Below, piece after piece: positions 1-64,000 of a stretch of DNA of 64,000 bases; position 1 is the first letter of the stretch; the number at the start of each line of letters is the position of its first letter. This DNA is from Lytechinus pictus (lineage: Eukaryota): positions 23,188,001-23,252,000 of the forward strand of contig NC_087261.1 of assembly GCF_037042905.1 (NCBI RefSeq), given 5' to 3'. The notes beneath the pieces are model-generated. The model searched no databases. It worked only from the letters and a program-made list of their open reading frames with translations, and had not been told where the DNA came from. The position numbers and the translations under genes were made by a program.

Positions 1-3000
1 GAACTCTCTGATTTTAATCTAGTTGTTAATAACAGAACTCTTAGACCCGGTGGCGGTGTTGCACTTTATATACCCCAGCAATACGAATATAATCTTATAA
101 GTAATATGACTCTATCCAATGACGCTCTAGAATCACTCTTTGTTGAAATCATCAATCCAAAAGGAAAAAATCTGATACTGGGAGTTTTATACCGACCTCC
201 AAATTCAAATACTCAACATTTTCTGGAAACCCTCAATGACTTTTTACTCAATCCTTTTCTGAAAAACAAAGATTGTTTTTTTATGGGGGATTTCAACATC
301 AATTTAATGAATTGCAACACTAACAATATCTCGCAAGAGTTTCTCGAAACGTTTCTTACTAATTCCTTCCTACCACTAATTACTAAACCAACGAGAGTAA
401 CTAACACTTCTGCAACTATTATAGATAATATTTTTAGTAATGTAACATATCCTACCCCCCAAGCTGGTATAGTCCTTAGCGATATTTCTGATCACTTTTC
501 AATTTTTGCGAAGTTGTCTAAAAGTAAAATATTTAAGAATGAATCATATAATACTTCCTATCGTAAAATAACCGATGATAACATTTCCTATTTAATTAAT
601 GATTTAGACAATACAGACTGGTCGACCATTTTTGACTCCACAGAGGTTGATGTAGCTTACGACTCTTTTATTACCAAATTAACATATTCTCTAGACACCC
701 ACGTCCCTCTTATCATGAACCGAAAATCAAATTATAAAAAAATCCCAATACATCCGTGGATTACTAAATCTATCTTACGATCTATTAACCGTAAAAATAA
801 TCTGTATTATAAATACATTTCTAAACCAAGCGAAAACTCTCGTTCTAAGTACACTTGTTATAAAAACACCCTTACCACTTTATTACGTATAGCCAAAAAG
901 GAATACTACACTTCCCAATTAAACATTTACAAAAATGATATGAAAAATACTTGGAAGATTATTAATAATGTACTGAACAAAAAGAAAAAAAGCTCTACAA
1001 TCACAAAAATAAAATCAAACAATACTATTACAGACGACACTAATATAATCACACGAGAGTTCAATTCATATTTTTCAAATGTTGGCAACAACTTGGCTAA
1101 AAATATACCTCGAACTAACAAATCCTTTTCTGATTTCCTTGATGACCCCAACCCCAATTCCATGTTTTTTAATCCTACTAATTCGATGGAAATCATAAAT
1201 ATTGTTAGCAATCTACAAAATAAGAAAAGCCCGGGGTATGACGGTATACCCAACTTTCTTCTAAAAAAAATCATTACAGCCATCGTCGATCCATTAGTAC
1301 ATATCTTTAATATCTCTCTTAGCACTGGACGGGTCCCCAATAAAATGAAAATCTCCAAAGTCATCCCACTTTTCAAAAAAGGTGATAGCCAACTCGTTTC
1401 CAACTATCGTCCCATATCCTTACTAACTTCATTATCTAAAATTTTAGAAAAACTTGTCCATATCAGAACAAGTGATTTTTTCAAATTACACAACATTTTT
1501 TCAAACTTCCAATTTGGATTCCGTAAAAACCATAGTACTTCCCATGCAATTTTGTCATTTATTAATAAAGTCACCACTTCCATCGATAATAGTTGTCATA
1601 CTGTCGGTATTTTCCTGGACTTCTCCAAGGCCTTCGACACTATAAATCATGAAATTCTCCTTCATAAACTGTGTCATTATGGAGTTAGAGGGAAGGCCTT
1701 GGAGTGGTTCAGGAGTTACCTCACTGATAGGACACAGTTCGTATCAGTGAATAATAGCAATTCCACTACTCTACCAATTACGTGTGGTGTCCCCCAGGGT
1801 AGCCTGCTAGGCCCACTTCTCTTCATTACTTACATCAATGATATTAAAAATACATCAAATTTACTTTCATTTCTACTTTTTGCTGATGACTCCAATATTT
1901 TCTTTTCCCACGATGATATTAATCAACTCGTTAGAATCGTAAATTTTGAACTAACAAATGTTACAGATTGGATCAAGGCCAACAAACTTTCGCTTAATCA
2001 CCAGAAGACAAACTACATGCTTTTCAGTAATAAAATCAATACTCTACCTGACAGTATTTTCTTTGACAATTTCGTTCTTAATAATGTTTCCACTACAAGA
2101 TTCTTGGGTGTCCTTATTGACGACAAATTATCCTGGAAGCCTCATATCGATAGTATATGTAAAACAATTTCTAGAAACATTGGAATTATTAATAAACTCA
2201 AACATTTTCTCCCTTCCCGCACTTTGTTAACATTATATTACACCCTTATTCTACCATATATTAATTATGGAATTATTGCCTGGGGATGTGCAATACAAAC
2301 ACAACTAAATAGAATATTACTTCTCCAGAAAAAAGCTCTAAGAATAATTTTTCAAACACACTTTAGATCACATACTGATATCTTATTTTTTGAAAATAAC
2401 ATTCTTAAAGTAAGTGACATATATCTTTTCGAACTTAGTCAATTTATGTTCAAATTAAGCAAGGACGACCTCCCCGCCATTTTCTCTAATATGTTCCGTT
2501 AAAATGCATCCGTACACTGCTACCCAACAAGGCAACGACAATATTATCATCTTCCTTTAACAAGAACTCTATTTGCAAAGAATTCATTTGTCTTCTCCGG
2601 GCCTGCCTACTGGAACTCTCTGCCTCAAGATTTCAAAGAATCCCCCAACGTAAATATTTTTAAACGCAAACTGAAAAAAATGTTAATTCTGCAATACTCG
2701 CTGCAAACAGGTCAAGCTGTGAACAACTAATTTCATTATACTCGACTTTTGTGTACATGCGCCCATATTATGTACACAAGTCACGTATATTATTTGTTTT
2801 ATTTTTTCTTCTTAAAATTGCAATTAGCCAAAGTACCTGCTCCTGCTGCCCGCCTTCTTCTTTCTTTCTACTTACTGTACTGCACCCCTCTTTCCCTCCT
2901 GTCTTCTCCCCCTCTCTTATAATATTGTAAAACTTAATATTCTCTCACACAATCCATCAGTTACGTTTTTGTCAAGTGCATAAAATGGTTTGTATTTATT

Positions 3001-3290
3001 TTTAAACAAAGTTATTATTTAGACCCAATATTTATTTGTTGTAATTTTGTAATGGAACTAAGAAAGGGGCTTGCCTCTTGTACAAGCTTTGCTTTTTTCG
3101 GCAAGTCCCTCCGTTTTACTTTAAATACAAATGTCATTTGAGATATCTTTATTTACTGAATTATGTTCCTTAAATTTATGAATATGTTATATAAATTATA
3201 TTTTGTCTGGTAGTATTTTTGACCTTGCTATGTTATGTTCATCATATTATGTACAATTGTAAAACGGAAATAAATAAATCAAATCAAACA
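1..3290 (+). mobile_element. Non-LTR retrotransposon (CR1/L2 supergroup, Crack/Daphne-like): ORF2 endonuclease + reverse transcriptase, 3' UTR and tail; 5' part lies outside the window
   Basis: Frame open from base 1 (..GGGVALYI..YRPP..GDFNI..IDNIF..SDH endonuclease motifs; RT motifs YRPISLL, QFGFR, LDFSKAFDT, GVPQGS, LFADD). One in-frame TAA at 2500-2502, then the frame continues (HCYPTR..GPAYWNSLP) to 2730. 3' hairpin region at ~3066-3110 and aaataaataaatcaaatcaaac tail at ~3268-3289. Confidence 0.93.
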
Positions 3291-3462
3291 TAAAACAGCA
3301 CCTACTCCCTGTTAGGGGTAAATATCATACCTGAATAATTAGTCCTGTAGAAGGAGGTGATGGTGCAATACATCTTAAAGTAATGATTTCAATTCATCTT
3401 GAATTTAAATTTAAACCTCTAATGCCATTGTAAAAAAGAAAAAAAATCAGAAGCAAACTCAC

Positions 3463-4458
3463 CATCAGTCGTGCTTTCACCAGTCAAGTTTGGAGTGTTC
3501 AGTGTTGAGAATTTTACTGAAAGACAAGAAGCAAATTATTCGTAACAAAATATAAGTTTTACAAGAGGGGAACTTTCAAGTGCATAAACAAAAATAATAC
3601 CAAAGTGGTAAATGTAACAGGAATGAAAACCTAATCATAAATAGACCTATCTATGTTTTCATGACGATGTGTGTACTTGTACAAATTTTATTAATACAAT
3701 AAATATAACAAAATCACTATTTTTGGTCCTTGAAAGGGAACTACGTATTTTGGTTTGTTTATGGATTTTAAGGAAATGAATGGGTAGTATTAGAAATCAC
3801 ACCTTGATACACAGCGCTGAAGTTTATCCCACCACAAAATTGTTGGTCGTCCTGTAGGCATGGTAACCCGCATCTATTATCTGGGACCTTTTTATCAAGG
3901 CATGTATCATTGCACGAACAGGAACATCTAGATCCATTATAGACGAAGGCCAGAAGGTACCCGATTTCTCCGCATCTGGATGAGCACGATTCGGGCGTGG
4001 TCCAACTGTTTTCTGGAAGGCTGACGTTGTACTCCATGTTCAAGCATACAGTTTCGTAGCAACCAAGGTAATCAATATCTAAAAAACGTGGGAAAATTTG
4101 AGATTGTAATAATCATCTAGTTCTCTTGCATTATTGGATGCGGAAACACAAGGAAGACTTAATAACAACAAGTTAGCTATCGATTGTTCCACAGCTTACA
4201 AATCAGTGGGCATTTAAGATAATGAAAATAAAAATGAAAATTTACTACTTGGGCGTGTTTTTTTTTTCCTTCTTCTTTTTAATCATTAGGTCTAACATCA
4301 GACAGAAAATAGGTAAAAACAAACGATAACGATCACTTACCATTCGCTATTTCGTTTCGTCTATCTCCTGTACAATTGGAGATTGCGAAACCTTGACCCA
4401 ATGGAGAGACTTGCACAAACATACATGATAAGTAAAGTAAGTTTAGTGTTCCAATCAT
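3463..4458 (-). CDS. WSC-domain receptor-like gene A (partial: signal exon, WSC exon, stalk exon; no TM/tail exon in window)
   Basis: Exons 4458-4341 (MIGTLNLLYLSCMFVQVSPLGQG.., donor G|GTAAGT), 4078-3803 (DIDYLGCY..CSSRC..CSCSC..CGLPC..FCGG..AVYQ) and 3516-3463 (VKFSTLNTPNLTGESTTD, donor G|GTGAGT). All GT-AG and phase 1. Start uncertain because in-frame ATGs exist further upstream. Confidence 0.85.
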
Positions 4459-4626
4459 TTCGACATGGAATACAATTACCATAATGTACTGGGAAAGTTG
4501 TCTCCTTATGAAAATGTTAAGTTTTAAAGATGGGCTCATGTCGTTCAAGTAGTCTCGCTGAACGCAGTGGCGTGGACTTCTTCTCGTTCATCATATTCAT
4601 ATTACTCTTTATTAACCATTTATGGC

Positions 4627-4742
4627 TATATATCAAAATATGTTTCGGTTCGAAAGTTGCAATTACCCTCCTTCAAATTATTTAGAACAATGATACATCT
4701 TAAGTGACTGTGAAAGAAAACCAAAGTCAAGTGGGAATTTCC
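4627..4742 (-). promoter_or_regulatory. Putative promoter of gene A: TATATA (4632-4627) and a consensus NF-kB site GGGAATTTCC (4733-4742)
   Basis: Exact match to GGGRNYYYCC about 100 bp upstream of a TATA-like box that lies ~170 bp above the ATG. Confidence 0.55.
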
Positions 4743-5420
4743 GGTAGACGACAAATACAAATCAAAACAAATTTTCAGTAAGGCAAAATAGAATTGAAAA
4801 AAAGGCGATTATACGCATCAAAAGATTATCCTAAAATAGAATTATGTCAGAATTAATGAGTGTTATTACATTGATTGACAATTCTAATGAAAAAAAAAAC
4901 AGTGGTGGCGGTAATATGGTTATAATGCTGTTATTGTATATCGTTTCATATCTCCCTTACAAATTATCATTCACCTCTGCCACAAAGAATACACATTATC
5001 ATTATTTTTTTTAATCTCTCTCTCTCCCTCTTTGTCTTTATTCTCGACATTCTGAAGCAGAACACACGTTTCAATTCCCCATTATAGATATAACGGATAC
5101 TGAGATTTAACTGACCAAATGATGGTTATTTTTTTAAAGGGAATCTGGGTTTTTAGAGTAAAGTTTGAAAGTGTCAACCCCACTGAAGACAATACAGTGT
5201 CCTACCATGGAGCTATTAGTGTGTTCACAGTTTGGAACACACTGTGAGATCCCCTTTCACACTGTTAAAGTTGAGCATAACAAAGTGACTCGCATTTTCG
5301 CACAGTCAACCATGTGAACACGTTAATGTGAACAGTCACACTGTCGAGGAGTCCACAGTGTAAACATATTTCCACACTGTTGAAATTAAGCATTTGGACA
5401 AACAAAGTGTTCATTGAAAC

Positions 5421-5650
5421 AGAGGGTCGTGGGTTCGAATCCCAGCCATGGTGTAATTTCCTTCAGCAAGAAACTGATCCGCAGTGTGCTGCACTCAACC
5501 CAGGTGAGGTAAATGGGTACCGGTAGGAATTACTCCTTAAAAAGCTGTGTGCGCTATGAACGCCTAGCTTAGCCGGGTAATATAGGAGCGCCTTGAGCAC
5601 ATAACAAGGTGGATATATTCGCAATATAAATACCCTATATCATTATTATT
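5421..5650 (+). mobile_element. tRNA-derived SINE (5'-truncated) with L2-like tail
   Basis: B-box GGTTCGAATCC; core gcactcaacccaggtgaggtaaatgggtacc shared with copies at ~50.5 kb and ~59.5 kb; ends agcgccttgagcac..tataaat..(att)n. Confidence 0.8.
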
Positions 5651-6039
5651 TTTTTTTATAGGTCCACTTTGGGAACAAAGTGTGACACTTTGTTCTTACC
5701 AGCCGGAAAAATTATGTCAGTATGTATTATTAAGGAGCGTGAGGGACATACTAATATTAATATAGATATTATAATTTTGTATTATATTGAATTAATTATC
5801 ATCTTATATTTAGGAGTATAACAATATGATCAGCTCTTCAGTGAAATATTTATCATTTACCAATTGATGATCATGTTAAAAGTGAGCATAACGTACGCTT
5901 TTATAGTTTCATGAGTAGACGTACTGAATATTTTTAACAGTATAGCGCTAGTATATTGATTGGCAATTTTTGCACCTCATTTTTTGATACGTATATATTA
6001 TTTTTTTCAAACACGCTATAAATTATAAATGTATTCCTG

Positions 6040-6293
6040 GGGCCCCGTCTTATAAAGAGTTACGATTGGTCCGATCAATCACAGTTATAGAAAGATATCA
6101 ACCCAACATCTGAAATTCATGCTTGTTCAAAATATTCATACATACATTGTTTTCTTTAAAATTCAGTGTGCTTCTCTTTGCTTACAAAGGACAATGTACA
6201 AATTTCCTGTGGAAAAAAAGTATGACATTGATGGATTTCCATTATAGGTGAGGTTGATCGTATCGATCGTTACTCTTTGTAAAGACGGGGCCT
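6040..6293. mobile_element. MITE (PIF/Harbinger-like termini)
   Basis: TIR GGCCCCGTCTTATAAAGAGTTACGAT / ATCGTTACTCTTTGTAAAGACGGGGCC; non-coding interior. Confidence 0.8.
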
Positions 6294-7449
6294 TGGTTAT
6301 TATGTAAGTTTCCATGCAACAAAGAGCAGTACTCTTGATCATAACCGAATAAGTGGAAAGATACTTTAATGTGAAAATAAGTCATTGTTATTGGTAAGGA
6401 CAAAGTACAATTAACAGTCAAAAGTGGTTTATGTGAGTTTATATGATGTTACATCCAATAGGAGTTAATTCTTACACTATTAGGAATCAGGAAAAGCAGA
6501 AATTATCACGCATTGTTAATATATTTCTAATATGAATATATTGGTGTATTTGCAACATTGATGTAGCTCCATTGTCGTGCTATCTAGGTGTTTAACTGTT
6601 ACTACGCTCTTAATATTTGATAAAATTTGTCTATAGTTATCTAAAATCATCCAACTTTGCGTATCACTATTGCAATTCATCATGTTGTGACGTAGAGCAT
6701 ATATGAAATAATAACATGCTTCGTTTCTATTTCATATAAATAATAATGTACAATGGACTAAGGGATTTGAGGTTACCACGCACATAAAAGGCGTCGTCTT
6801 TAAAAGCAAGTGTTGTATTCATGTTTGACAAAAATCAGATGTGATAGACTATACATTAGTTGTCGTGCATAATATTGGTGCATTGATTATTTAAAATTCC
6901 CCTGAAAAAATCTGCATATTTCAAAAATGCAAATACTAGTATATAAAAGTCATGATTTAACATAAGGTCAAAGGGTTTTAAAAACTACTGTGTATGTTTA
7001 TCTACAGGGGTTGGAAAGGCGGGGGGGGGGGTAGATAAATCAGCCTTTTTGGAACACTTTTGTAATCCACAGACTGGGACATGCCATAAAAAAAAAAAAA
7101 ATTATGTAGACTTTAATAAGTAGGAACGGTGTATATTACCGGGGGCATAATTCTCAAATGAATTTGCAAACTCGATTGCTATGACTTTTGCATTGCATGG
7201 GTTTAGTTTGGTTTTTAATGATTGATATCTTCATGGACAAAGTGGATAGTGTGGCAATAAGTGGACGGGCTTTCTACCAAAAGACGATACCCCACTGCGG
7301 GATTCGAAAACAAGTCAAATGATTAAAGAGAAACCCCAGAACTGCCTTAATTCTAGTGGACGCGATGCGAATATTAGAAGGCTTTGGATATGTCTTTAAA
7401 AGGCGGATATTAATCTTTAAAAGAAGGAGTGGGAAGTTTTGAAGAATAA

Positions 7450-10400
7450 TTATTGCCCATCAGATTGCGAGGCTGCTAAACGGTTAGAACACCATGGCTT
7501 AGGAATTCTCGAAGAATAGTACAGGCCATGAGGAGAAGGAGGAGTTACACCCGGGCGGTTTGGAATAATGTACCCATCTTCCTCTTCCAGAATATCTTCC
7601 TCATCCTTGGACACTGATTTGATAGGATTTGCATAAGGCATGTAAGTGTACTCATGGAATTCGTCCGGAGTAGTGGTACGTGTAAAGGATAATTTTGTAG
7701 TTGGTTTCGGAGGCGGTTTAGGGCGTTCGACAGGTCCGGCTTCGGCGTAATGGTTGTTTTCTAGCTGATCCCCCGAATGGTCGTGCAGTGCCGGAGTGTT
7801 GGCAATGCCAGCACCAAGGACGCCAAGGCAAATTGGAGTGGGAGGTTGGTTTAGCCCCTGATTCTGTTCACGTTTGTGTGACTTTCCGCTACGGCCTTTG
7901 CGTGATAAGATCCGTCGCTGAAGAGGGACCGCTGTGGCGTCTCCACGAACACTACCAAGTCGCTTACGAATCAGAATGGCGCCAATGATTACCAGGATAA
8001 ATATGCAGACTGTAGGAATAGGGATCAGGATGAGAAGCCGTCTAGATTCCCCTGGCCCTTTAGAGGACAAAACACAAAACGGGAAGAAATAAAGTTCTAT
8101 AAAATCTCTCTCTGGAAAACTTAAGCAGTGTGTTTATTTTACACTATAAACACGATGTATAAAGGAGGCTAATATAAAATAATAGTCAATATTCTCAAAT
8201 TTTCAAAAAAATTGAACAGTAGGATAAGTGCAATAATGTACAGATCCATAAAAGATGAGCGCTTTCCGGTGAACGCACCGTCAACATTCATTACCCCGAG
8301 TGGTTCGGAAGCTGATCACCTTTTCATACAACATACCATATAATATTAAGGCGAGCAAGTAAGAATCCTATGGACCATATGAATATCCTATAAGACAACA
8401 TTAAAATATCATGTATACAGAATATTAGAAATAATACGATGTTGATCGTGCAGGTTTTAATAAAAAGTGAATCATGAGCAAAAGTCGTTATGAGCCCCCC
8501 CCCCCCCTCCCCCCACCCCTCAGAATACGCACGTAATTACGCCTGCGTTTGAAATAATGAAAGTCAGAAAGGGTACTTGCAATCACTACCATATCATGTC
8601 GCATGCATGCTTGCCACCCCCCCCCCCCCCCCCCCCCCCCCCTCACGCCGAAGAAAACTTTTTACCTTTACAAGTTTGCAATTATTCTTTCATTTATTCT
8701 GGAATAAAAGGAAACTTGTAAAAGTAAAATTTTCTTCGGCTTTTCTTCACTTGTTATCTGCATTATACACATACATGTACACACACACACCCTCACCCCC
8801 CACACACACCCAGACACACATCCTCACACACACACACACACATATATATTTATTCATAAATTACATACGCGCCTTGCTAGACACATAAGGATTATGTCCC
8901 TCTCTAAAAAGCCCGAAGAGGAGGTGTCGGTAACAGTTCATTTTATAATTATTACGAATAAGATCGTAATAACATTTATAAAACGGGCCAAGATCACACT
9001 TTTGTTTCTACCCTGCTAAATCACAATTTCAAGTCAGTGAATGAGATGCATGATGTATGCAGGAGATGTCCACTTAAAGCTTCGTCGTTATCAACTGGTT
9101 CAATTTACTAATAATTTTAGAGGAAAGCTTTTTCAAAATTAAAATAATCTCAATAATAAATATATAAATTAACATAAATATGCATTTATGAATAAATAAA
9201 TAAATATAACAACATTAAATAGATAGATTAACAAAAAAGTGGATGTATTTAAAGCACACTTTCAGTTCCTTTAGGCACTTTGAAATCATTCCTACCAGGA
9301 TCACGATCATCATTATTGTGGTTACGGCACTTGCTGTTCGATGTGTTTTCCGAGGTAACTGAAGAATAAAGAAGAACAAAATGACATGAATATACACATC
9401 TAATATGATAAGCAATCTAGTTGAGAGGCATCTGGGAAATGAATTCCAAAACACTAAAACAACTGATATGACAACCAGGTGATGGATTACATCGTGTTGA
9501 ATGTATATAGTGAGATACATGTCCTGCCCAAAAGAATTACATCCGTAATGAATATAGTTACAAACTTGAAAGTCGCTTATAATGAAAATATTAACATATA
9601 ATGATAAAAAAATAAGTACACGGACTGTAGAGACTGTTAAAAACAGAAGAGCTTACAGAAAAATGTTATTGTTAAAACATTTTTTTTTCGAATTTCATAA
9701 CAGGNNNNNNNNNNNNNNNNNNNNNNNNNNNNNNNNNNNNNNNNNNNNNNNNNNNNNNNNNNNNNNNNNNNNNNNNNNNNNNNNNNNNNNNNNNNNNNNN
9801 NNNNNNNNNNNNNNNNNNNNNNNNNNNNNNNNNNNNNNNNNNNNNNNNNNNCAACAGCTTCGGCAACTCTTTTATTTAAATATTGTGTGAAAGAAATGAT
9901 TGAAGAGAACAATGGTAGGCGTAGCTTAAATCAAGGTTCCCCAGAGCTATCTACCCTTTGGAAAATTGGAAATATATATATATATACACCACAAAAAAAG
10001 TAAGTCCCCCCTAAATCAAATTGATTTAACTTTTGAACGGAATAATTTTGAACTATGATATTTCGTAGGTGGTTTTCTACACTCATTAGGCAACTCCTGG
10101 GGGAAAAAATGAGATTTATCGGTTGAGTCATGCATGAGTAATCAAAGATTTATTAAAAATGACCAGTTTTGAAAGTCACAAGAGTCGTTTTTTAGATTGT
10201 GTAAATACAAAGTTGGGCAAAGGTTGTTTTTAGGTGAATTTTATGGTGTTAATGCTGTTTTAATATCCATCATTTAGCCAAACTCACACAAATATTTGAT
10301 ATCGTATGTTTATGGTTGAGTGAGCACAATGTTTTGTGACGTATCATCATATGGGTTTATGGCAGTATCCCCTACAACGTGTTAAAACATGTTAACATTT

Positions 10401-13400
10401 GAAAATGTTGGTTGCTCCCCCAATTACTAGGCCCCTCCCCATTCTAAAATTCTGGATCCACCACTGATTTGTCAGTAAATTCAACTGATCCTGAGAAATT
10501 GTTAGGAAAAAATACATTTATGCAGTATAAAGAGTATTCATTCCCAAGTTTTTTAATGTGCTCGCTCAACCATGAAAATGTAAAGAGTTCGGAAAATGTG
10601 TGGTGATAAAACTGATGAATGATAAAAACAACAGCAATTAAGTCACATTTGAAATCGAATTTGCCCCCATTATTCACTTTATTACCCCTCAAAATGAGTC
10701 TGTGACATTGAAAATGCCCCCTTTCCCACTTTGATGCAAGCTCACTCATCCATAAAAAACATATCGATTTCATTTGTGCACAGATTTCTGCCCGTAGGTT
10801 GATAAACATAACTGCCAAATGACATTGCTAAAGACAGCCTCAAAAAAAAAGTTCCACCATAATGAATAAGGGGTCACCTATTCTTAAACATATGCACCCA
10901 TAGTGTACAGAATGTCTATGAGAGAGGAAGTCAAAATTTTAACAAAATGAAATGAGGGTTTGTTTTAAGGACGGTTTTTGTTACTTTTGCCAACAATTTT
11001 TTAATGAAACTTCGCACATGGCTTCAGATTGATACTATCCAAAAGGCTCGCACACCAAAATAATCATTCGATACGGCACAGAGAGGGGCCAAGGCCTGAA
11101 ACTTTCTTCTCATTTGCATAATTTTCTAATATTGTTTGCTCACTGGAGCATTAGACATTGGGATTTTTACAAAATCAAATCAAATGAACTATGCAAGGAG
11201 GTTTGTGATAAATATCCATAGTTACAAATTGCATTTTTCCCAATAACGTAAAAAAAGAGCTTATCACATTCCACATGTTCATTCAAGCGTGAATGTTTAA
11301 TTAAACGCATTTGAATCATTGAAGCATGGTAATTGGTCATGAACATTACGAAAAAAGTTGAGAAAAGATAATTTTAGTTACCAAAATGAAACAATACTTG
11401 CCTATGATATTTGAAATTCGTATTTTTTGCTTTAATTAAATGTTCATTGATCCGTGAAACGATGAATATTGTTGAAGATACTCTTCCCAAAAATAAATGC
11501 CATCATATTCGATCATTTTTATCGATAGAAATGTGTAAAAAATCAAATTATAGCAAATTTTACCTTGTGTTTATTCAACCGTGAAATTTAGCCAAAAACT
11601 TATATTGTCTTTTAGAAAGTACCTTTCACAAGCTTTCTGACTATTTTTTATGATGAGAATGTGAAATTCGTTCCAATAAAGTGGAATCAAAATCATGATA
11701 TTTGGCTTGTGACTTTTGAAAAGTGACAATTTTGCCTTCTGACGGTGCTCACTGAAGCATTACGAAAAATACGTCCATAACATTTACTCTGAGGGTAGCT
11801 TATAAAATTACCTACACGCTCATGTAAAAATATATTAAAAACTCGCTTTGGTTCGGAAATCATGGATGTTTGTTTAAGGGGGGACTTACTTATTTTGTTG
11901 TGTATATATATATTTATGTATATAAATACACATATTTATATATGTATATGCATGCGCGTCGTGATGAACCAGTTAAGTTCCTACATCACAGATAATTCTC
12001 TCCATGATACATTCCAGTCTGCCTATCGTGCCAATCATAGTGTCGAGACAGCAATCCTCAGAGTCCAGAATGATCTACTTTCCGGCATGGATCAAAAGAA
12101 GATATCGCTTCTAGTCCTACTTGATCTTTCAGCAGCGTTCGACACTGTCGACCATGATATTCTTCTCCATCGACTTAGTGACCTATATGGAATCAGCGGA
12201 GTCGCACTACAGTGGTTTCGATCGTACCTGACAGGAAGGACGAGCTATGTTTCCGTTGACGGTGCCAGATCCGACTCATCAACGCTGAAGTATGGCGTCC
12301 CTCAAGGCTGTGTCCTCGGCCCGCAGTTGTTCAGCATGTACACTTCGCCCATATCTCACATCATCAATAGGCACGGACTCCAGTATCACCGATATGCAGA
12401 TGATACACAGATTTACTGTACCGTCAACTCATCTCAAACTGAGGTCAATTTAGGACTTCAGCGCATTGAATCCTGTGTAGCTGACCTCCAGGAATGGCTG
12501 TCTAATAACTATCATAAGATGAATAAGGACAAGACGGAATTCCTTGTTGTGGGATCTCGTCAACAACGAGCCAAAGTTACAATAAACCATCTAAGAACTG
12601 GCAACTCTTTAATCAAGCCTTCTGATCAAGTGAGAAACCTTGGAGTAGTGTTTGATTCCTCACTTACAATGGAGCAGCATGTCACAGGCACTTCCAAGGC
12701 TGCCTGTATCTCTATCCGTAATCTTGGAAGGATCCGCAAGCATGTAACTAAGAAAGTTGCTGAACTCCTTGTTCATGCCTTTGTAACAACCCGACTGGAC
12801 ATTTGCAACTCAATTTTGACTGGTTTGACTCAACATCAACTGCACAGACTTCAGCGTCTGCAGAACATGGCCGCACGTCTTGTGTCCCTTCAAAGAAAGA
12901 GAGTCCACATTACTCCAATTCTGCGTGACCTACATTGGCTGCCTGTCAACCAGAGAATAGCCTATAAACTTGGGGTCCTCGTATTTAAAGCGCTTAACGA
13001 TAAATCTCCACCCTACATATCAGAGCTCTTATCTCAGCATAGACCAACACGCAATCTCAGATCAGCAGATCAAGCATTGCTGACAGAATCTCTCAGCCAC
13101 ACAACTTGGGGTGACAGAGCCTTCTACATCTCTGGACCAAAGCTGTGGAATAGCCTTCCTCAATTTATCAGGAGAGCAGAGACCCAATCAACTTTTGAGT
13201 CTTACCTGAAGACTTTTCTGTTCCCCACTCCAACATTATTGCAAGAATAACTCAATTGTAGCATTACTAGGACAGTACTTGAACTGAATGACGATCCTAA
13301 GCACTGTTTAAAGACATTGAAATTTGTGAGATATTTCCTATTTTTGAGCAAGCGCCATGAGCGCCCAGCTGAGGCGGAAACCGGCGCTATACAAGAACCC

Positions 13401-16400
13401 ATCATCATCATCATCATATATAAAATACAAATTTTCTATAATTGTATACATTGTGTGTACGATTACACAGTGTATATATGTGTCTTTGAAAATCTGCTGA
13501 AGGGATTACATTTTTTTTAGGCTTCATTTTCTAACATTGTACAATTATATGGAATATTTTTTGGCACAATTTTGTTAGGATAGAAAAATAAAGCCCTTAC
13601 CTCGGTAAACTGCAATCGCTAGAAAACCGCCACAAAATATTTCAAAGTTTGTTGGGCACGGCAGACCACAGGATTCTTTTGGCAGATTTTTGTCGATGCA
13701 GGTCTGTTGCAGCTGACAAGAACAAGCGCATCCTGTTCGAATGAAGAGGGCAGCAAAGGTGAATCCATCTTCCTTACATTTTGTTGTGCAACTATCAGGC
13801 GAGTTTGAGGTTAAAATGGTTGAGTGGTTCTTCTTACCCAAGCAGCTTTTTAGTTCAGGATAGCAACCAGTGTATTTGCCATCTGAAAATGCGAATGATT
13901 TATTATAAGTAAAAATTGTAAAAAAACAAAACAGTTTGCACTCTTTCTATTAGATACTTCAATTTAATATTGAAAAAAAAAATAGCATATTTAGAGTATT
14001 CGATTATCTTTTTTTTCGTTCATTTTTCACTGTTAAACTAAATGGTTGTTGCGGCGATAGTTGCAGTCACGACCGATTTCAGATCACTTATATATGCGAT
14101 AATGTAGTTAGGCGCGGGTCCAGGATCTCGTAGCGAGGGGGGCAAATTTGAACTGATTTTGGCGCCCCTGTGTACTTTTTGAAAAATGCCGCCCCTCCCT
14201 CCCGGCCAGGCAAACATAAGTGCCTTCAAGTGCATGCTGAATTATCTTATTTCATAATAACAGAAAAAAGGGAATCTGAAGACAATTTTTTTTTTAATGT
14301 GCTCATGATGAAAAAAAAATTATTCAGCAGGGGCGCACGAAGGGGGGGGGAGGGGGTCTTGAACTTTTTTAGGGGACGCAAATTTAAATAAGAATGGTGG
14401 GGGTACAGACCGCATTTAAAGAAAACATGAGATTTATTCTAAAAAACACAGTGAGGTATTTCACATGGCTTAAATAAATAATGCGAACGCAAAGCGCGAT
14501 CTGATTTTTGAAATAAACTTTGCTTGTATTTTATCTTAAAAGCTTAAATAGTAGTTATGGTAAATACGATGCATATTTATTTTTTTGTCAATAAATGCGA
14601 GTGCGAAGCGCGCGCTATAATTTTTTTAGAAAAATGATCAAATGAAAAAGGGCATTTTCAGTTGTCTGGTTGGAATGTCAAAAATGTCCTGCTTGCGCTT
14701 CTCCTTCGCATAACCTGCCAGGACAGGGTGCGTACATGACTTAACAATTGATGCGAGCGCAAAGCACTAGATGAAAAAGTTTGATATTCTAACTAAAACA
14801 TGGAAACTTCAAGCAAATAGCTGTGTATCTAGCGAATCAAGTACTTCGAGGGCAAAGCACGAGCCGGAATATTTTCCATATCCCTATCTGAAAATTTGAC
14901 ATTTTAAGCACGTTTTTGGGTAAAGAATAATTTGTGTTTCTCAATGAACGATTTATGCGAGCCTAAAGCGCGAGGTGAAATTTAATTGTACTGACTAGAA
15001 GTGGAAACCTTTTGAGCACTTTTTACCATGCAGGAAAATTGTTTAGAGGGTACGTATCTCACTAAATAAGTAATGGGAATTCGAAGCAAGAGCAAAGTTA
15101 TCTTGAACAGAATATCTAACGATAAAATGCAAATGCAATGCTTACGTGAAAGCTAAACATTCATTTTCTCAGAGGCGGATTCAGGGCGGAAGTTGAAAAA
15201 AAATCATTAAAAAATTTTCCGGTTGAACGTTGAAAGCCTTTTTTTCGGGGGGGGGGGTACTCTTCTCAAAAGACTGATGTTTTAACTACATCTCAGGTTC
15301 GTTCTTACGCACAATATATCAACATGGTCAAGATAAGAAGTAAAGAAATAACGCGAGCGCGAAGCTCTACCTCATTATTTGTTTATGTTTCATGCATAAT
15401 GATATAAATTTTAATATTCTTAGCAGTTGTTTATCATCATGAACAAGATGCGTGTGTAACCAAATTATTAATGGGATGATAAAAATACCATAAAACAATT
15501 CCATTTTTAACCAGTCGCAAAATTGCTAATACACCTGATTTTAGGGGGTCTTGATATAGGTGATTCCCCCCCCCCCCCCCCCTCCTCCTCAAGCAGTAAG
15601 TGGGGGTCGGGAAAATTTGAACCTTTACACTTCCTGATAGATTGGACCTAAGTGAATCCAAAATGCAGAAAAAAATGTCAACTATGGCACAAAGTCATAC
15701 AGGACCTGTGTCAACTAATATCATCATGATAAGTTATGGCGCCATCTAGTGTTGTAGTTAGGTTTTCACGGCATAAAATCCTGAAATGGGGTTGATTTTT
15801 ACATCAATTGACAAAGAATAATCACATAAATTACATGTGATGTGTTTCTCTGTTATTGGACTATATAACAAGACATATTCATTTCATTTTGTAATCTTTG
15901 TTCCTATTGGGCTTTGTGCAGGACAATATGGCGCCCAACGAAGGGAAGGAAGGGTCTGAAAATTTGAAAAAAAAATCCTAAGGGATTACACACCATACCG
16001 CACTAAAAAGACTTTAAGCGCTTTTTGTACAAATGAACATAATAAGTATATATTCTAACCAAACAATATTGATACGAGGGCGAAGCTTGAGCTTATTTTA
16101 TTCACGTTCCTACTAGAAAACTGGAAATGTACCTTTCGTAATTATTAGGGGATAGGAATCTCGCTAAACAATTCATGCGAGCGGGAAGCACGAGCTCAAA
16201 ATTTATGATTTTCCGACTTTTAAACCCAGAATTAATTAGGATTTTTTATAGTCATAGACAGAATAGGTATCTAACTAAACAACTGATGCGAGCGCGACCT
16301 GAAAATCTTAGATTTTCTGACTTTTAAACTGTCAATTCTTAGCTTATTTCTTAACCATGAACAGAATAAACATCTCACAAAACAATTGATGCGAGCACCC

Positions 16401-19400
16401 CCTAGTTCGAACATCAATTTCGCGCACTCTGGTTCGAACATCAAAATATCGGCGACCCTGGCTCCGTAACACAAAGGTTTGTGATGGATTCCAAATATGA
16501 AAAAAACCGCAATCATGGCAATGATTGGTCCCTGGTCAGTATTTTTAACCAAATGCGCCTGTGACATTTGTGTTACGGAACCCTGGTCAACATCAAACGG
16601 ATGCTTCCGTCCATTTATTAGTTATTTTCAAGCTTTCTATTTTCCCCTCTCCTTTTTCTTTTAATTTCTCTTTTCCTCTTTCCCCTTCTTTTCGCCCCTT
16701 CCCTCTTTTTTTCCTTCTCTCTTTCTTTCATCCTCTTCCTCTCTCTTTTTTTCTTTTCTTCTTTTTCCCCTCTTCTCATTTTATTTTCCATTTCTCCCTC
16801 TCTTTCTCTCTCTTTTGTTTTCTTCTTCTCTTCCTTTCCCCCTCTTCCTCCCTTTTTGTAATGAACAGGAGGGGTGCAAGCATAGGTGGCGGAAGCGGAA
16901 TTTGAGGTGGGGGGGACGGTCCCCCCCCCCTAAATTTTCGTTGATGATCTTTTTTTTTTTTTTTTTTTTTCCTTGTCAAAAAATTGTGTCAGTCCCCAAA
17001 AAAATGTTGGTTGATATATAACCCTTTTTTTTTGCTTGTTAATAAATGTTGGTGGTCCCTCCCTAAATTGTTTGGCTTCCGCCGCCGATGCGTGCAAGCC
17101 CCCCTCGACCCCCATGGATCCGTGCCTAAAGATAGTTCAGATGAAAAATTGACAAATGGGGATGATAAGAATGATGATGAGACGACAATGGTAATTACGC
17201 TTATCATAAGAAATATGGGAATATAAGATACGATCATGTCATGCCCAATATACCGGTTCCGATCCGTTTAAACGAACACGATTCCTGGGGCGGTATTCCG
17301 GTAAAAAACAAATTATGAAAAAAGGAAAATATAAACAAATTTGTAGTGAACCCCACTTTTTCCCCCTTTTTTTCCCTTGGAAAATAAAATCATTCCCGGG
17401 GCCATGAACCCTGTAATAACTTGTCATAAATTTATTCAATTCTTCCAGGGATTTGGTCACCGCTAAGATTGTCATCAATCAGTATTTTGAATATTGTATT
17501 TTTATCTACGTATGTTCCGGCCTATTTCTTCACCGACAAGTGGATTGAGAGGCATTGGCAGGAGCAGACGCCCTTAACAAGGTACGGTACTTCGTCTTGG
17601 GATGCGAGTATCTCATCACTGCCGTTGACCACAAGCTACTGCTCAAGAGAGGACCTTGGAGGGGATCTTTAATCCCCACTTGTGGAATCTAAAGAAGAAG
17701 ACACTGTGATACAAGTTCAGAATGTGCTATGTCCATTGCGTCCGTCATCGAACTACAGATTGCCCCTCTCGCCACCATAAACGCAAGGCAGAGAAACTGC
17801 ACCTCCCAGATGACGTAGCCGTGCTTGGTGTCATGCCGCTGTAGTTCCTGCACTCAACGACGCAAACTGGGGCCTTCTGACCCTGGAACCTGTTCAAGTC
17901 TGCACACTTTCCTCTGCCAGGTGTGCCCTGAACTCTATTCACCACAAAGTTACATGGGATAGAGTACATTCTGCGACAGCGAGTGATGGCAACATGCAGA
18001 CCCTCTTCGAACTCATCGAGTCTGGCTTGCCTGTACATTGCCATGCATTTTCCCCAGCCACTGCATGAATTCTTCGAATTTTCCCGATGGACTTTCTTTG
18101 GTTGATGGGTTGTCCTCTACAACGATCGTGTACTCATTCCTCCTTCCATCTGGGATGAAGTATTGACCAACCTGCATGCTGCTCACCAAATGGTTACCTT
18201 GATGATTGCTCGCGCTGAAGCATCTGTCTTCTGGCCTGGCATCACCCCGGCGATCAGTGCCTTAAGTGCAGGATGCACTCAGTCCAATAGCCCCGTCCAA
18301 TCCTAATGCACTACAATCCCCCTCACCCCGCCAGCCTTCCCCTTTCAGTGTATCTGTGCAGACTGTTTTCATTACTTCATTACAAAGGAAGCAACTATTT
18401 GGTCATAGTGGGCAGGTACTCAAACTGGCCAATCGTCGAACGGTATACACACGGGGGGGGGGGGGCGAATGGACTTATCACATGTCTCCGTCGCGTCTTC
18501 GCCACTCCGGACCTTTCGTTTGAGGACGCGCACGCTTATTTACGACGTTAGTTGATTTTGGAAGAGACTTTTTGGGCCCGTCATCATGGTCGTCCTGCAA
18601 TGCAAATTGTGTGACATGAGATTTTTTTTTCGTTTCGCATCTGCGACGGAAACATTCAATATGCGTTTCGTGTGCAAAATTTTGGTTGCTACTATGGTAA
18701 CAGCGATATACCTCATTGAGGACGACTTTCCAAAGCCACATTTGACTCCTCCTAGAGCTCGAGAGGCCGCCCGGGGGGCCCACTTCCATTGATTAGTGGA
18801 TCCCAGGAGCGACCACGCGTAAAAGGGGACAGAGTGGGCAGGTACGTTACGTATAGGCCTATGTAACGTTATAAGGGTGTCAAAACGATGTTTAAAATGC
18901 TGACAAAAAAGGGATATCCAATACTTGTAGGGTTTCACAAGCCAAATTCTTGTTAAGAGATGCATTTTCATAATCTGGAAAAGAATTACTTCCCAGCTTG
19001 TTTAGGGTATTTTTCGAAACCCCATGGTCGTGCCTGGTATCCACTCATTAATGGAAGTGGTCCCCCCCGGAATTTGAATCTAATCCCCATTTCTGGGGGA
19101 AGTAAAACATAATGCCCATTACATCGTGTGCGAGAGGCATATCGTTTGTGTAGAAGGAATAAACAAAAGAAACAAAAGAAACAAAAAGAAACGAGTTCAA
19201 ATGTATTACATAATGGTGTGCACATATCAACTCACGCGAAATGTTCGGCTGGAGAGGTTGATCTGACCCATGAAATCAATTGCCAGTGATACACCAATAA
19301 TCCACATTAAATGTAATATCGATTCGATGGACTGTAATGATCTATATCTAAGCCTTCATTCAGTAAGTTTTTCCTCACTCAATATGTACTCGATTTGTTT

Positions 19401-22400
19401 GAAAAACCACTTTCTTATCCATGTCATAATCTATTTTAGGTCTTCATTTCGAATATCTCAAACCATCAGTCGTAATATACATGCTATGTATGGTGCGAGT
19501 GTCGCAGAAAAGGATTTTGCACACGAAAAGCAGATCTGTAGGGCCTGTAACCCCCCTGTAACACAAAGTTTAGCATTGATTGTAGAGCAGTTTTCTACGT
19601 TTGATTCTATTGACTATAATGCACATTCAATCTTAAAAATCAAGTGTATGATTAAGCGTTAACTTTTGTGTTAGGGGACCCTAATATTAGCGTCCGTGAG
19701 GATTGCGAAAGGTCCCAACTTTCGGCACTACCGACGAGCTTGCTTCTGATGGCGGTCCTGAGTTCACAGCGGTAGCTTCGTGCCGTTTCCTTGCGGATTG
19801 GGGCATCCATCATAGTCTTGCCTCTGTCGCATTTCCCCCACATCAACTGTCGAGTTGAGGTTGCTGTTAAGACCAGCAAGCGCCTCATCATGAGCAACAC
19901 GGGCATTACTAGATCCCTGGATACGTATCACTTTCAACGGGGAATACTCCAGTATCGCAACGCCCCGGACAGATACACGAAGCTCTCCCCAGCCATGTGT
20001 GTCTTTGGCCACCCGATCCAGGACTTTATCCCTATCGCCCCTGGCAAATACAAGCAACACAACACCTGGTGCGGGACCCTAAAGGCAAGGGAGGAGGCCC
20101 TTTGCAACCGTAACATGAAGGTAGCAGAACGATGGAAGGAGCACACCAAACAGCTTCTTCCCCTTGATTTTGGCAACCACGTTCGCGTTCAGAACAAAAC
20201 AGGGTCGCATCCTCTGAAATGGGACGAGACGAGCGTTGTGATTGAAAGTACGGCAGCATGAACAAACCTAGTCTGTGTTGATGGATCCGGCCGGATCACA
20301 CTAAGGAATTGCAAGTATCTACGACAATAAATTCCTGTACATCCACCCTTACTGCCAAGGACGTCGGAGGATGACCTTTGTGCCCAGAGTTACCCGAATC
20401 CTCTTATCTTTCCTGAAACCTACTGCTGTGTCTGGTGGACTACCATCACCCTCCCCATGTCCTTTTGCTCCCACTCAGCAACCTTTTTTTTTCAATTTGT
20501 TTCCCCTCCACAGGGATTTTATTATTATTCAAAACATAACAAGATAATCTTTTCAATGACAAATCAAATTAATAACAACGAAATACAATACAACAGTAAT
20601 TGTAACAAATATATAAATTGAACTGTCAGGTTAACATAATAGTAAACAATTTAAGGAACAAGCAAGGAGTAAATGAACAATAATATTCATATGTATCATT
20701 GTACATGGAAAGGGAACTGAATAGATCACTTCATGTAAACATGGCACGTAATTGAAACCATTTCTTTGTAAACTTTACCATTTTACAATTTGACTCTGCG
20801 ATATATTTTTCATTCTTGAAATAATTCTGAAGTGCAAATTTGATATTATCAAAAACAGGTAATTGATGTTTTACTCTGGAAGTATAGATCATCTGTCGTA
20901 TCACTATCAATAAACAATTTAATGCATAATTACTTAAACCTTTTAAACCAAATAATTTTTTTTCTTTATTAGAGAAAAAAAAATTATTTCCAGTTTTAAG
21001 AAATATCCATTGTTCAAACCTGTCCCATATATGTTTAATACATGTACATTCACAAAGTAGATGAGTAACTGTTTCACGGTGTACATTACAAAAAGTACAT
21101 TCGTTTTGTTGAGCTAAATTAATTTTAAACAATATTTCATTTGTATATAAAATATGTTGCATTATTTTGAACTGAAGCCAACGTAAATTCACATCGGTAG
21201 TACAACTGAATCCAATAGAGCAATACGATTGCCATTGCTTGTCATTCATATCGAATATACACTTCCACTTAAGAAAACTTTTACATTCCACTTTTCTTTT
21301 CTTTTTAAGAATCGTATAGATGTGTGAACAACCTTTATTATATTTCATAACAAGTGCTATAATTGTATCAGGGATAATAGGTTCTTGGAACTTGCTAAAG
21401 TGTGTGCCATTGCTAAAACCGTCTCTTATAGCATCACATAATCCACGGTAAAAAAGAAAATTTATTTGAACATTGTATTTTTCCTTAAGGTCATTCAAAG
21501 AGAGGAAATTGCCATGTACATCTAAAATATCATTAACAAAACGAACACCCCTATTATTTAGAGATCTACTGTGAATTGAGCTATTACCTATTTTGATAAA
21601 ATCATTGTTCCATAAGGGTTGGCAAGGTATATCATTACAGTGCATAGATAACAGTGTGCTATACGCTAAGAACATTTCTTTCCAAAAAAGGATTTTTAAT
21701 TTCGTGTGCCAGTCTAAAAAAATAGCTATTTCCCATATAAAGATCCAAGTTTTGCGTTTTATGCAAAAAAGACTGAAGAAGACAAATAATATTACCGTCA
21801 ATGGAACCGTTTATCATTTTTTTCATCCAAGAAATTTTCAATGACTGGCAATGCAGATTTATGTCTATCATTTTTACTCCACCTTCAGAATAACTCTGAG
21901 ACATTTGATTTCTACTTACTTTATCTGGTTTATCTCCCCATATGAATCTATGAAATTGGGAATTTACATCTTTTAGAAATAACTCACTTGGATTTGGGAG
22001 AGAAAGAATTAAGTAGTTCAATTTAGACACAAACAATGACTTGACAACCGTAACTCTTCCAAGGACCGTCAGGTAACGTCTTAACCATGAAGTCATTTGA
22101 CTTTTGATCTCTTTAAACTTTTCATTGTAATTATGCACCGTCATTTTCTGAAGATCTGTACAAAAATCTATACCTAAATATCTGAAGTATTCATCAAATA
22201 CCCAATTCAAATTCCTATTGGCAAGAATACAGTCTTTCTTGTTCTTATATCCTCCAATCCATATTGCATGTGTCTTGGTTATATTAACAGTCAAACCTGA
22301 TATTGTTTTATATTTTTCCAAGATGTCAAAAGCACTACTCAATTCTCTTTCTGAACCGTTTAATGTCAGAAGAGTGTCATCTGCATACTGTAATATTTTA

Positions 22401-25400
22401 TGACATTTACCAGAGGGCATCCTCGAACCATCTATTGACGTTGATTGTCGAAACAAAACGCCAAGTATTTCAGCACATAATAGAAAAATATATGGAGACA
22501 ATGGATCTCCTTGGCGACAGCCCCGCTCTATTGAAAATCTGGGAGACAGGTGTCCATTGATTAAAACACAAGATTGAGCACTTTCATAAAACACATCAAA
22601 CCATTTAACAATGGTCGGACCAAATTTAAGGAAGTGTAGTACATTGCGAATAAAGTCATGAGAAATTGAATCGAATGCCTTCTCAAAATCTATAAGTAAC
22701 AATAAACCGGGAATATCGTTTAATTCAGTATATAATAATATATCATATAACAAGCGGATGTTTTCTCCGATAAAGCGTCCGGACATAAACCCTTTCTGAT
22801 TTTCATGAATAAGAAGAGGGAGTACATTCTTCAATCTATTAGCTATACAAGTAGATCCTATTTTGTATACAACATTTAATAATGATATGGGTCTCCAATT
22901 TTTTAAATAGTGTCTATCTTTACTTCCTTTGGGGATTAAAGTAATAACTCCTAACTTCTGTATGTAAGGCATACCAGATAAAAATGAAGAGTTTAAATAT
23001 CTAACTAAAAATATATGGATTTCCTTCCAAAAATGTTTAAAAAATTCAACAGTGAATCCATCTAGACCAGGAGATTTATTGTTTTTCATATTTGTTAGGG
23101 CATAATAAACCTCGTCGGTGGAGAGCTCTCCTTCTAAATTCCGTGACATAGCATTTGTTAATTTATTTAGTTCATCTTTGTTTATCATTGCATTTAAATC
23201 AATATTTATAACAGGGTGCCTTTCATATAGTTGTGAATAAAAAAATTTCTGATGTAATATCCTCATGTTTTGTTACTTCCTTATTTTCATTGGTAATCAA
23301 TTTGCATATTCTTTTATTAACAACATTTTTCTTTTCTAAATTTAAAAAATATTTGGATGGTTTCTCTCCGAACTCCATCCATTTAGTTCTGGATCTCATC
23401 TTTATTTCTTCATTATTTTCTTTTCTCAATGACTCTAACTGAGCTTTCTTCTCATTCAGAACAGTTAACTCCCTTTCTATATTTGTATTTAAAACCAAAT
23501 TCTTTTCTAAATTTACAATTTCTTTCTCTAAATCATTTTCTAGATTAACGTTTTTTTTCTTTTTTGCAGCAGCATATGAAATTGTTTCACCTCTAACAAC
23601 TGTTAACAGTGTATCAAAAAACAGCTGATCGCTTACATTAAACTCATACCAAGGATTTTGACCATCTACTACATTTCCACCGAATCTTACCGGTCGGGTT
23701 GAGTAGGTATCAATTGTTTGTTGAATAACACCTTTAATCAGTTTTATATAAATATCATCTTTTAACAATGAATTGTTAAATTTCCAGTAACTCGGTCCTG
23801 TCTTACAATGATTTAGATTCAATGATAACTTCACCAACGAATGATCAGTTCTGTATCCTGGTAGAATTTCTATTCTGTTAACAAGAGACATTAATTCATG
23901 AGTTACAAGAAAATAATCCAATCTGGCTGCCTTAAATGGAGTGGGTTGGCGCCATGTAACCTGGGCCCATTGCCGACGCCTTCCCACCACCAGTGACGGA
24001 TCACCCTGATGGTTCCCGCCAACCATACCCTGTTGATGTCCTGTCATCCCCAACCGTTCATGCTGCCCCAGCTGCAGTTACTCCTGAAGCTTCCCCTTCG
24101 TCGGCTGCTTGACCCCCTCCTGCTACTCCATCACCTGAGGATGACGCCATCGCTTCCTTGCCACCCCAGCTCCTCCCAGGCGATTTCTCCGTCCGGCCAG
24201 TAGACCTGCGTGGCACTCAGATTACGAGATGTGTCCCTAATATGCAATGACATACTTCTTGTGTTTTCGGAGTTTCTGTTTTACCCGTTTTTGTTTCCTG
24301 CCGGTGTTCGTGTTCGCTGTTATTTGGATGTTGCATTGTTTTTTTCTCTTTTACTTTCTGGAGTTAACGTTTTGCAGGAGCCTTTCAACGTAGATATTGC
24401 TTTTTGGACACGAATTTCATCTTTGCAACTGACTCGCTTTATTACTAATTCTCGTCGCGCCTAAGGCTCGGGGAGATAGAGGATCCTAAAACCTACTTCT
24501 ACCGTTTTGCTCTCTCAGCTGTGAACATTGCTGTTTCAGCATCTACTGAATTGCTTAATAGAGACAAATGGTACAGAGACCCGTGATTGCAGATCCGATG
24601 TCTTCTTCTCTAAAGCTAATTAGTTGAAAATAACCCATGGACAAATGTGTTTAAAAAACCACTGAAATTCTTGAATACTGTACTGCGAGGTGTTGCAAAG
24701 TATGACGAATATCAAAGCTCAATAGCATAAAGTTATTAAGCACATGAACCCATGTTATTTGTTTCATATTTGAAATATTCAGGTACCAAATTGTTTCTGT
24801 GCAAAATTTGGTGAAAATGACATGAATTTAATTTTAATTGTTGAACGTCCTTAATAAGACTAAAATCAGCGGATTTCGACATTATGCTAGGCGCAGGGGC
24901 CACGGAACGGTTTTGAAAGGGGGGGGGGGGTTGGACTGAGTCAAAAGTGGGGGGCTGACCACGCAAGTACTCATAATCAGATGGTCATTTTTAAATTTGT
25001 GAAGTCCCCGCAGCCCCTCCCCCCTCCCCGGTTTCCGCGACCCCTGAGGCGTGACCTCACACTGTGTCAGGAACCTTGTGATTACATGCGTTAAAACATT
25101 GACCTATATATGCTCCTGATTTCCAGATTAAAAATTCGATGTTTTTTTTTCGTCAAATTTAAAGAGTATAATTGTATTGGCAATTATTTAGTGCTCGAAA
25201 GGATAGAGACCTGCAGCTCTGGACTAGTTTGTGACTGTTTTGTTTTGACACGTATTAGGCCTGTATTGCTATACCAAGAAAAATATTACCCACAACCTGA
25301 ATGAAGATGAATACGATAAGTTATGCAAAATTAGCGAGAAATAGGATGTGGTTAAACTAATAAAAAAACTGACGTTTTCATAAATTTAACCGAAGAGGTG

Positions 25401-25909
25401 CTATTTATATGATTACTGCACGTGATAGAAGTAAAGAAAATCAAATGTGTGTTCTGAAAGGTAGACAAATGGGCATCAATTTTATTGTGTACTAGCACAT
25501 GGAATCACGATGCTTCTTACCGAATGACGTCACAGTCCTGAGTATTAAGGTGAAAAGCCAAAGCAGCAATAAAGAAGACATCAGAAAATAGTATGTATAA
25601 AAGGAAGAACAAAATGTCCATGAATCATTGAGAAAAGGCAAGTTGCGTGATTTATCTTACACGGCTCTCACACGCACTGAAATCGTGACGACACAAAATA
25701 AACAATTTGGTGTCCCTGTCTCCATTTATTGCTTTTAGGACAAACGTTAAGAAATTGCCATACTTACATGTCTCATGTATCGAATTCCCGTTATTGAATA
25801 ATTCGGTATCCGTGGTATTGAAACCTGTAAGCGCCGAAATTGGTCTTAAACATATTAAAAGCAGAGAAAACAACATAGTCCCATATACTCCGATATTCAT
25901 GGGAGCCAT
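7450..25909 (-). CDS. WSC-domain single-pass receptor-like gene B (~364 aa)
   Basis: Exons 25909-25768 (signal MAPMNIGVYGTMLFSLLLICLRPISA.., donor T|GTAAGT), 13882-13601 (WSC: GKYTGCY..CTTKC..CACSC..CGLPC..FCGG..AVYR), 9358-9296 (stalk VTSENTSNSKCRNHNNDDRDP) and 8057-7450 (TM LLILIPIPTVCIFILVIIGAILI-RKR, tail with HYAE, HEYTY, EDGY, LYYSSRI). All phase 1, summed length 1095 nt. Joining exon 1 across an 11.9-kb TE-filled intron is the least certain step. Confidence 0.82.
9705..9851. other. Assembly gap (N run)
   Basis: Run of N. Confidence 1.
9987..11902. mobile_element. Non-autonomous DNA transposon (~1.9 kb) inserted in a (TA)n tract, Tc1/mariner-like
   Basis: TIR CACCACAAAAAAAGTAAGTCCCCCCTAAA / TTAAGGGGGGACTTACTTATTTTGTTGTG, TA repeats on both flanks, no transposase ORF. 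Confidence 0.75.
11955..13417 (+). mobile_element. 5'-truncated L2-clade LINE with open RT frame and 3' UTR
   Basis: FQSAYR, LDLSAAFDTVDH, GVPQG, YADDTQ, LHWLPV..RIAYK, WGDRAF..GPKLWNSLP; stop at 13250; 3' agcgccatgag..ggcgctatacaag and (ATC)n tail. The first ~30 aa of the ORF-track call come from flanking DNA. Confidence 0.93.
14480..16400. repeat. Degenerate ~110-bp-period repeat arrays carrying a GCGAGCGCGAAGCGCGAGC-like motif (blocks ~14480-15370 and ~16070-16400)
   Basis: Motif variants at about 14483, 14597, 14753, 14847, 14957, 15075, 15353, 16075, 16177, 16288 and 16391. Confidence 0.65.
16460..16582. mobile_element. Short MITE (related copy at 19551-19680)
   Basis: TIR GGCTCCGTAACACAAA / TTTGTGTTACGGAACC. 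Confidence 0.65.
16630..16858. repeat. Polypyrimidine (CT-rich) low-complexity tract
   Basis: About 230 nt almost entirely C/T. Confidence 0.9.
18507..19717. mobile_element. Non-autonomous DNA element inserted in the Gypsy integrase, itself holding two MITEs (18770-19070, 19551-19680)
   Basis: TIR GGACCTTTCG / CGAAAGGTCC with a 3-bp ACT duplication; removing it restores V-F-A-T-F-G. Inner MITE TIR CCGGGGGGCCCACTTCCATTGATTAGTGGAT / ATCCACTCATTAATGGAAGTGGTCCCCCCCGG. Confidence 0.75.
20485..23957 (-). mobile_element. 5'-truncated L1/Tx1-clade LINE ORF2 (EN C-terminus, RT, C-terminal Cys/His motif), two frameshifts
   Basis: TWR..RLDYFL..TDHS; KSPGLDG, NWRPISLLN, DFEKAFD, RQGDPLSP, QYADD; CTFC..ETVTHLLCEC. 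Poly(A) reads as a T run at 20485-20492; AACCT duplicated at 20480-20484 and 23958-23962. Confidence 0.92.
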
Positions 25910-27189
25910 ACCGAAGTACTATTTGGAAGCTCTTTGTTGGATGCTGCCGTACGTTTGCTGATACGCGAATCTGATCTTCAGGGCATTTATTTCATATAAA
26001 AATTATACAAGAACTATGAATGATTTGGGATGGTATAATACATGTTTAATAGACTTATCAAACGCCAATAATTAATGTCGAGTTGTTTGAATTCAATATT
26101 TAACTTATTATAAGTGGTGCACTTTCGACAAGGAAGTACAAGACATATGACAATTATGACATATTTATGACAATAGCTCTATATATTTTGAAGCCTTTAT
26201 AGAGACTCAACATTTAAAGTACTTGGATATACAATGCAATAAACGCTCTATAAATGTTATTCTTCTTCTTTCTTTTTTTCTTCTTCATCATCATCATCTT
26301 CTTCTTTTTCTTCTTATCATCATCATCATTATAACTAGTATTTATTATCATTGTTGCTGTTATGAATTTCAACAATTACGAAATCCAGTTGTATCGTTAC
26401 AAGTTAGTTAGATTTTGGAGATCTTATCGTATTTAGAAGTTATGTGAAAATACGAGGTGAGAAGTAAAATAAAGAAAACCGATTTTTAGGTTTACATCTG
26501 CTTCAAAACCTATGGACACCATTGCCTGCTTGTGGGCGGTTTTAAAGTTTGAAGTATGAATTAAAATATATGTGTAAATATATATTTTTATATTTTGCTT
26601 ATCATTCAAAATAACATAACAAGCGTTGTGTATATACAGCCTTTTCCCAACAACATACACCAAGAGCCGCAATATCCATGAAGAGGTCAATATTTACTTT
26701 TTCCTTCTTGACCTGTAATGGCGGCATAATTACTGCGTTCTAATATGAGGTTTGTTTGAAGGTTTATATGATTGTTGTCACTTTGCGAATCCAAGGTTGT
26801 AGCTATATTCAAGATGAACCCACTATTTATGTAAACTTGTAATAGGTAGGAGGTGGGATGGTCTGCCCTGTTGTTAACCTATTTGTCTTTATGTATTTAG
26901 TCACTGATTTTATTTTATTGAGTGGGGAGACACGAACGCTCACATAACACAAGTGTCTCCGGGATTACCGAGATATCAGAGCAAATAAGTATATTGTGTG
27001 TATATTTTGTTTTCCCTCCTTAAATAGTGCTGAATTTGTCACTTTCACCTTTCTCATTCTTTATACCAAAATTTCTTAATACCATTCCCGTCTCCTTTTT
27101 AAAGTTTAGGCCTAGACTATAAGGGCGTCGCCGCTAAAACGATGTAAATGCACGCGTCGGTGCGGGAGGCACTTATCTCCGAGATGCTA

Positions 27190-28275
27190 GGGGAAGGCGG
27201 GGTAAGTTGAGCATAGGGGCAAGTTGAGCCACCAACCCCAGGCCAATAATGAATTAGTCCGACATTATGGTGGTGTCATGTATTGATGACCCATTACATA
27301 ACTCTTCACCCAACCACATTGTTTTCAACTTTGAAACAAAAATTAATTTTTAGAGGGAAAAATACGAATTTCACCCCAAAAAGTAAAAAAGGGAGTGAAA
27401 TAGTTAAGTGCTTTTTACCCGCACACATCTTTAAATATAATTAAGAAATAAAAACGATATTGTTAGTCCAGGTATGGATTCTCATTCTTGTCATAGTCTT
27501 TTACATGACGGATGCATATGAAATGTGTGGATATGAAAATATCATATTAAGTTCGGACTGCGGTATTTCGAGCCAGCCAACATGGGGCAAGTTGAGCCAT
27601 AGTAATTCTTATGGTAATGTATAGTTAAAAAACAAACAAACCTTAAAAAACCATTGATATGCAGGCAGATAGGAGCAAATTCACATGATAGTTCTTTTAC
27701 TTTTAGAGGTTGTTAGTATTCATAGAGAATTAGCAAGTAAAAAGACTGAAAATAAAAAAAAATTACATGCTGGTTCTTCCCGCATACATTTTGTACATAG
27801 TTTTTGTGGCTTAACTTACCCAGAAGGTGGCACAATTTACCCCACAGATGGGGCAAGTTGAGCCATTTGACATCGTTTTTTTTTCTCAAAGGTCACAATG
27901 AATTTCAGTATGGGGGTAGAACGTTTTATATAGGTGAAAAATATTTCCCAAGAATCAAATTTTAAGGCTAAGTACTTATTTCTACAATAATATTAGTCAC
28001 ATCAATTCTAACACACTGTAAAAACTGTGGTGTTAAAACTGACACCAATTGGTGTTAATAGAGGACCACACCCTGAGGTGTTAAAATAACACCCTAGAGA
28101 TTGAACATAACACCAAAGAGTGTAAATGTAACAACCATAGGTGTAAAACTAACACCACCAATTTAACACCGGTGTAAAATAACTGGTGTGGTCCTCTATG
28201 TACACCGGTTAACACCACAGTTTTTGCTGTGCATGCAAAATGCAAAAAAGTGTCACAACTTACCCCGCCTTCCCC
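27190..28275. mobile_element. Non-autonomous DNA transposon flanked by TA
   Basis: TIR GGGGAAGGCGGGGTAAGTTG / CAACTTACCCCGCCTTCCCC; internal repeats of GGGGCAAGTTGAGCCA. Confidence 0.85.
28014..28231. mobile_element. CACTG-terminus MITE (CMC/EnSpm-like) nested in the 27190-28275 element
   Basis: TIR CACTGTAAAAACTGTGGTGTTAA / TTAACACCACAGTTTTTGCTGTG, 2-bp CA duplication; close copy at 37122-37324. Confidence 0.85.
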
Positions 28276-28277
28276 TA

Positions 28278-31200
28278 TAGTCCGGGAGCACAATCTCATA
28301 GGGGTCCTATTTAAGGAGTTCGTACAACCCACACCATAGAAAAGGTTTGACATCATAGGGGGGCAGTATGGACCCTCTAGATTACTGCTAGGTAGGTAGT
28401 AGTCTAAAATTGTGGTATCACCTTTTTTTCTACAGACGAATTTAAAGAGCGATGTAAAATATCAAAAAAATTTAGAAATCAATAATCAGTAGGGTAGGGT
28501 GAAATGTAAGTTGCCATATCTCCGCTTGTATATGTCACGAATATGTCATTTATGTATCAAAATGTTGCTGGTGACAGCTCTAACGTTACAGTAACATTTA
28601 AAAGTGAAATTTAGATATCAAATCTTCAAAATAGGAATACACTAATGGCGAATATCCACTTCCATCTCAAGTAGATATGAAAAAATTGATACGATAAAGT
28701 GATTTTGTGTTGTTAAACATAAGGCGCTCTATATAACTACAGTGGGACTAAATATGCATTATGCGTAACAAAATGATAAATTTGGCAATATTTGTTAACA
28801 TTTCAGATATGTTTTAACTACCATATATGGGCTACTTTTCACAATCATGTAGTGCCGTTAGTTTGAGATCCAACGCTGCATGAATCATTTAGCATTTCTA
28901 GTTCACTTGAGATATAATCTGATCCGAACCTTATTACATTTTCTTTCTTTAAACTCTTTTTTTTTCTTCATTTCTTTAAATTGTATATTCTTGTATAGGG
29001 TTCATTCGTCGAAAGGCTCCCTGCCCAAGGGGGGGGGGGGGCGCTACCATAGTCACCCCATCCTTTTTCCGAAGTTTGTCTATTTCTTGGAATATTTGCC
29101 ATTTTGAAGTCACTGCTGAGGCAGATAGCATTTCTACTATGTAGTAAACCCTCTTTTCTTCATTTGAAACCACATTAACACAAAGGAGTAACCTTGTATC
29201 TATCCGTTATAAATAAAGAAGTGCTGGCAACCTCGCTCAGAGGGGCTGCCAAAGTCACCCAGCCATTTTCAGTATTTTGTTTATTAATGTAAAAATCTGC
29301 CATTTTGAGGCCCCATTGAGGCAAAAAGAACATTTATGTTATGTAGTAAAGCCACTTTTATTGTCATGAAATCACTTTGGGACAAAAAAAGTAGGGTTTC
29401 TCTATCAGCTACATATAAAGAAGTGCTGGGACATCGAAGCCTATACCACACAGAGGGCTGCCGAATTTGCACACCCCATTTCCGTATTTTGCCTATGAAT
29501 GGGAAAATCTGCCATTTTAGAGCCCCCAATCAGGCAAAAACCTGTTTCTGCTGTAACGCAAGCCACGTACATTGTCTTAAAACTACTTGGAGAGAGAAGA
29601 GTACTTATTTTTTAATCAGCTGCATATAACGAAGTGCTAGGTAATCGAGGCCTACCCCCCCCCCCCCCCCCCTCATGGGCATGCCGAAGTTTCCCACCCC
29701 TTTTCCGTATTTTGCCTATTTATGAGAAAATAATTATGTCATTTGAAGCCCCCATTGAGAGAAAAAATATGTTTCCACTGTAAGGCAAGCCACATATGTC
29801 GTCGTAAAACTATATGGAGATAAAAAAGTGGTCTTCTTTCTATCAGTTACATATAATGAAGTGCTAGGGAATTTGAGTCTACCCCGTCAGGGGGCTGCCG
29901 AAATTAATCACCCCTTTTCCGTATTTTGCCTATTTATGGGAAACTCTGCCATTTTGGAGCCCCCATTGAGGCAAAAAGCTGTCTCCACTGTAAAGCAAGC
30001 AACTTAAATCGTCTTATAACTACTTGGAGACAAAAGAGTACTTCTTTTTCTATCAGCTGCATATAAAAAACTGCTAGGAAATCGAAGCGTATCCCCTTAG
30101 GGGTCTGCCAAATTTACCCACCCCTTATTCCTATTTTCCCTATTTATGGGAAAATCTGCCATTTTGGAGCCCTCATTGAGGCACAAAGCTGATTCCGATA
30201 CAGCAAAAATCGTATTTTGCTCCAATGGGGATGCCAAAGACGATATTTCCAAATACATGTCAAGTACGAAAAAGGGTGAGGTAACTCTTAACAGGATTCT
30301 GTAAAAATAGGCTTTAATATGCCAGGACAATATTTTGAGCAATTGTCTCCTTGATAAATTGCATGAGATCAATAAAAATAAAAAGCTGCATCACTAAAAT
30401 ATGCGTTAAATCTACTCCTAGGTCATTTGCATCATAAGTTTAGCCCTTCTTTATATACTTGCTTGCTCGCCTCTCTATGCTCTTTTATTCTCCTCTCTTC
30501 TCTTCCTTTCACTTCTCGTAGCCCTTTGTTTTTTAATTGTTGTTTACTCCTGGCTTTAAAGGTATCCCGAATTCCAAAAAAAGCATCTGCTTTCTGGGTT
30601 TTACGCATTCTTCCATGTACAAAATATATACTGTATTTTACATTCATTGTTTTCTCTACTATATATTAATGATATTATTGATGTGTATGTTATAAATGAA
30701 AATTGATTAAATGACAATTGGAATAAAATAGATGTTAAATTGAATTGAAATGAAGTTAAATATATAATGCAGCAAAAAACATGCGACATTCCTCCAGTTA
30801 CTTTAGTCATTGTAAATGAATAGGAATACTAACTATAGTAACATTCATCTGAGAATTGAACTTGATCATCATAATTTGCAATGTAAACTTCGATTGAAAA
30901 TTATCACACAATAGATATGTTCACTTCGAAATATTTGTCGTATCACTAGGCCTATCATCCAGTATCATTTCGATACTTGTTATTTAGGCGGCGGAGACCA
31001 TCATACTTATGGGGGGATTGATATAAACAAAGACTATGAGGGGGTGAACGACTTGGAAATATTTACATTTTATGATGTTCAGTAATTAATACTGCTGTAA
31101 AAATGGGGGGGGGGGGGGCTTTGGGTCGTTGACCACTTAACAAATTTCACGATTAAAAAAATGAAGTTAGAAAAAAGAAAAGGAAAGGTAAAGGAGGAAA

Positions 31201-31857
31201 TATTATATTTTCTGGATAATATGTCATAATCTGTCCAAAAACATATTGGTGTAATTAAAAAACGAAATTTTTGTCTCAATCGCTTCGATCGCGCGCACAG
31301 TTCCTTAGACATTTAGCCCCATACTCCATGTCTGGCTCCATCATTTTAATTTTTGAGGGCGGGGTCCTACGCCAGTGGTAACGAATTTGGTTTGGATCAG
31401 ATTTTATCGACAGTCAAAAGTAATTCTTATTGATTTAAGCATATTTGATCCAAGTATAGTTTTAAAGAGCGCCACATATTTAAATACAAAAATTAATATA
31501 TCGTCTTAATTATTTCATATCTACTTATTTTTAAGGTTCGATATCTCAATTTCAGTTTTTAATGTTGCTGTAACATTAGAGCTGTCACCCAGCAACATTT
31601 TGATACGTGAATGACGTATTTATGACATATACAAGCGGAGATATGGCAAGTTACATTTCACCTTCCCCTTAAAACTTATTGATTTTTTTTACTTTTTTTA
31701 TATTGCTCTTTAAATTCAACGGTAGTAAAAAAAGTGATACCACAATTTGAGAATACTACCTATCTAGAGGGTCCATACTAAATACCTTTGGTATCAAACC
31801 TATTCTGTGGTGTGGCTTGTACGAACTCATTTTTCACAGGTCCTTGCTCCCGGACTA
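28278..31857. mobile_element. Non-autonomous DNA transposon with ~340-bp imperfect TIRs and TAG..CTA ends (Academ-like)
   Basis: Ends TAGTCCGGGAGCA / TGCTCCCGGACTA; 28278-28620 aligns in inverse to ~31530-31857 (e.g. ttgccatatctccgcttgtatatgtca / tgacatatacaagcggagatatggcaa). Superfamily inferred from termini only. Confidence 0.75.
29030..30200. repeat. Tandem array, about 6 copies of a ~215-bp unit, inside the long-TIR element
   Basis: tttccgtattttgcctatttatgggaaaatctgccattttggagcccccattgaggcaaaaa recurs at ~29065, 29265, 29480, 29700, 29915 and 30125. Confidence 0.85.
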
Positions 31858-32374
31858 TTACAAGGCCAACCGGTTCACGAACTCTCACAGTGATGCACTC
31901 GTCATTCTTGGAACCATGCAACTGCACAACCACGATGCGCCCCAGTTTATGAAGTGAAGATATTTTGTCGGAAATTTCATTTTGGTGTCGCTAGAGATTG
32001 TGCTGCACTGTGAAGTCAGAACCCACTTTACTAATGGACAAGACCCGGGGATTAGAAAGAAATATTAGGACAATAATAATAATAATAGAAATAATAATAA
32101 ATAATAATAAGCGGTTCTTAGAGACGCGTAATACCGTGTCAATAGTCTCTATGCGTGTAGAAGAATTGCTGTTTTCTATAGGGCTAATACATGTGTTTCT
32201 CAAAGAGATATGTTTGAACACAGATTTGAATCTGTTGAAATCTTTTATTGATATTATAATATGAGGCAGATTGCCACCCCCCCCCCTCCCCCCCCCCCCC
32301 CCAAAAAAAAAAAAAAAAAAATATCCCATTAGTCCGGCAAGTGGTCCACGACTTTATCATGGGTAAACATTTAT

Positions 32375-34435
32375 TGATGATTGATTGATTTTAATTTGGC
32401 ATGTCACCATAACATATATACAGTAGCATTCAAAACAACAGGCTTGCACGGGATGACCCACGAAAGCTCGAAACCTTATTTCCAGTGGGGTCCTCGAAAT
32501 ATAGAATTACGATAATATAATGGTAAAATTACATAATTTACATATTTAAAAAAAATCATAATTTACTATTACCAAGAAATAAGATATGGAGATAATATAT
32601 ACAAAAATATAGCGAAGAAGAAGAAGAAAAGAAGGAGAACATTTATATCCTTTATATCATTGGGAAGAGAATTCCAATTTTTTATAGCATTGCAATAAAA
32701 TAACATACAAATACTACCTTCCCTTTCTGGTAAGCAAAAATTGAAGTGGCTGTTTCTTGTATTACAGTTATGTAATTCGGTAACTAGATTAAAGTTTGAT
32801 ACAATATAGGCCTAATGATTCGATCGATTGTGATAGATTTTATGCACGTGGTGCAAAATGAGCTGTTTTGATCTTTTGTTGACTTCGAGAAAACCTGCTC
32901 CATATATTTCGGTGTAGCCCAACATGGGTTCTGGGACCAGAACAATTACTGAATCTAACCATTTTATTCTGTATAATTTTCAAGTTCTTTATATCGAATT
33001 CGCTTATGCCACTAAACCAAGCAGGGTTAGCATAGTCAAATAAACTCTGAATAAGAGCAAAACAGAGAATACGCATTGCTTTCTGGTCCATACAAATTCG
33101 ATACCTAAACATAAATTTCAAACGGGCATTCGCCTTTTTTACGATTGATTCTACTAAAGATGAAAATGAAAGGGAGCTGGTCAGCTTAATGCCTAAATAC
33201 TTTACAGATTCTTTCCTCTGAGTGATCTCATTATTGTACAGTGTATGTCACTTCAAATTCAAATGACGTTATATAACTACTTAAGAACAAAACATTATGC
33301 TTTCGGTTTTGCCTAGAATATATTATTGATGTTGCCGATAATATAATATTAGTCATCCAATCGCCACATGAAGACAGCTTTTCGCTAAGTTTTTCTTCAA
33401 CGAATTTTGGGTTGGAATTTGAACAAAGTAGTACGCTATCATCTGCATACAATAATAATATACAGTCAGCTTTTATACAAATAGACATGTCATTGATTTA
33501 AGTTCAAAATAGGGCCTAGAATACTTCCCTATGGAACTCCACACGTTATAGGCATAATTTTGGAAAGAATATTTCGAATAGCCACTACTTGATGTCGATT
33601 CGACAAGTAAGATTTGGACCATGCTAAACTAGCCTGGTTAAAACCCATTATTTGTATTGTTTCAATAAGATGCCATGATTAACTGTATCAAATGCTTTTT
33701 GAAGATCTAGGAGTACCATCCCAACGAATTGCCCCCATAGACGTATTAGTTCTCAGGTAATCAGTCAAGTGAATAAGGCATGTCTTAGTCGAATAGTCAT
33801 GTCGAAAAGCAGACTGATATTCGTAAATCATATCATTTTCTTTAAAATACTTTTCGACTGAACCCATACCGCCTTTTCTAGAATTTTGGATACTATGCTT
33901 AAAACACTGATAGGTCTGTATTTTTCAACAGCGGTTTTGTCTTTCTTTTTATGAATAGGAGTTACTTTAGCAATTCTCATTTAGACTGGGAAAGTGCTAG
34001 TAAAGATAGATAGATTTATCACGAAACTTAATGGTTGGTACAAAATCTTTGCTCCTTCTTCTAGAAATCTAGCAGGTATCAAATCCAACCCGGTGCTTTT
34101 TGATACATTTAATTTACACAACTCATTAAAAATGAATTGATCACTAACAGGTAATAATTCAAATTTATCTTGGCGTATATCTTTTTTTTTCATAAAATTC
34201 ACGAACGTTCTCACTGTCTGCACTGAAAATGTTGTTGCAAGATGGAAGTATCTGCCAACGTAGCTGTGACATTTGTAAAATAGGAAGTGAATTCATTGAA
34301 AATAGTTATCTTATTATGACACAATTCTCCGTCAATTGAAACGACTAATTATCGGTCCTTTCCAGTTTTCTTTTTTAATCCCAAACTTTTTAGATTCTGC
34401 CAAAGTCTTTCAGAATCATTTTTATTTTATTCTAT
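32375..34435 (-). mobile_element. Decayed CR1-group (Crack/Daphne-like) LINE
   Basis: Broken RT motifs KSTGLDLIP, YRPISVL, LDLQKAFDTVNH, LYADD; 3' stem-loop at ~32450-32495 and a (caat)n-like tail at ~32375-32395; many stops and frameshifts. Confidence 0.85.
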
Positions 34436-34722
34436 TTTATTTTGTAGGCATTCTAATTTGGCCTTTTTCACCTCTCTTTGAACCATATTTCTTAATAACT
34501 GTTTGATTTTTTTTTAGGTGACATGCGGATAAAGAAACAGCAAAGTAGTAATGAATGTAGTCTTTGTAGTGGATTATAAAACTATCGTGAAGAAATATTA
34601 AACAAGAAGTGAATGTTTTTCTATCCGATTTATCCATTTATATTATCTTTTCATTATAAACGGAGCCAATTACAGACATGACAGAAGTCGATTATGTCAG
34701 TTATTGGCAGGAAAACAACAAT

Positions 34723-37700
34723 CTAAGTCCCTCCTTGTTCGTGAATGCGGGATGAATAATAGGCAACTTGTCGTCCACAAGGTTCATCTTTAACAGGAGG
34801 TGTGGTTATTTTAGATGAATAGTATACTTGTGAAGGGATGCCTTGGAGAGGCTTACAAGTATCACTTTCTGGTTTGGTTATTCTGGTGGAATAGTACAGT
34901 CTTTGAGGAAGTGGAGGAGTTGGGGTAGGATCCGTAGGGGTAATGTATCCATCTTCATTTGCGTGACTGTCATCCCCATTTATAGAGTTCGGTTTGATAG
35001 GTTTTGCGTAAGTGTACTCGTGATACTCGTCCGTCGAGCTTTTCTTGGACGGGTCTGACGGGGTTCGATGGCTATGTGGTGATTTCGGGTCAAGTCTAGG
35101 GTGATCAGCTTCTTCGTAATAGTGGTTTAGCAGATCCTCTGGAAGGTCGCGACGTCCTGGATTCGGCACATACGCAGCATCAGGGACAGGAAGGCTACCG
35201 GAAGTGGGTGGCTGATTTAGCCCTTGATACTGTTGATTAGGTTTATGTGACCGTCCACGACCGTCCTTGCTAGTTAATGGCTTTTGCTGAACAAAGACCG
35301 CTGTGGCGTTTCCACGAACGTTTCGCAGTCGCCGACGAATCAGTGCGGCACAACTAATTGTTACGAAGACAGCTATGCATACTGCAGGAATAGTTATTGG
35401 AATAACAAGACTCCGGTTTTCATCGTGCCCATCAGTAATTATTGCTAAAAAAAAAGGGGAAAATATGTAAAAAATAGTTAAATAAAGGATTTATGGAAGA
35501 AATAAATGTTGTATTACATTTGCATATTTTGGATATAATTGTCTTGAAACATTATTATTAATATACGTGTCACTAACTGTATTAATATTGTTATTATTAT
35601 TAATTATTATTATTATTACAGTTATTATTATATCTATATTATTCTTTTATTTGGGGGGGTTACATAATTAAATGATTTTTTTTACTTATTCATAAGCTAC
35701 TAAGTGCATTTACATTTTCCTTACCATTTTGATGTTTTTGTTTAATATAATGAGTATATCGATCACATATACATGAGAGATAAAAGCACCAATCAAATTC
35801 GCGATACTGGTTCATTCGGGTGTTCTTGAATCATCATAATTCTCAACAAATTCATGTGTTTATGCATCGGCAACACGACATGCCCTTTTATAAATTCAAT
35901 TTACAAACAATCGTGATGTACAAGTTAACCAATAATAATACATGTATGTCGTCTATCATTAGTGAAATTTAAACGCGCTGTATCGACGTCTGTGGAATTA
36001 ATCATTCCATGGCAGTAATTCGGAAATTAATCTTTTATTATTTCTTACCATTCTGATCTGTTGACGGTCCATTCTTACCCGTCCCCTCAAGCTTAATATG
36101 TAGTGGAGAACCACATTCCTCACTCGAGTTGATATAAACTGTAAGAAATAAATATGAAAAAAAGTACTTTCATATTATAAGTGTATGTAATTCATTCAAA
36201 AGATAGGAAAAAGAAAATGGTGAGCTTAATCAACTCGGGACGAAAAAAATGATATTACAATCCGTCCCTTTGGAGCGGTAAAAGTGTAAATATTAGGAAT
36301 CTGTTTAGGATTTCTCCAAAAATCAAATTCAAACATCTTGACGAACGTTTCATCAATAGTTCTGTCCGACAAGTTTTCGGTTCTGACAACTTTCTTTGAT
36401 TTTGATTTGATGAGAAATGGTGTTATCATGGTGCACATGTATTGTCATTCGACTTGCAGGCTGATACTTTACCATGTTCCTTTCATGCTTTTCTATATTT
36501 TTATGGAAATAGATTATTGTTTATTATTACTATTACTCTGATGATGTATTAAGCATTATATAATTATGGAATTAATCCTTGTTTACATATATATATTTTT
36601 TTTTAGGGGGGGGAATCCACAAACAAAATTTGCCTTACCGGTATATAGAGACACAGAGTTAAAGCTTCCACAGAACATGCCGGAGTCTCCCAGACAAGGC
36701 ACGCCACAATACGTGTCTGGCAGCGGCTTGCTCCTACACGTCTGCTGGCATAAGCACGAACATTTCGAGCGATTGAAGACACCGGCCAAAGGAAATCCAC
36801 TTTCTTTACATGCTTGTGTGCAGGACCCTGGAGTTACTGTGATGTTGGAAAGTAAGTTGACGACGTGGTGGAATTGTAAGCATCCGCGGTCATAGCAACC
36901 GATGTATTCCCCATCTGTAAATTAAAAATATACATATATTATCATGTACACATGCATTTATCATTTAGGGTTATTATTCCATTTAATCGAATTCATTTGT
37001 TAATGTCATTAAGAGTCATTTCATTTCATGCTCATTCTTTTTTCTTTCTCTTTATCTCTTTCTTCTTGTCTTCCTTTCTTGCTATTGATTCTTTTTTTTT
37101 CTGTTGATTAATTAGTGGGCACACTGTAAAAACTGTGGTGTTAAAACTGACACCAATTGGTGTTAATAGAGGACCACACCCTGAGGTGTTAAAATAACAC
37201 CCTAGAGATTGAACATAACACCAAAGAGTGTAAATGTAACAACCATAGGTGTTGTAATAACACCTAAAACTAGCACCACCAATTTAACACCGGTGTAAAA
37301 AATAACACCACAGTTTTTGCTGTGCATAGTCCGACAGGCATAGTAGGATTAATGTACAGTAAAAGAAAGATAATTGTTATTTAGTCAGATATTTGTTTAG
37401 TTTGTTATTAAAGGCCAAATTTATTTTTGCGACAATGATGTGCTTTATTTATGTATTTTATGATATTTTTTATTATAATACTACGAATACAACATCATCT
37501 CAGAAATAATGAGCTTCTCACCAGATTGGTTGGATTGTTAATGGCATGTTATGTATTTGAGAAAGGTTTATTTGTTGTTGTTTTTTTCAAAGGAACTTAT
37601 AAAACATTCACACAATATTGATATGTTTTACTAAAGCCTTTAGTGCACCAGCAAAGCTGAACATTTTCGAGCAATCAGCCACAGATTCGCTATCGCTATT

Positions 37701-37971
37701 ACCCACATTACTTCTCGATATGCATTGGTGTCTATACAGCATAATGAATGTTTGATCCCATTATATCTTAGCAGCATAATATTGTGTAATTAAGTTATTA
37801 TTTTGGTATACTAAAGTACTGCAGAAAATTAATATTTAATGGTATATACCCCAAATATATAAATACGTAAATACATGTATACTCACATTCAGCACTATAT
37901 TTCGAGTCGCTGCCGCCACTAGATCCAATAACGTGACTTATCAAAACAATGGGAATAACATACATCTTCAT
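34723..37971 (-). CDS. WSC-domain single-pass receptor-like gene C (~380-390 aa)
   Basis: Exons 37971-37887 (MKMYVIPIVLISHVIG.., donor T|GTGAGT), 36914-36639 (WSC GEYIGCY..CTQAC..CSCLC..CGVPC..FCGS..SLYT), 36138-36049 or 36138-36079 (stalk) and 35444-34723 (TM LVIPITIPAVCIAVFVTISCAALI-RRR; tail HYYEE, HEYTY, EDGY, three YYS[ST][RK]I). All phase 1. TATATAAA at ~38120-38113. Confidence 0.88.
37122..37324. mobile_element. CACTG-terminus MITE in intron 1 of gene C
   Basis: Same family as 28014-28231, with CA duplication. Confidence 0.85.
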
Positions 37972-39528
37972 TTTAACTACGCGATATTTCGAAGAAAATG
38001 AGGGAAGGTAGTTTTTAAAAAGATGCCAACACGAGTTCGATTGATTACCATAATAGTCTAACCAAAACTGGCGCAAATCAATATAAAGTCCGTACAATGA
38101 GGATATGTGGTATTTATATACCTAGGCTCATCATCTTGACAGAAGTAAGATTGTTCTGTAATTTGCGTTTCCCATCATCAATGACTTAAAGTATGTGAGA
38201 TGATAAAGCATTTCATAACCGGGGGGAGGGGGGGGGAGAGGGCAGAAACTTGGGGTGACAACATTTTGTTTACAAATAAAGAAGACCCTTTGCTGTTATG
38301 CATGTTGCCTTTTAAAATAATTGCAAAACGGGGTTTCCATAATACCCCACATTTAAAACATATTATCAGAACGAAACGTAGTTACAAGACGGAAAGGGCT
38401 CTTAATATGGTAAATTTAGCACAACATTCGGCCAGGGCGAGAGGTACGTACCCCCTCTCCCCTTTCGCCTACCCACACATGAAAGTAGTCGAGAGGTTCC
38501 AGGCCACTTATGTTCAGTAAACAAATTGAATGAATGCGAGATTAATCACCATTATTGTTAATCAAGGATCATTACAAGTTTCGATCAACAATTAATTTTA
38601 ATCAATCAGATTGTTTAAGTGTATAATAAAGACATGTTCGATTTGGTAATTGCACGGTCCTTTATATCACGTGGTTCACAAAAGGTTTTTCTCGAGATAA
38701 AACTTCAAATATAATTTGTGAATAATCTTTTAAACCATGTTTGCATGATTTGTGTAACCCCAATTAAACCGCTTGTTTATATACAACACACATCGTCACA
38801 CATCGTGCACTATAGCACACATTCACACTAACTGACTATTACAAAGTGTCACTTGGGGTCCATTTAAAATTTGACCTTCAACTAGGCTGGTTTTCAGACT
38901 TAATAAACAGAAAAAAAAGTGAGCATAATGCTGTTTCTGTGTGAAATATGATGATCAATATATTGCCTAGTGTTCGGAAAATTAATCTGGACAGGGGACA
39001 TCCCTGATGGTTGGGCGCTCCTGGTTAGTTTCTTGAATTTAAAAAATTGCCCCCCCCCCCCCAAAGAAAAAAAACCGAGCTTTCCCTCCCCACATAAACA
39101 CGCACTCCCACCCCACATACACACGCACACCCATACACGAGGAAATGTTTCTCCATACCATTATACTTATTAATCTTAGAAGGACAAATTAAGACAATGG
39201 CATACAATCCATAGAACCATGATAACGTTTTGTAAAATATGCTATGGATATCTCTTAAGATATATTTTGTGTCGGAAATATATAGATGATGTTAGTCTAG
39301 GCATTTATTTGTCAGATGAAGGGAGTGATTGAAAGTGAGACTCATTTATAGTTTTATTAATTAAGTTCAGGGCCATTAGATTCTGACACAATGGGCTTGG
39401 TGAGAAATAAAATCATTATAGAGTGTAATTTGCTTCCCGCTTACTCTAGTTGGTTTCAAATTCAAGACCTTACCATTATTAGGTGAAATTACCAAAAAAT
39501 AAATTAGTATAAAAATTGTGTTCATTTT

Positions 39529-39673
39529 CATAATCATCAGCATCATCATCACTGTCAACATCATCATCATCATCATCCTCATCACCATAATCATCATTAT
39601 AATCATCATCGTCATCATCATCATCATCATCACAATAATCATCATTATCATCATCATCGTCATTATCATCCTC
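39529..39673. repeat. Imperfect (CAT)n microsatellite
   Basis: catcatcat.. run; explains the spurious poly-M/D/I ORFs. Confidence 0.95.
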
Positions 39674-40451
39674 CTTATGTTTGTTTTGATAAGAAAAAAA
39701 AGAATGGCAATGTCCCTGGAATAAAAAAAAGTTGTACGTCAATGTGAATCAAAATCAGAAAATTATTTTTTGTATTGTAATGAGGTCCAATTTTATACAT
39801 TCATATTTGTTTTATTTCTTAACTACAATTTCTAATTTGCTGGTCATTTTTATAAATGCAAACTTTTAATAAGTATGCTGCTTGTTGCAGGAAATGATCC
39901 TCTTGTAATGCCCAGAAAAGACTGCCTATACGAGCCCTTGGGTTCACTGCATGGTGACCCAAAAAAGATAGATGAATACAAGTTTTCGTTTTAATAAGGA
40001 CAAACATGTAACAAAAGTTTTGTGTAGATACCAATACAGAGCTTTCTGTTTCTTCTACAGGTTTCTTCTATAAGAAAACGGTGAACAATATCAGCTCCCT
40101 TTTGCTAGGCAATGTACAATTCACCATTCCGCTTACCAAAAATGCAAGGTTAGGACCGGCAGTAAACTTAAGATCCAGTGTATGGAAGAGTGCAAAATGT
40201 TATACATTTATATAAATATATATGTATATAGTGTGATGATAAGTTTACTTCTACCAATCGCTGTAGAGTTGTGAATATTAAACATAAATGAGATGACTTT
40301 CCTAAAGAACGAGATAGGATACGGTCATACTTAACTATCACAATAGTCTGTAAATACAGACGCTTCTGACGAAGTCTCAATTAAAAGACGAAAGCTAAAG
40401 CAAATAATGGTGTCCTGCGTCATCTGTTGAGTTGGCCTCGCCTCATCTCAT

Positions 40452-40452
<1 letters not shown>

Positions 40453-40518
<66 letters not shown>
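40453..40518. repeat. (TA)n microsatellite
   Basis: Direct reading. Confidence 0.95.
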
Positions 40519-40522
<4 letters not shown>

Positions 40523-40645
40523 TTTATATCAACTGTGTAAATACTTCTGTACTTAGGTCCTCACTCACAGGTACGTACACTCTGGTTAATAGCGTTTATT
40601 CTGTTCTAAGCATGACATATTATCAATCAGTTCTTCGCGACGCCG

Positions 40646-43600
40646 TCATTCTATTACTTCGTCACTATCAGTTTTGGAGTATAATTCTAACGTTTGATTT
40701 CCTGAACCTGCTGAACGATGTACGTTCCTTGAATAGTATACTTGCATGTTCTCGACGTCGAGTGAATCTTCCAATTTTGCTCCACCGATCGGTGCAGGGT
40801 CATTTTCATTGGCATATGCTTTTGAAGGTTCGTCTTTCATATCACATTTCGGTAAACGTGAAGAGTAATAGACCTTTGGCGTAGGATTCGGCACGGGATG
40901 TATGTCAGGTTCTGCCAAAAGGTATCCATCCTCAGCAATCCTGTTCACCCTCGCAGGACCTTTGAATTGACTTCGCTCGAGCTTGGGGTAAGTATACTCG
41001 TGGATCTCATCAACAGAGGGAGTACTTCTTACAGGATCCCCTTGACCTGAGTCAAGGTACTCGTGGCCCAGGGCGATGCCAACCGAAGGTACAGAACTTT
41101 CTACAAAGTCCGGCTCATGGTAGATTCTTTCCTGTAATACATCATCCGATGTTGGCGTTGGTTGCACAGCTTCTTTCGGAATGTTCGGCAGTTCCGGCAT
41201 TATCTTTGGAGGCTTGGATTCTCCTTTTAGGGGAACTTCTTCTTGAATTGTCTTACCATGGACACCTATTCGGTAACGATCATTGACAGTTGCTTGTCTG
41301 TCTGCTCTGCTTGTGTCTTTCACTGAAAGGGGCCTTTGCGCGGCGTGCTTTCGTCGACAATATACCAATATACCAACAGCAACAGACAGTAAGACAAGTG
41401 ATACTGCAGTGCAGACTGGTATGATGATTGGAACACGTAAATCTGAAGGAGAATCTATATACATGTAGGAAATAAACAAACAACAAAATAGTAAAATGAA
41501 AAAGGAGAGGACCGTAAAGTATGCAAATGTGTATCATCGTTTTGTCTGACAATTTACCTACCCCCCAAAAAAAAATCGACAAGTTGTACATTAAATGAAT
41601 GAATAAATAAACACATAATAAATAAATAAATGAATAAATACATGAATAAATAAGTGAATAAATGAATGAATAAATAAATAAATAAATAGGTAAATGAAGC
41701 GAACTAGACTGAAGAGGAAATAATAACAATAACAGTTAAAATGAATAAAGTGGTGTATTTATGAGTCAAAAGTTAATCTTATTCTACTCTGTATATACAA
41801 GCAGATGGAATATAACCACTGATAAAGGAGAACAGGAGGTTCATTGAATAATACATCAAGAGCTGAGCGACTGATATGGTGTTGCGATGTCAATCATAAG
41901 TCTTACTATTAATTGTCAATTTGTTACTGATCGCTTGTCTTATTTTTAATCAACAAGTATGAAGTGATTGGCTTTCGTGAATATTGATGTTTCACTAGTT
42001 CATTGGCAACTTACCACTTGACTGGATATTGATAATCTTGATTGTAGACATCCTCTCGTTACTCTGGTCGAAGGGGTTTTTGCAAATAATGTTCAATGAT
42101 ACCGAAGCGTTCACTGCAAGTAAGAAGAAATAACAAAAAAAAATCAATTCTAGATTAGAAGCACTATCAATAGACTAGGTCATAATTGTATTTCGCGCAT
42201 GAACAGAAACGTCGTTTGAATTTTGATATCCAAGGTGGGCCACAAAGTGAATGACAGTAGTAGATATTTTAATGATGATCAAACTTGTCCATTAAATTGT
42301 TAAAAAATACTTATTTTTAGCTAAATCTACTGAAAAGCAACATCTGAAAATATCCCCAAGAACATGGACCTACTAGTAGGTCCGTGCCAAGAATAACCAA
42401 CGTGCCAACGGTGCCAGAGTAATAGCATATTTCCAAATTCGATCACTGACGTATCATTGTAGCCATATTCTCTCTCAATTTGAAAAGCGTTTGTTTTTTA
42501 TCCTAATCTGCTAATGAAAATAGGCCGCATGCCATGTAATAAAATTTGGTCATGGGGCAACCTAGACATTGCTGTCATGCTCGAAACTGAAGATAACGGA
42601 TAATAACATGAATTGTGGTGATTCAAATTCAGATTCGAGAACATCAATATGAATATTGGTGGATACTACTGATATTACTACTGATAACAATACAACGAGA
42701 CCCATCATTACGATCATTATATTTGAAATCAAACATCTGTGATAGATGTTTGATACCGATTGGATGAAAAGCAGTGTTAAAGAAACCTACATTTTACATT
42801 TAAAAAAAGATTTTGCAGAGAGCAATAACAGAATCATTCTGTAAATTCTCAAAACAGGAACTTTTCTGCAATTTAACAGAACAGGACTGTTTAAAAAAAA
42901 AAGGAAAATTATGTTTTATTTCAGGAAATGTGTAGGATTCCATACATCAAATACATATTTTCTGTAATTTTACATGAAACAATGTAAGATCTGGTATTGA
43001 TTACAGGTGGTCTCGAGACTCTGCTGCAGGAACTTTTTTAAGGATATATTTTCTAACAGTGTATGTTACAATTATATTATTGCTGTCAAGTATATCAGTT
43101 ACAGGGATTTCTACTTATTCTATTTTTTGTCTGTGCGTTACCTTTGTAAAGAGACATGGTTCTGTACCCTCCACAGAAGCTGTCCCGGTCTCCAATGCAG
43201 GGGACACCACACCGGCTGTCTTCCAGGGACTTGCCAAGACATCCTTGTTCCCCATGAGGACAGGAGCAGGAGCACTCTACCATGGAGAGAATGGCGGCAA
43301 AGGCAAACCCTCTTTCCTCGCAGGCTCTACTGCAAGTATTTGGAGAGTTCATACGCTTGTCTTTGAAGGTAACGTTGTAATCTTGGTCCAGGCAGCCGAT
43401 GTTGTAGCACCCGACGTAGTCCCCGACTGAACAAAAACAAAATACCACAGTATAGCACATCTCATTTTTTGTGACGAATTCTTCAAACGATAAGGCCTAG
43501 AGGTATTTAGCAAAGCTGAACAGCCAAAAATGTCAAAACGTATCTGCATGTCGAATTTCCGGGGGGGGGGGTCAGGAGCCCAAAGGTCATACATCATATT

Positions 43601-43946
43601 GAACTTTTTTGTTCGTATATAAACGCACGCATTAAACGCATTAAAATGACTTCCCTGTTACTTTCCCCCAACATGCCTTTCTCTAAAGGTCTTACGTTAC
43701 ACACATCCTACTGTAATTATGGACACTACAAACAAATCCCTGAATAGTTTGACATGAAGCTTCAGCGAGATAGAGAGAGAAAAAAAATAATAAACTGGTA
43801 GAAATTACAAAATTGATACAACTCCTACCTAAGGAACATCGGCCATCGCAGTTCGAATTGTCATTCTCACTTGTAGAATTTTCCTTTTGGCTTCTGCACA
43901 GTGGAATTAAGATGAAATATAAAATTCCTATCAGCAAAGTATCCAT
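40646..43946 (-). CDS. WSC-domain single-pass receptor-like gene D (~436 aa)
   Basis: Exons 43946-43829 (MDTLLIGILYFILIPLCRS.., donor G|GTAGGA), 43426-43142 (WSC GDYVGCY..CSRAC..CSCSC..CGVPC..FCGG..SLYK), 42113-42015 (stalk) and 41454 (or 41442)-40646 (TM IIIPVCTAVSLVLLSVAVGILVYC-RRK; tail IYHEP, HEYTYPKL, EDGYLL, VYYSSRL, VYYSRNV). All phase 1, total 1311 nt. Confidence 0.88.
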
Positions 43947-45718
43947 GTTGTTTTGAGACCCAACTCAAATGCATTGTACCTTGTTAAAGTTAACACTATC
44001 TTTAGTGAGAACATCGAAACTGAAATTATGACAATTATAAACGACAAAGGACTTGACGTCTCAATAAATGGCAAAGGATAAACTTTTCCCGCAGCTGCTT
44101 GCAACTGTGGTATTCGAAGCTCTAAATTTTACTAGATGCAACTGTCGGTGCGAGGCTAGAACCCTGTCGGGCGACCAACAAAAGCAATCATCGTGCGATT
44201 GTGGCACGTCGACGCGCTATTCAATGCAATAGCTCGCACGATTCGAACGGATCGACGGTCGAGTCGCTCTTGAACAGTTGTATTCAGAGACCATATGCAT
44301 GATCTATTGAAACCAATTCGTGATTTCAACCCATATAAGCCGTACAGACACTACACGATCCACTTGCGAAAAAATATAAATATTTCCACATATTGATAAC
44401 TTAAGACTTAAATATTAAAATAATGGCATGGAACCTAAAAATCGATAGTCCATCCTCTCTCTATAAAAAAAAATGAGAACACACCCTTCTCCAAATCCCG
44501 ATGACGTTATCATGGGTTGCAATTAAAAACTTATTTGGAATTTAATCTGAAAAGAGAAGAGTTGTGGTGAAAATACATACTAGCAACCATTGTACAGAAC
44601 CTCAAGTTTTTTATAACTTTTGAGTGGAATCTGAATTTCATAAATGTACAATTCATTCCATTGTGCTTCGTCGAGATAAACTCTACTTCCCGAGATCGAA
44701 AAATGGCGATGTTTTTGGATATCATCATAGAATAAAGTGATGATTTGGGATATTGTAACGGGGGGGGGGGAATCTTAATCAGTTGTGAAAATCTGAATTA
44801 TCGTCAAATAATTTTTTTTAAGTCTTGGATATCTGTTTTTTTAATCATATTTCACATATCTACACACACCATGATATTTCATTACTATTGACATTATCTC
44901 TCTTAATGAGTTAACTATTTAATCTAAATTGCTCTTAAGGTTTATTTTCAATATTTTGCTATTATTTCACTAAATTCTGATAACATCTTCATAAGTTGTA
45001 ATACAACAAAAACAAATAATCAAAAATGTTTTCCCGGCAGCAAAGTTGGAATACTTAGAAAGGGTATCTAACGATTTTAATCATAACTAATTTGTTACGG
45101 GAAATACTATTTCTAACCAATTTCTAAAAAAGAAATCCAGCATGACGCAATTTTTACTACATGTTATTTTTTTTCTCAGAAAATCTGAGACCTAAAAGTA
45201 CACGGAGTTAAACTTAGAAATGGACCCTCTTCATTATTCCTTATCTCATCTTTAATTGATTATATCGTGCATTAAATACACAATTTTCAATATCAATCGA
45301 AAGATACTTGCACTTTATTTGACGTCAAAACGTTGTGTGAAGAATAGGGTGTTGGGGAAAGAATTCAGGGAAAAAAGACTGGGAATCAGGATATATTAAT
45401 TTCATTCCGGCAAGTGATAAACGGATATTACTTCCGCCGGGGTATAAAGTGTACCTGAGACAGGTTCAACCAGAACATTCTATAAACAGGCTTAAGTTTT
45501 AATAAATCATATATTTAAAGGATAGTTAAATTCATCGTTATTTGGTGCCAAAAGGGTGGCTTTTTAACACGTGAGGATCCCCATTTGCCTAGGGTTAGAT
45601 AAAACGATCATGATGACCATATTGCATTGTGCAAGAATTTTCTTTAGGGCGGTCCACGTGGTGTTTTGCCCATTTTATATTAAATGAAGTATTTATGTGA
45701 ATGTCTCGGAAAAACTTT

Positions 45719-46110
45719 ACGAACTTTGGACTATTTTGGCAAACAATGAAACTCCCTAGTACCGGCCTGGAACTCGATATAGCCGTTAACCAAACAAACC
45801 TTGCGTATCTTAAGGTCCAATATACAGTTTTAATAGATCCTAGTCTTATAATAAACACATTCTATGGTCACCTATTTTTACCGGGGATCTCCGGTATTTT
45901 AGATGAGTCATTCGAATTAACTTTTATCCATCAGAAATGGGCTTTTGCTCAGTAGAAGTTATGGTGCTTTAAAGGGGAGCGGAAATTGTGTGTTTTTATT
46001 TAGAAGGAACTGGGTCCCAGATCCGCTTTTTCCCTCATCAAGAATAGGCTTTGACCTCACAGCTTCCCGGCAAAATATGACATAATCAATGCAGCGAGGG
46101 TATATAAGAG
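45719..46110 (+). promoter_or_regulatory. Proximal promoter of IL-17 gene a: kB-like GGGGATCTCC (45883-45892), TATATAA (46101-46107)
   Basis: Block aligns in inverse to 55702-56091 upstream of paralog b; both motifs are retained in both copies. Confidence 0.7.
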
Positions 46111-46332
46111 CTTGGGATTAGGTTGACTAGTAAGAAACACCTGAGCAAATCTGAAGCATCTAGTTAAAGAAAGAGGTTCCTGTAGTTCATCTAATTCTGA
46201 TTCACTTAAAAGAAAAAAAAGAGGCTAAGTTGGTCAAAGGCACTCTTTGAACAAAAGACAAAAAAGGCTGATAGATACCAACGCGGGCGAAATCAAGAAT
46301 CTTCACACCCTAGTTGTAAATACACGTTTTTG

Positions 46333-47557
46333 ATGATGAAGGTACGTAAAAACTTCAAACTATCCTTCTACCTCTATTTGCTCACAACCGCTTATTTAAT
46401 TTCTACCCCTCCACTCTCTCACTCTCTCTCTCTCCAGCCCCCCTCCCTTCACTCCCTCTCTCTATTCCCAATTTTCTCACATCCCTTTCATTTGTTTTAT
46501 ATCCCAATATCATCATTAGATTCCTTGACATGATTCCCTAAAAAATTATTTACGTATCTTAATTAGTAGTTATTTTGTTTTCTTTAGCAAATTACGTTTT
46601 CGTGACTTCAAAAAAACAATTTATATAATACAGCATTAAGCTCTGTTTAATTAAGGTCAAGTAATTCAGGTTTGGCATCCTTTACGTAAACATGTCTACT
46701 GTAGGTAGGAACATGTGGTTGCAAACTTTAAAGAGGGGGGGGGGGTGAAATTGCCCGCAACAATACCATATGCATTTCGATCCTTCATATTAAAGCATGT
46801 GTACAAGAAAAATTACAGTTATGGTTTATGATGATACTTTCTTATATAAGTACGGGTATATTATGAATCATTGAGGGATTATGATAGAGATAGATGATTG
46901 TATTTACATGTATACTCCTAAAAAGCTGTTTATCCTGAACATACAGTTATTTTTTTTCTCTCTTTCATATTTTGTTTTCTTCCCCAGATCTGTCTTGTAA
47001 TCGTCGCTCTTATTCACACTGTCGCATCGTCACCTGTGCCAGCATCGTCATCATCAACATCGTCATCATCGCCGTATTGTCTTCCAATGAACCAAGCTGA
47101 CTACGAATCACGAGAAAGAAACGGCCATCTCTTCTATCCAAACCAAGATGCATTCGCCGTTCAGAGTTTTAATATTAGCGACGTGGACCTGGGAAGGAAA
47201 GAAGCATCAAGCTGTCCGTATGATGGCCTTTCCAGCGCGAAGAGCTGCCCGAACGGCGCCAAACCAAGTGCTTCTGAACCAACCAACGCCAACCAGGATG
47301 GACTGTGCCCGTGGACCTACGTCGAGTGCTTCGACCCCGATCGCATCCCGATGTCAATTAGCATGGCGCAGTGTCAATGTTCAGCGTGTTTAGACCCTTA
47401 CACCCATATGGCTGATCCTAACTTGCGATGCCAACCTATCTTTCATAATATGAAAGTCCTGAGAAAAACCCAGTGTGTGGATGGTCTCTTTCGATATGAG
47501 GAGGAGACTATCAATATACCGGTAGCGTGTGCATGTATGAGACAACGAGTTGCTTAA
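46333..47557 (+). CDS. IL17: Interleukin-17 family cytokine, copy a (~192 aa, secreted)
   Basis: Micro-exon ATG ATG AAG|GTACGT (46333-46341) plus exon 46988-47557 (ccccAG|ICLVIVALIHTVAS signal peptide). Cystine-knot IL-17 pattern CPWTY..DPDRIP..AQCQC..C..C.P..VL..RYE..IPVACAC. Confidence 0.93.
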
Positions 47558-48100
47558 ACTTGTCCCGTGCTGAGCAAGAAAAAACCCGCCAAAATACCAA
47601 AGATGACCATCACCTTGCCTCATTTACCATCTATAATAAATTATTTAATATCAGAGATATATTTTGTATTCATATGTAATATTTTTATTTTTGGCCTTTT
47701 AATTTATTCTTATATTTGTCAGAAATATTCATTAATTCAAACTATATTTGAAGCGATATTTGTGCAAAATATATATTTATTGTTATAATATTTCATACTT
47801 AATCACTGATATTTTTTTACCTTTGTCTTTATTTTTATATGTGTGTTTAAGCAGGTTTTGATAAACAGGTTCTGTTTTGGAAACAGCTTACTCGTAGACC
47901 ATGTCAGTTTGGCAAATGTGTGTATCCACTGTGTGGAGTGTTTGTTGCGAAGTGATGATTTCTTCAATCCCGTAGTTATAACTTATATTCTTTACATGTA
48001 TAGGATTACCAACGTGATGTATTACACATGACAAGGATTTTGTTTTCTTAATCCGAAGTCTGATGCTTATTGTATTTATTGTTTGACATTTAGACCAATA

Positions 48101-48332
48101 TGTGTATGCTATGTAACTTATTTGTATTTATCCAAATTATTGATAGTTTTCATATCACATTTGTACAATATATATATATATATATTATGTCAATATGAAA
48201 GGACTGATATTTGTTGTGTATGCTATGTAACTTATTTGTATTTATCCAAATTATTAAAAGTTTTCATATCACATTTGTACAATATATATATATATATACT
48301 ATGTCAATATAAAAGGACTGATATTTATTGTT
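48101..48332. repeat. Near-perfect tandem duplication of a ~116-bp unit
   Basis: tgtgtatgctatgtaacttatttg...aaggactgatattt occurs twice. Confidence 0.9.
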
Positions 48333-48499
48333 TGTAGAATAATGTTTCTTTTGCTGCTTTATCATTATTATAAATATTTTTGCGTTTTAGAACGTTTTGC
48401 ATAAACTGTTTCTGTGAAGCAAACAGCGTGCTCGTAGACAGTGTCAAGTTTGGCAAATGCTTGTATCCATTGTGTGGAGTGTTTGTTTACGAAGTTAGA

Positions 48500-48905
48500 A
48501 ATCGAAATGTATTTTGACAGACATGGCATCAATACTAGAAATTACAACTCCTAAAACGCAATCTTGCCAAAATCCAATAAGGAAATTTTCAAACTCTCAT
48601 CAATATATGCTGCTATAAAAGTCTGGAACTTTTCTTATTTCTACATATTTCTTAAGTGAATTCTTATACATATACTTTGTTTTTACTTTGTAATTCATTT
48701 AGATTACTATATTATTTTTGTAACTCTCTATCATCTACTCTCTAGTCATTTTGTTATATTGAATTGAATTTGTTATCTTTATATTTGGATGATTCTTTTT
48801 CATATATTCAATCTTTTAAGTTGTTGTATCAGGACCATGATGTAAAACAGCTGTGCTGATCATGTTTTAATCCTGTATAAATAAATTCAAATAAATACAT
48901 AAATT
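48500..48905 (+). mobile_element. Decayed 3' end of a CR1-group LINE
   Basis: Remnant ..AAIKVWN.. motif, 3' stem-loop caggaccatgatgtaaaacagctgtgctgatcatgttttaatcctg, and an (aaat)n-like tail. Confidence 0.55.
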
Positions 48906-49904
48906 TAATTTAAGTAAACGGTTGCCTTTTTTAATTGTTTAGCACGTCTACAGTCTTGATTTGAATACATGAACTGTCGTTATTGTTTTAAATAGTCAAA
49001 ATATATTAATCCTATATTATGTCTAAAAAATGATCTAAATTTTCAAACGATACAAACGTAATTCTTTCTTTGAAACACCAGCTTCTTTATATCATTCACT
49101 GTTAAATGTATATAGGGTACCAGTAGTATGACGCCTCTCTCATGTATCTTGTGCAAGTTGTCCAAAGGACATCGTTTATGCTATACTATTGGATTTATAC
49201 TAATTTAGGCTTCATAGCCATTATCATTATCCTATCAACTGTTTTCTTCAATATTGTTAACATGCATGTGTTAAAATTCAAATTACACAGTAAATTATTT
49301 ATGGATATTCCAAAAAAAAACATTTGTTTGTTATTTTATTATCAGGTTTTCCACTGTCATGACTATATGGTGATTATACTGCTTGTCGACCTAACGCTGG
49401 GCTTTTGCTCTAAAAAAGAATATACATATCATTTAGATTTGATGTTCTTGATGCGTTTGTTTGTAGATTTATTTGAGTAAATGGGTAACTTTGAAAAAAA
49501 AAGGCTGACCAGAACGTTTGTTTTCTCTCCCTATTATTTGTTAAATTTTACAAGAAGTGATAAAAGGAACTTTTGGCTTATTACCGCCCCCGTTAAAAAT
49601 ATAATATAACTTAAATAAAAGAGGAAAATAATGTTTTTGTGCATTTTAAAAACCTCGAAATCTAAAAGTACATTTTAAAACGAGAAAAGGAAGGGAAACA
49701 AATCGAAAATAATGTAATTTTGCAACGTGAGTGTGTGTGAAGATTAGGTATGTGTGTGCGTACGTGCGGAAGGGTATATATAATTATGTTAAATGTGTTT
49801 GGGTGTGAATGCCACGGTGTAGGTGCGTATGTGGGGTTGTCTGTGTGTCCATAAAATTCTAAGGGTTATTCAGGATGTGCTGTATGTGAACGTGTATATT
49901 AGTT

Positions 49905-50370
49905 GCGGAGGTGCGGTGGCCGAGTTGTCTACACTGTAAAAAATATTGGTTTTTTTTTTTACCACCACGAGGGTAATTATATGTCCAACCAATTTGGGGC
50001 AGTATTTTACCCAATGCGGGAAGCATGTTGTCAAGTAAGGTTCAAGATACAAGCAACAATTACTTTAGAACGGGCAAAATTTTCATCACACTTGATAAAT
50101 GAAAATGCCCCAAAGAAATGCCAGAGTTGGGTAGACACTTAATTATCATCTTGGAGCACTGTTACCCACTATTTTTTACAGTGTAAGCCGCCTGACGAGA
50201 CACAAGCAAGTCTGGGTACGATCCTCGGCCATGGCACCGATATCCGGGAGCAAGGCATATAATTAACGGTGGTATATGCAATCCCCCTTAAAATGAATGA
50301 AATTGCTCTAGGCACTACTGGAAACAAAGAGTGCAATAAATAAATAAATAAATAATGACTAAATAATAAT
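49905..50370 (+). mobile_element. tRNA-derived SINE interrupted by a CACTG MITE (49932-50183)
   Basis: ggtggccgagttgtcTA|CACTGTAAAAAATA...TATTTTTTACAGTG|TAagccg. Removing the MITE restores a tRNA-like head (GGTGGCCGAGTTGTCTAAG..GGTACGATCC); (AAT)n tail. Confidence 0.75.
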
Positions 50371-50641
50371 AATAATAAACAGTTCTTGTATAGCCGTATC
50401 ACAATTATGAATAATATATCTATGCGCTTCCAAAGGACTTGTATATTATTACCCGAGCTGTAGCTTGGCAGCCGTAATTACTAAGATTACAGCGCACACG
50501 CATTTCAAGGAATACATTCCTGCCGGGTACCCATTTATCTCACCTGCAGCACAATGTGGATAAATTTCTTGCCGAAGGAAATTACGCCATGGCTGGGATT
50601 CGAACCCACGTTCCTCTGTTTCAAAGTCCGGAGACTAATCC
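50365..50641 (-). mobile_element. tRNA-derived SINE, 5' end in the gap
   Basis: Reverse strand GGGTTCGAATCCCAGCCATGG..aaatgggtaccc; same family as 5421-5650. Confidence 0.8.
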
Positions 50642-50979
50642 NNNNNNNNNNNNNNNNNNNNNNNNNNNNNNNNNNNNNNNNNNNNNNNNNNNNNNNNNNN
50701 NNNNNNNNNNNNNNNNNNNNNNNNNNNNNNNNNNNNNNNNNNNNNNNNNNNNNNNNNNNNNNNNNNNNNNNNNNNNNNNNNNNNNNNNNNNNNNNNNNNN
50801 NNNNNNNNNNNNNNNNNNNNNNNNNNNNNNNNNNNNNNNNNNNNNNNNNNNNNNNNNNNNNNNNNNNNNNNNNNNNNNNNNNNNNNNNNNNNNNNNNNNN
50901 NNNNNNNNNNNNNNNNNNNNNNNNNNNNNNNNNNNNNNNNNNNNNNNNNNNNNNNNNNNNNNNNNNNNNNNNNNNNNNN
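50642..50979. other. Assembly gap (N run)
   Basis: Run of N. Confidence 1.
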
Positions 50980-51535
50980 CACTCTTCATCTAGCCATTGA
51001 AGTGAACCAGAGTGAAATGAAAACGAAAGAAAGGAGAGGGAAAGAAAAAGAAATATTCATAATAAAAGTCATTAGTAGCGGAAGGATTAGTAGTGGTAGA
51101 TAACTATACTGCATCATGTCAGTATACTGCGGATAGTGGATATGACACACCTGAACGTGCCGCCAGCGCATACCTAGGCACGTAGGTTTGTAAATCCGTT
51201 TGCCTTATCCAATATCTTGACATCAAAAATCGCATTTGATTAAACAACTGTAACGGTATTCTTTATATTAACAATTTTATTTGTTAATTTGATCTTGATC
51301 TCTTTGTTTAATGCCTGATATATTGTGATGCACGTTGTAAACATTCGTCCCTATCAGCAACATGTTATTCCGATTTTTTCTTTTTTTCTTCTATAATATT
51401 ATTATCCTTTTGTCTGATTGTATGACCTTAATGCAAATTTTGTCAGTAGAATTGGTTATGTCAGCACACAAATCCGGTCTGTATATCGACGTACACGCAC
51501 ACCCGACCCTTCACATTCACCCACGCACCTCAGTT

Positions 51536-52040
51536 TAAGGGGAGGCCCACCCTGACAAAAAAGTTTATTGTAAAAAATCGCAGAAAAAATCATATACATT
51601 ATTGAGGGGCTTTAAGGAGAATCCATCAGAGAATTGAAATATCATTAGAAATTCGATTATTTGATTTGTGACGTCATATGCGAGCAGCTTTCCTGCAGAT
51701 GGTATGATAACAACAAATCAATGAAATGTCATATTCTCAGAAAATTGAAAATGATCTTCATCGTACCTTTAGTATATCAATCCACAAATCTTTTTCAAAT
51801 CTTTTCCTAAAGAAGGAAAATAAAAAATAATTCATCACAAACCATAAAAAACAATCTTTATGCATTTAATATTACATAACATATGGGGCAGCTGCTCCTT
51901 AATGACATCACAAATAAATAAATTGAACTTCCAATAACTTTCTTAATCTTCAATGGATTATCGTCAAATCTTCATCGATATTTTTGATTGTTTTTTTTTT
52001 CTTCTATTTTTACAACAAAGTTTTCACAAAGTTTCACTCA
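51536..52040. mobile_element. Degenerate MITE, TTAA-flanked (Kolobok-like)
   Basis: ttaaggggaggcccaccctgacaaaaaagtttattgtaaaaa.. with inverse ..tttttacaacaaagtttt; internal inverted tgacgtcat..gagcagc / gctgctc..atgacatca. Confidence 0.55.
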
Positions 52041-53104
52041 AACTCATTATCTGTTTATACTTACAATTCCTTGCACTGTCATGACAGTTTTGTATACACA
52101 AATTCACATTTCGCACTATACCCGTATGTCCCCTCCGTTAAAATCTAATAAGGTATTCGATCCTGTTAGTTCTCAACAAGTAGTTAAGTTTTTAGAGAGA
52201 TCAACATTCAATGTGTGTGTGTGTGTGTGTGTGTGTTTTTTTCCCCCTGAAAATCTCAAATGTTCACTTCTATACCTTCCATACTTTTCTGTTTTGTTCT
52301 TACAGAGTAAACTTTAAGTTTATTTTGCGAGTCATATTTAGAGCCATGTTACATCTGCAAACGTGCATAAACATAATCATGAACGCACATATAATTATGA
52401 ATATAATCTTCAACATTTATTTATCTCAAAAGAAAAGTACATAGAAATAAAATATCAAAGCAGTATAAACAATTTGTTCTCTTCACATTAGACAGGAGGT
52501 ATTTCAATAAATCTTGCCAAAAAAAAGCCGGAAAACGTTTTAGCTGGGAACGCCCAGTTTTGTTCTTCTGGGTTACTCAAAACAGTTATTGATAGGAAGA
52601 ATGTTTGGCACCATTCAGCTATCTTCATTTTATTATGAAATTACAAAAAAAGAGAAAGAAACCCAAGTTACCTGGTGCTTGTATGTTAAGAGCGACTTAA
52701 CGAACGACTGATCTTTTCCTGGGATAAATGGTATACACTAAAATGTTCATTCGTGATGATTTAGCGCGTAAGAAAGGTTAACCAGTCGCTCTTAACTTAC
52801 GAACAACGTTATGAAACGACCCACAGGATGCGGATAGTGACATTTCATTATACCCGGTATATTGTCCGTAAAACTCATTATCCTATTTAACATCAGGCAG
52901 TCAATTTGAGCATAGAATACATCTGTACATAAGAAAGATATCCTTTATAACAATCATTTCGCCCTTAAAGTTGTTGTTAAACATATGCATATACTAATTT
53001 AATAGAAATATATTTAGAAAGTTGAACATTGTGTGTCTTTAGAGTTATACGTCTTCCTAGAAATAGCAGCATACACCTGTATGCATTTCGAGTAGTTATC
53101 ACCA

Positions 53105-53575
53105 CAAAAAAAACGGTCATTACAAAATATAATTTTAAATAATTTACACTGGCTCCCTATTAGACAACGGATTATTTTTAAGTTACTTCTCTTTGTATAC
53201 AAATCTCTCTATAACCTAGCCCCAAAATACTTGTCTGATTGTTTAGAAATTTATGTCCCAGGTAGAAAAACTAGATCCTCTGAAGACCCACTTAAATTAA
53301 CATATCCAACAAAAAGAAAACAGACCGGAGATAGAACATTCGCCGTTGCATCCTCAATGGAATGGAACAAACTCCCTCTCACAATAAGACAATCCCCAAC
53401 AATTGAGTCCTTCAAGAAGTCTCTTAAAACCCTTTTGTTCTGGGCAACTGCCTTCATTTAATATGTCATTCTGATTTTTGTTTGTATAAATAAGTTAACT
53501 GAAATTGTGAGCGCTTTGGGCCATGTGGGAAAAGCACGTTATAAATATTGAGTATTATTATTATTATTATTATTA
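53105..53575 (+). mobile_element. 3' fragment of an L2-clade LINE
   Basis: LHWLPIRQRIIFK..GDRTFAVA..EWNKLP..FKKSLKT; tail agcgctttgggcc..ttataaat(att)n. Confidence 0.85.
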
Positions 53576-54307
53576 ATGTAATATTTATATTGTTGTTTTT
53601 CTGATACAGCATTTCGGGGTTAAATTGTTCCGATGCAACGTTTCAGGTTTAGATTTCCAATGTATTTTTAAAACGCCCTCTAAGAACCCAAACGAGATTA
53701 TATCGCTTACAAAATCAGAATGGTGTTAATATTAGATTACTAATGTTTATGATTGTGTATCTAACTGTATGCAGCTCTCGGATTAATGCATGAAAACTCT
53801 TTATAACAACAATGATTCCCCTTCTTTACACAAAATAATAAACATTTACGGGCGACGAATTCTATGACCAAAACTTTTAAGAAAGGCTCACATGAGCATG
53901 TTTTCATTGAACAAACACTCCACATAGCGGATACAAAATATTTGCCAAACTTGACATGGTCTACGAGTACAATGTTCAATAAACAGAAGCAGTGTACTAG
54001 AAGGAAACGTGCTAAAACGCACAATAAGATAAACATAACAATCGATTTAAAGCGCACATCTTAAATATCAGTCATTAGATTTGCATGTAGGTTAGACAAT
54101 ATATGGATACATCATATGGCTTCAATAATAATATATTTTTTATAAACAAATAAGTTAAGCAACATATTCTTAGATAATAGATATGAATACAAATGCATAC
54201 AATTCTGATATTCAATAATTTATAATTGTAAATGTAAAATGAGGCAAGGTGATGTTAATCTTTGGTATTTTGACGGTTTTTTTCATCATTCTCAGCTTGA
54301 GACAAGT

Positions 54308-55509
54308 TTAAGCCACTCGTTGTCTCATACATGCACACGCTACCGGTATGTTCATAGTCTCCTCCTCATATCGATAGAGACCATCCACACACTGAGTTTT
54401 TCTCAAGACTTGCATGTTATGAAAGATAGGTTGGCATCGCAAGTTAGGATCAGCCATATGGGTGTAAGGGTCTAAACACGCTGAACATTGACACTGCGCC
54501 ATGCTGATGGACATCGGGATGCGATCGGGGTCGAAGCACTCGACGTAGGTCCACGGGCACAGTCCATCCTGGTTGGCGTTGGTTGGTTCAGAAGCACTTG
54601 GTTTGGCGCCGTTCGGGCAGCTCTTGGCGCTGGAAAGGCCATCGTATGGACAGCTTGATGTTTCTTTCCTTCCCATATCCACGTCGCTAATATTAAAACT
54701 CTGAACGGCGAATGCATCTTGGTTTGGATAGAACAGATGGCCGTTTCTTTCTCGTGATTCGTAGTCAGCTTGGTTCATTGGAAGACAATACGGCGATAAC
54801 GTTGATGATGAGGATGATGCTGGCACAGGTGACGATGTGACAGTGTGTACGAGCACGACGATGGCGAGATAGATCTATTGAAAGAACAATAATAAAATAA
54901 AAATAAAAACATATGACACCAATGAATCATAACTTTGATCAAAATAAACGTATAAGGGGGAGGGTTCCCCTGAATAATTGAGAATCGTTAATTTCTCACT
55001 TCGTCTTTATTGATTTCTGATTGCATTATTAGGCCTTCGTCTCGTTTGAAGATAATACATTATTATCAACCAGTATAGGCCCTATCTCTTTGATCACGAA
55101 GATTCCTTGAGGAAAAAGAACATAATGAAATTATGAATTTCTATAACTCCACTGATCATAGGTTTAGCTCATGAGCACTGTACCTAATCATTTTGTCGAG
55201 TGGATCCACAAGTCACTAATTCGGTCCTTTATAAGCTCATTTGTCTTTGTCTACAGAAGGCGAATGTATTGAAAAGATATCGCACCCATTTATAACCTGC
55301 ATTATAGAAAGCTTAATGTTGTAATTAAATAATAAAAAAATAGAAAGGAAGAAGATGTTCGTGTTATTTGGACTTTTCGATGACAATAATGATGTCTATG
55401 AAATGAAATGGAAGAAAGCGGGGGGGGGGGTCGAGAGTTTTAAAAGACGTTGAATAAGAATGGACAGAAAAATAATACAACGAGGTATGATAACTCTACG
55501 TACCTTCAT
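54308..55509 (-). CDS. IL17: Interleukin-17 family cytokine, copy b (~190 aa), inverted paralog of copy a
   Basis: Micro-exon ATG AAG|GTACGT (55509-55504) plus exon 54874-54308 (caatAG|IYLAIVVLVHTVTS). Five amino-acid differences from copy a downstream of the Ser-rich linker. Confidence 0.93.
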
Positions 55510-55701
55510 TATAAATAAGAATATATTTTCAAAGGAGCTGCAAAGGAAATTATTTTGATTCCCGTGGTTTGGTAGTAGCAAGCTTTCTTCTTCTCTGTTT
55601 TCTTCGTCCAACTTAGCCTGTTCTCACGAAGTGAATCAGAATTAAGTGAAATACATAAGACACGTTTCTTCGATGTTTCTGATTTGTTGGGATGTTTCTT
55701 T

Positions 55702-56091
55702 CTCTTATATACACCATCGTCGCCTTGATAATGTCATTATTGCCGGAAAATTATGAGCTCGGTTCTTTTTCTGGCTCAGGGAAAATAGCGGATCTGGGAC
55801 CAGGTTCCCTCTTTATAATTAAAGCAAATGATTTCCGCTCTCCTCCAATTATGCATGCCAATACGCCATAATTTCTACTGCCCGAAAACACATTTCTGAT
55901 AGTAAGCGTCCATTCGAATGACGCGTTTCATTCTTGGGGATCCCCGGTAAAACTCAATGAACACTGTATGTGTCAATTCAAAATACATGTTGATCCTAAA
56001 GATACGATGTGTTTATTTGGCTAACGGCTATTTAGAGGTCCAGGCCGGTACTACACAGTTTCATTGTTTGCTAGAGTAGTCCAAAGTTCGT
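55702..56091 (-). promoter_or_regulatory. Proximal promoter of IL-17 copy b: palindromic kB-like GGGGATCCCC (55936-55945), TATATAA (55711-55705)
   Basis: Homologous to 45719-46110. Confidence 0.7.
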
Positions 56092-58516
56092 CTAACTTCG
56101 GCCTACTGGGCACGCATGTGGAGCACTTGTAATTTTTTTTTTTTCAAGTCTAACCGGTAAACTGCCCATTTCTTAATTTGAAAAAAAAAAGTTTTATTTT
56201 TGACCAGTTACCTCTGTAAAAGAATTAGGGTTAATAAATCACCCATTTAGATAATATATATGGCGATGTACGGCTAACACAGACGATGGTGACAGCAAGA
56301 CCAAAACGTCAAATTATAATATCTGATAATTCATGTCTGACCAGAACAAGGTATGCCAGCCGGCTCATTTTGAAAATAAATCAACATTTATGAAAGCATT
56401 CGGTGACGAGATATCAATCATTACATGAAATGTTTAAATATCCCTAATTCTTCAGCCAAATAATAACAGAAGCGATGTTATTTTTATTCCCCTGTTTGGT
56501 GATCTCCCTTCCTAAAATTAGTGGCGAGTCATAGACATGCACTTGTCAATTAGCTATATCGGATTAAACATCTTGAGAATGGGCTGGGTCGAATGAATAT
56601 ATTTTGCCTTCCTGTTCCATTAAGAAAAAACAAGCCCTTTTTTCAAAATATGGAGTAGACATCTAAATTAGTGCATGTGTTGTGGCTCCCTTGAGAACCG
56701 CGGCATCCAGATAATTATATGTATTACTAAACTCAAAAACTTCCCTGAACTTTGCTACACCAAACATCAAACTCTCTTATCCAGAGCCAATTAAAACCTT
56801 GTTATCTGTTTAATGGCTAGTTCAACCCTTAAATCCTGCAAATCAAGGGCAATAATTGAGATTTTATAGGCTAATTTAAAGGAATCACAAACCGGGAATT
56901 CACTGTTATAATATATCAATAGTCCTAATTATGTTTTCTGGAAGCAAGCACCGCAAATCACATTGATTGTTGAGTTCTACAATAATTTCATGCTTTTTCA
57001 TTATGAATTACAACCTGGGTAAGGAGAGGGGCAATCTGGTTCATTTTATTTTTCTCTGCTTCCTTTTTCTTTCTTTTGATCTCCATCTTTTTATCAGTTC
57101 TTCTTCCTGCGTGTGCTCTCTTTTAATGTATTCATCTAAATCTATCATTTATATATTTATATAGTGTTTCGGAGAAAATACATACTGGCGACAATTAAGA
57201 TCCTTCTTACATGACGTCAAATTTATCAAAATAAATTGAATGTCTCATTTCGCGATGACCTTTGGAACCATTCAAGTTCAAAAACAAGTAGGCCTTCCTA
57301 AAAGAACTTGAAAGTCCAGATGTAAATAAACAAATTATACGAAATACAAAGTGTCATTTAGTACGCAGGTAATGCGCAGAAAAGACAAAAATAGGTCTTT
57401 TTTGATAATCAACGTCACCCAGAGTCACATTGATTTTGATAATTATGATAATTGAGTTTTCTAGGAACAATGAATACTCTGACCATACTTCCCAGTTGGG
57501 TAAGAACATCCGTCCATGTGTTAAACCCCAATACAACACAATGGAGTAGGAGGAGGGACCTACATTTTTTTCGACTTGCTATTTAAGGTCGCAAAAGAAA
57601 GATACATGTACGGAGCACACGCAACGTATATTCTTGTTTTAAATAATACCTGTATTTATCATATAAAATGATACTTTAAATTACTGAACAATAACCATAT
57701 TGAAAAATTAGTTTAAGCAAATCAAGCACTTGCGTTGCATTTTAAAAAAAAAAATGTTATGTTTGTTTAACTACATGTATGTCATATCTGCACTTGTTTG
57801 TATTACAAGAAGATAATGCTATTGCTTCCTAATAAAGTGTGTATCTTTCCTACCCAATTTGGAAACGAACTAATACCAGATTTAATATTCACGATATTGC
57901 TTATTTCAACGTCAGTTTCAAAACATAATAATATTGAAATACTAAATGTCTTCGAAAATATATTATCGTTAAATGTTAAAGTAGTTGAACCCCATGCCAT
58001 CTGACCACTCACCCGTGTTTGTATTGCTTTACTAATGTCCATCATACTGAAAACAGAATTTTAAACTTGAGCCCCCCCCCCCCCTTGACAATCAAATAAT
58101 TTCCCTAAACATAGAAAACAAGAAAACAAATGTACGTACACTGTTCGCTTTTAATTATAACAATTCAATTGCATAGCTTCTTCCGTCGAATTTACCCCCC
58201 AAAATAAACACATTATTCAGCCTTTTCGAGGAAAACCATTGCATGGTAATTACAACAATACCGACATTTATTCATCAACGACCTTTTTTCTGTCGGTTTA
58301 TTTAGTTGTCACTTCCTCCCTTATAACCAAAAATACCCCTCCCGAACAGTGCCTCAAATTTGATAAGGATTACCGTTAGGGTTGTTAATTAAAAGCTAAG
58401 ACTAGTCTTCATGCACAGACCTTTGTTTCTCGCAATTTAAATTTTGCATAATGCAGATTCTGAAGTAGTGAGACTACACTGTGTATGCATGCCTCTACCA
58501 AATAATTTGACACATA

Positions 58517-58819
58517 GGCCCTTATTCTGAACTCGGGTTTAAATTAAGCCCTGGTTTAAAGTTGTGGTTTAACTATGGAGAGCCAATAGGGGCACAAATC
58601 CCTAACAGTACACATTCAATCTATTTACTCGTATGACACCGAAATTGTGTGGAAATTATAACTGAAGTATTTGTCTTCATTATGAAAGCAACAGGAAAGA
58701 AAATATTAAACATAAGATATTATACAATATGAACATTATCTTTAAATTTTTGGCTCCTCAAATTGTTAGCACAGAGTTAGACCCTGGTTTGAATTAAACC
58801 TGACTTCAGATTACGGGCC
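58517..58819. mobile_element. MITE (PIF/Harbinger-like termini)
   Basis: TIR GGCCCTTATTCTGAACTCGGGTTTAAATT / AATTAAACCTGACTTCAGATTACGGGCC. Confidence 0.75.
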
Positions 58820-59315
58820 ACAGAGAGATTGGCTTGTAGCGATCTGCTGCGTCCGCATAGCAAGGATGGCGCGAGTGTGGCCGCACCCTTTCGAAAAAAA
58901 CCGGGGGTGCTTTTCTCGAAAAGATGAGTTGAGGGAGGGGAGCCAAATTAACGCACCTTTTCGAGAAAATTGAGAGCTTTTCACGAAAGGTAATGTTGTA
59001 CCAGTTGTGTGTCTGTGTAAGTTTGTGTGGGGTATGGGGACCTACGTAGGTTGTTGGTGTGTGATGGTGTGCGTGGGTGAGGTTGTGTGTGTGTGTACGC
59101 GCCTAACTGAGGAAGGAAAGAAGGAAAACACGCATATTTTTTTGTGAACGCAGACGATCGTTACCAGCCGAGAGATAGGCGTCTATTCTGTACTCTAGCT
59201 ATGGTATACATGCAGGTTAAAGTGTCAGATATTAGTCTGTGCTTGCAGACTAAACGAAGATCCCATCTAGGAAATCGATCGACCCCCCCCCCCCCACGTA
59301 ATCAGTTGTCAATCA

Positions 59316-59619
59316 GTAATAATAATAATAATACTAATTGGCATTTATATAGCGCTTTATCAATCTACGACTGTCCAAAGTGCTTCACAATTATTCAGTA
59401 TTACCCGGTCACTGGATTCATAGCATTTCAAGCTGCATGTTATTTGCTAAACCAACCACAATGACGGTTGTTTCCTACCGGTACCCAATTAGCACCTGGA
59501 TGAGAGTGGCAAAGTGTGGATTGACGCCTTGCCAAAGGACGCTAGGTCATGGTGGGATTCGAACACACGCCCCTCTGATTACGAGGCGAGAGTCAGAACC
59601 GCTACACCAAGGCGCTTCC
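59316..59619 (-). mobile_element. Full-length tRNA-derived SINE
   Basis: Reverse strand: A-box TGGTGTAGCGG, B-box GTTCGAATCC, core caggtgctaattgggtaccgg, tail aagcgctatataaatgcc(att)n. Confidence 0.85.
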
Positions 59620-61234
59620 ACAGTAGATACATGAAAGAAGGGTAGTTTTGATGCTCTAAGAAATGAATTTTTACGATTTGGGATAATTGAGACTGACACC
59701 CACTCCACACGAACACATTCTTACACACCCGCACACACGCACCGTTACACACACCATCACATGAACCTTAAAACAAGCAGGATATGGGACGAGGATGTAT
59801 GTTCACTTGATATGAGAAACTTAAAACATGTGAAAATTGATTAATGGTGACAATTCAAGTCAGAAAACAATAAATTCGCAATCGATCGCCTGCACACAAA
59901 GTGCGCAAAAGAATGAGACATGTCACAACGATAGATAAGTAATCATACCCATTTATTTCATAATTGTTAGACAGTAATGTTAAATGAATTTGTAATTGAA
60001 ATTTAAAAAGAGAAGGTAGAATGAAAGCAGCTTTGATAGGGTAGATCATGAATGTTTTATTAAAATGAATCCATCAAAATCAACGGCTTTACGATTTTTT
60101 CCCTGTTTTGTTAAATAGATAAAAACCCGGATTTTTTATTAATCAGTTAAAACTCAATTCTCCCTCAACGAAGCATCCAATACGACAAAGCCTTTCAATT
60201 CAGATTTTACAATTTAGAGCATTTATTCTAATTTTGATCGAAACGAGGACACCGTCCGACCCATCTGCCCACAATATACCTTTTGAGAAACAAATTGAAT
60301 TAACACTGTTCCCATTTTTATTGTTATACCCTTCAAAATGTATGTGATCATTTAAATATTGATTATCATTAGCAATATCCCCACATAGTGGGTACGTTAT
60401 ATTTTCAATCGTCATTACTTGACATATTTTGTTTAAACATGACCTTATGAAGGCTACATACAATAAGATTTTCCCATTAAACATCGCATTATGATATTGA
60501 ATACGCATGATGATATTATACAGAATACATAAAATGGTACGTCATTTATATTATGATAATGAATACTAAGGATAAACATAATGGCTACAAACTTGTACCA
60601 TTCTAGCACAAAACTATCAGATTTTGATATTTTCAAAGAGTTCAAAAGGCATATCATGCGAAAGTAAAACTAGGTTTGCCTCAAATCAATAATATGAGTT
60701 TTGATTTACAAGTCCATTAGAGGGCTGCTTCGTAAGTTCGTCATATAATCGTGGACTGGAGCCCAAGTACCATAGGCGAAAGGTGATATTTTGGGAAATC
60801 CATTTTGTCGTCATGAGCAAATTGATATGCCAGAGGACGTCAAGGGAGCTTAGGCCACCACATTGTTTCGTGTTGTATCACTCCTCCGAGTTTGTATGTC
60901 GTGCACATAAAACATAAAATTATGGTGCTATACGTAGCAGTCCTCTAGTGAACCACGAAATCGAAAATGGTACAATGATAACAATAACAACACAAGTCCG
61001 ATAGGGTACCATTATCAAATTTGATTTTCAAATTTTAGATCTCGTATTATAAAACAGGTACTAATATGCCGTGCGCCTCATAGCATAAAACCTTACCCTT
61101 GATGCTCATGAGTATAGGACTTTATTATTCTTAAAACTAGATAACATTGAATATGATTATGGGTTTTCTATAGATGAATCAAAATTTACTCGCTGATTAA
61201 AAATCATCTACAGGGGGCCTGGAGGGTGGTTTAA

Positions 61235-62301
61235 TTAGGCTATCCTCTGGCGCATGCAAGTGCAAGCCACCGGAACGGCCAGGTTCTGTTCCTCGTACCT
61301 GAACATCCCGCGGGCGCACTCGGTTTTCTTCAGCACCCTGATGTTCCTCATGACTGGGGTGCACTTGAGGGCGGGGTTTGGAAGATGGGTGTAAGGGTCG
61401 AGGCATCCCCTGCACTGGCACTGGGCCACCTGCAACGCCATCGGGATGCGATCCGAGTCGAAGCACTCCACATATGTCCATGGACACTGGACGTCCTCGT
61501 TGACTACCGCAGTGCTGCCAGGGGCTGAACCTGATGGGCAAGATGAGTTGCTCGGGAACCCGGCGTAGGTAGTGTTGGAGCAGGTATCCGACTGGCTCCG
61601 TCCAATGTCTTCCGGTGAAAGAGAGAAGGACCTGACGGCGAATGCAGCTTTGTTGGGGTACAGGTCCGCCCGAGGAAGAGAATGGTTGGAGACACAGGTC
61701 GAAGGCACTGGGTTGCAGTAGCTGCCAGCGATAAGAGCAAAGAGAAAGATTGCAGTCACGGCGTTCTGTAGTGTAAATAAAAAAAATAGGACAATATAAT
61801 TAAGGTAATGAAAACTTTGTGATTATCGCTCAGAACCAACTTCATGAACTTGAAATCTGGTAAGCAAAAAGCAGAAGCGGTCATAACATCTGCATGAACA
61901 AGGCGATAATTAATCAATATAATTAACATAACATAATTATACCCAATGAATACACAAATTATTACAACAAAGTTCCATTTGTCAATACTGATTTAGAATG
62001 GATACGATATTTAAAACGCATCTTTCCATAACAGTTGTAGATTCATTTTTGGGCAGTATTACTAAAGCACCAGAGTGCTTCTAAATTCATTTTTTAATGT
62101 GAAATGAGGCAAGTGTAATAAAACCATCAAAATTAAGAATGTTGTGTACACACATAATGGAAGTATTCTTCTTTTTTTCAGGCTCTCAGTTAATGATTTG
62201 TGTGGAAAATGAAAGCCACATGGTCTCGATCCGAATGGCAACCGTACTGAAAGAGAAATAGACAAACAGTGTAGGCTGGATATCATATTTACCTGGAACA
62301 T
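61235..62301 (-). CDS. IL17: Interleukin-17 family cytokine, copy c (~179 aa), more divergent paralog
   Basis: Micro-exon ATG TTC CAG|GTAAAT (62301-62293) plus exon 61765-61235 (tacAG|NAVTAIFLFALIAGSYC signal peptide). CPWTYVECFDSDRIP..AQCQC..C..C.P..VL..RYE..VPVACTC. TATAAAG at ~62481-62475. Confidence 0.93.
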
Positions 62302-64000
62302 GATTATATGTTTCTTGCAGTCGATGTCTGTACTGTCGTAATGCCGAATAATGCAGTATCTGAATTATTTCGCTGTGTCAGTGGCGATGTAGGCCAATAG
62401 TACATAGATTTCAATCTTAGATTCCACTTCTGTTTCAGAGAAATGATTGTTGATTTCCTCTCGAATTGCCGCCACTTTATACCATTTTTTAACGGATCTA
62501 AAACACATCATATAAATGATAATAAAGTGAACGAAAATGATTTCCTCTTTTGTTAATTTCATTTGTAACCAGTGGTAGAAATAGATTGACGAATAAATCA
62601 TTTGTCTATAATCAGATAATTTCCCTGCTTTGATTCTTTCTCAACATAAAGTAAAAAAATATTGATCTATAGATATATTTCCAAAGTCCCATTTTAGATA
62701 TCATGACAATTTTGCTGTCCCGACGAGGGGAAAATATATATTTTCTTTTTCCTTTTTGTTATAATATGTATGAAAGAAATCAATGTAATTTCAATCCCAT
62801 TCATAGAATTAATATCCCATTTTAGTCCGACTAATAGAGATATATTACTGTATTGTCTCAAATGGGACAGGACAACCGCTTTAATTAGTTTTGTTTCCCC
62901 ACTATATATTAATATGATTCACAAGAATAATTAAATTCTAAAATTCGTTTTAACCGTAATCATGGTAGGAAAAAAATCCGCATGATTCTACAATGGTCAT
63001 GAACTTCCGCTTTTCCGTTTTGGAAAACATAGCCTATGCATTTTGCATAATGAGTCGATTCCCTATAAGTATATTTGCTTTTGTTTCCTTCCCTTTTTGT
63101 TGTGTAATAATGATTTTCATTTTGATTGATTTGGTATATACTGTTATATTTCGCATTCTAAGAATTTTGCAATTGGTCAAATTTCAATCACGTGATGAAG
63201 TTGGATCATCATTTTGAGGTGATAGAACGTTAATGCTTCGCTGATCCCTTCAGTCCACAGCGTCACGTCGCGTTATGAAAGACGTTGGGTACGTGCGAAA
63301 TAAATGTGCATTCCTTTAGTCGGCGATTTTTTTTACAGGGGGTACTGTTATAAATTTGAAAAAAAAAATCAATACAAAATGGAGGTCAAATAAGTCACGA
63401 GAAATTCGCTCCCCCCCAAAAAAGAGGGTTTCACTACAAAATAAAGGTAATTTTAGTTACATTTTTCAATTTTTACACATCTGCCAGAATACCTGGAGGT
63501 GCTGCCAAATGGGAATGATACACGCAGCACCCCCAAGGAAATTACTGGGGGTGTTTCAGCATCCCCGCTTACCAGAGCCGTTTTGGTCGGTTTGTTGGCG
63601 GTTCGACTAGTAACAATTACCATCGAACGCAAAGCTTAGGATCTGATTAAGTTTACGATTTATCACGAATACGGGTTCCATCCATGACAACAACCATGAT
63701 TTCCAATTATAGAAAAATTATTCATCTGAGGAAAAAAGGTTGCTACAAGTGTCAGAGCTCGGGGATATTTAACAAGCATCCTGCCTTCTCTACTCGTATG
63801 ATCCACGGGGCATTAAGGTTTTAGTCCACACTTAGTCGAAGCAATACCCGGTGAAGGCCGAAGGGCGGAAATACACTAGTGCTCAATTCCGATAAGCGTC
63901 CAAACCACTTCGGCTGGATTTCCAAGTTGTTCCTTTCTCTTCCTAATTTCACACGCAGGGAAGTTTAAAAGTTCGATTTTGACTTCAATATCATTCTTGA

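What the first reader, a model, noticed from the sequence alone, without database searches (positions are those of the whole stretch)
3463..43946. Tandem family of WSC-ectodomain receptors with conserved multi-tyrosine signalling tails: a candidate undescribed innate immune receptor family
Seen: four co-oriented paralogs share one all-phase-1 exon plan (signal / WSC / stalk / TM+tail; the last exon is missing from the window for A). The ORF track only shows them in pieces. The WSC domains differ strongly between the fixed cysteines (roughly 35-45% identical by eye). The three visible tails show no recognisable kinase, TIR or SEFIR domain but keep tyrosine motifs in the same order: [HI]Y..E, DE.HEYTY, EDGY[IL], [LV]YYSSR[IL]. 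Established: WSC domains are Cys-rich modules implicated in carbohydrate binding (yeast Wsc sensors, fungal glucan-binding proteins), and variable ectodomains on phosphotyrosine tails are typical of immunoreceptor families. Inference: a diversified glycan-sensing receptor family that signals through SH2 adaptors. I know of no named family with this architecture.
Basis: partly seen in the sequence, partly recalled or inferred. Interest (0 to 1): 0.88.

Follow-up and report, generated by a model that had tools for sequence, protein, structure and literature searches.

The report
Sea-urchin WSC receptor-like gene family
The window holds four members of a sea-urchin-specific, never-described family of about 30 single-pass membrane proteins. 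Each has a sugar-binding-type WSC domain outside the cell and a floppy tail with conserved tyrosine motifs inside, so a receptor role is likely but an immune role is untested.

Summary
Four minus-strand paralogs (Lytechinus pictus, contig C17) each carry a complete WSC exon that passes Pfam's cut-off. The signal / WSC / stalk / TM+tail plan with all phase-1 introns is shown directly for gene D by spliced contigs in two runs. It is supported for C by the L. variegatus ortholog and inferred for A, whose tail exon lies 6.6 kb outside the window.

Gene B is incomplete. No signal exon was found, its upstream homology is lost, and its WSC-to-stalk intron holds a LINE and the N gap, so B cannot be verified across the gap.

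The four genes belong to a cluster of about 30 family-type WSC exons over 0.8 Mb. The family was found only in sea urchins, always as "uncharacterized" proteins. The tails are predicted disordered, and five of the eight conserved alignment columns are tyrosines in fixed order and spacing.

The WSC domain is the most conserved part, not the most variable (dN/dS 0.10-0.21; 80% identity to the Strongylocentrotus ortholog). There is no ITAM, ITIM or true hemITAM. A glycan-sensing, phosphotyrosine-signalling receptor is the best reading; immune function is only a guess. Two other first-reader notes report WSC/tyrosine-tail genes elsewhere in this genome; I did not check them.

The parts
43829..43946 (-). 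Gene D exon 1: start codon, signal peptide and a short Cys/Asn-rich stretch (118 nt, ends in phase 1)
   Evidence: The joint 43426|43829 is seen in contigs of X1 and X2. ORF and donor.
43142..43426 (-). Gene D exon 2: complete WSC domain (285 nt, phase 1 to 1)
   Evidence: Pfam WSC 37.1 bits. Joints on both sides. AF2 model pLDDT 80, matching the Kremen and yeast Wsc1 WSC structures.
42015..42113 (-). Gene D exon 3: 33-aa stalk with an N-glycosylation sequon
   Evidence: Joints 42113|43142 (X1, X2) and 41454|42015 (X1). The L. variegatus model P0001 begins inside this exon.
40646..41454 (-). Gene D exon 4: TM helix, basic stop-transfer residues and a cytoplasmic tail carrying motifs Y.E, DEIHEYTY, EDGYLL and VYYSSRL; includes the stop codon
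   Evidence: 98% identical to L. pictus LOC129280754 and 93% to L. variegatus LOC121430461. AF2: helix 8-38, the rest disordered.
37887..37971 (-). Gene C exon 1: signal peptide (85 nt)
   Evidence: Candidate scan. Matches the N-terminus of L. variegatus XP_041483818.1.
36639..36914 (-). Gene C exon 2: WSC domain (276 nt)
   Evidence: Pfam 43.2 bits. Ortholog 93% identical at the DNA level. dN/dS 0.21.
36049..36138 (-). Gene C exon 3: stalk (90 nt)
   Evidence: Fast-evolving: 10 non-synonymous against 1 synonymous change.
34723..35444 (-). Gene C exon 4: TM plus tail with three YYS[ST][RK]I copies; includes the stop codon
13601..13882 (-). Gene B WSC exon (282 nt). Homology to the upstream regions of its paralogs stops at 13891.
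   Evidence: Pfam 35.4 bits. Splice sites. Loss of upstream homology.
9705..9851 (.). Assembly gap inside gene B's putative WSC-to-stalk intron
   Evidence: N run. No proposed exon lies within 347 nt. Continuity across it is unverifiable.
9305..9358 (-). Gene B proposed stalk exon (54 nt, the same length as A's). Inferred only.
   Evidence: Splice-site and phase scan. No transcript or ortholog support.
7450..8057 (-). Gene B TM+tail exon with motifs HYAE, DEFHEYTY, EEDGYIIP and LYYSSRI; includes the stop codon
   Evidence: About 75% DNA identity to five paralogous tail exons. No annotated protein was found for it.
4341..4458 (-). Gene A exon 1: signal peptide (118 nt, the same length as D's). 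Inferred.
   Evidence: Candidate scan. In frame with the exons that follow.
3803..4078 (-). Gene A WSC exon (276 nt)
   Evidence: Pfam 38.7 bits. Splice sites.
3463..3516 (-). Gene A stalk exon (54 nt). The TM+tail exon lies outside the window at C17:23180797-23181383.
   Evidence: The off-window exon has a TM segment, RR stop-transfer residues and GEDGYLVP.

Best explanation
These are four members (A, C and D apparently complete, B probably 5'-truncated) of a lineage-specific, tandemly expanded gene family found only in sea urchins.

Shown. Each gene encodes a type I membrane protein made of:
- a signal peptide;
- one WSC domain of a variant type (CxCxC core, 10 invariant cysteines);
- a short, fast-evolving, N-glycosylated stalk;
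- one TM helix;
- a disordered cytoplasmic tail of about 170-230 residues.

In the tail only short motifs are conserved. Their order and spacing are fixed: Y.E, then DE.HEY.Y, then [DE][DE]GY[ILMV] 24-27 residues later, then YYSSR[IL]P a further 19-20 residues on.

Inferred. The WSC domain binds an extracellular glycan, which clusters the receptor. A Src-type kinase then phosphorylates the acidic-context tyrosines, and SH2 proteins dock on them. A PLC-gamma- or SHP-2-type SH2 domain would fit pY-[ILV]-x-P at the DGY site. Which glycan is bound, and whether the pathway serves immunity, development or adhesion, is open.
For: Transcription and the exon plan are shown for D. C and D are intact and share exon boundaries in L. 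variegatus.

Ectodomain. WSC is confirmed by Pfam and by fold: Kremen 5FWU/5FWS, and yeast Wsc1 7PZ2 with TM 0.73/0.71. The cysteine framework is invariant in 19 family members.

Topology. A signal peptide, N-glycosylation sequons in the ectodomain, a confident TM helix and a basic cluster after it.

Tail. No Pfam domain and pLDDT below 60 with no secondary structure. In 14 tails that are 16-41% identical to D's, apart from D's own L. variegatus ortholog at 93%, the only invariant columns are Y112 and D176-G177-Y178. The near-invariant columns are H152, Y154, Y196 and Y197. That makes 5 tyrosines among 8 conserved columns, where tyrosine is about 5% of residues.

Motif order and spacing are kept from Lytechinus to Strongylocentrotus, and the module is duplicated in some paralogs. 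Tail dN/dS is 0.26-0.38.

Precedents. The PDGFR peptide DNDpYIIPLPDPK binds the PLC-gamma1 C-SH2 domain (PMC7337045), and gene B has EEDGYIIP. Acidic residues before the tyrosine are needed for phosphorylation of the CLEC-2 hemITAM (PMC3576117). An amphioxus LRR+WSC membrane receptor is tyrosine-phosphorylated by Lck (PMC8211107).
Against: - No phosphorylation, binding or ligand data exist.
- No canonical ITAM, ITIM or ITSM in B, C or D.
- Y+3 of the DGY motif is L in only 1 of 21 instances (counted), so Syk-type hemITAM docking is unlikely.
- The YYSSRIP motif has no acidic context and no known reader.
- Expression is low. D contigs have depth 3-6 in X1 and X2, and no reads lie on D's exons in the ~6% sampled of two RNA runs.
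- No run was listed for B, and no annotated protein matches its tail.
- Conserved tyrosines in a disordered tail could also be sorting or docking signals that work without phosphorylation.
Confidence: 0.55

Rival explanations
1. One reading: an innate immune pattern-recognition family. The WSC domain senses microbial glycans such as beta-glucan, and the tails activate coelomocytes or gut cells through SH2 adaptors. This would make it a functional analogue of Dectin-1, possibly co-regulated with the adjacent IL-17 genes.
For: - Tandem expansion to about 30 WSC exons in 0.8 Mb, with very recent block duplications, as in other sea-urchin immune families.
- D's start codon lies 3.1 kb from a divergently oriented IL-17 gene, and there are three IL-17 ORFs in the window.
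- The [DE][DE]GY core equals the first half of the hemITAM consensus DEDGYxxL (PMC11484026), and gene B has EEDGY.
- Precedent: the amphioxus WSC-containing receptor that signals through tyrosine phosphorylation (PMC8211107).
Against: - The WSC domains are under purifying selection, not diversifying (dN/dS 0.10-0.21; 80% identity across genera).
- No ITAM, ITIM or ITSM.
- Only 1 of 21 DGY motifs has L at Y+3.
- No expression data from immune tissue or after challenge. No reads in the two sampled RNA runs.
- No paper links these loci to immunity.
- Adjacency to IL-17 could not be checked in L. variegatus, because the locus ends 3.5 kb upstream of D.
Confidence: 0.25
2. A non-immune surface sensor or adhesion/endocytic receptor. 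The WSC domain binds the animal's own matrix or egg-coat polysaccharides, or acts as a mechanosensor like yeast Wsc1. The tyrosine motifs then serve trafficking, or developmental or adhesion signalling.
For: - The overall plan (signal, WSC, stalk, TM, tail) is that of the yeast Wsc1-3 sensors, and the WSC model superposes on the Wsc1 mechanosensor domain.
- Strong purifying selection on the WSC domain fits a fixed endogenous ligand.
- One-to-one orthologs between genera argue for old, stable functions.
- Animal WSC domains sit in non-immune proteins such as Kremen and polycystin-1/REJ.
Against: - The stalk is 18-33 residues long, not a long Ser/Thr-rich rod.
- The tails show no similarity to fungal Wsc tails.
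- Few motifs fit the YxxPhi sorting signal.
- Heavy recent tandem duplication is unusual for housekeeping adhesion genes.
Confidence: 0.2
3. Partly non-functional array. Some copies, above all B, are gene fragments or pseudogenes left by duplication and transposon insertion. The apparent size of the family is inflated by assembly redundancy.
For: - B lacks a detectable signal exon, and its homology to the conserved upstream of its paralogs stops 9 nt before the WSC exon.
- B's intron carries a LINE reverse-transcriptase ORF and an assembly gap.
- No annotated protein and no listed run for B.
- One WSC exon and one tail ORF in the cluster each carry a single in-frame stop.
- Three copy pairs are 99.3-100% identical.
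Against: - B's WSC and tail ORFs are intact with all motifs.
- C and D are intact in two species with dN/dS of 0.3-0.4 overall.
- D is spliced as predicted.
Confidence: 0.1

Closest known systems
Fungal Wsc1-3 cell-wall integrity sensors (S. cerevisiae Wsc1, PDB 7PZ2)
   Same: Same order of parts: signal peptide, one N-terminal cysteine-rich WSC domain, stalk, single TM, cytoplasmic signalling tail. The WSC model superposes with TM 0.73/0.71.
   Different: The stalk is 18-33 aa instead of a long O-mannosylated Ser/Thr rod. The WSC variant has extra cysteines (CxCxC core). The tail is long and built on tyrosine motifs, with no detectable similarity to fungal tails. An animal has no cell wall. 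Sequence identity is about 22-24%.
Kremen1/2 (Kringle-WSC-CUB Wnt modulators, PDB 5FWS/5FWU)
   Same: Best structural match for the WSC domain (E 1e-4). Also an animal type I membrane protein.
   Different: No Kringle or CUB domain by Pfam. The tail is unrelated.
hemITAM C-type lectin receptors (Dectin-1, CLEC-2, DNGR-1); consensus DEDGYxxL
   Same: A lectin-type ectodomain on a tail with a tyrosine preceded by acidic residues and Gly ([DE][DE]GY, invariant DGY). In CLEC-2 the acidic residues are needed for phosphorylation (PMC3576117).
   Different: Y+3 is P, A or M, and L in only 1 of 21 cases. The protein is type I, not type II. The ectodomain is WSC, not a C-type lectin domain. The motif sits mid-tail among three other tyrosine motifs. 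At most convergent, not a member.
Amphioxus BbLcLRR (LRR + WSC + TM receptor phosphorylated by Lck; PMC8211107)
   Same: An invertebrate-deuterostome membrane receptor that contains a WSC domain and signals through tail tyrosines.
   Different: LRR-dominated ectodomain and an ITIM-based inhibitory tail. No sequence relationship was shown here.
PDGFR-beta Y1021 docking site for the PLC-gamma1 C-SH2 domain (DNDpYIIPLPDPK; PMC7337045)
   Same: Gene B's EEDGYIIPNRP, and the family consensus acidic-x-Y-[ILV]-x-P (11 of 21 motifs), resemble this site.
   Different: A resemblance of a short motif only. No binding was tested.

Membership tests
WSC domain (Pfam PF01822) | Profile match above the curated gathering score over the whole model | tested here: met
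   A 38.7, B 35.4, C 43.2 and D 37.1 bits against the 27.8 cut-off, covering model positions 1-81 or 1-82 of 82.
WSC domain (Pfam PF01822) | WSC (PAN/apple-like) fold | tested here: met
   AF2 model of D's WSC domain: pLDDT 80, pTM 0.72. The top seven Foldseek PDB hits are all WSC domains (Kremen, yeast Wsc1, glyoxal oxidase), with TM 0.66-0.75. The next hit has E above 1.
WSC domain (Pfam PF01822) | Conserved cysteine framework | tested here: met
   10 invariant Cys columns, plus G-x-PC and CGG, in 19 family sequences.
WSC domain (Pfam PF01822) | Carbohydrate binding | not testable with these tools
   Needs glycan arrays or pull-downs.
Fungal Wsc-type sensors | Signal peptide, WSC, long Ser/Thr-rich stalk, TM and cytoplasmic tail | tested here: not met
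   The order of parts is the same, but the stalk exon encodes only 18-33 residues. The tail profile found no fungal protein among 1.84 billion representatives.
hemITAM receptors | Acidic residues plus Gly directly before the tyrosine (DEDGY) | tested here: met
   [DE][DE]GY in nearly all tails. D, G and Y are invariant in 14 aligned tails.
hemITAM receptors | YxxL (L or I at Y+3) for the Syk SH2 domain | tested here: not met
   Y+3 is P 11, A 4, M 2, V 1, Q 1, H 1 and L 1 among 21 motif instances (counted).
ITAM / ITIM / ITSM immunoreceptors | YxxL/I-x6-12-YxxL/I, [ILVS]xYxx[ILV] or TxYxx[IV] in the tail | tested here: not met
   None in B, C or D. There is a single ITIM-like SVYDYL at the C-terminus of A's off-window tail.
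Kremen | Kringle and CUB domains flanking the WSC domain | tested here: not met
   Pfam reports only WSC in full-length family proteins.
The echinoid WSC / tyrosine-tail family defined here | Variant WSC (CxCxC), TM, and a tail with ordered Y.E / DE.HEY.Y / [DE][DE]GY / YYSSR motifs | tested here: met
   B, C and D have all four motifs. A, and the neighbouring gene LOC129280084, keep only the DGY motif and, for the latter, Y.E. They form a divergent subgroup.

The most novel reading that the evidence does not exclude
An echinoderm counterpart of Dectin-1 that arose independently. A WSC lectin domain, a fold that binds beta-glucan in fungi, is coupled to a hemITAM-like acidic-Gly-Tyr motif and further phosphotyrosine sites. 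The family expanded next to the IL-17 cytokine genes, forming a linked sensor-cytokine locus for gut or coelomocyte defence.
Probability: 0.12. Interest if true: 0.85.

Novelty: new variant of a known kind. Interest (0 to 1): 0.55.

Why it matters
Sea urchins are a reference system for how innate immune and cell-surface receptor repertoires evolve. This family is not named in any database or paper I could search.

Public gene models for it are poor. D is split into two genes in L. variegatus and cut to a 184-aa fragment in L. pictus. B has no annotated protein that I could find.

The family gives a compact, testable case of a known glycan-binding fold joined to an unknown set of tyrosine motifs. 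The motifs are conserved across two sea-urchin genera (Lytechinus and Strongylocentrotus) in an otherwise free-drifting tail.

L. pictus is genetically tractable, so knock-outs and Tyr-to-Phe alleles are feasible. If the motifs prove to be SH2 docking sites, they would define new reader-motif pairs outside vertebrates. If the family is immune, its linkage to IL-17 genes would be of real interest.

Tried and rejected
1. Signal and stalk exons by homology. tblastn of D's exons found only the WSC and tail exons of the paralogs.
2. B's signal exon. No convincing candidate. The 4-kb upstream regions of three B-like paralogs are 82-96% alike among themselves but match nothing in the window beyond 13891.
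3. B's tail against 5.8 billion proteins: no hit. Sequencing-run search with B's tail: none listed. Neither result is informative.
4. I first took the 114 or more WSC exons in the genome as the family size and then rejected that. The high-scoring clusters (for example 25.1 Mb) carry canonical ECYCG-type WSC domains of other genes. Only the CxCxC type at 22.43-23.27 Mb, plus a few elsewhere, belongs here.
5. The tail-profile hit to a 3237-aa plant NLR (P0004) is spurious. It is the sum of 19 weak repeat matches.
6. The match of the S. purpuratus SRCR protein P0020 is to half a WSC exon fused to SRCR domains, probably a chimeric gene model. It is not a shared tail.
7. ESM Atlas look-alike search with P0017: best score 0.80, not meaningful.
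8. Literature: no paper mentions the LOC identifiers. No supplements are held for the L. pictus immune paper.
9. IL-17 synteny in L. variegatus: the fetched locus ends too close to D to tell.
10. Raw RNA reads (X8, X9): no reads on D's exons in about 6% of each run. This shows low expression there, not absence.

Full report
Origin. The window is Lytechinus pictus, contig C17 (31,958,207 bp), positions 23,188,001-23,252,000. An L. pictus protein was recorded on a contig of exactly that length. The gene D tail is 98% identical to L. pictus LOC129280754 and 93% to L. variegatus LOC121430461. All four genes lie on the minus strand.

Observation: WSC exons. The four full exons match Pfam PF01822 over the whole model: A (3803-4078) 38.7 bits, B (13601-13882) 35.4, C (36639-36914) 43.2 and D (43142-43426) 37.1, against a cut-off of 27.8. 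They are 40-48% identical to one another. An AlphaFold model of D's WSC domain (pLDDT 80) finds only WSC structures in the PDB at significant scores: Kremen 5FWU/5FWS, the yeast Wsc1 mechanosensor domain 7PZ2 (TM 0.73/0.71) and a glyoxal oxidase WSC. In 19 family sequences, 10 cysteine columns are invariant, including a CxCxC core that sets this variant apart from canonical WSC domains.

Observation: exon plan. Contigs of two public runs (X1, X2) laid on 39800-44400 carry the joints 43829|43426 and 43142|42113. X1 also carries 42015|41454. All have CT..AC ends on the plus strand, which is GT..AG on the minus strand. The four exons give a 1311-nt CDS (436 aa) with every intron in phase 1.

Gene C (37971-37887, 36914-36639, 36138-36049, 35444-34723) gives an intact 390-aa CDS. 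Its signal, stalk and tail exons match L. variegatus XP_041483818.1. That model leaves the WSC exon at an internal GT and so lacks half the domain.

Gene A has a 118-nt signal exon (4458-4341), the WSC exon and a 54-nt stalk exon (3516-3463). Its TM+tail exon is outside the window at C17:23180797-23181383, with a good phase-1 acceptor. About 10 kb of intron, holding a LINE, separates it from the stalk exon.

Gene B and the gap. B has intact WSC and TM+tail (8057-7450) exons and a plausible 54-nt stalk exon (9358-9305). These are in frame only under the phase-1 model. The N run 9705-9851 lies in the intron between the WSC and stalk exons, 347 nt or more from any proposed exon. The same intron holds a LINE reverse-transcriptase ORF (11862-13250). 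Continuity across the gap cannot be tested, and a hidden exon cannot be excluded. Some neighbouring genes may carry two WSC exons.

No signal exon was found for B. The upstream 4 kb of three B-like paralogs is 82-96% conserved among them, but homology to B stops at 13891, 9 nt before the WSC exon. No annotated protein matches B's tail and no run was listed for it. B may be a 5'-truncated copy.

Extent of the family. A profile of the tails finds 14 matches at nine loci in the genome, all on C17 between 22.70 and 23.23 Mb and all on the minus strand. Pfam WSC finds 114 or more exons genome-wide, but many belong to other genes with canonical ECYCG-type WSC domains. The CxCxC type fills C17 22.43-23.27 Mb with about 33 exons, and a few lie elsewhere (C2, C17:9.7 Mb). 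Three copy pairs are 99.3-100% identical. These are either very recent block duplications or assembly redundancy, so about 30 is an upper estimate. In the cluster, one WSC exon and one tail ORF each carry a single in-frame stop.

Some neighbours have divergent tails that keep only part of the motif set. Gene A keeps GEDGYLVP. LOC129280084 keeps HVYAEAD and DADGYVIQ.

Taxonomic range and annotation. Outside this genome, an exhaustive profile search of 1.84 billion representative proteins found eight proteins at E <= 1e-3. One is a spurious plant repeat protein. The rest are from L. variegatus, L. pictus, S. purpuratus or unlabelled assemblies with urchin-like sequences. All named members are 'uncharacterized protein'. 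No paper mentions them, and the ESM Atlas gave no meaningful neighbour. Public models are poor. D is split into a 157-aa WSC gene and a 279-aa tail gene in L. variegatus, although the full four-exon ORF is intact there.

The tail. Pfam finds nothing in the tails. AlphaFold gives a confident TM helix (residues 8-38 of the exon). Everything after the helix has a mean pLDDT below 65 and no secondary structure.

I aligned 14 tails. Apart from D's own L. variegatus ortholog (93%), they are 16-41% identical to D. The only invariant columns are Y112 and D176-G177-Y178. The only near-invariant columns are H152, Y154, Y196 and Y197. Five of eight conserved columns are therefore tyrosine, against a tyrosine content of about 5%.

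The motifs keep their order and spacing from Lytechinus to Strongylocentrotus:
- Y.E comes first.
- DE.HEY.Y follows.
- [DE][DE]GY[ILMV] comes 24-27 residues after that.
- YYSSR[IL]P comes a further 19-20 residues on.

The module is duplicated in several paralogs. B has one YYSSR copy, D two and C three. This is the pattern expected of short linear motifs under selection in a disordered region.

Selection. Between L. pictus and L. variegatus orthologs, dN/dS by exon is as follows:
- D: signal 1.0, WSC 0.10, stalk 0.38, tail 0.26.
- C: signal 0.31, WSC 0.21, stalk 3.0 (10 non-synonymous against 1 synonymous change, too few to test), tail 0.38.

D's WSC domain is 80% identical to its S. purpuratus ortholog LOC105441084, while the cytoplasmic tail is 39% identical. 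The paralogs are therefore old, each has a stable WSC domain, and the ectodomain is the most constrained part. That is the opposite of a rapidly diversifying recognition surface. The stalk is the fast-evolving piece.

How it most likely works. Shown: the proteins are type I membrane proteins with an extracellular disulfide-rich WSC domain and a cytoplasmic disordered tail with constrained tyrosines. Inferred: ligand-induced clustering, followed by tyrosine phosphorylation and SH2 docking.

The acidic residues before three of the four tyrosine motifs fit tyrosine-kinase substrates. The [DE][DE]GY core equals the first half of the hemITAM consensus DEDGYxxL (PMC11484026), and in CLEC-2 those acidic residues are required for phosphorylation (PMC3576117). 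But Y+3 is P 11, A 4, M 2, V 1, Q 1, H 1 and L 1 in 21 instances, so the Syk-binding half is missing. Y+1 is always aliphatic, and 11 of 21 instances read Y-[IL]-x-P. That resembles the PDGFR site DNDpYIIPLPDPK bound by the PLC-gamma1 C-SH2 domain (PMC7337045); gene B reads EEDGYIIP. No ITAM, ITIM or ITSM occurs in B, C or D. These are leads, not tests.

An amphioxus LRR+WSC receptor phosphorylated by Lck (PMC8211107) shows that WSC-bearing phosphotyrosine receptors exist in invertebrate deuterostomes.

Immune role. The evidence is circumstantial. It rests on the tandem expansion and on position next to three IL-17 ORFs: 47036-47557 (+), 54308-54856 (-) and 61235-61759 (-), all Pfam IL17. No expression, ligand or phenotype data exist. 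Two rRNA-depleted RNA runs showed no reads on D's exons in the ~6% sampled. An endogenous-glycan, adhesion or mechanosensing role, as in yeast Wsc1, is about as likely.

Verdict. I rate it a new variant of a known kind: a lineage-specific receptor-like family that joins a known lectin-type fold to an undescribed tyrosine-motif tail.

Noticed in passing
window 47036-47557 (+), 54308-54856 (-), 61235-61759 (-): Three single-exon IL-17 ORFs (Pfam PF06083, 64-75 bits). The first two form a 542-nt inverted repeat, 94% complementary, that flanks a second assembly gap at 50642-50979.
   Followed up: partly
window 42726-43187: This stretch covers the upstream end of D's intron 2 and runs into the last 46 nt of the WSC exon. 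It has very high depth in the contig runs (up to about 720) and the only raw RNA reads, all with loose ends. It looks like a transcribed interspersed repeat, not part of the gene.
   Followed up: no
window 106-2502 (+), 11862-13250 (+), 21659-23266 (-): LINE-type reverse-transcriptase ORFs (Pfam RVT_1). One is in A's last intron, one is in B's intron, and one lies in the 20-kb transposon-rich spacer between B and C.
   Followed up: partly
L019 (L. variegatus CM031031.1) 3493-7584 and 10001-13707: The public annotation splits the D ortholog into a 157-aa WSC gene and a 279-aa tail gene, although the four-exon ORF is intact. The C ortholog model leaves the WSC exon at an internal GT in the conserved 'A-C-K' codons and loses half the domain. 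The S. purpuratus model P0020 likewise joins half a WSC exon to SRCR domains.
   Followed up: partly
G000 C17: 25.11-25.29 Mb, 27.27-27.43 Mb, 29.34-29.99 Mb, 14.27-14.30 Mb, 11.0-11.7 Mb: Further dense clusters of WSC exons. One sampled exon at 25.1 Mb is of the canonical ECYCG type, and most of the genome's 114 or more WSC exons lie on this one chromosome. A 69.8-bit WSC exon on the plus strand lies 9 kb beyond the window's end (C17:23261060).
   Followed up: partly
G000 C17: L035/L039, L042/L046, L005/L006: Family copies 74-228 kb apart are 99.3-100% identical over 0.4-3.5 kb. This is either very recent block duplication or uncollapsed haplotypes in the assembly.
   Followed up: partly
L070 (G000 C2:23686000-23695999) 2328-2648 and 4774-5121 (+): Two family-type (CxCxC) WSC exons in tandem on another chromosome. 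The tail was not in the fetched stretch.
   Followed up: no
window 39376-39742: A long ATG/ATC-type microsatellite that gives poly-Met/Ile and poly-Asp ORFs, in the D-C intergenic region.
   Followed up: no

What the first reader, a model, noticed from the sequence alone, without database searches (positions are those of the whole stretch)
43829..46341. Receptor array is head-to-head with the IL-17 cluster: a possible co-regulated sensor-cytokine locus
Seen: gene D (minus) and IL-17a (plus) start about 2.4 kb apart and diverge. The spacer is poor in recognisable TEs compared with the rest of the window and contains a full CRE TGACGTCA (45320-45327), TTCCGGCAA-type sites and a kB-like site. Established: IL-17 genes are expanded and rapidly induced by bacteria in sea urchins; true IL-17 receptors have FnIII and SEFIR domains, which these genes lack. 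Inference: shared enhancers couple putative pattern receptors to cytokine output, or the WSC proteins modulate IL-17 signalling.
Basis: partly seen in the sequence, partly recalled or inferred. Interest (0 to 1): 0.75.

Follow-up and report, generated by a model that had tools for sequence, protein, structure and literature searches.

The report
WSC receptor / IL17-1 divergent promoter region
This 2.5 kb stretch of the painted sea urchin genome lies between a WSC-domain membrane receptor gene and an IL17-1 cytokine gene that point away from each other; the pairing is also found in the purple sea urchin, but the conserved control sites belong to the cytokine gene and a working link between the two genes is not shown.

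Summary
The genome is Lytechinus pictus. Spliced RNA contigs reproduce both exon-1 ends exactly (43829 and 46341). Gene D is LOC129280083, 436 aa, with a signal peptide, WSC domain, TM segment and Tyr-rich tail. It is the last member of a ~590 kb array with at least 40 WSC exons. "IL-17a" is the ortholog of SpIL17-1h, from the subfamily acutely induced in gut epithelium by Vibrio.

The spacer is single-copy. The CRE, a STAT-like site, a kB site, an AP-1 site, TTCCCGGCAA and the TATA box keep their distances to the IL-17 exon-1 donor within about 10 bp in L. pictus, L. variegatus and S. purpuratus (50 My).

The WSC array is also head-to-head with IL17-1h in S. purpuratus, so the linkage is not species-specific. 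However:
- S. purpuratus has an extra WSC gene between the gene D ortholog and the IL-17 gene.
- L. variegatus carries a 6.7 kb TE insertion in the spacer.
- All conserved blocks track the IL-17 gene.

Both mRNAs occur in one RNA run and are absent from three others.

The most likely reading is two autonomous promoters at an inherited array boundary. Shared regulation is possible but untested. There is no evidence that WSC proteins act on IL-17 signalling.

The parts
40646..41454 (-). Gene D (LOC129280083) exon 4: TM segment and about 235-aa Tyr-motif cytoplasmic tail
   Evidence: Splice joint 42015|41454 in an X1 contig; translation; identical to P0043. No Pfam domain, so no SEFIR.
42015..42113 (-). 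Gene D exon 3 (stalk, 33 codons, phase 1)
   Evidence: Joints 43142|42113 and 42015|41454; assembled CDS.
43142..43426 (-). Gene D exon 2: WSC domain
   Evidence: Pfam PF01822, E 6e-9; joints. It is 76% identical to the S. purpuratus ortholog exon L013:14134-14433.
43829..43946 (-). Gene D exon 1, coding part (signal peptide; ATG at 43946)
   Evidence: Joint 43426|43829. RNA contig coverage reaches 43897 only; the ATG is inferred from the ORF and from P0043.
44006..44080 (-). Putative gene D core promoter. It holds a TATA-like TTTATAA (44035-44041), an ISRE-like GAAACTGAAA (44016-44025) and a near-CRE TGACGTCT (44054-44061).
   Evidence: 90-96% identical between L. pictus and L. variegatus, against 58-88% in the flanks. 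Not clearly conserved upstream of the S. purpuratus gene D ortholog. The TSS is not mapped.
44294..44300 (.). Point where L. variegatus carries 6.74 kb of dispersed repeats (an RT-bearing element plus a 2 kb repeat) in place of 6 bp
44300..45299 (.). Unconstrained single-copy spacer
   Evidence: 84% L. pictus/L. variegatus identity, which is background. No S. purpuratus match and no other copy in the genome.
45300..45550 (+). Conserved non-coding element about 1.0 kb upstream of the IL-17a exon-1 donor. It holds the CRE TGACGTCA (45320-45327), a STAT-like TTCAGGGAA (45364-45372), TTCCGGCAA (45405-45413) and ACTTCCGC.
   Evidence: 94.4% L. pictus/L. variegatus identity against 82.4 +/- 2.3% background. 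The CRE block is 95% identical to S. purpuratus at the same distance: -1022, -1025 and -1016. Unique in the genome. No RNA coverage, no Rfam or tRNA hit and no folding signal.
45700..46129 (+). IL-17a proximal promoter. It holds the block 45721-45753, a kB site GGGGATCTCC (45883-45892), an AP-1 site TGAGTCA (45904-45910), GAGCGGAAAT (45977-45986), the block 46013-46035, TTCCCGGCAA (46064-46073) and the TATA box (46101-46108).
   Evidence: 92.8% L. pictus/L. variegatus identity. About 70% identical to the paralogous IL-17b promoter. Aligned blocks and equal site spacing in S. purpuratus IL17-1h.
46130..46341 (+). IL-17a exon 1 (5'UTR plus ATG ATG AAG; ATG at 46333)
   Evidence: The X1 contig covers 46198-46339/41 and joins to 46986/88. 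The start near 46130 is inferred from the TATA box.
46988..47557 (+). IL-17a exon 2 (IL-17 domain, CDS end)
   Evidence: Pfam PF06083, E 1e-20; joint; 99% identical to P0001. About 85% identical to SpIL17-1h (P0027).
54308..55509 (-). IL-17b (IL17-1 paralog, tail-to-tail with IL-17a). Exon 1 ends at 55504; exon 2 is about 54308-54874.
   Evidence: Inverted repeat 94% identical over 542 nt; Pfam; exon-1 donor; P0028. Not checked with RNA.
61235..61759 (-). IL-17c (IL17-10a type)
   Evidence: Pfam. Gene order matches L. variegatus scaffold 1419 (10a, 1a, 1b) in PMC5457136 Supplementary file 2 and L001.

Best explanation
The stretch is the divergent intergenic region at the boundary of two old neighbouring tandem gene families in Lytechinus pictus. 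On the minus strand lies the terminal gene of a ~590 kb array of WSC-domain single-pass receptors (LOC129280083). On the plus strand lies the outermost gene of the IL17-1/IL17-10 cytokine cluster, the ortholog of SpIL17-1h and LvIL17-1b.

It holds two separate TATA-type promoters about 2.1 kb apart. Gene D has a small promoter at about 44000-44080. The IL-17 gene has a two-part inducible control region: a proximal module (kB, AP-1, ETS-like sites and the TATA box, -0.46 to -0.24 kb from the exon-1 donor) and a distal module (CRE plus a STAT-like site, about -1.0 kb).

What is shown: the gene models, the single-copy status, the conservation and spacing of the sites over 50 My, and the conserved adjacency of the arrays.

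What is inferred: NF-kB, AP-1, CREB/ATF and STAT-class factors drive the rapid, transient induction typical of IL17-1 genes. The elements serve the IL-17 gene alone. The adjacency persists by descent rather than because the two genes need each other.
For: - Gene models and divergent orientation come from spliced RNA and from identity to the NCBI proteins.
- IL17-1 identity rests on about 85% amino-acid identity to SpIL17-1h (P0027), the same two-exon structure with a 2-3 codon exon 1 (PMC5457136), and the same order and orientation as in Supplementary file 2 of that paper.
- Site spacing is conserved within about 10 bp in L. pictus, L. variegatus and S. purpuratus. Blocks align. L. pictus/L. 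variegatus identity is 94% for the CNE and 93% for the proximal promoter, against an 82% background.
- The CNE keeps its distance of about 1.0 kb to the IL-17 donor, while its distance to the WSC neighbour varies. It is 1.4 kb in L. pictus and about 8 kb in L. variegatus after the TE insertion, and in S. purpuratus the neighbour is a different WSC gene.
- The paralog IL-17b, which has no WSC neighbour, shares the proximal promoter.
- The TSS separation is about 2.1 kb and both promoters have TATA boxes, which is unlike a true bidirectional promoter.
- Only 1 of at least 40 array genes and 1 of at least 4 IL-17 loci are involved.
Against: - Gene D and IL-17a transcripts are both present in run X1 and both absent from X4-X6. 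This is what co-regulation would predict, and IL17-1 mRNAs are reported to be virtually absent in unchallenged animals (PMC5457136).
- The head-to-head array/cluster boundary has survived 50 My although both families evolve by birth and death.
- Gene D's promoter carries a near-CRE and an ISRE-like site, so shared transcription-factor input is possible.
- No binding, reporter or time-course data were available.
Confidence: 0.6

Rival explanations
1. This is a co-regulated divergent pair. The CRE/STAT-like element, and perhaps the kB/AP-1 module, act as shared enhancers, so the adjacent WSC receptor is induced together with IL17-1 in the same cells.
For: - Both mRNAs are co-detected in X1 and both are absent from X4-X6.
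- The array/cluster juxtaposition and orientation are conserved in L. variegatus and S. purpuratus.
- The conserved element lies between the two genes.
- There are CRE-like and ISRE-like sites at gene D's own promoter.
Against: - There is one informative run of unknown sample type, and runs were ranked by how much of a query spanning both genes they hold.
- Element spacing is fixed relative to the IL-17 gene only.
- A 6.7 kb TE insertion in L. variegatus and an intervening gene in S. purpuratus are tolerated.
- Gene D's promoter is not conserved upstream of the S. purpuratus ortholog.
Confidence: 0.25
2. This is a functional sensor-cytokine unit. The WSC-TM proteins either sense microbial glycans upstream of IL17-1 induction, or bind or modulate IL-17 or its receptors.
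For: - WSC is a carbohydrate-binding-type domain (Pfam).
- The tail has conserved Tyr motifs.
- The receptors that trigger IL17-1 in gut epithelium are unknown (PMC5660111).
- The linkage is conserved, and a second WSC gene flanks the other side of the cluster.
Against: - There is no direct evidence of any kind.
- The known sea urchin IL-17 receptors carry SEFIR domains (PMC5457136), and gene D has no SEFIR domain.
- The chromosome is rich in WSC genes generally.
- Linkage alone is weak evidence.
Confidence: 0.08
3. The 45300-45550 element is an alternative promoter or first exon of IL-17a, as described for SpIL17-4a, or an unannotated small RNA gene.
For: TTCCGGCAA followed 38 bp later by GGGTATAAAG mimics the proximal TTCCCGGCAA-37 bp-TATA layout. 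SpIL17-4a uses two TSSs (PMC5457136).
Against: - The TATA-like box is altered in L. variegatus and absent in S. purpuratus, and TTCCGGCAA is not kept in S. purpuratus.
- X1 has no RNA coverage there although IL-17a is expressed.
- There is no Rfam hit and no folding signal, with z of -1.6 and +0.7.
Confidence: 0.05

Closest known systems
SpIL17-1 cluster of Strongylocentrotus purpuratus (Scaffold1147, BAC R3-17F18; Buckley et al. 2017, PMC5457136)
   Same: The subfamily is the same, with about 85% amino-acid identity. The genes share the two-exon structure with a tiny coding exon 1. One gene (1h type) is inverted relative to its neighbours, and IL17-10a is adjacent. The promoter site layout is the same.
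   Different: L. pictus has only two IL17-1 genes against 11. In the text searched, the paper does not describe upstream sequences or the WSC neighbours: the words 'promoter', 'upstream' and 'intergenic' occur 0 times. Induction of the L. pictus gene was not tested here.
Bidirectional (divergent) promoters of co-expressed gene pairs
   Same: Two genes are transcribed away from each other from a short TE-free spacer, and both mRNAs are found in the same sample.
   Different: From general knowledge, classical bidirectional promoters have TSSs less than 1 kb apart and are mostly CpG-rich and TATA-less. Here the TSSs are about 2.1 kb apart, each has its own TATA-like box, and the spacer grows to 9 kb in L. 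variegatus.
Inducible vertebrate cytokine promoters built from NF-kB, AP-1, CREB/ATF and STAT sites (for example IL6 and IL17A with its upstream conserved non-coding sequence)
   Same: There is a TATA promoter with kB and AP-1 sites close together, plus a distal conserved element with CRE and STAT-like sites. The gene belongs to a rapidly and transiently induced subfamily.
   Different: The resemblance rests on consensus matches and on my own knowledge of the vertebrate promoters. No factor binding was tested, and orthology of sea urchin IL-17 subfamilies to vertebrate IL-17 genes cannot be assigned (PMC5457136).
WSC-domain single-pass receptor families of sea urchins
   Same: The architecture is the same: signal peptide, WSC domain, stalk, TM segment and Tyr-motif tail, in tandem arrays.
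   Different: Gene D's tail type (IYxEPDxxESSVP...HEYL) is unique in L. pictus. It has S. purpuratus relatives next to IL17-1h and on another scaffold next to RRP36.

Membership tests
IL-17 cytokine, echinoid IL17-1 subfamily | IL-17 cystine-knot domain (PF06083) | tested here: met
   E 1e-20, 74 bits against a cut-off of 24.
IL-17 cytokine, echinoid IL17-1 subfamily | Two exons, with the first encoding Met plus one or two residues (PMC5457136) | tested here: met
   Exon 1 encodes MMK and is spliced 46341|46988 in RNA; description.
IL-17 cytokine, echinoid IL17-1 subfamily | Orthology and synteny with the SpIL17-1 and LvIL17-1 genes | tested here: met
   85% amino-acid identity to P0027 (SpIL17-1h). 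It is in the same cluster at 90% as other SpIL17-1 proteins. Order and orientation are as in Supplementary file 2. No phylogenetic tree was built.
IL-17 cytokine, echinoid IL17-1 subfamily | Acute induction in gut epithelium by Vibrio | not tested
   Reported for LpIL17-1a by HCR (PMC11688612), but which of the two L. pictus genes was probed could not be checked because no supplement is held.
Bidirectional promoter pair | Divergent TSSs less than about 1 kb apart sharing one promoter | tested here: not met
   The ATGs are 2.39 kb apart and the inferred TSSs about 2.1 kb apart, with separate TATA-like boxes. The spacer is 9.1 kb in L. variegatus.
Bidirectional promoter pair | Correlated expression of the two genes | tested here: inconclusive
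   Both are present in X1 and both absent from X4-X6. That is one informative study of unknown sample type.
IL-17 receptor (for gene D) | Cytoplasmic SEFIR domain and FnIII-type ectodomain | tested here: not met
   No Pfam hit in the tail at E <= 0.1; the ectodomain holds WSC only.
WSC-domain protein (for gene D) | WSC domain PF01822 above the gathering score | tested here: met
   36.4 bits against a cut-off of 27.8.
NF-kB/AP-1/CREB-driven inducible cytokine promoter | Consensus sites conserved in position across species | tested here: met
   The CRE, STAT-like, kB, AP-1, TTCC(C)GGCAA and TATA sites lie at equal distances (+/- 10 bp) in three species (alignment).
NF-kB/AP-1/CREB-driven inducible cytokine promoter | Factor binding, and dependence of induction on the sites | not testable with these tools
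   Needs reporter mutagenesis, ChIP or ATAC.

The most novel reading that the evidence does not exclude
The WSC-TM receptor genes that flank the IL17-1/IL17-10 cluster on both sides (gene D, and a second WSC gene beyond IL-17c) may be co-induced with IL17-1. They could be the missing epithelial sensors or feedback regulators of the sea urchin gut IL-17 response. That would make this a sensor-cytokine gene neighbourhood kept for at least 50 My.
Probability: 0.1. Interest if true: 0.8.

Novelty: new member of a known kind. Interest (0 to 1): 0.45.

Why it matters
IL17-1 genes are the earliest known transcriptional response of the sea urchin larval gut to bacteria. What senses the bacteria, and which factors switch these genes on, is still open (PMC5660111).

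The three-species footprint found here gives a short, testable list of control sites: CRE plus STAT-like at -1.0 kb, and kB plus AP-1 at -0.45 kb. It also identifies a 250 bp element to delete in the existing BAC reporter system.

The conserved WSC receptor neighbours, one of them co-detected with IL-17a mRNA, are cheap candidates to test for co-induction. If they are not co-induced, the locus is simply two gene families that have stayed neighbours.

Tried and rejected
1. For a time I concluded that the linkage was confined to Lytechinus. The best S. purpuratus hit of the first search (P0008) turned out to be an IL17-10-type gene with no WSC exon within 39 kb. The S. purpuratus tail homolog LOC105443746 lies on another scaffold next to RRP36. 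This conclusion was wrong. The cluster-member look-up showed that the SpIL17-1 proteins were hidden inside P0001's cluster, and their loci hold the WSC array, including a 76%-identical gene D ortholog. LOC105443746 is a paralog.

2. Diadema antillarum has no WSC exon within +/- 10 kb of the IL17-1-like gene P0003. A palindromic kB site lies 175 bp upstream of a TATA box there.

3. Scans for a hidden RNA gene in the spacer found nothing: Rfam, tRNA and folding of the CNE.

4. Nucleotide similarity between gene D's promoter or exon 1 and other array genes in the window: none.

5. Paper searches for the locus identifiers gave no hits. The L. pictus paper has no supplements held, and the eLife supplements hold no sequences.

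6. The profile search with the tail found only 8 relatives among 1.84 billion representatives, so the tail family is echinoid-restricted.

7. Complex prediction (IL-17a with the gene D ectodomain) was not run. I do not claim binding, and the tool's own false-positive rate for neighbours (7 of 44) would not move low prior odds enough.

8. Only one read-laying run was allowed, so expression of the other array genes, IL-17b and IL-17c in X1 could not be compared.
Full report
**Identity of the locus.** The window is Lytechinus pictus, assembly contig C17:23,188,001-23,252,000. The IL-17 exon at 47036-47557 is 99% identical to NCBI "interleukin-17D-like [Lytechinus pictus]". Three IL-17 exons carry PF06083, and the minus-strand exons at 3768, 13575 and 43095 carry the WSC domain PF01822. 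The TM/tail exons have no Pfam domain, so there is no SEFIR domain.

**Check of the observation.** One public run (X1) contains spliced contigs that define both genes.
- Gene D has exons 43946(ATG)-43829, 43426-43142, 42113-42015 and 41454-40646, with all introns in phase 1.
- IL-17a has exon 1 ending at 46341 and exon 2 starting at 46988.
- The assembled proteins are identical to XP_063968612.1 (LOC129280083, 436 aa) and XP_063968496.1 (192 aa). Older NCBI models had split gene D into a "xylosyltransferase oxt-like" WSC piece and a tail piece.
- The spacer 43947-46130 has no other copy in the 812 Mb genome except the paralogous IL-17b promoter. The rest of the window holds at least three reverse-transcriptase ORFs.
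- All the named motifs are present. By count only the CRE is enriched (4 against 0.5 expected). The kB and TTCCGGCAA-type counts are at chance level.

**Which IL-17 genes these are.** The cluster-member look-up showed that S. purpuratus proteins beginning "ME..." are close relatives of IL-17a and IL-17b. That start is the published hallmark of SpIL17-1 genes.
- Supplementary file 2 of PMC5457136 lists SpIL17-1a-g (-), SpIL17-1h (+) and SpIL17-10a on Scaffold1147. It lists LvIL17-10a (+), 1a (+) and 1b (-) on scaffold 1419.
- This is the order and orientation seen in L001 and, reversed, in the window.
- The window's IL-17a is thus the ortholog of SpIL17-1h (P0027, 85% amino-acid identity) and LvIL17-1b. 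IL-17b is the other IL17-1 type, and IL-17c is the IL17-10a type.
- IL17-1 is the subfamily acutely and transiently induced in larval gut epithelium by Vibrio in S. purpuratus, and it is reported to be virtually silent otherwise. LpIL17-1a behaves likewise (PMC11688612).

**The WSC side.** Gene D's WSC exon has at least 40 relatives on the minus strand of C17 between 22.64 and 23.23 Mb, and gene D is the last of them.
- The other IL-17 loci (C17 at 3.2 Mb, C17 at 15.75 Mb, and C6) have no such neighbour.
- Beyond IL-17c, about 11 kb upstream and on the plus strand, lies a further, more canonical WSC gene with a Ser/Thr stalk and a Tyr-rich tail (L006:9030-9341, Pfam E 2e-19).
- The IL-17 trio is therefore flanked on both sides by WSC genes transcribed away from it.

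**Synteny.** In L. variegatus the region is collinear, with the gene D ortholog present as P0044 plus P0011.
- At the point corresponding to 44294/44300, L. variegatus has 6.74 kb of dispersed repeats, an RT-bearing element plus a 2 kb repeat with thousands of first-look candidates in the L. pictus genome. This stretches the spacer to about 9.1 kb.
- In S. purpuratus (Spur_5.0, AAGJ06000013.1) the order is as follows. First comes IL17-1h. Then comes a WSC exon on the opposite strand 4.3 kb upstream, followed by a TM exon and a Tyr-rich ORF (gene N1; frame continuity is not established). Then comes the true gene D ortholog, with a signal-peptide exon 54% identical, a WSC exon 76% identical and a D-type tail. 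Then comes a further WSC exon.
- The WSC array head-to-head with the IL17-1h-type gene therefore predates the 50 My split (divergence time), but the immediate neighbour differs.
- An earlier inference that S. purpuratus lacked the linkage was based on paralogs and was withdrawn (see Tried and rejected).
- Diadema was inconclusive.

**Anatomy of the spacer by footprinting.** L. pictus/L. variegatus identity is as follows.

| Region | Identity |
|---|---|
| Background | 82.4 +/- 2.3% |
| 44300-45299 | 84% |
| 45300-45550 (CNE) | 94.4% |
| 45551-45714 | 79% |
| 45715-46129 (proximal promoter) | 92.8% |
| Coding exon 2 | 92.6% |

Against S. purpuratus, only gene D exon 1, the CRE block (21 nt, 95%), 45698-45753 and 45977-46171 align.

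The multiple alignment and motif scan give nearly identical distances from the exon-1 donor in the three species.

| Site | L. pictus | L. variegatus | S. purpuratus |
|---|---|---|---|
| CRE | -1022 | -1025 | -1016 |
| STAT-like TTCNNNGAA | -978 | -981 | -972 |
| kB | -459 | -460 | -467 |
| AP-1 TGAGTCA | -438 | -439 | -447 |
| TTCC(C)GGCAA | -278 | -278 | -286 |
| TATA | -241 | -235 | -249 |

- The paralog IL-17b shares the proximal module only. It has its own CRE about 1.7 kb upstream, which is also kept in L. variegatus.
- Gene D has a small conserved block at 44006-44080 with a TATA-like box, an ISRE-like GAAACTGAAA and a near-CRE. This block is not clearly conserved upstream of the S. 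purpuratus ortholog.
- The CNE shows no RNA coverage, no Rfam or tRNA hit and no folding signal.
- Its TATA-like box and TTCCGGCAA are not kept in S. purpuratus, so an alternative promoter is unlikely.

**Expression.**
- In X1, which is RNA because it shows spliced joints and zero depth over the spacer and introns, gene D has word depth 3-5 and IL-17a has 6-21.
- In three rRNA-depleted RNA-seq runs from another study (about 8 million reads sampled from each), neither gene has a read.
- This fits co-expression. However, it is one study of unknown sample type, and runs were ranked by how much of a query spanning both genes they hold. Other array genes could not be compared because read laying was capped at one call.

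**Interpretation.** Every constrained non-coding block keeps its position relative to the IL-17 gene. The distance to the WSC neighbour, and even its identity, vary among three species.
- With TSSs about 2.1 kb apart and separate TATA-like boxes, this is not a bidirectional promoter.
- I therefore read the stretch as an autonomous, compact, inducible IL17-1h-type control region lying next to an autonomous WSC-gene promoter. The boundary between the two tandem families has been inherited for at least 50 My (confidence 0.6).
- Shared enhancer use or parallel induction remains a live rival (0.25) because of the co-detection and the conserved orientation.
- A direct sensor or modulator role for the WSC proteins has no evidence beyond linkage (0.08).

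**Novelty.** The IL17-1 genes, their clustering and their induction are published, and both genes are annotated. Two things were not found in the literature searched. One is the WSC array as the conserved neighbour of the IL17-1 cluster. The other is the three-species promoter footprint. I file it as a new member of known kinds (an inducible cytokine promoter and a divergent gene pair), of moderate interest.

Noticed in passing
L006:9030-9341 and L007:76-2835 (G000:C17:23261030-23264835, beyond the window end): A second, more canonical WSC-domain gene (Pfam E 2e-19) with a Ser/Thr-rich stalk and a Tyr-rich tail lies on the plus strand about 11 kb upstream of IL-17c. The IL-17 trio is therefore flanked on both sides by WSC genes transcribed away from it.
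   Followed up: partly
window 42730-43129 (gene D intron 2): This segment has very high depth in X1 (150-280) and reads in all three rRNA-depleted runs, at 95-99% identity and with loose ends at 42999 and 43039. It looks like an expressed dispersed repeat whose reads come from other copies.
   Followed up: no
window 25525, 45320, 51669, 57212: The full CRE TGACGTCA occurs 4 times against 0.5 expected. Two copies lie upstream of the two IL17-1 genes; the one at 57212 is about 1.7 kb from the IL-17b donor and is kept in L. variegatus. The copies at 25525 and 51669 are unexplained.
   Followed up: partly
window 47043-47637 vs 54225-54822; 48101-48328: IL-17a and IL-17b form a tail-to-tail inverted duplication that is 94% identical over exon 2, while the promoters are only about 70% identical. 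This suggests gene conversion or selection on the coding part. A 114-nt tandem duplication lies in the IL-17a 3' region.
   Followed up: no
L008 (S. purpuratus AAGJ06000005.1:31298752-31319168): A paralogous gene with a D-type tail (LOC105443746), with a WSC exon that changes frame, lies between another WSC gene and RRP36 on a different S. purpuratus scaffold. In L. pictus, RRP36 is on C7 with no D-type WSC exon nearby.
   Followed up: partly
L013:7296-10651 (S. purpuratus gene N1): In the WSC gene next to SpIL17-1h, the TM exon and the Tyr-rich 216-aa ORF overlap in different frames. NCBI calls only the 216-aa ORF. It may be a decaying gene or may contain a short intron, and its tail has no match in L. 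pictus.
   Followed up: partly
window 36628-36933 (C17:23224628-23224933): The WSC exon of the array gene next to gene D (gene C) carries an in-frame TAA, and its L. variegatus ortholog P0013 has a truncated WSC region. It is a possible pseudogene or a receptor losing its ectodomain.
   Followed up: no
L003/L004:9107-9116 and 9282 (Diadema antillarum): A palindromic kB site GGGAATTCCC lies 175 bp upstream of a TATAAAA box in front of the IL17-1-like gene P0003. This hints that kB control of this subfamily is older than the camarodont urchins.
   Followed up: no

Follow-up and report, generated by a model that had tools for sequence, protein, structure and literature searches.

A short RNA hairpin, here called HP3, recurs downstream of echinoid IL-17 genes, and it is very probably a conserved and selected RNA structure of their 3'UTRs. 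It is made of a 5-bp stem with the consensus NCCAC/GUGGN' and a YRY triloop, and the trinucleotide GUA stands directly 5' of the stem in 15 of 15 copies. HP3 with its GUA was found after the genes of four or more IL-17 paralogue groups and in five echinoid species, namely two of Lytechinus, Strongylocentrotus purpuratus and two of Diadema. Coordinates below are those of the window, the whole stretch of 64,000 nucleotides of Lytechinus pictus DNA that was analysed.

IL-17 genes, transcripts and the hairpin-bearing block

The window holds the IL-17 genes a, b and c, with the following features.

46132 to 46339, plus strand: IL-17a exon 1 (5'UTR and first ~2 codons); RNA contigs of the runs X1, X2 and X6 are spliced from 46339 to 46986 over a GT..AG intron
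46986 to 47557, plus strand: coding part of IL-17a exon 2, from the ORF and splice joint; stop codon at 47555-47557
47558 to 49275, plus strand: long 3'UTR of IL-17a, its extent set by RNA contigs and its end approximate
47635 to 47640, plus strand: proximal AATAAA of IL-17a; an X2 contig stops at 47655
48880 to 48895, plus strand: two distal AATAAA hexamers, ~400 nt past the second block copy (a2); RNA contigs run on to ~49275
54308 to 54856, minus strand: coding exon 2 of IL-17b, the convergent paralogue of a, from its ORF and a PF06083 match
61235 to 61486, minus strand: coding end of the third IL-17 gene, c; PF06083 match at 61250-61486, stop codon ending at 61235

The exon 2 ORF of IL-17a matches PF06083 and shares 99% identity with L. 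pictus interleukin-17D-like; exon 2 holds ~190 codons, and the annotated protein (P0001) is 192 aa long. IL-17b forms an inverted repeat with gene a (94% identity over 542 nt), and outside the block described below the 3' flanks of the two genes can be aligned only to ~80 nt past the stop. Placing a and b in an 'IL17-1' subfamily is uncertain, drawn as it is only from their two-exon structure and from gene counts. Gene c has orthologues in L. variegatus (P0009) and S. purpuratus (P0008).

Transcript coverage was obtained for gene a from assembled contigs, whose runs are presumed to be RNA, as the splice joint indicates. A spliced 1354-nt contig of X6 runs unbroken from exon 1 through the first copy of the block (a1) to 48130, and farther on the 3'UTR is covered by contigs at 48307-48869 (X6), 48344-48525 (X1) and 48840-49275. 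Coverage is zero in the intron and at 49288-49900, and IL-17 reads are absent from the raw-read RNA run X8. The original prediction had needed the block to be part of the mRNA, and according to these contigs both a1 and a2 do lie within the IL-17a 3'UTR, a1 by virtue of the spliced contig. It had also warned that the AATAAA at 47635 could end copy a earlier, and this is likely for many transcripts: a contig ends at 47655, and contig depth drops from 11-35 across the coding part to 1-5 farther downstream. This hexamer is probably an alternative poly(A) site, whose use would yield a shorter isoform that lacks the hairpins; because contigs measure level poorly, this remains an inference. For genes b, c and d, the position of the hairpins after the stop codon suggests that they too are placed in the 3'UTR.

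The blocks of a1, a2 and b align over ~110 nt, with a mean column identity of 76% and long invariant runs, and the distances from stop to hairpin are 367, 908 and 376 nt respectively.

47840 to 47955, plus strand: block copy a1, from the three-block alignment; L. variegatus orthologue at L004:16024-15904, 94% identity
53905 to 54015, minus strand: block copy b, from the three-block alignment; L. variegatus orthologue at L004:11456-11573, 94% identity
47872 to 47886, plus strand: upstream hairpin of a1, CUGUUU-UGG-AAACAG, 6 bp with a YRR loop, from the hairpin scan; in the RNAfold minimum-energy structure

A miRNA precursor reading was dropped, because the longest helix has 14 bp with a bulge.

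Pairing in the core and companion hairpins

The three hairpins that had been reported are present, and the window contains a fourth copy, after gene c, that was absent from the earlier finding.

47925 to 47937, plus strand: HP3 of a1, UCCAC-UGU-GUGGA, with GUA on its 5' side; pair probability 0.77-0.82; inside the spliced RNA contig
48466 to 48478, plus strand: HP3 of a2, UCCAU-UGU-GUGGA, with a U.G closing pair; covered by X1 and X6 RNA contigs
53919 to 53931, minus strand: HP3 of b, UCCGC-UAU-GUGGA, with G.U at pair 4, common to L. variegatus
60380 to 60392, minus strand: HP3 of c, CCCAC-UAU-GUGGG, with GUA on its 5' side; 842 nt past the stop, with an AATAAA 58 nt farther on

Among the 15 aligned copies, 97.3% of the 75 stem cells pair. 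Pair 1 is UA in eight copies, CG in four and AU in one, pair 3 is CG in 14 and UA in one, and pairs 4 and 5 vary through G.U alone; the stem therefore shows compensatory double changes at two positions and wobble changes at two. The covariation score was matched by none of 500 shuffles, slid registers pair at most 63% of cells, and RNAalifold predicts exactly the HP3 helix. These results confirm the pairing-preserving substitutions and the YRY loop of the original prediction, and they support pairing-preserving selection on HP3. The hairpin of gene d has 6 continuous bp, and predicted pair probability is low in two Diadema copies. All triloops are YRY with U at position 3 (UAU in ten copies, UGU in four, CAU in one), the YRY form being kept automatically because there are only two loop changes and both are transitions.

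A second hairpin, SL2 (UGUCA-AGUU-UGRCA), lies 10-17 nt upstream of HP3, and a third, SL1, is a 6-7-bp YRY triloop hairpin found 25-95 nt upstream of HP3. The SL2 copies in the window were defined by pairing comparison.

47902 to 47914, plus strand: SL2 of a1, UGUCA-GUU-UGGCA
48442 to 48455, plus strand: SL2 of a2, UGUCA-AGUU-UGGCA
53943 to 53956, minus strand: SL2 of b, UGUCA-AGUU-UGGCA
60410 to 60424, minus strand: SL2 of c, UGUCA-AGUAA-UGACG
48407 to 48421, plus strand: SL1 of a2, UGUUUC-UGU-GAAGCA, containing UUCUGUGAA; identical in L. variegatus
60442 to 60454, minus strand: SL1 of c, GCCUU-CAU-AAGGU; 7 bp in S. purpuratus

Over 14 copies of SL2, pairing holds in 96.3% of stem cells and compensatory changes are seen at two pairs, as in the S. 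purpuratus copy of c, where UAUCA..UGAUA replaces G-C by A-U; 13 of 500 shuffles reach its score. The lower helix of the a/b family pairs in 84 of 84 cells, and each of its variable pairs switches between Watson-Crick and wobble through a change in a single arm. SL1 stems are unrelated in sequence, several with one wobble pair, and their loops are UGU or CAU; SL1 with a YRY loop and at least 6 bp occurs in four of eight lineages within a search interval that was picked post hoc, the background rate of such hairpins being 1 per 2077 nt. The exact TTCTGTGAA claimed at 48410-48418 is there, but it is specific to a2, where L. pictus and L. variegatus both have it, and a CUGUUU/AAACAG fold competes with it.

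Both HP3 and SL2 are palindromes at the DNA level, so the 'hairpin' could be an inverted-repeat binding site within a downstream enhancer, a silencer or a palindromic transcription-factor site. The TGTGG of HP3, which we take to resemble the Runx core, and a perfect TGACGTCA CRE overlapped by the 3' arm of SL2 in Diadema would suit such an element, and the constant sense orientation of the copies proves little because orientation is inherited with gene duplication. However, the compensatory changes keep pairing and not half-sites, and the S. purpuratus copy CCTAC..GTAGG breaks the TGTGG core. The wobble pairs exist on the sense strand only, and in DNA, or in RNA of the opposite strand, the many G.U pairs would be A-C mismatches. 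In addition, the element is transcribed within mature mRNA, as seen in the gene a contigs, and the CRE is not seen outside Diadema. We consider a DNA-level function improbable, and an RNA structure remains the reading that we follow below.

Recurrence across paralogues, species and the genome

HP3 follows the L. pictus IL-17 genes a (two copies), b, c and d and their L. variegatus orthologues, the S. purpuratus orthologue of c, four genes of Diadema antillarum and one of D. setosum. Its distance past the stop is 367-1468 nt in the 14 copies measured; the copy of L. pictus gene d lies at ~534 nt and the fourth D. antillarum copy at 2089 nt. At the S. purpuratus locus a BLAST search with the block was negative, and the compensated copy came to light in a later scan based on structure. 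A recognisable copy was not found in the IL-17 flank of the sea cucumber Holothuria.

A 16-nt core is kept after IL-17 paralogues that share only ~40-65% protein identity, and it is still kept amid the unalignable flanks of Diadema and Strongylocentrotus. The pattern GTANCCACYRYGTGG has 11 matches genome-wide against nine for the reversed control, and three of the 11 lie downstream of IL-17 genes in the sense orientation, where the expectation was estimated at ~3e-4 for ~39 kb of such sequence. The 13-mer HP3 pattern with one mismatch allowed occurs three times in the window against 0.63 expected, a count that is weak on its own, the decisive evidence being recurrence after further IL-17 genes and beyond L. 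pictus.

The possibility that HP3 is a chance small hairpin left over from gene duplication or from gene conversion between paralogues, without function, was weighed against this pattern. The coding sequences of a and b are 94% identical, which suggests conversion, and 5-bp YRY hairpins arise by chance about once per 930 nt. The Lytechinus blocks (88-96% identity between L. pictus and L. variegatus) barely exceed the surrounding UTR, and this comparison cannot show constraint because the background UTR is already 82-92% identical. The core nevertheless outlasts the divergence of the paralogues and persists amid unalignable flanks, the GTANCCACYRYGTGG matches fall after IL-17 genes as described, and the stem substitutions are nearly all pairing-preserving. 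A functionless leftover is therefore strongly disfavoured and, in our judgement, very improbable.

The original prediction had named a dispersed repeat as a finding that would overturn it. Apart from the internal duplication in gene a, nothing points to a repeat or transposon fragment, and the idea is refuted by copy number, since a genome of 811 Mb contains three copies of the 101-nt block, all of them in the window. Terminal repeats and target-site duplications are absent around it. A composite SL2-HP3 pattern has two exact matches genome-wide against zero for the control; the remaining sites in the genome that match the HP3 pattern (L044-L054) all lack a partner resembling SL2, and two pairs of these are repeats themselves. 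We regard the chance of a dispersed origin as negligible.

Candidate readers and comparison with known decay elements

Stem-loop decay by Roquin and Regnase restrains inflammation in mammals, and IL-17 signalling feeds back on Regnase-1. The genome encodes a single Roquin, whose ROQ domain (108.7 bits) shares ~85% identity with human Roquin in its core and has Y250, K259, R260 and neighbouring residues the same as in human; mutation of Y250, K259 and R260 abolishes RNA binding by Roquin (PMC9371910). It also holds two PF11977 loci for Regnase-type RNases, and both features looked for in a Regnase-1 target were found, a YRY stem-loop in the 3'UTR and a gene for a Zc3h12a-type RNase. Roquin or Regnase is a plausible candidate reader of the element, with a likelihood that we place at, or slightly under, an even chance.

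The block is best explained as the form taken, in IL-17-1-like genes, by an ancient structural RNA module of echinoid IL-17 3'UTRs, and its stem-loops may be docking sites for Roquin, through the ROQ domain, and/or for a Zc3h12a/Regnase-type RNase. In this mechanism, the likeliest one, docking would lead to post-transcriptional destabilisation and a short-lived IL-17 mRNA, and hence perhaps to a brief IL-17 pulse after bacterial exposure, while the proximal poly(A) site of gene a would allow some transcripts to escape hairpin control. IL-17 is the first cytokine activated in the urchin larval gut after bacterial exposure, in a sharp pulse, and IL17 transcripts in urchin larvae are present by 6 h and attenuated by 24 h (PMC11688612). 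No mention of UTR or mRNA-stability control was found in a limited search of the urchin IL-17 literature. The whole explanation, joining an old 3'UTR module, destabilisation and a Roquin/Regnase reader, appears to us nearly balanced between right and wrong.

The hairpins had been described as similar to constitutive decay elements (CDEs), and this stands for the YRY loop, the U at position 3, the 3'UTR location and the conservation, but not for either published consensus definition. The strict TNF-derived rule asks for three Y-R upper-stem pairs, and HP3 falls outside it because its upper stem is C-G, A-U, C-G, with a second pair that is R-Y; the a2-specific SL1 UUC-UGU-GAA alone passes. The relaxed consensus (6-8 bp, no G.U, YRN loop; PMC6294493) excludes HP3 by length, and G.U pairs occur in its b and a2 copies, although HP3 does show the U at loop position 3 and the evolutionary conservation that this consensus prefers. 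CDE stems of 5 bp are clearly weaker in reporter assays (PMC6294493), and no IL17 gene is present in the human CDE target lists of Braun et al. (six supplementary text files). The ATTTA motifs said to lie nearby are not above base-composition expectation (observed versus expected, 14 versus 11.5, 5 versus 4.5 and 1 versus 4.4), and with AUUUA at chance level and zero UUAUUUAUU nonamers the region is not a class I/II AU-rich element.

The HP3 stem sequence and its 5' GUA are almost invariant over >200 My, and a near-invariant CCAC/GUGG stem together with an invariant GUA suggests a reader that recognises sequence, whereas Roquin recognises mainly shape. Perhaps the conserved hairpin module is read by some other sequence-specific RNA-binding protein, through the GUA, the stem and SL2, with a role in translation, localisation, stabilisation or 3'-end choice. 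Consistent with this, the GUA and stem core persist among paralogues whose remaining UTR cannot be aligned, SL2, a tetraloop hairpin outside the known Roquin ligands, and its fixed 10-17-nt spacing are foreign to CDEs, and HP3 lies outside both CDE definitions. Rfam likewise has no matching family, a scan of 46000-56000 (E up to 10) giving only two chance-level matches, both outside the element. However, no candidate protein is known, the YRY loop with U3 and a C-G closing pair is the exact loop geometry of solved ROQ complexes (PMC6294493), and the nearby sequence-variable YRY hairpins of 6-7 bp fit shape-based recognition. We consider a different reader of this kind rather unlikely.

Returning to Roquin and Regnase, a broader reading is possible but doubtful, namely that stem-loop decay of cytokine mRNA by these proteins predates vertebrates and that echinoid IL-17 may have been ROQ-controlled for >200-250 My via a new composite ligand, with alternative polyadenylation as the escape route. 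In that equally tentative picture the ligand, of a kind not described before, would combine a short YRY triloop stem, in which the GUA occupies a 5' bulge, with a tetraloop hairpin that covaries and a CDE-like hairpin of free sequence. The fixed GUA and the companion hairpin may define a new recognition mode. The element is also a mutable handle on cytokine mRNA control in an animal that is routinely studied by mRNA injection, morpholinos and CRISPR.

Among known systems, the TNF CDE resembles HP3 as a hairpin of a cytokine 3'UTR in which a C-G pair closes a YRY triloop whose third base is U, and a2 bears the exact UUC-UGU-GAA hairpin (48407-48421). HP3 differs from the TNF CDE by the R-Y second pair, which leaves it without the 3' purine stack, by having only 5 continuous bp, and by its invariant 5' GUA and fixed companion hairpin. 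The tandem CDEs of UCP3 and the relaxed consensus (Braun et al. 2018, PMC6294493) share with the echinoid element at least two triloop hairpins in close proximity, and neighbouring CDE stem-loops are known to cooperate (PMC6294493). The SL1 stems resemble that consensus in being free in sequence, of 6-7 bp, YRY and with U at position 3, whereas HP3 is too short and has a fixed stem sequence, and several SL1 stems hold a wobble. The destabilising stem-loop of CSF3 (G-CSF), later recognised as a Roquin CDE (PMC6294493), is also in a cytokine 3'UTR and has a YAU triloop, UAU being the commonest loop in HP3; its closing pair is A-U instead of C-G, and it has neither the conserved GUA nor SL2. Finally, the ADE and RCE of Caenorhabditis elegans ets-4, acted on by RLE-1/Roquin and REGE-1/Regnase (PMC9371910), are adjacent stem-loops in an invertebrate 3'UTR, all of which are needed, and RLE-1 has a conserved ROQ domain in which the residues that bind RNA are the same. 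In contrast to the echinoid element, the nematode Roquin site is the hexaloop ADE, and the target, the only invertebrate one that our literature search found, is a transcription factor rather than a cytokine (PMC9371910).

The IL-17 genes in the window and transcripts of gene a

The open reading frame at 47036-47557 shows 99% identity to the L. pictus 'interleukin-17D-like' sequence and 96% to its L. variegatus counterpart. Genes a (plus strand) and b (minus strand) are arranged tail to tail, with coding parts that repeat each other in inverted orientation over 542 nt (94% identity). A third gene was located from a match to the IL-17 domain profile PF06083, which has 13 matches in the L. pictus genome, and from the position of its stop:

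61235-61486, minus strand: gene c, third IL-17 gene

In gene a, RNA contigs run directly from 46339 to 46986 and skip a GT..AG intron, so that the first coding exon is tiny, as described for the IL17-1 genes of S. purpuratus (PMC5457136). We infer that gene a belongs to the IL17-1 subfamily. The public IL-17 gene models at L005 and L042 (S. purpuratus, L. variegatus) each encode fewer than 200 residues but extend over 19-23 kb, one of them enclosing another gene, and their first exons are probably wrongly joined.

The transcript evidence consists of assembled contigs and concerns gene a only. That the sequencing runs are RNA was a guess at first, and coverage in the shape of exons together with the splice joint settles it. 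A 1354-nt contig of run X6 extends from exon 1 through the splice joint unbroken to 48130, passing through a1, the first block copy behind gene a; the second, a2, is covered by contigs 48307-48869 and 48840-49275. Separate contigs also lie over a1 in runs X1 and X2 and over a2 in X1, with zero contig coverage in the intron and beyond 49288. Transcripts of gene a thus extend to both hairpins. The original prediction had warned that they might end at an earlier AATAAA (47635-47640), and this is probably true of some: contig depth falls several-fold past about 47600 and one X2 contig stops at 47655, 15 nt past the motif. Because contig depth is a poor gauge of transcript level, we infer, as probable, that a short hairpin-free isoform coexists with the long one.

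Several other features were observed in this region. A 114-nt unit of the 3'UTR, single copy in L. variegatus, is duplicated in tandem between a1 and a2 (48101-48328, 96% identity) and breaks the RNA contigs. At 48869 contigs of three runs depart from the reference into related but different sequence, and the distal poly(A) region probably exists there as a diverged allele. Farther on, 49904-50211 and 50366-50500 reach RNA-run depths in the hundreds to thousands, with strongly one-stranded raw reads in run X8; they resemble a dispersed tRNA-derived SINE-like repeat and adjoin a masked N stretch (about 50640-50980), and no tRNA or Rfam match was found there.

A paired element downstream of IL-17 genes

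All the hairpins and motifs noted originally were recovered at their stated positions in the window. The three blocks, conserved units of the 3' flank behind a and b, align over ~110 nt, long invariant stretches included, and outside them the flanks of a and b do not align past ~80 nt after the stop. It is scarcely conceivable that the block is a dispersed repeat, a doubt raised originally, given that it occurs three times in 811 Mb and always inside the window. The ATTTA motifs that had been pointed out nearby are about as numerous as expected from 66-72% A+T.

We scanned the other L. pictus IL-17 loci and, reached via proteins, those of other echinoderms for HP3, the core 5-bp hairpin of the block with its YRY triloop. 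The sampled species are five echinoids, no cidaroid among them, and the set covers neither brittle stars nor the IL17-1 array of S. purpuratus. Every occurrence is in sense orientation and lies past the stop:

L. pictus gene a: two copies
L. pictus gene b: one copy
L. pictus gene c: 60380-60392, minus strand
L. pictus gene d (paralogue with three exons, at a distance of 20 Mb): ~534 nt past the stop
L. variegatus: after four orthologues
S. purpuratus: after the orthologue of gene c
Diadema antillarum: after four genes
D. setosum: after one gene

The element is therefore much older and wider than originally noted. Fourteen copies were measured and begin 367-1468 nt from the stop; for the fourth D. 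antillarum copy (L056), which was found later and is absent from the 15-copy alignments, the distance is 2089 nt. GTA immediately precedes the stem in all 15 aligned copies, and the loops are UAU (10), UGU (4) and CAU (1). Matches to GTANCCACYRYGTGG are not generally enriched in the genome, since there are 11 against 9 for the reversed control; three of these, however, follow IL-17 genes closely, where ~3e-4 would be expected by our estimate (~39 kb of IL-17-downstream sequence among 1.6 Gb of strand positions). The paralogues bearing HP3 share common ancestry and the hairpin could be a neutral leftover of it, but this is very improbable, because protein identity between them is just ~40-65% and the rest of their UTR sequence is unalignable; its retention therefore implies selection.

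Similar hairpins preceded by GTA were seen ~135 nt past the IL-17 domain in three tandem L. pictus genes (L030:731, L031:738 and L032:779; UUUCA-UAU-UGAAA), and one of different sequence follows another gene (L026:2672; CUCAC-CAU-GUGAG). Either divergence from HP3 or chance could account for them, 0.7-1.5 or so combinations of GTA, 5-bp stem and YRY loop being expected in the 50 kb scanned. In the sea star Patiria miniata, three YRY triloop hairpins (stems of 8, 5 and 6 bp; loops UGC, UAC and UAC; GTA before the middle one) lie within ~110 nt, 615-720 nt past an IL-17 stop (L055:6225-6330). This cluster may be a counterpart, although its loops end in C and it has no sequence similarity.

Standard pairs occupy 97.3% of the 75 HP3 stem cells.

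Base pairs of the HP3 stem in the 15-copy alignment
Pair 1 (outermost): U-A 8, C-G 4, A-U 1, mismatch 2
Pair 2: C-G 15/15
Pair 3: C-G 14, U-A 1 (S. purpuratus, CCUAC..GUAGG)
Pair 4: A-U 13, G.U 2
Pair 5 (loop-closing): C-G 14, U.G 1

The covariation score was reached by none of 500 shuffles, and in registers shifted by 1-3 columns only 21-63% of cells pair. RNAalifold, one of the checks originally proposed, run independently, predicted exactly this helix and no other. Single-sequence folding gave it a pair probability of 0.36-0.99 in 13 copies and <0.25 in two Diadema copies. Ten to 17 nt upstream of HP3 lies SL2, a tetraloop hairpin (UGUCA-AGUU-UGRCA) in which 96.3% of stem cells pair, with compensatory changes in S. 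purpuratus (G-C to A-U) and gene d (U-A to A-U) and a covariation score reached by 13 of 500 shuffles. The lower stem suggested originally holds within the a/b family (84/84 cells paired): it is a helix, at most 9 bp long, abutting the 3' side of HP3, with a 5-nt bulge that ends in GUA, and its six variable pairs are each one-sided changes between Watson-Crick and wobble. Because this helix and SL2 share sequence (the 5' arm of the former, the 3' arm of the latter), they are alternative folds, and support from more than one gene family exists for SL2 only. In the Diadema copies alone (D. antillarum L007:11990-11997 and L009), the SL2 3' arm overlaps a perfect TGACGTCA (CRE).

These results suggest that the block is very probably a selected RNA structure of the 3'UTR. 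A palindrome acting at the DNA level seems improbable, because the many G.U pairs are mismatches on the opposite strand, the element is transcribed, and the S. purpuratus double change destroys a TGTGG-type site while keeping the pair.

Upstream triloop hairpins

In four of eight independent lineages a 6-7-bp YRY triloop hairpin, SL1, lies 25-95 nt upstream of HP3, with stem sequences mutually unrelated between lineages:

a2: UGUUUC-UGU-GAAGCA
S. purpuratus c: UAGCCUU-CAU-AAGGUUA (5 bp in Lytechinus)
D. antillarum: UACUCAA-UGU-UUGAGUA
D. setosum: UUGCAUC-UGU-GAUGCAG

Against a background of one such hairpin per 2077 nt of flank the binomial P is ~3e-5; because the distance interval was picked after the data were seen, the excess is no more than suggestive. 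The exact UUCUGUGAA noted earlier lies inside the a2 hairpin, which is identical in L. variegatus and competes with a CUGUUU/AAACAG fold that a1 also has. In the fourth D. antillarum copy (L056:8205-8270) a U-rich hexaloop hairpin (CACUC-GUUGUU-GAGUG) takes the place of SL1.

Candidate readers and comparison with decay elements

The genome encodes one ROQ domain (108.7 bits), whose 71-residue core is ~85% identical to human Roquin-1/2 and contains Y250, K259 and R260. Mutation of these residues abolishes RNA binding, and the nematode equivalents are required for RLE-1 binding of the ets-4 stem-loop (PMC9371910). There are also two loci for Zc3h12a-type RNases. Judged from sequence, the best single reading is a variant-form element that would work like a Roquin/Regnase stem-loop, and we give Roquin and/or Regnase close to an even chance of being its reader. 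The two or three small stem-loops clustered in the long IL-17 isoforms would recruit stem-loop-specific decay factors, which would keep the message short-lived, and gene a transcripts ending at the proximal poly(A) site would lack the element. This proposal fits the IL-17 pulse in L. pictus larvae exposed to Vibrio, in which no expression precedes exposure and the expression seen at 6 h is attenuated by 24 h (PMC11688612). In full-text literature searches no invertebrate cytokine mRNA was found to have been described with an element of the Roquin or Regnase type. UTR control goes unmentioned in the urchin IL-17 literature searched, and the human target lists of Braun et al. (six supplement files) contain no IL17 gene. 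Since the element is directly testable in urchin larvae, it should interest comparative immunologists and RNA biologists.

The TNF-derived consensus for constitutive decay elements (CDEs) requires a YRY triloop and three Y-R upper-stem pairs, and a relaxed, experimentally based one a G.U-free stem of 6-8 bp with a YRN loop; conserved CDEs strongly prefer U at loop position 3, stems of 5 bp are clearly weaker and of 9 bp inactive, and tandem elements cooperate (Braun et al., PMC6294493). The CDE likeness claimed originally for HP3 stands for the loop and for conservation and fails for the upper stem (CAC/GUG) and the length (5 bp, 6 in gene d). Moreover, the stem and GUA are near-invariant over the Diadema-Lytechinus split (the deeper cidaroid split is put at 268 My and Lytechinus versus Strongylocentrotus at 50 My; Buckley et al.), which recognition of shape only does not predict, and CDEs are not known to include a GUA or an SL2. 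For these reasons we do not class HP3 as a CDE. The same points favour another sequence-specific RNA-binding protein or other post-transcriptional role, an unlikely though not negligible alternative. The components that appear closest to canonical decay elements are the SL1 hairpins, which fit the relaxed consensus save for occasional wobble pairs.
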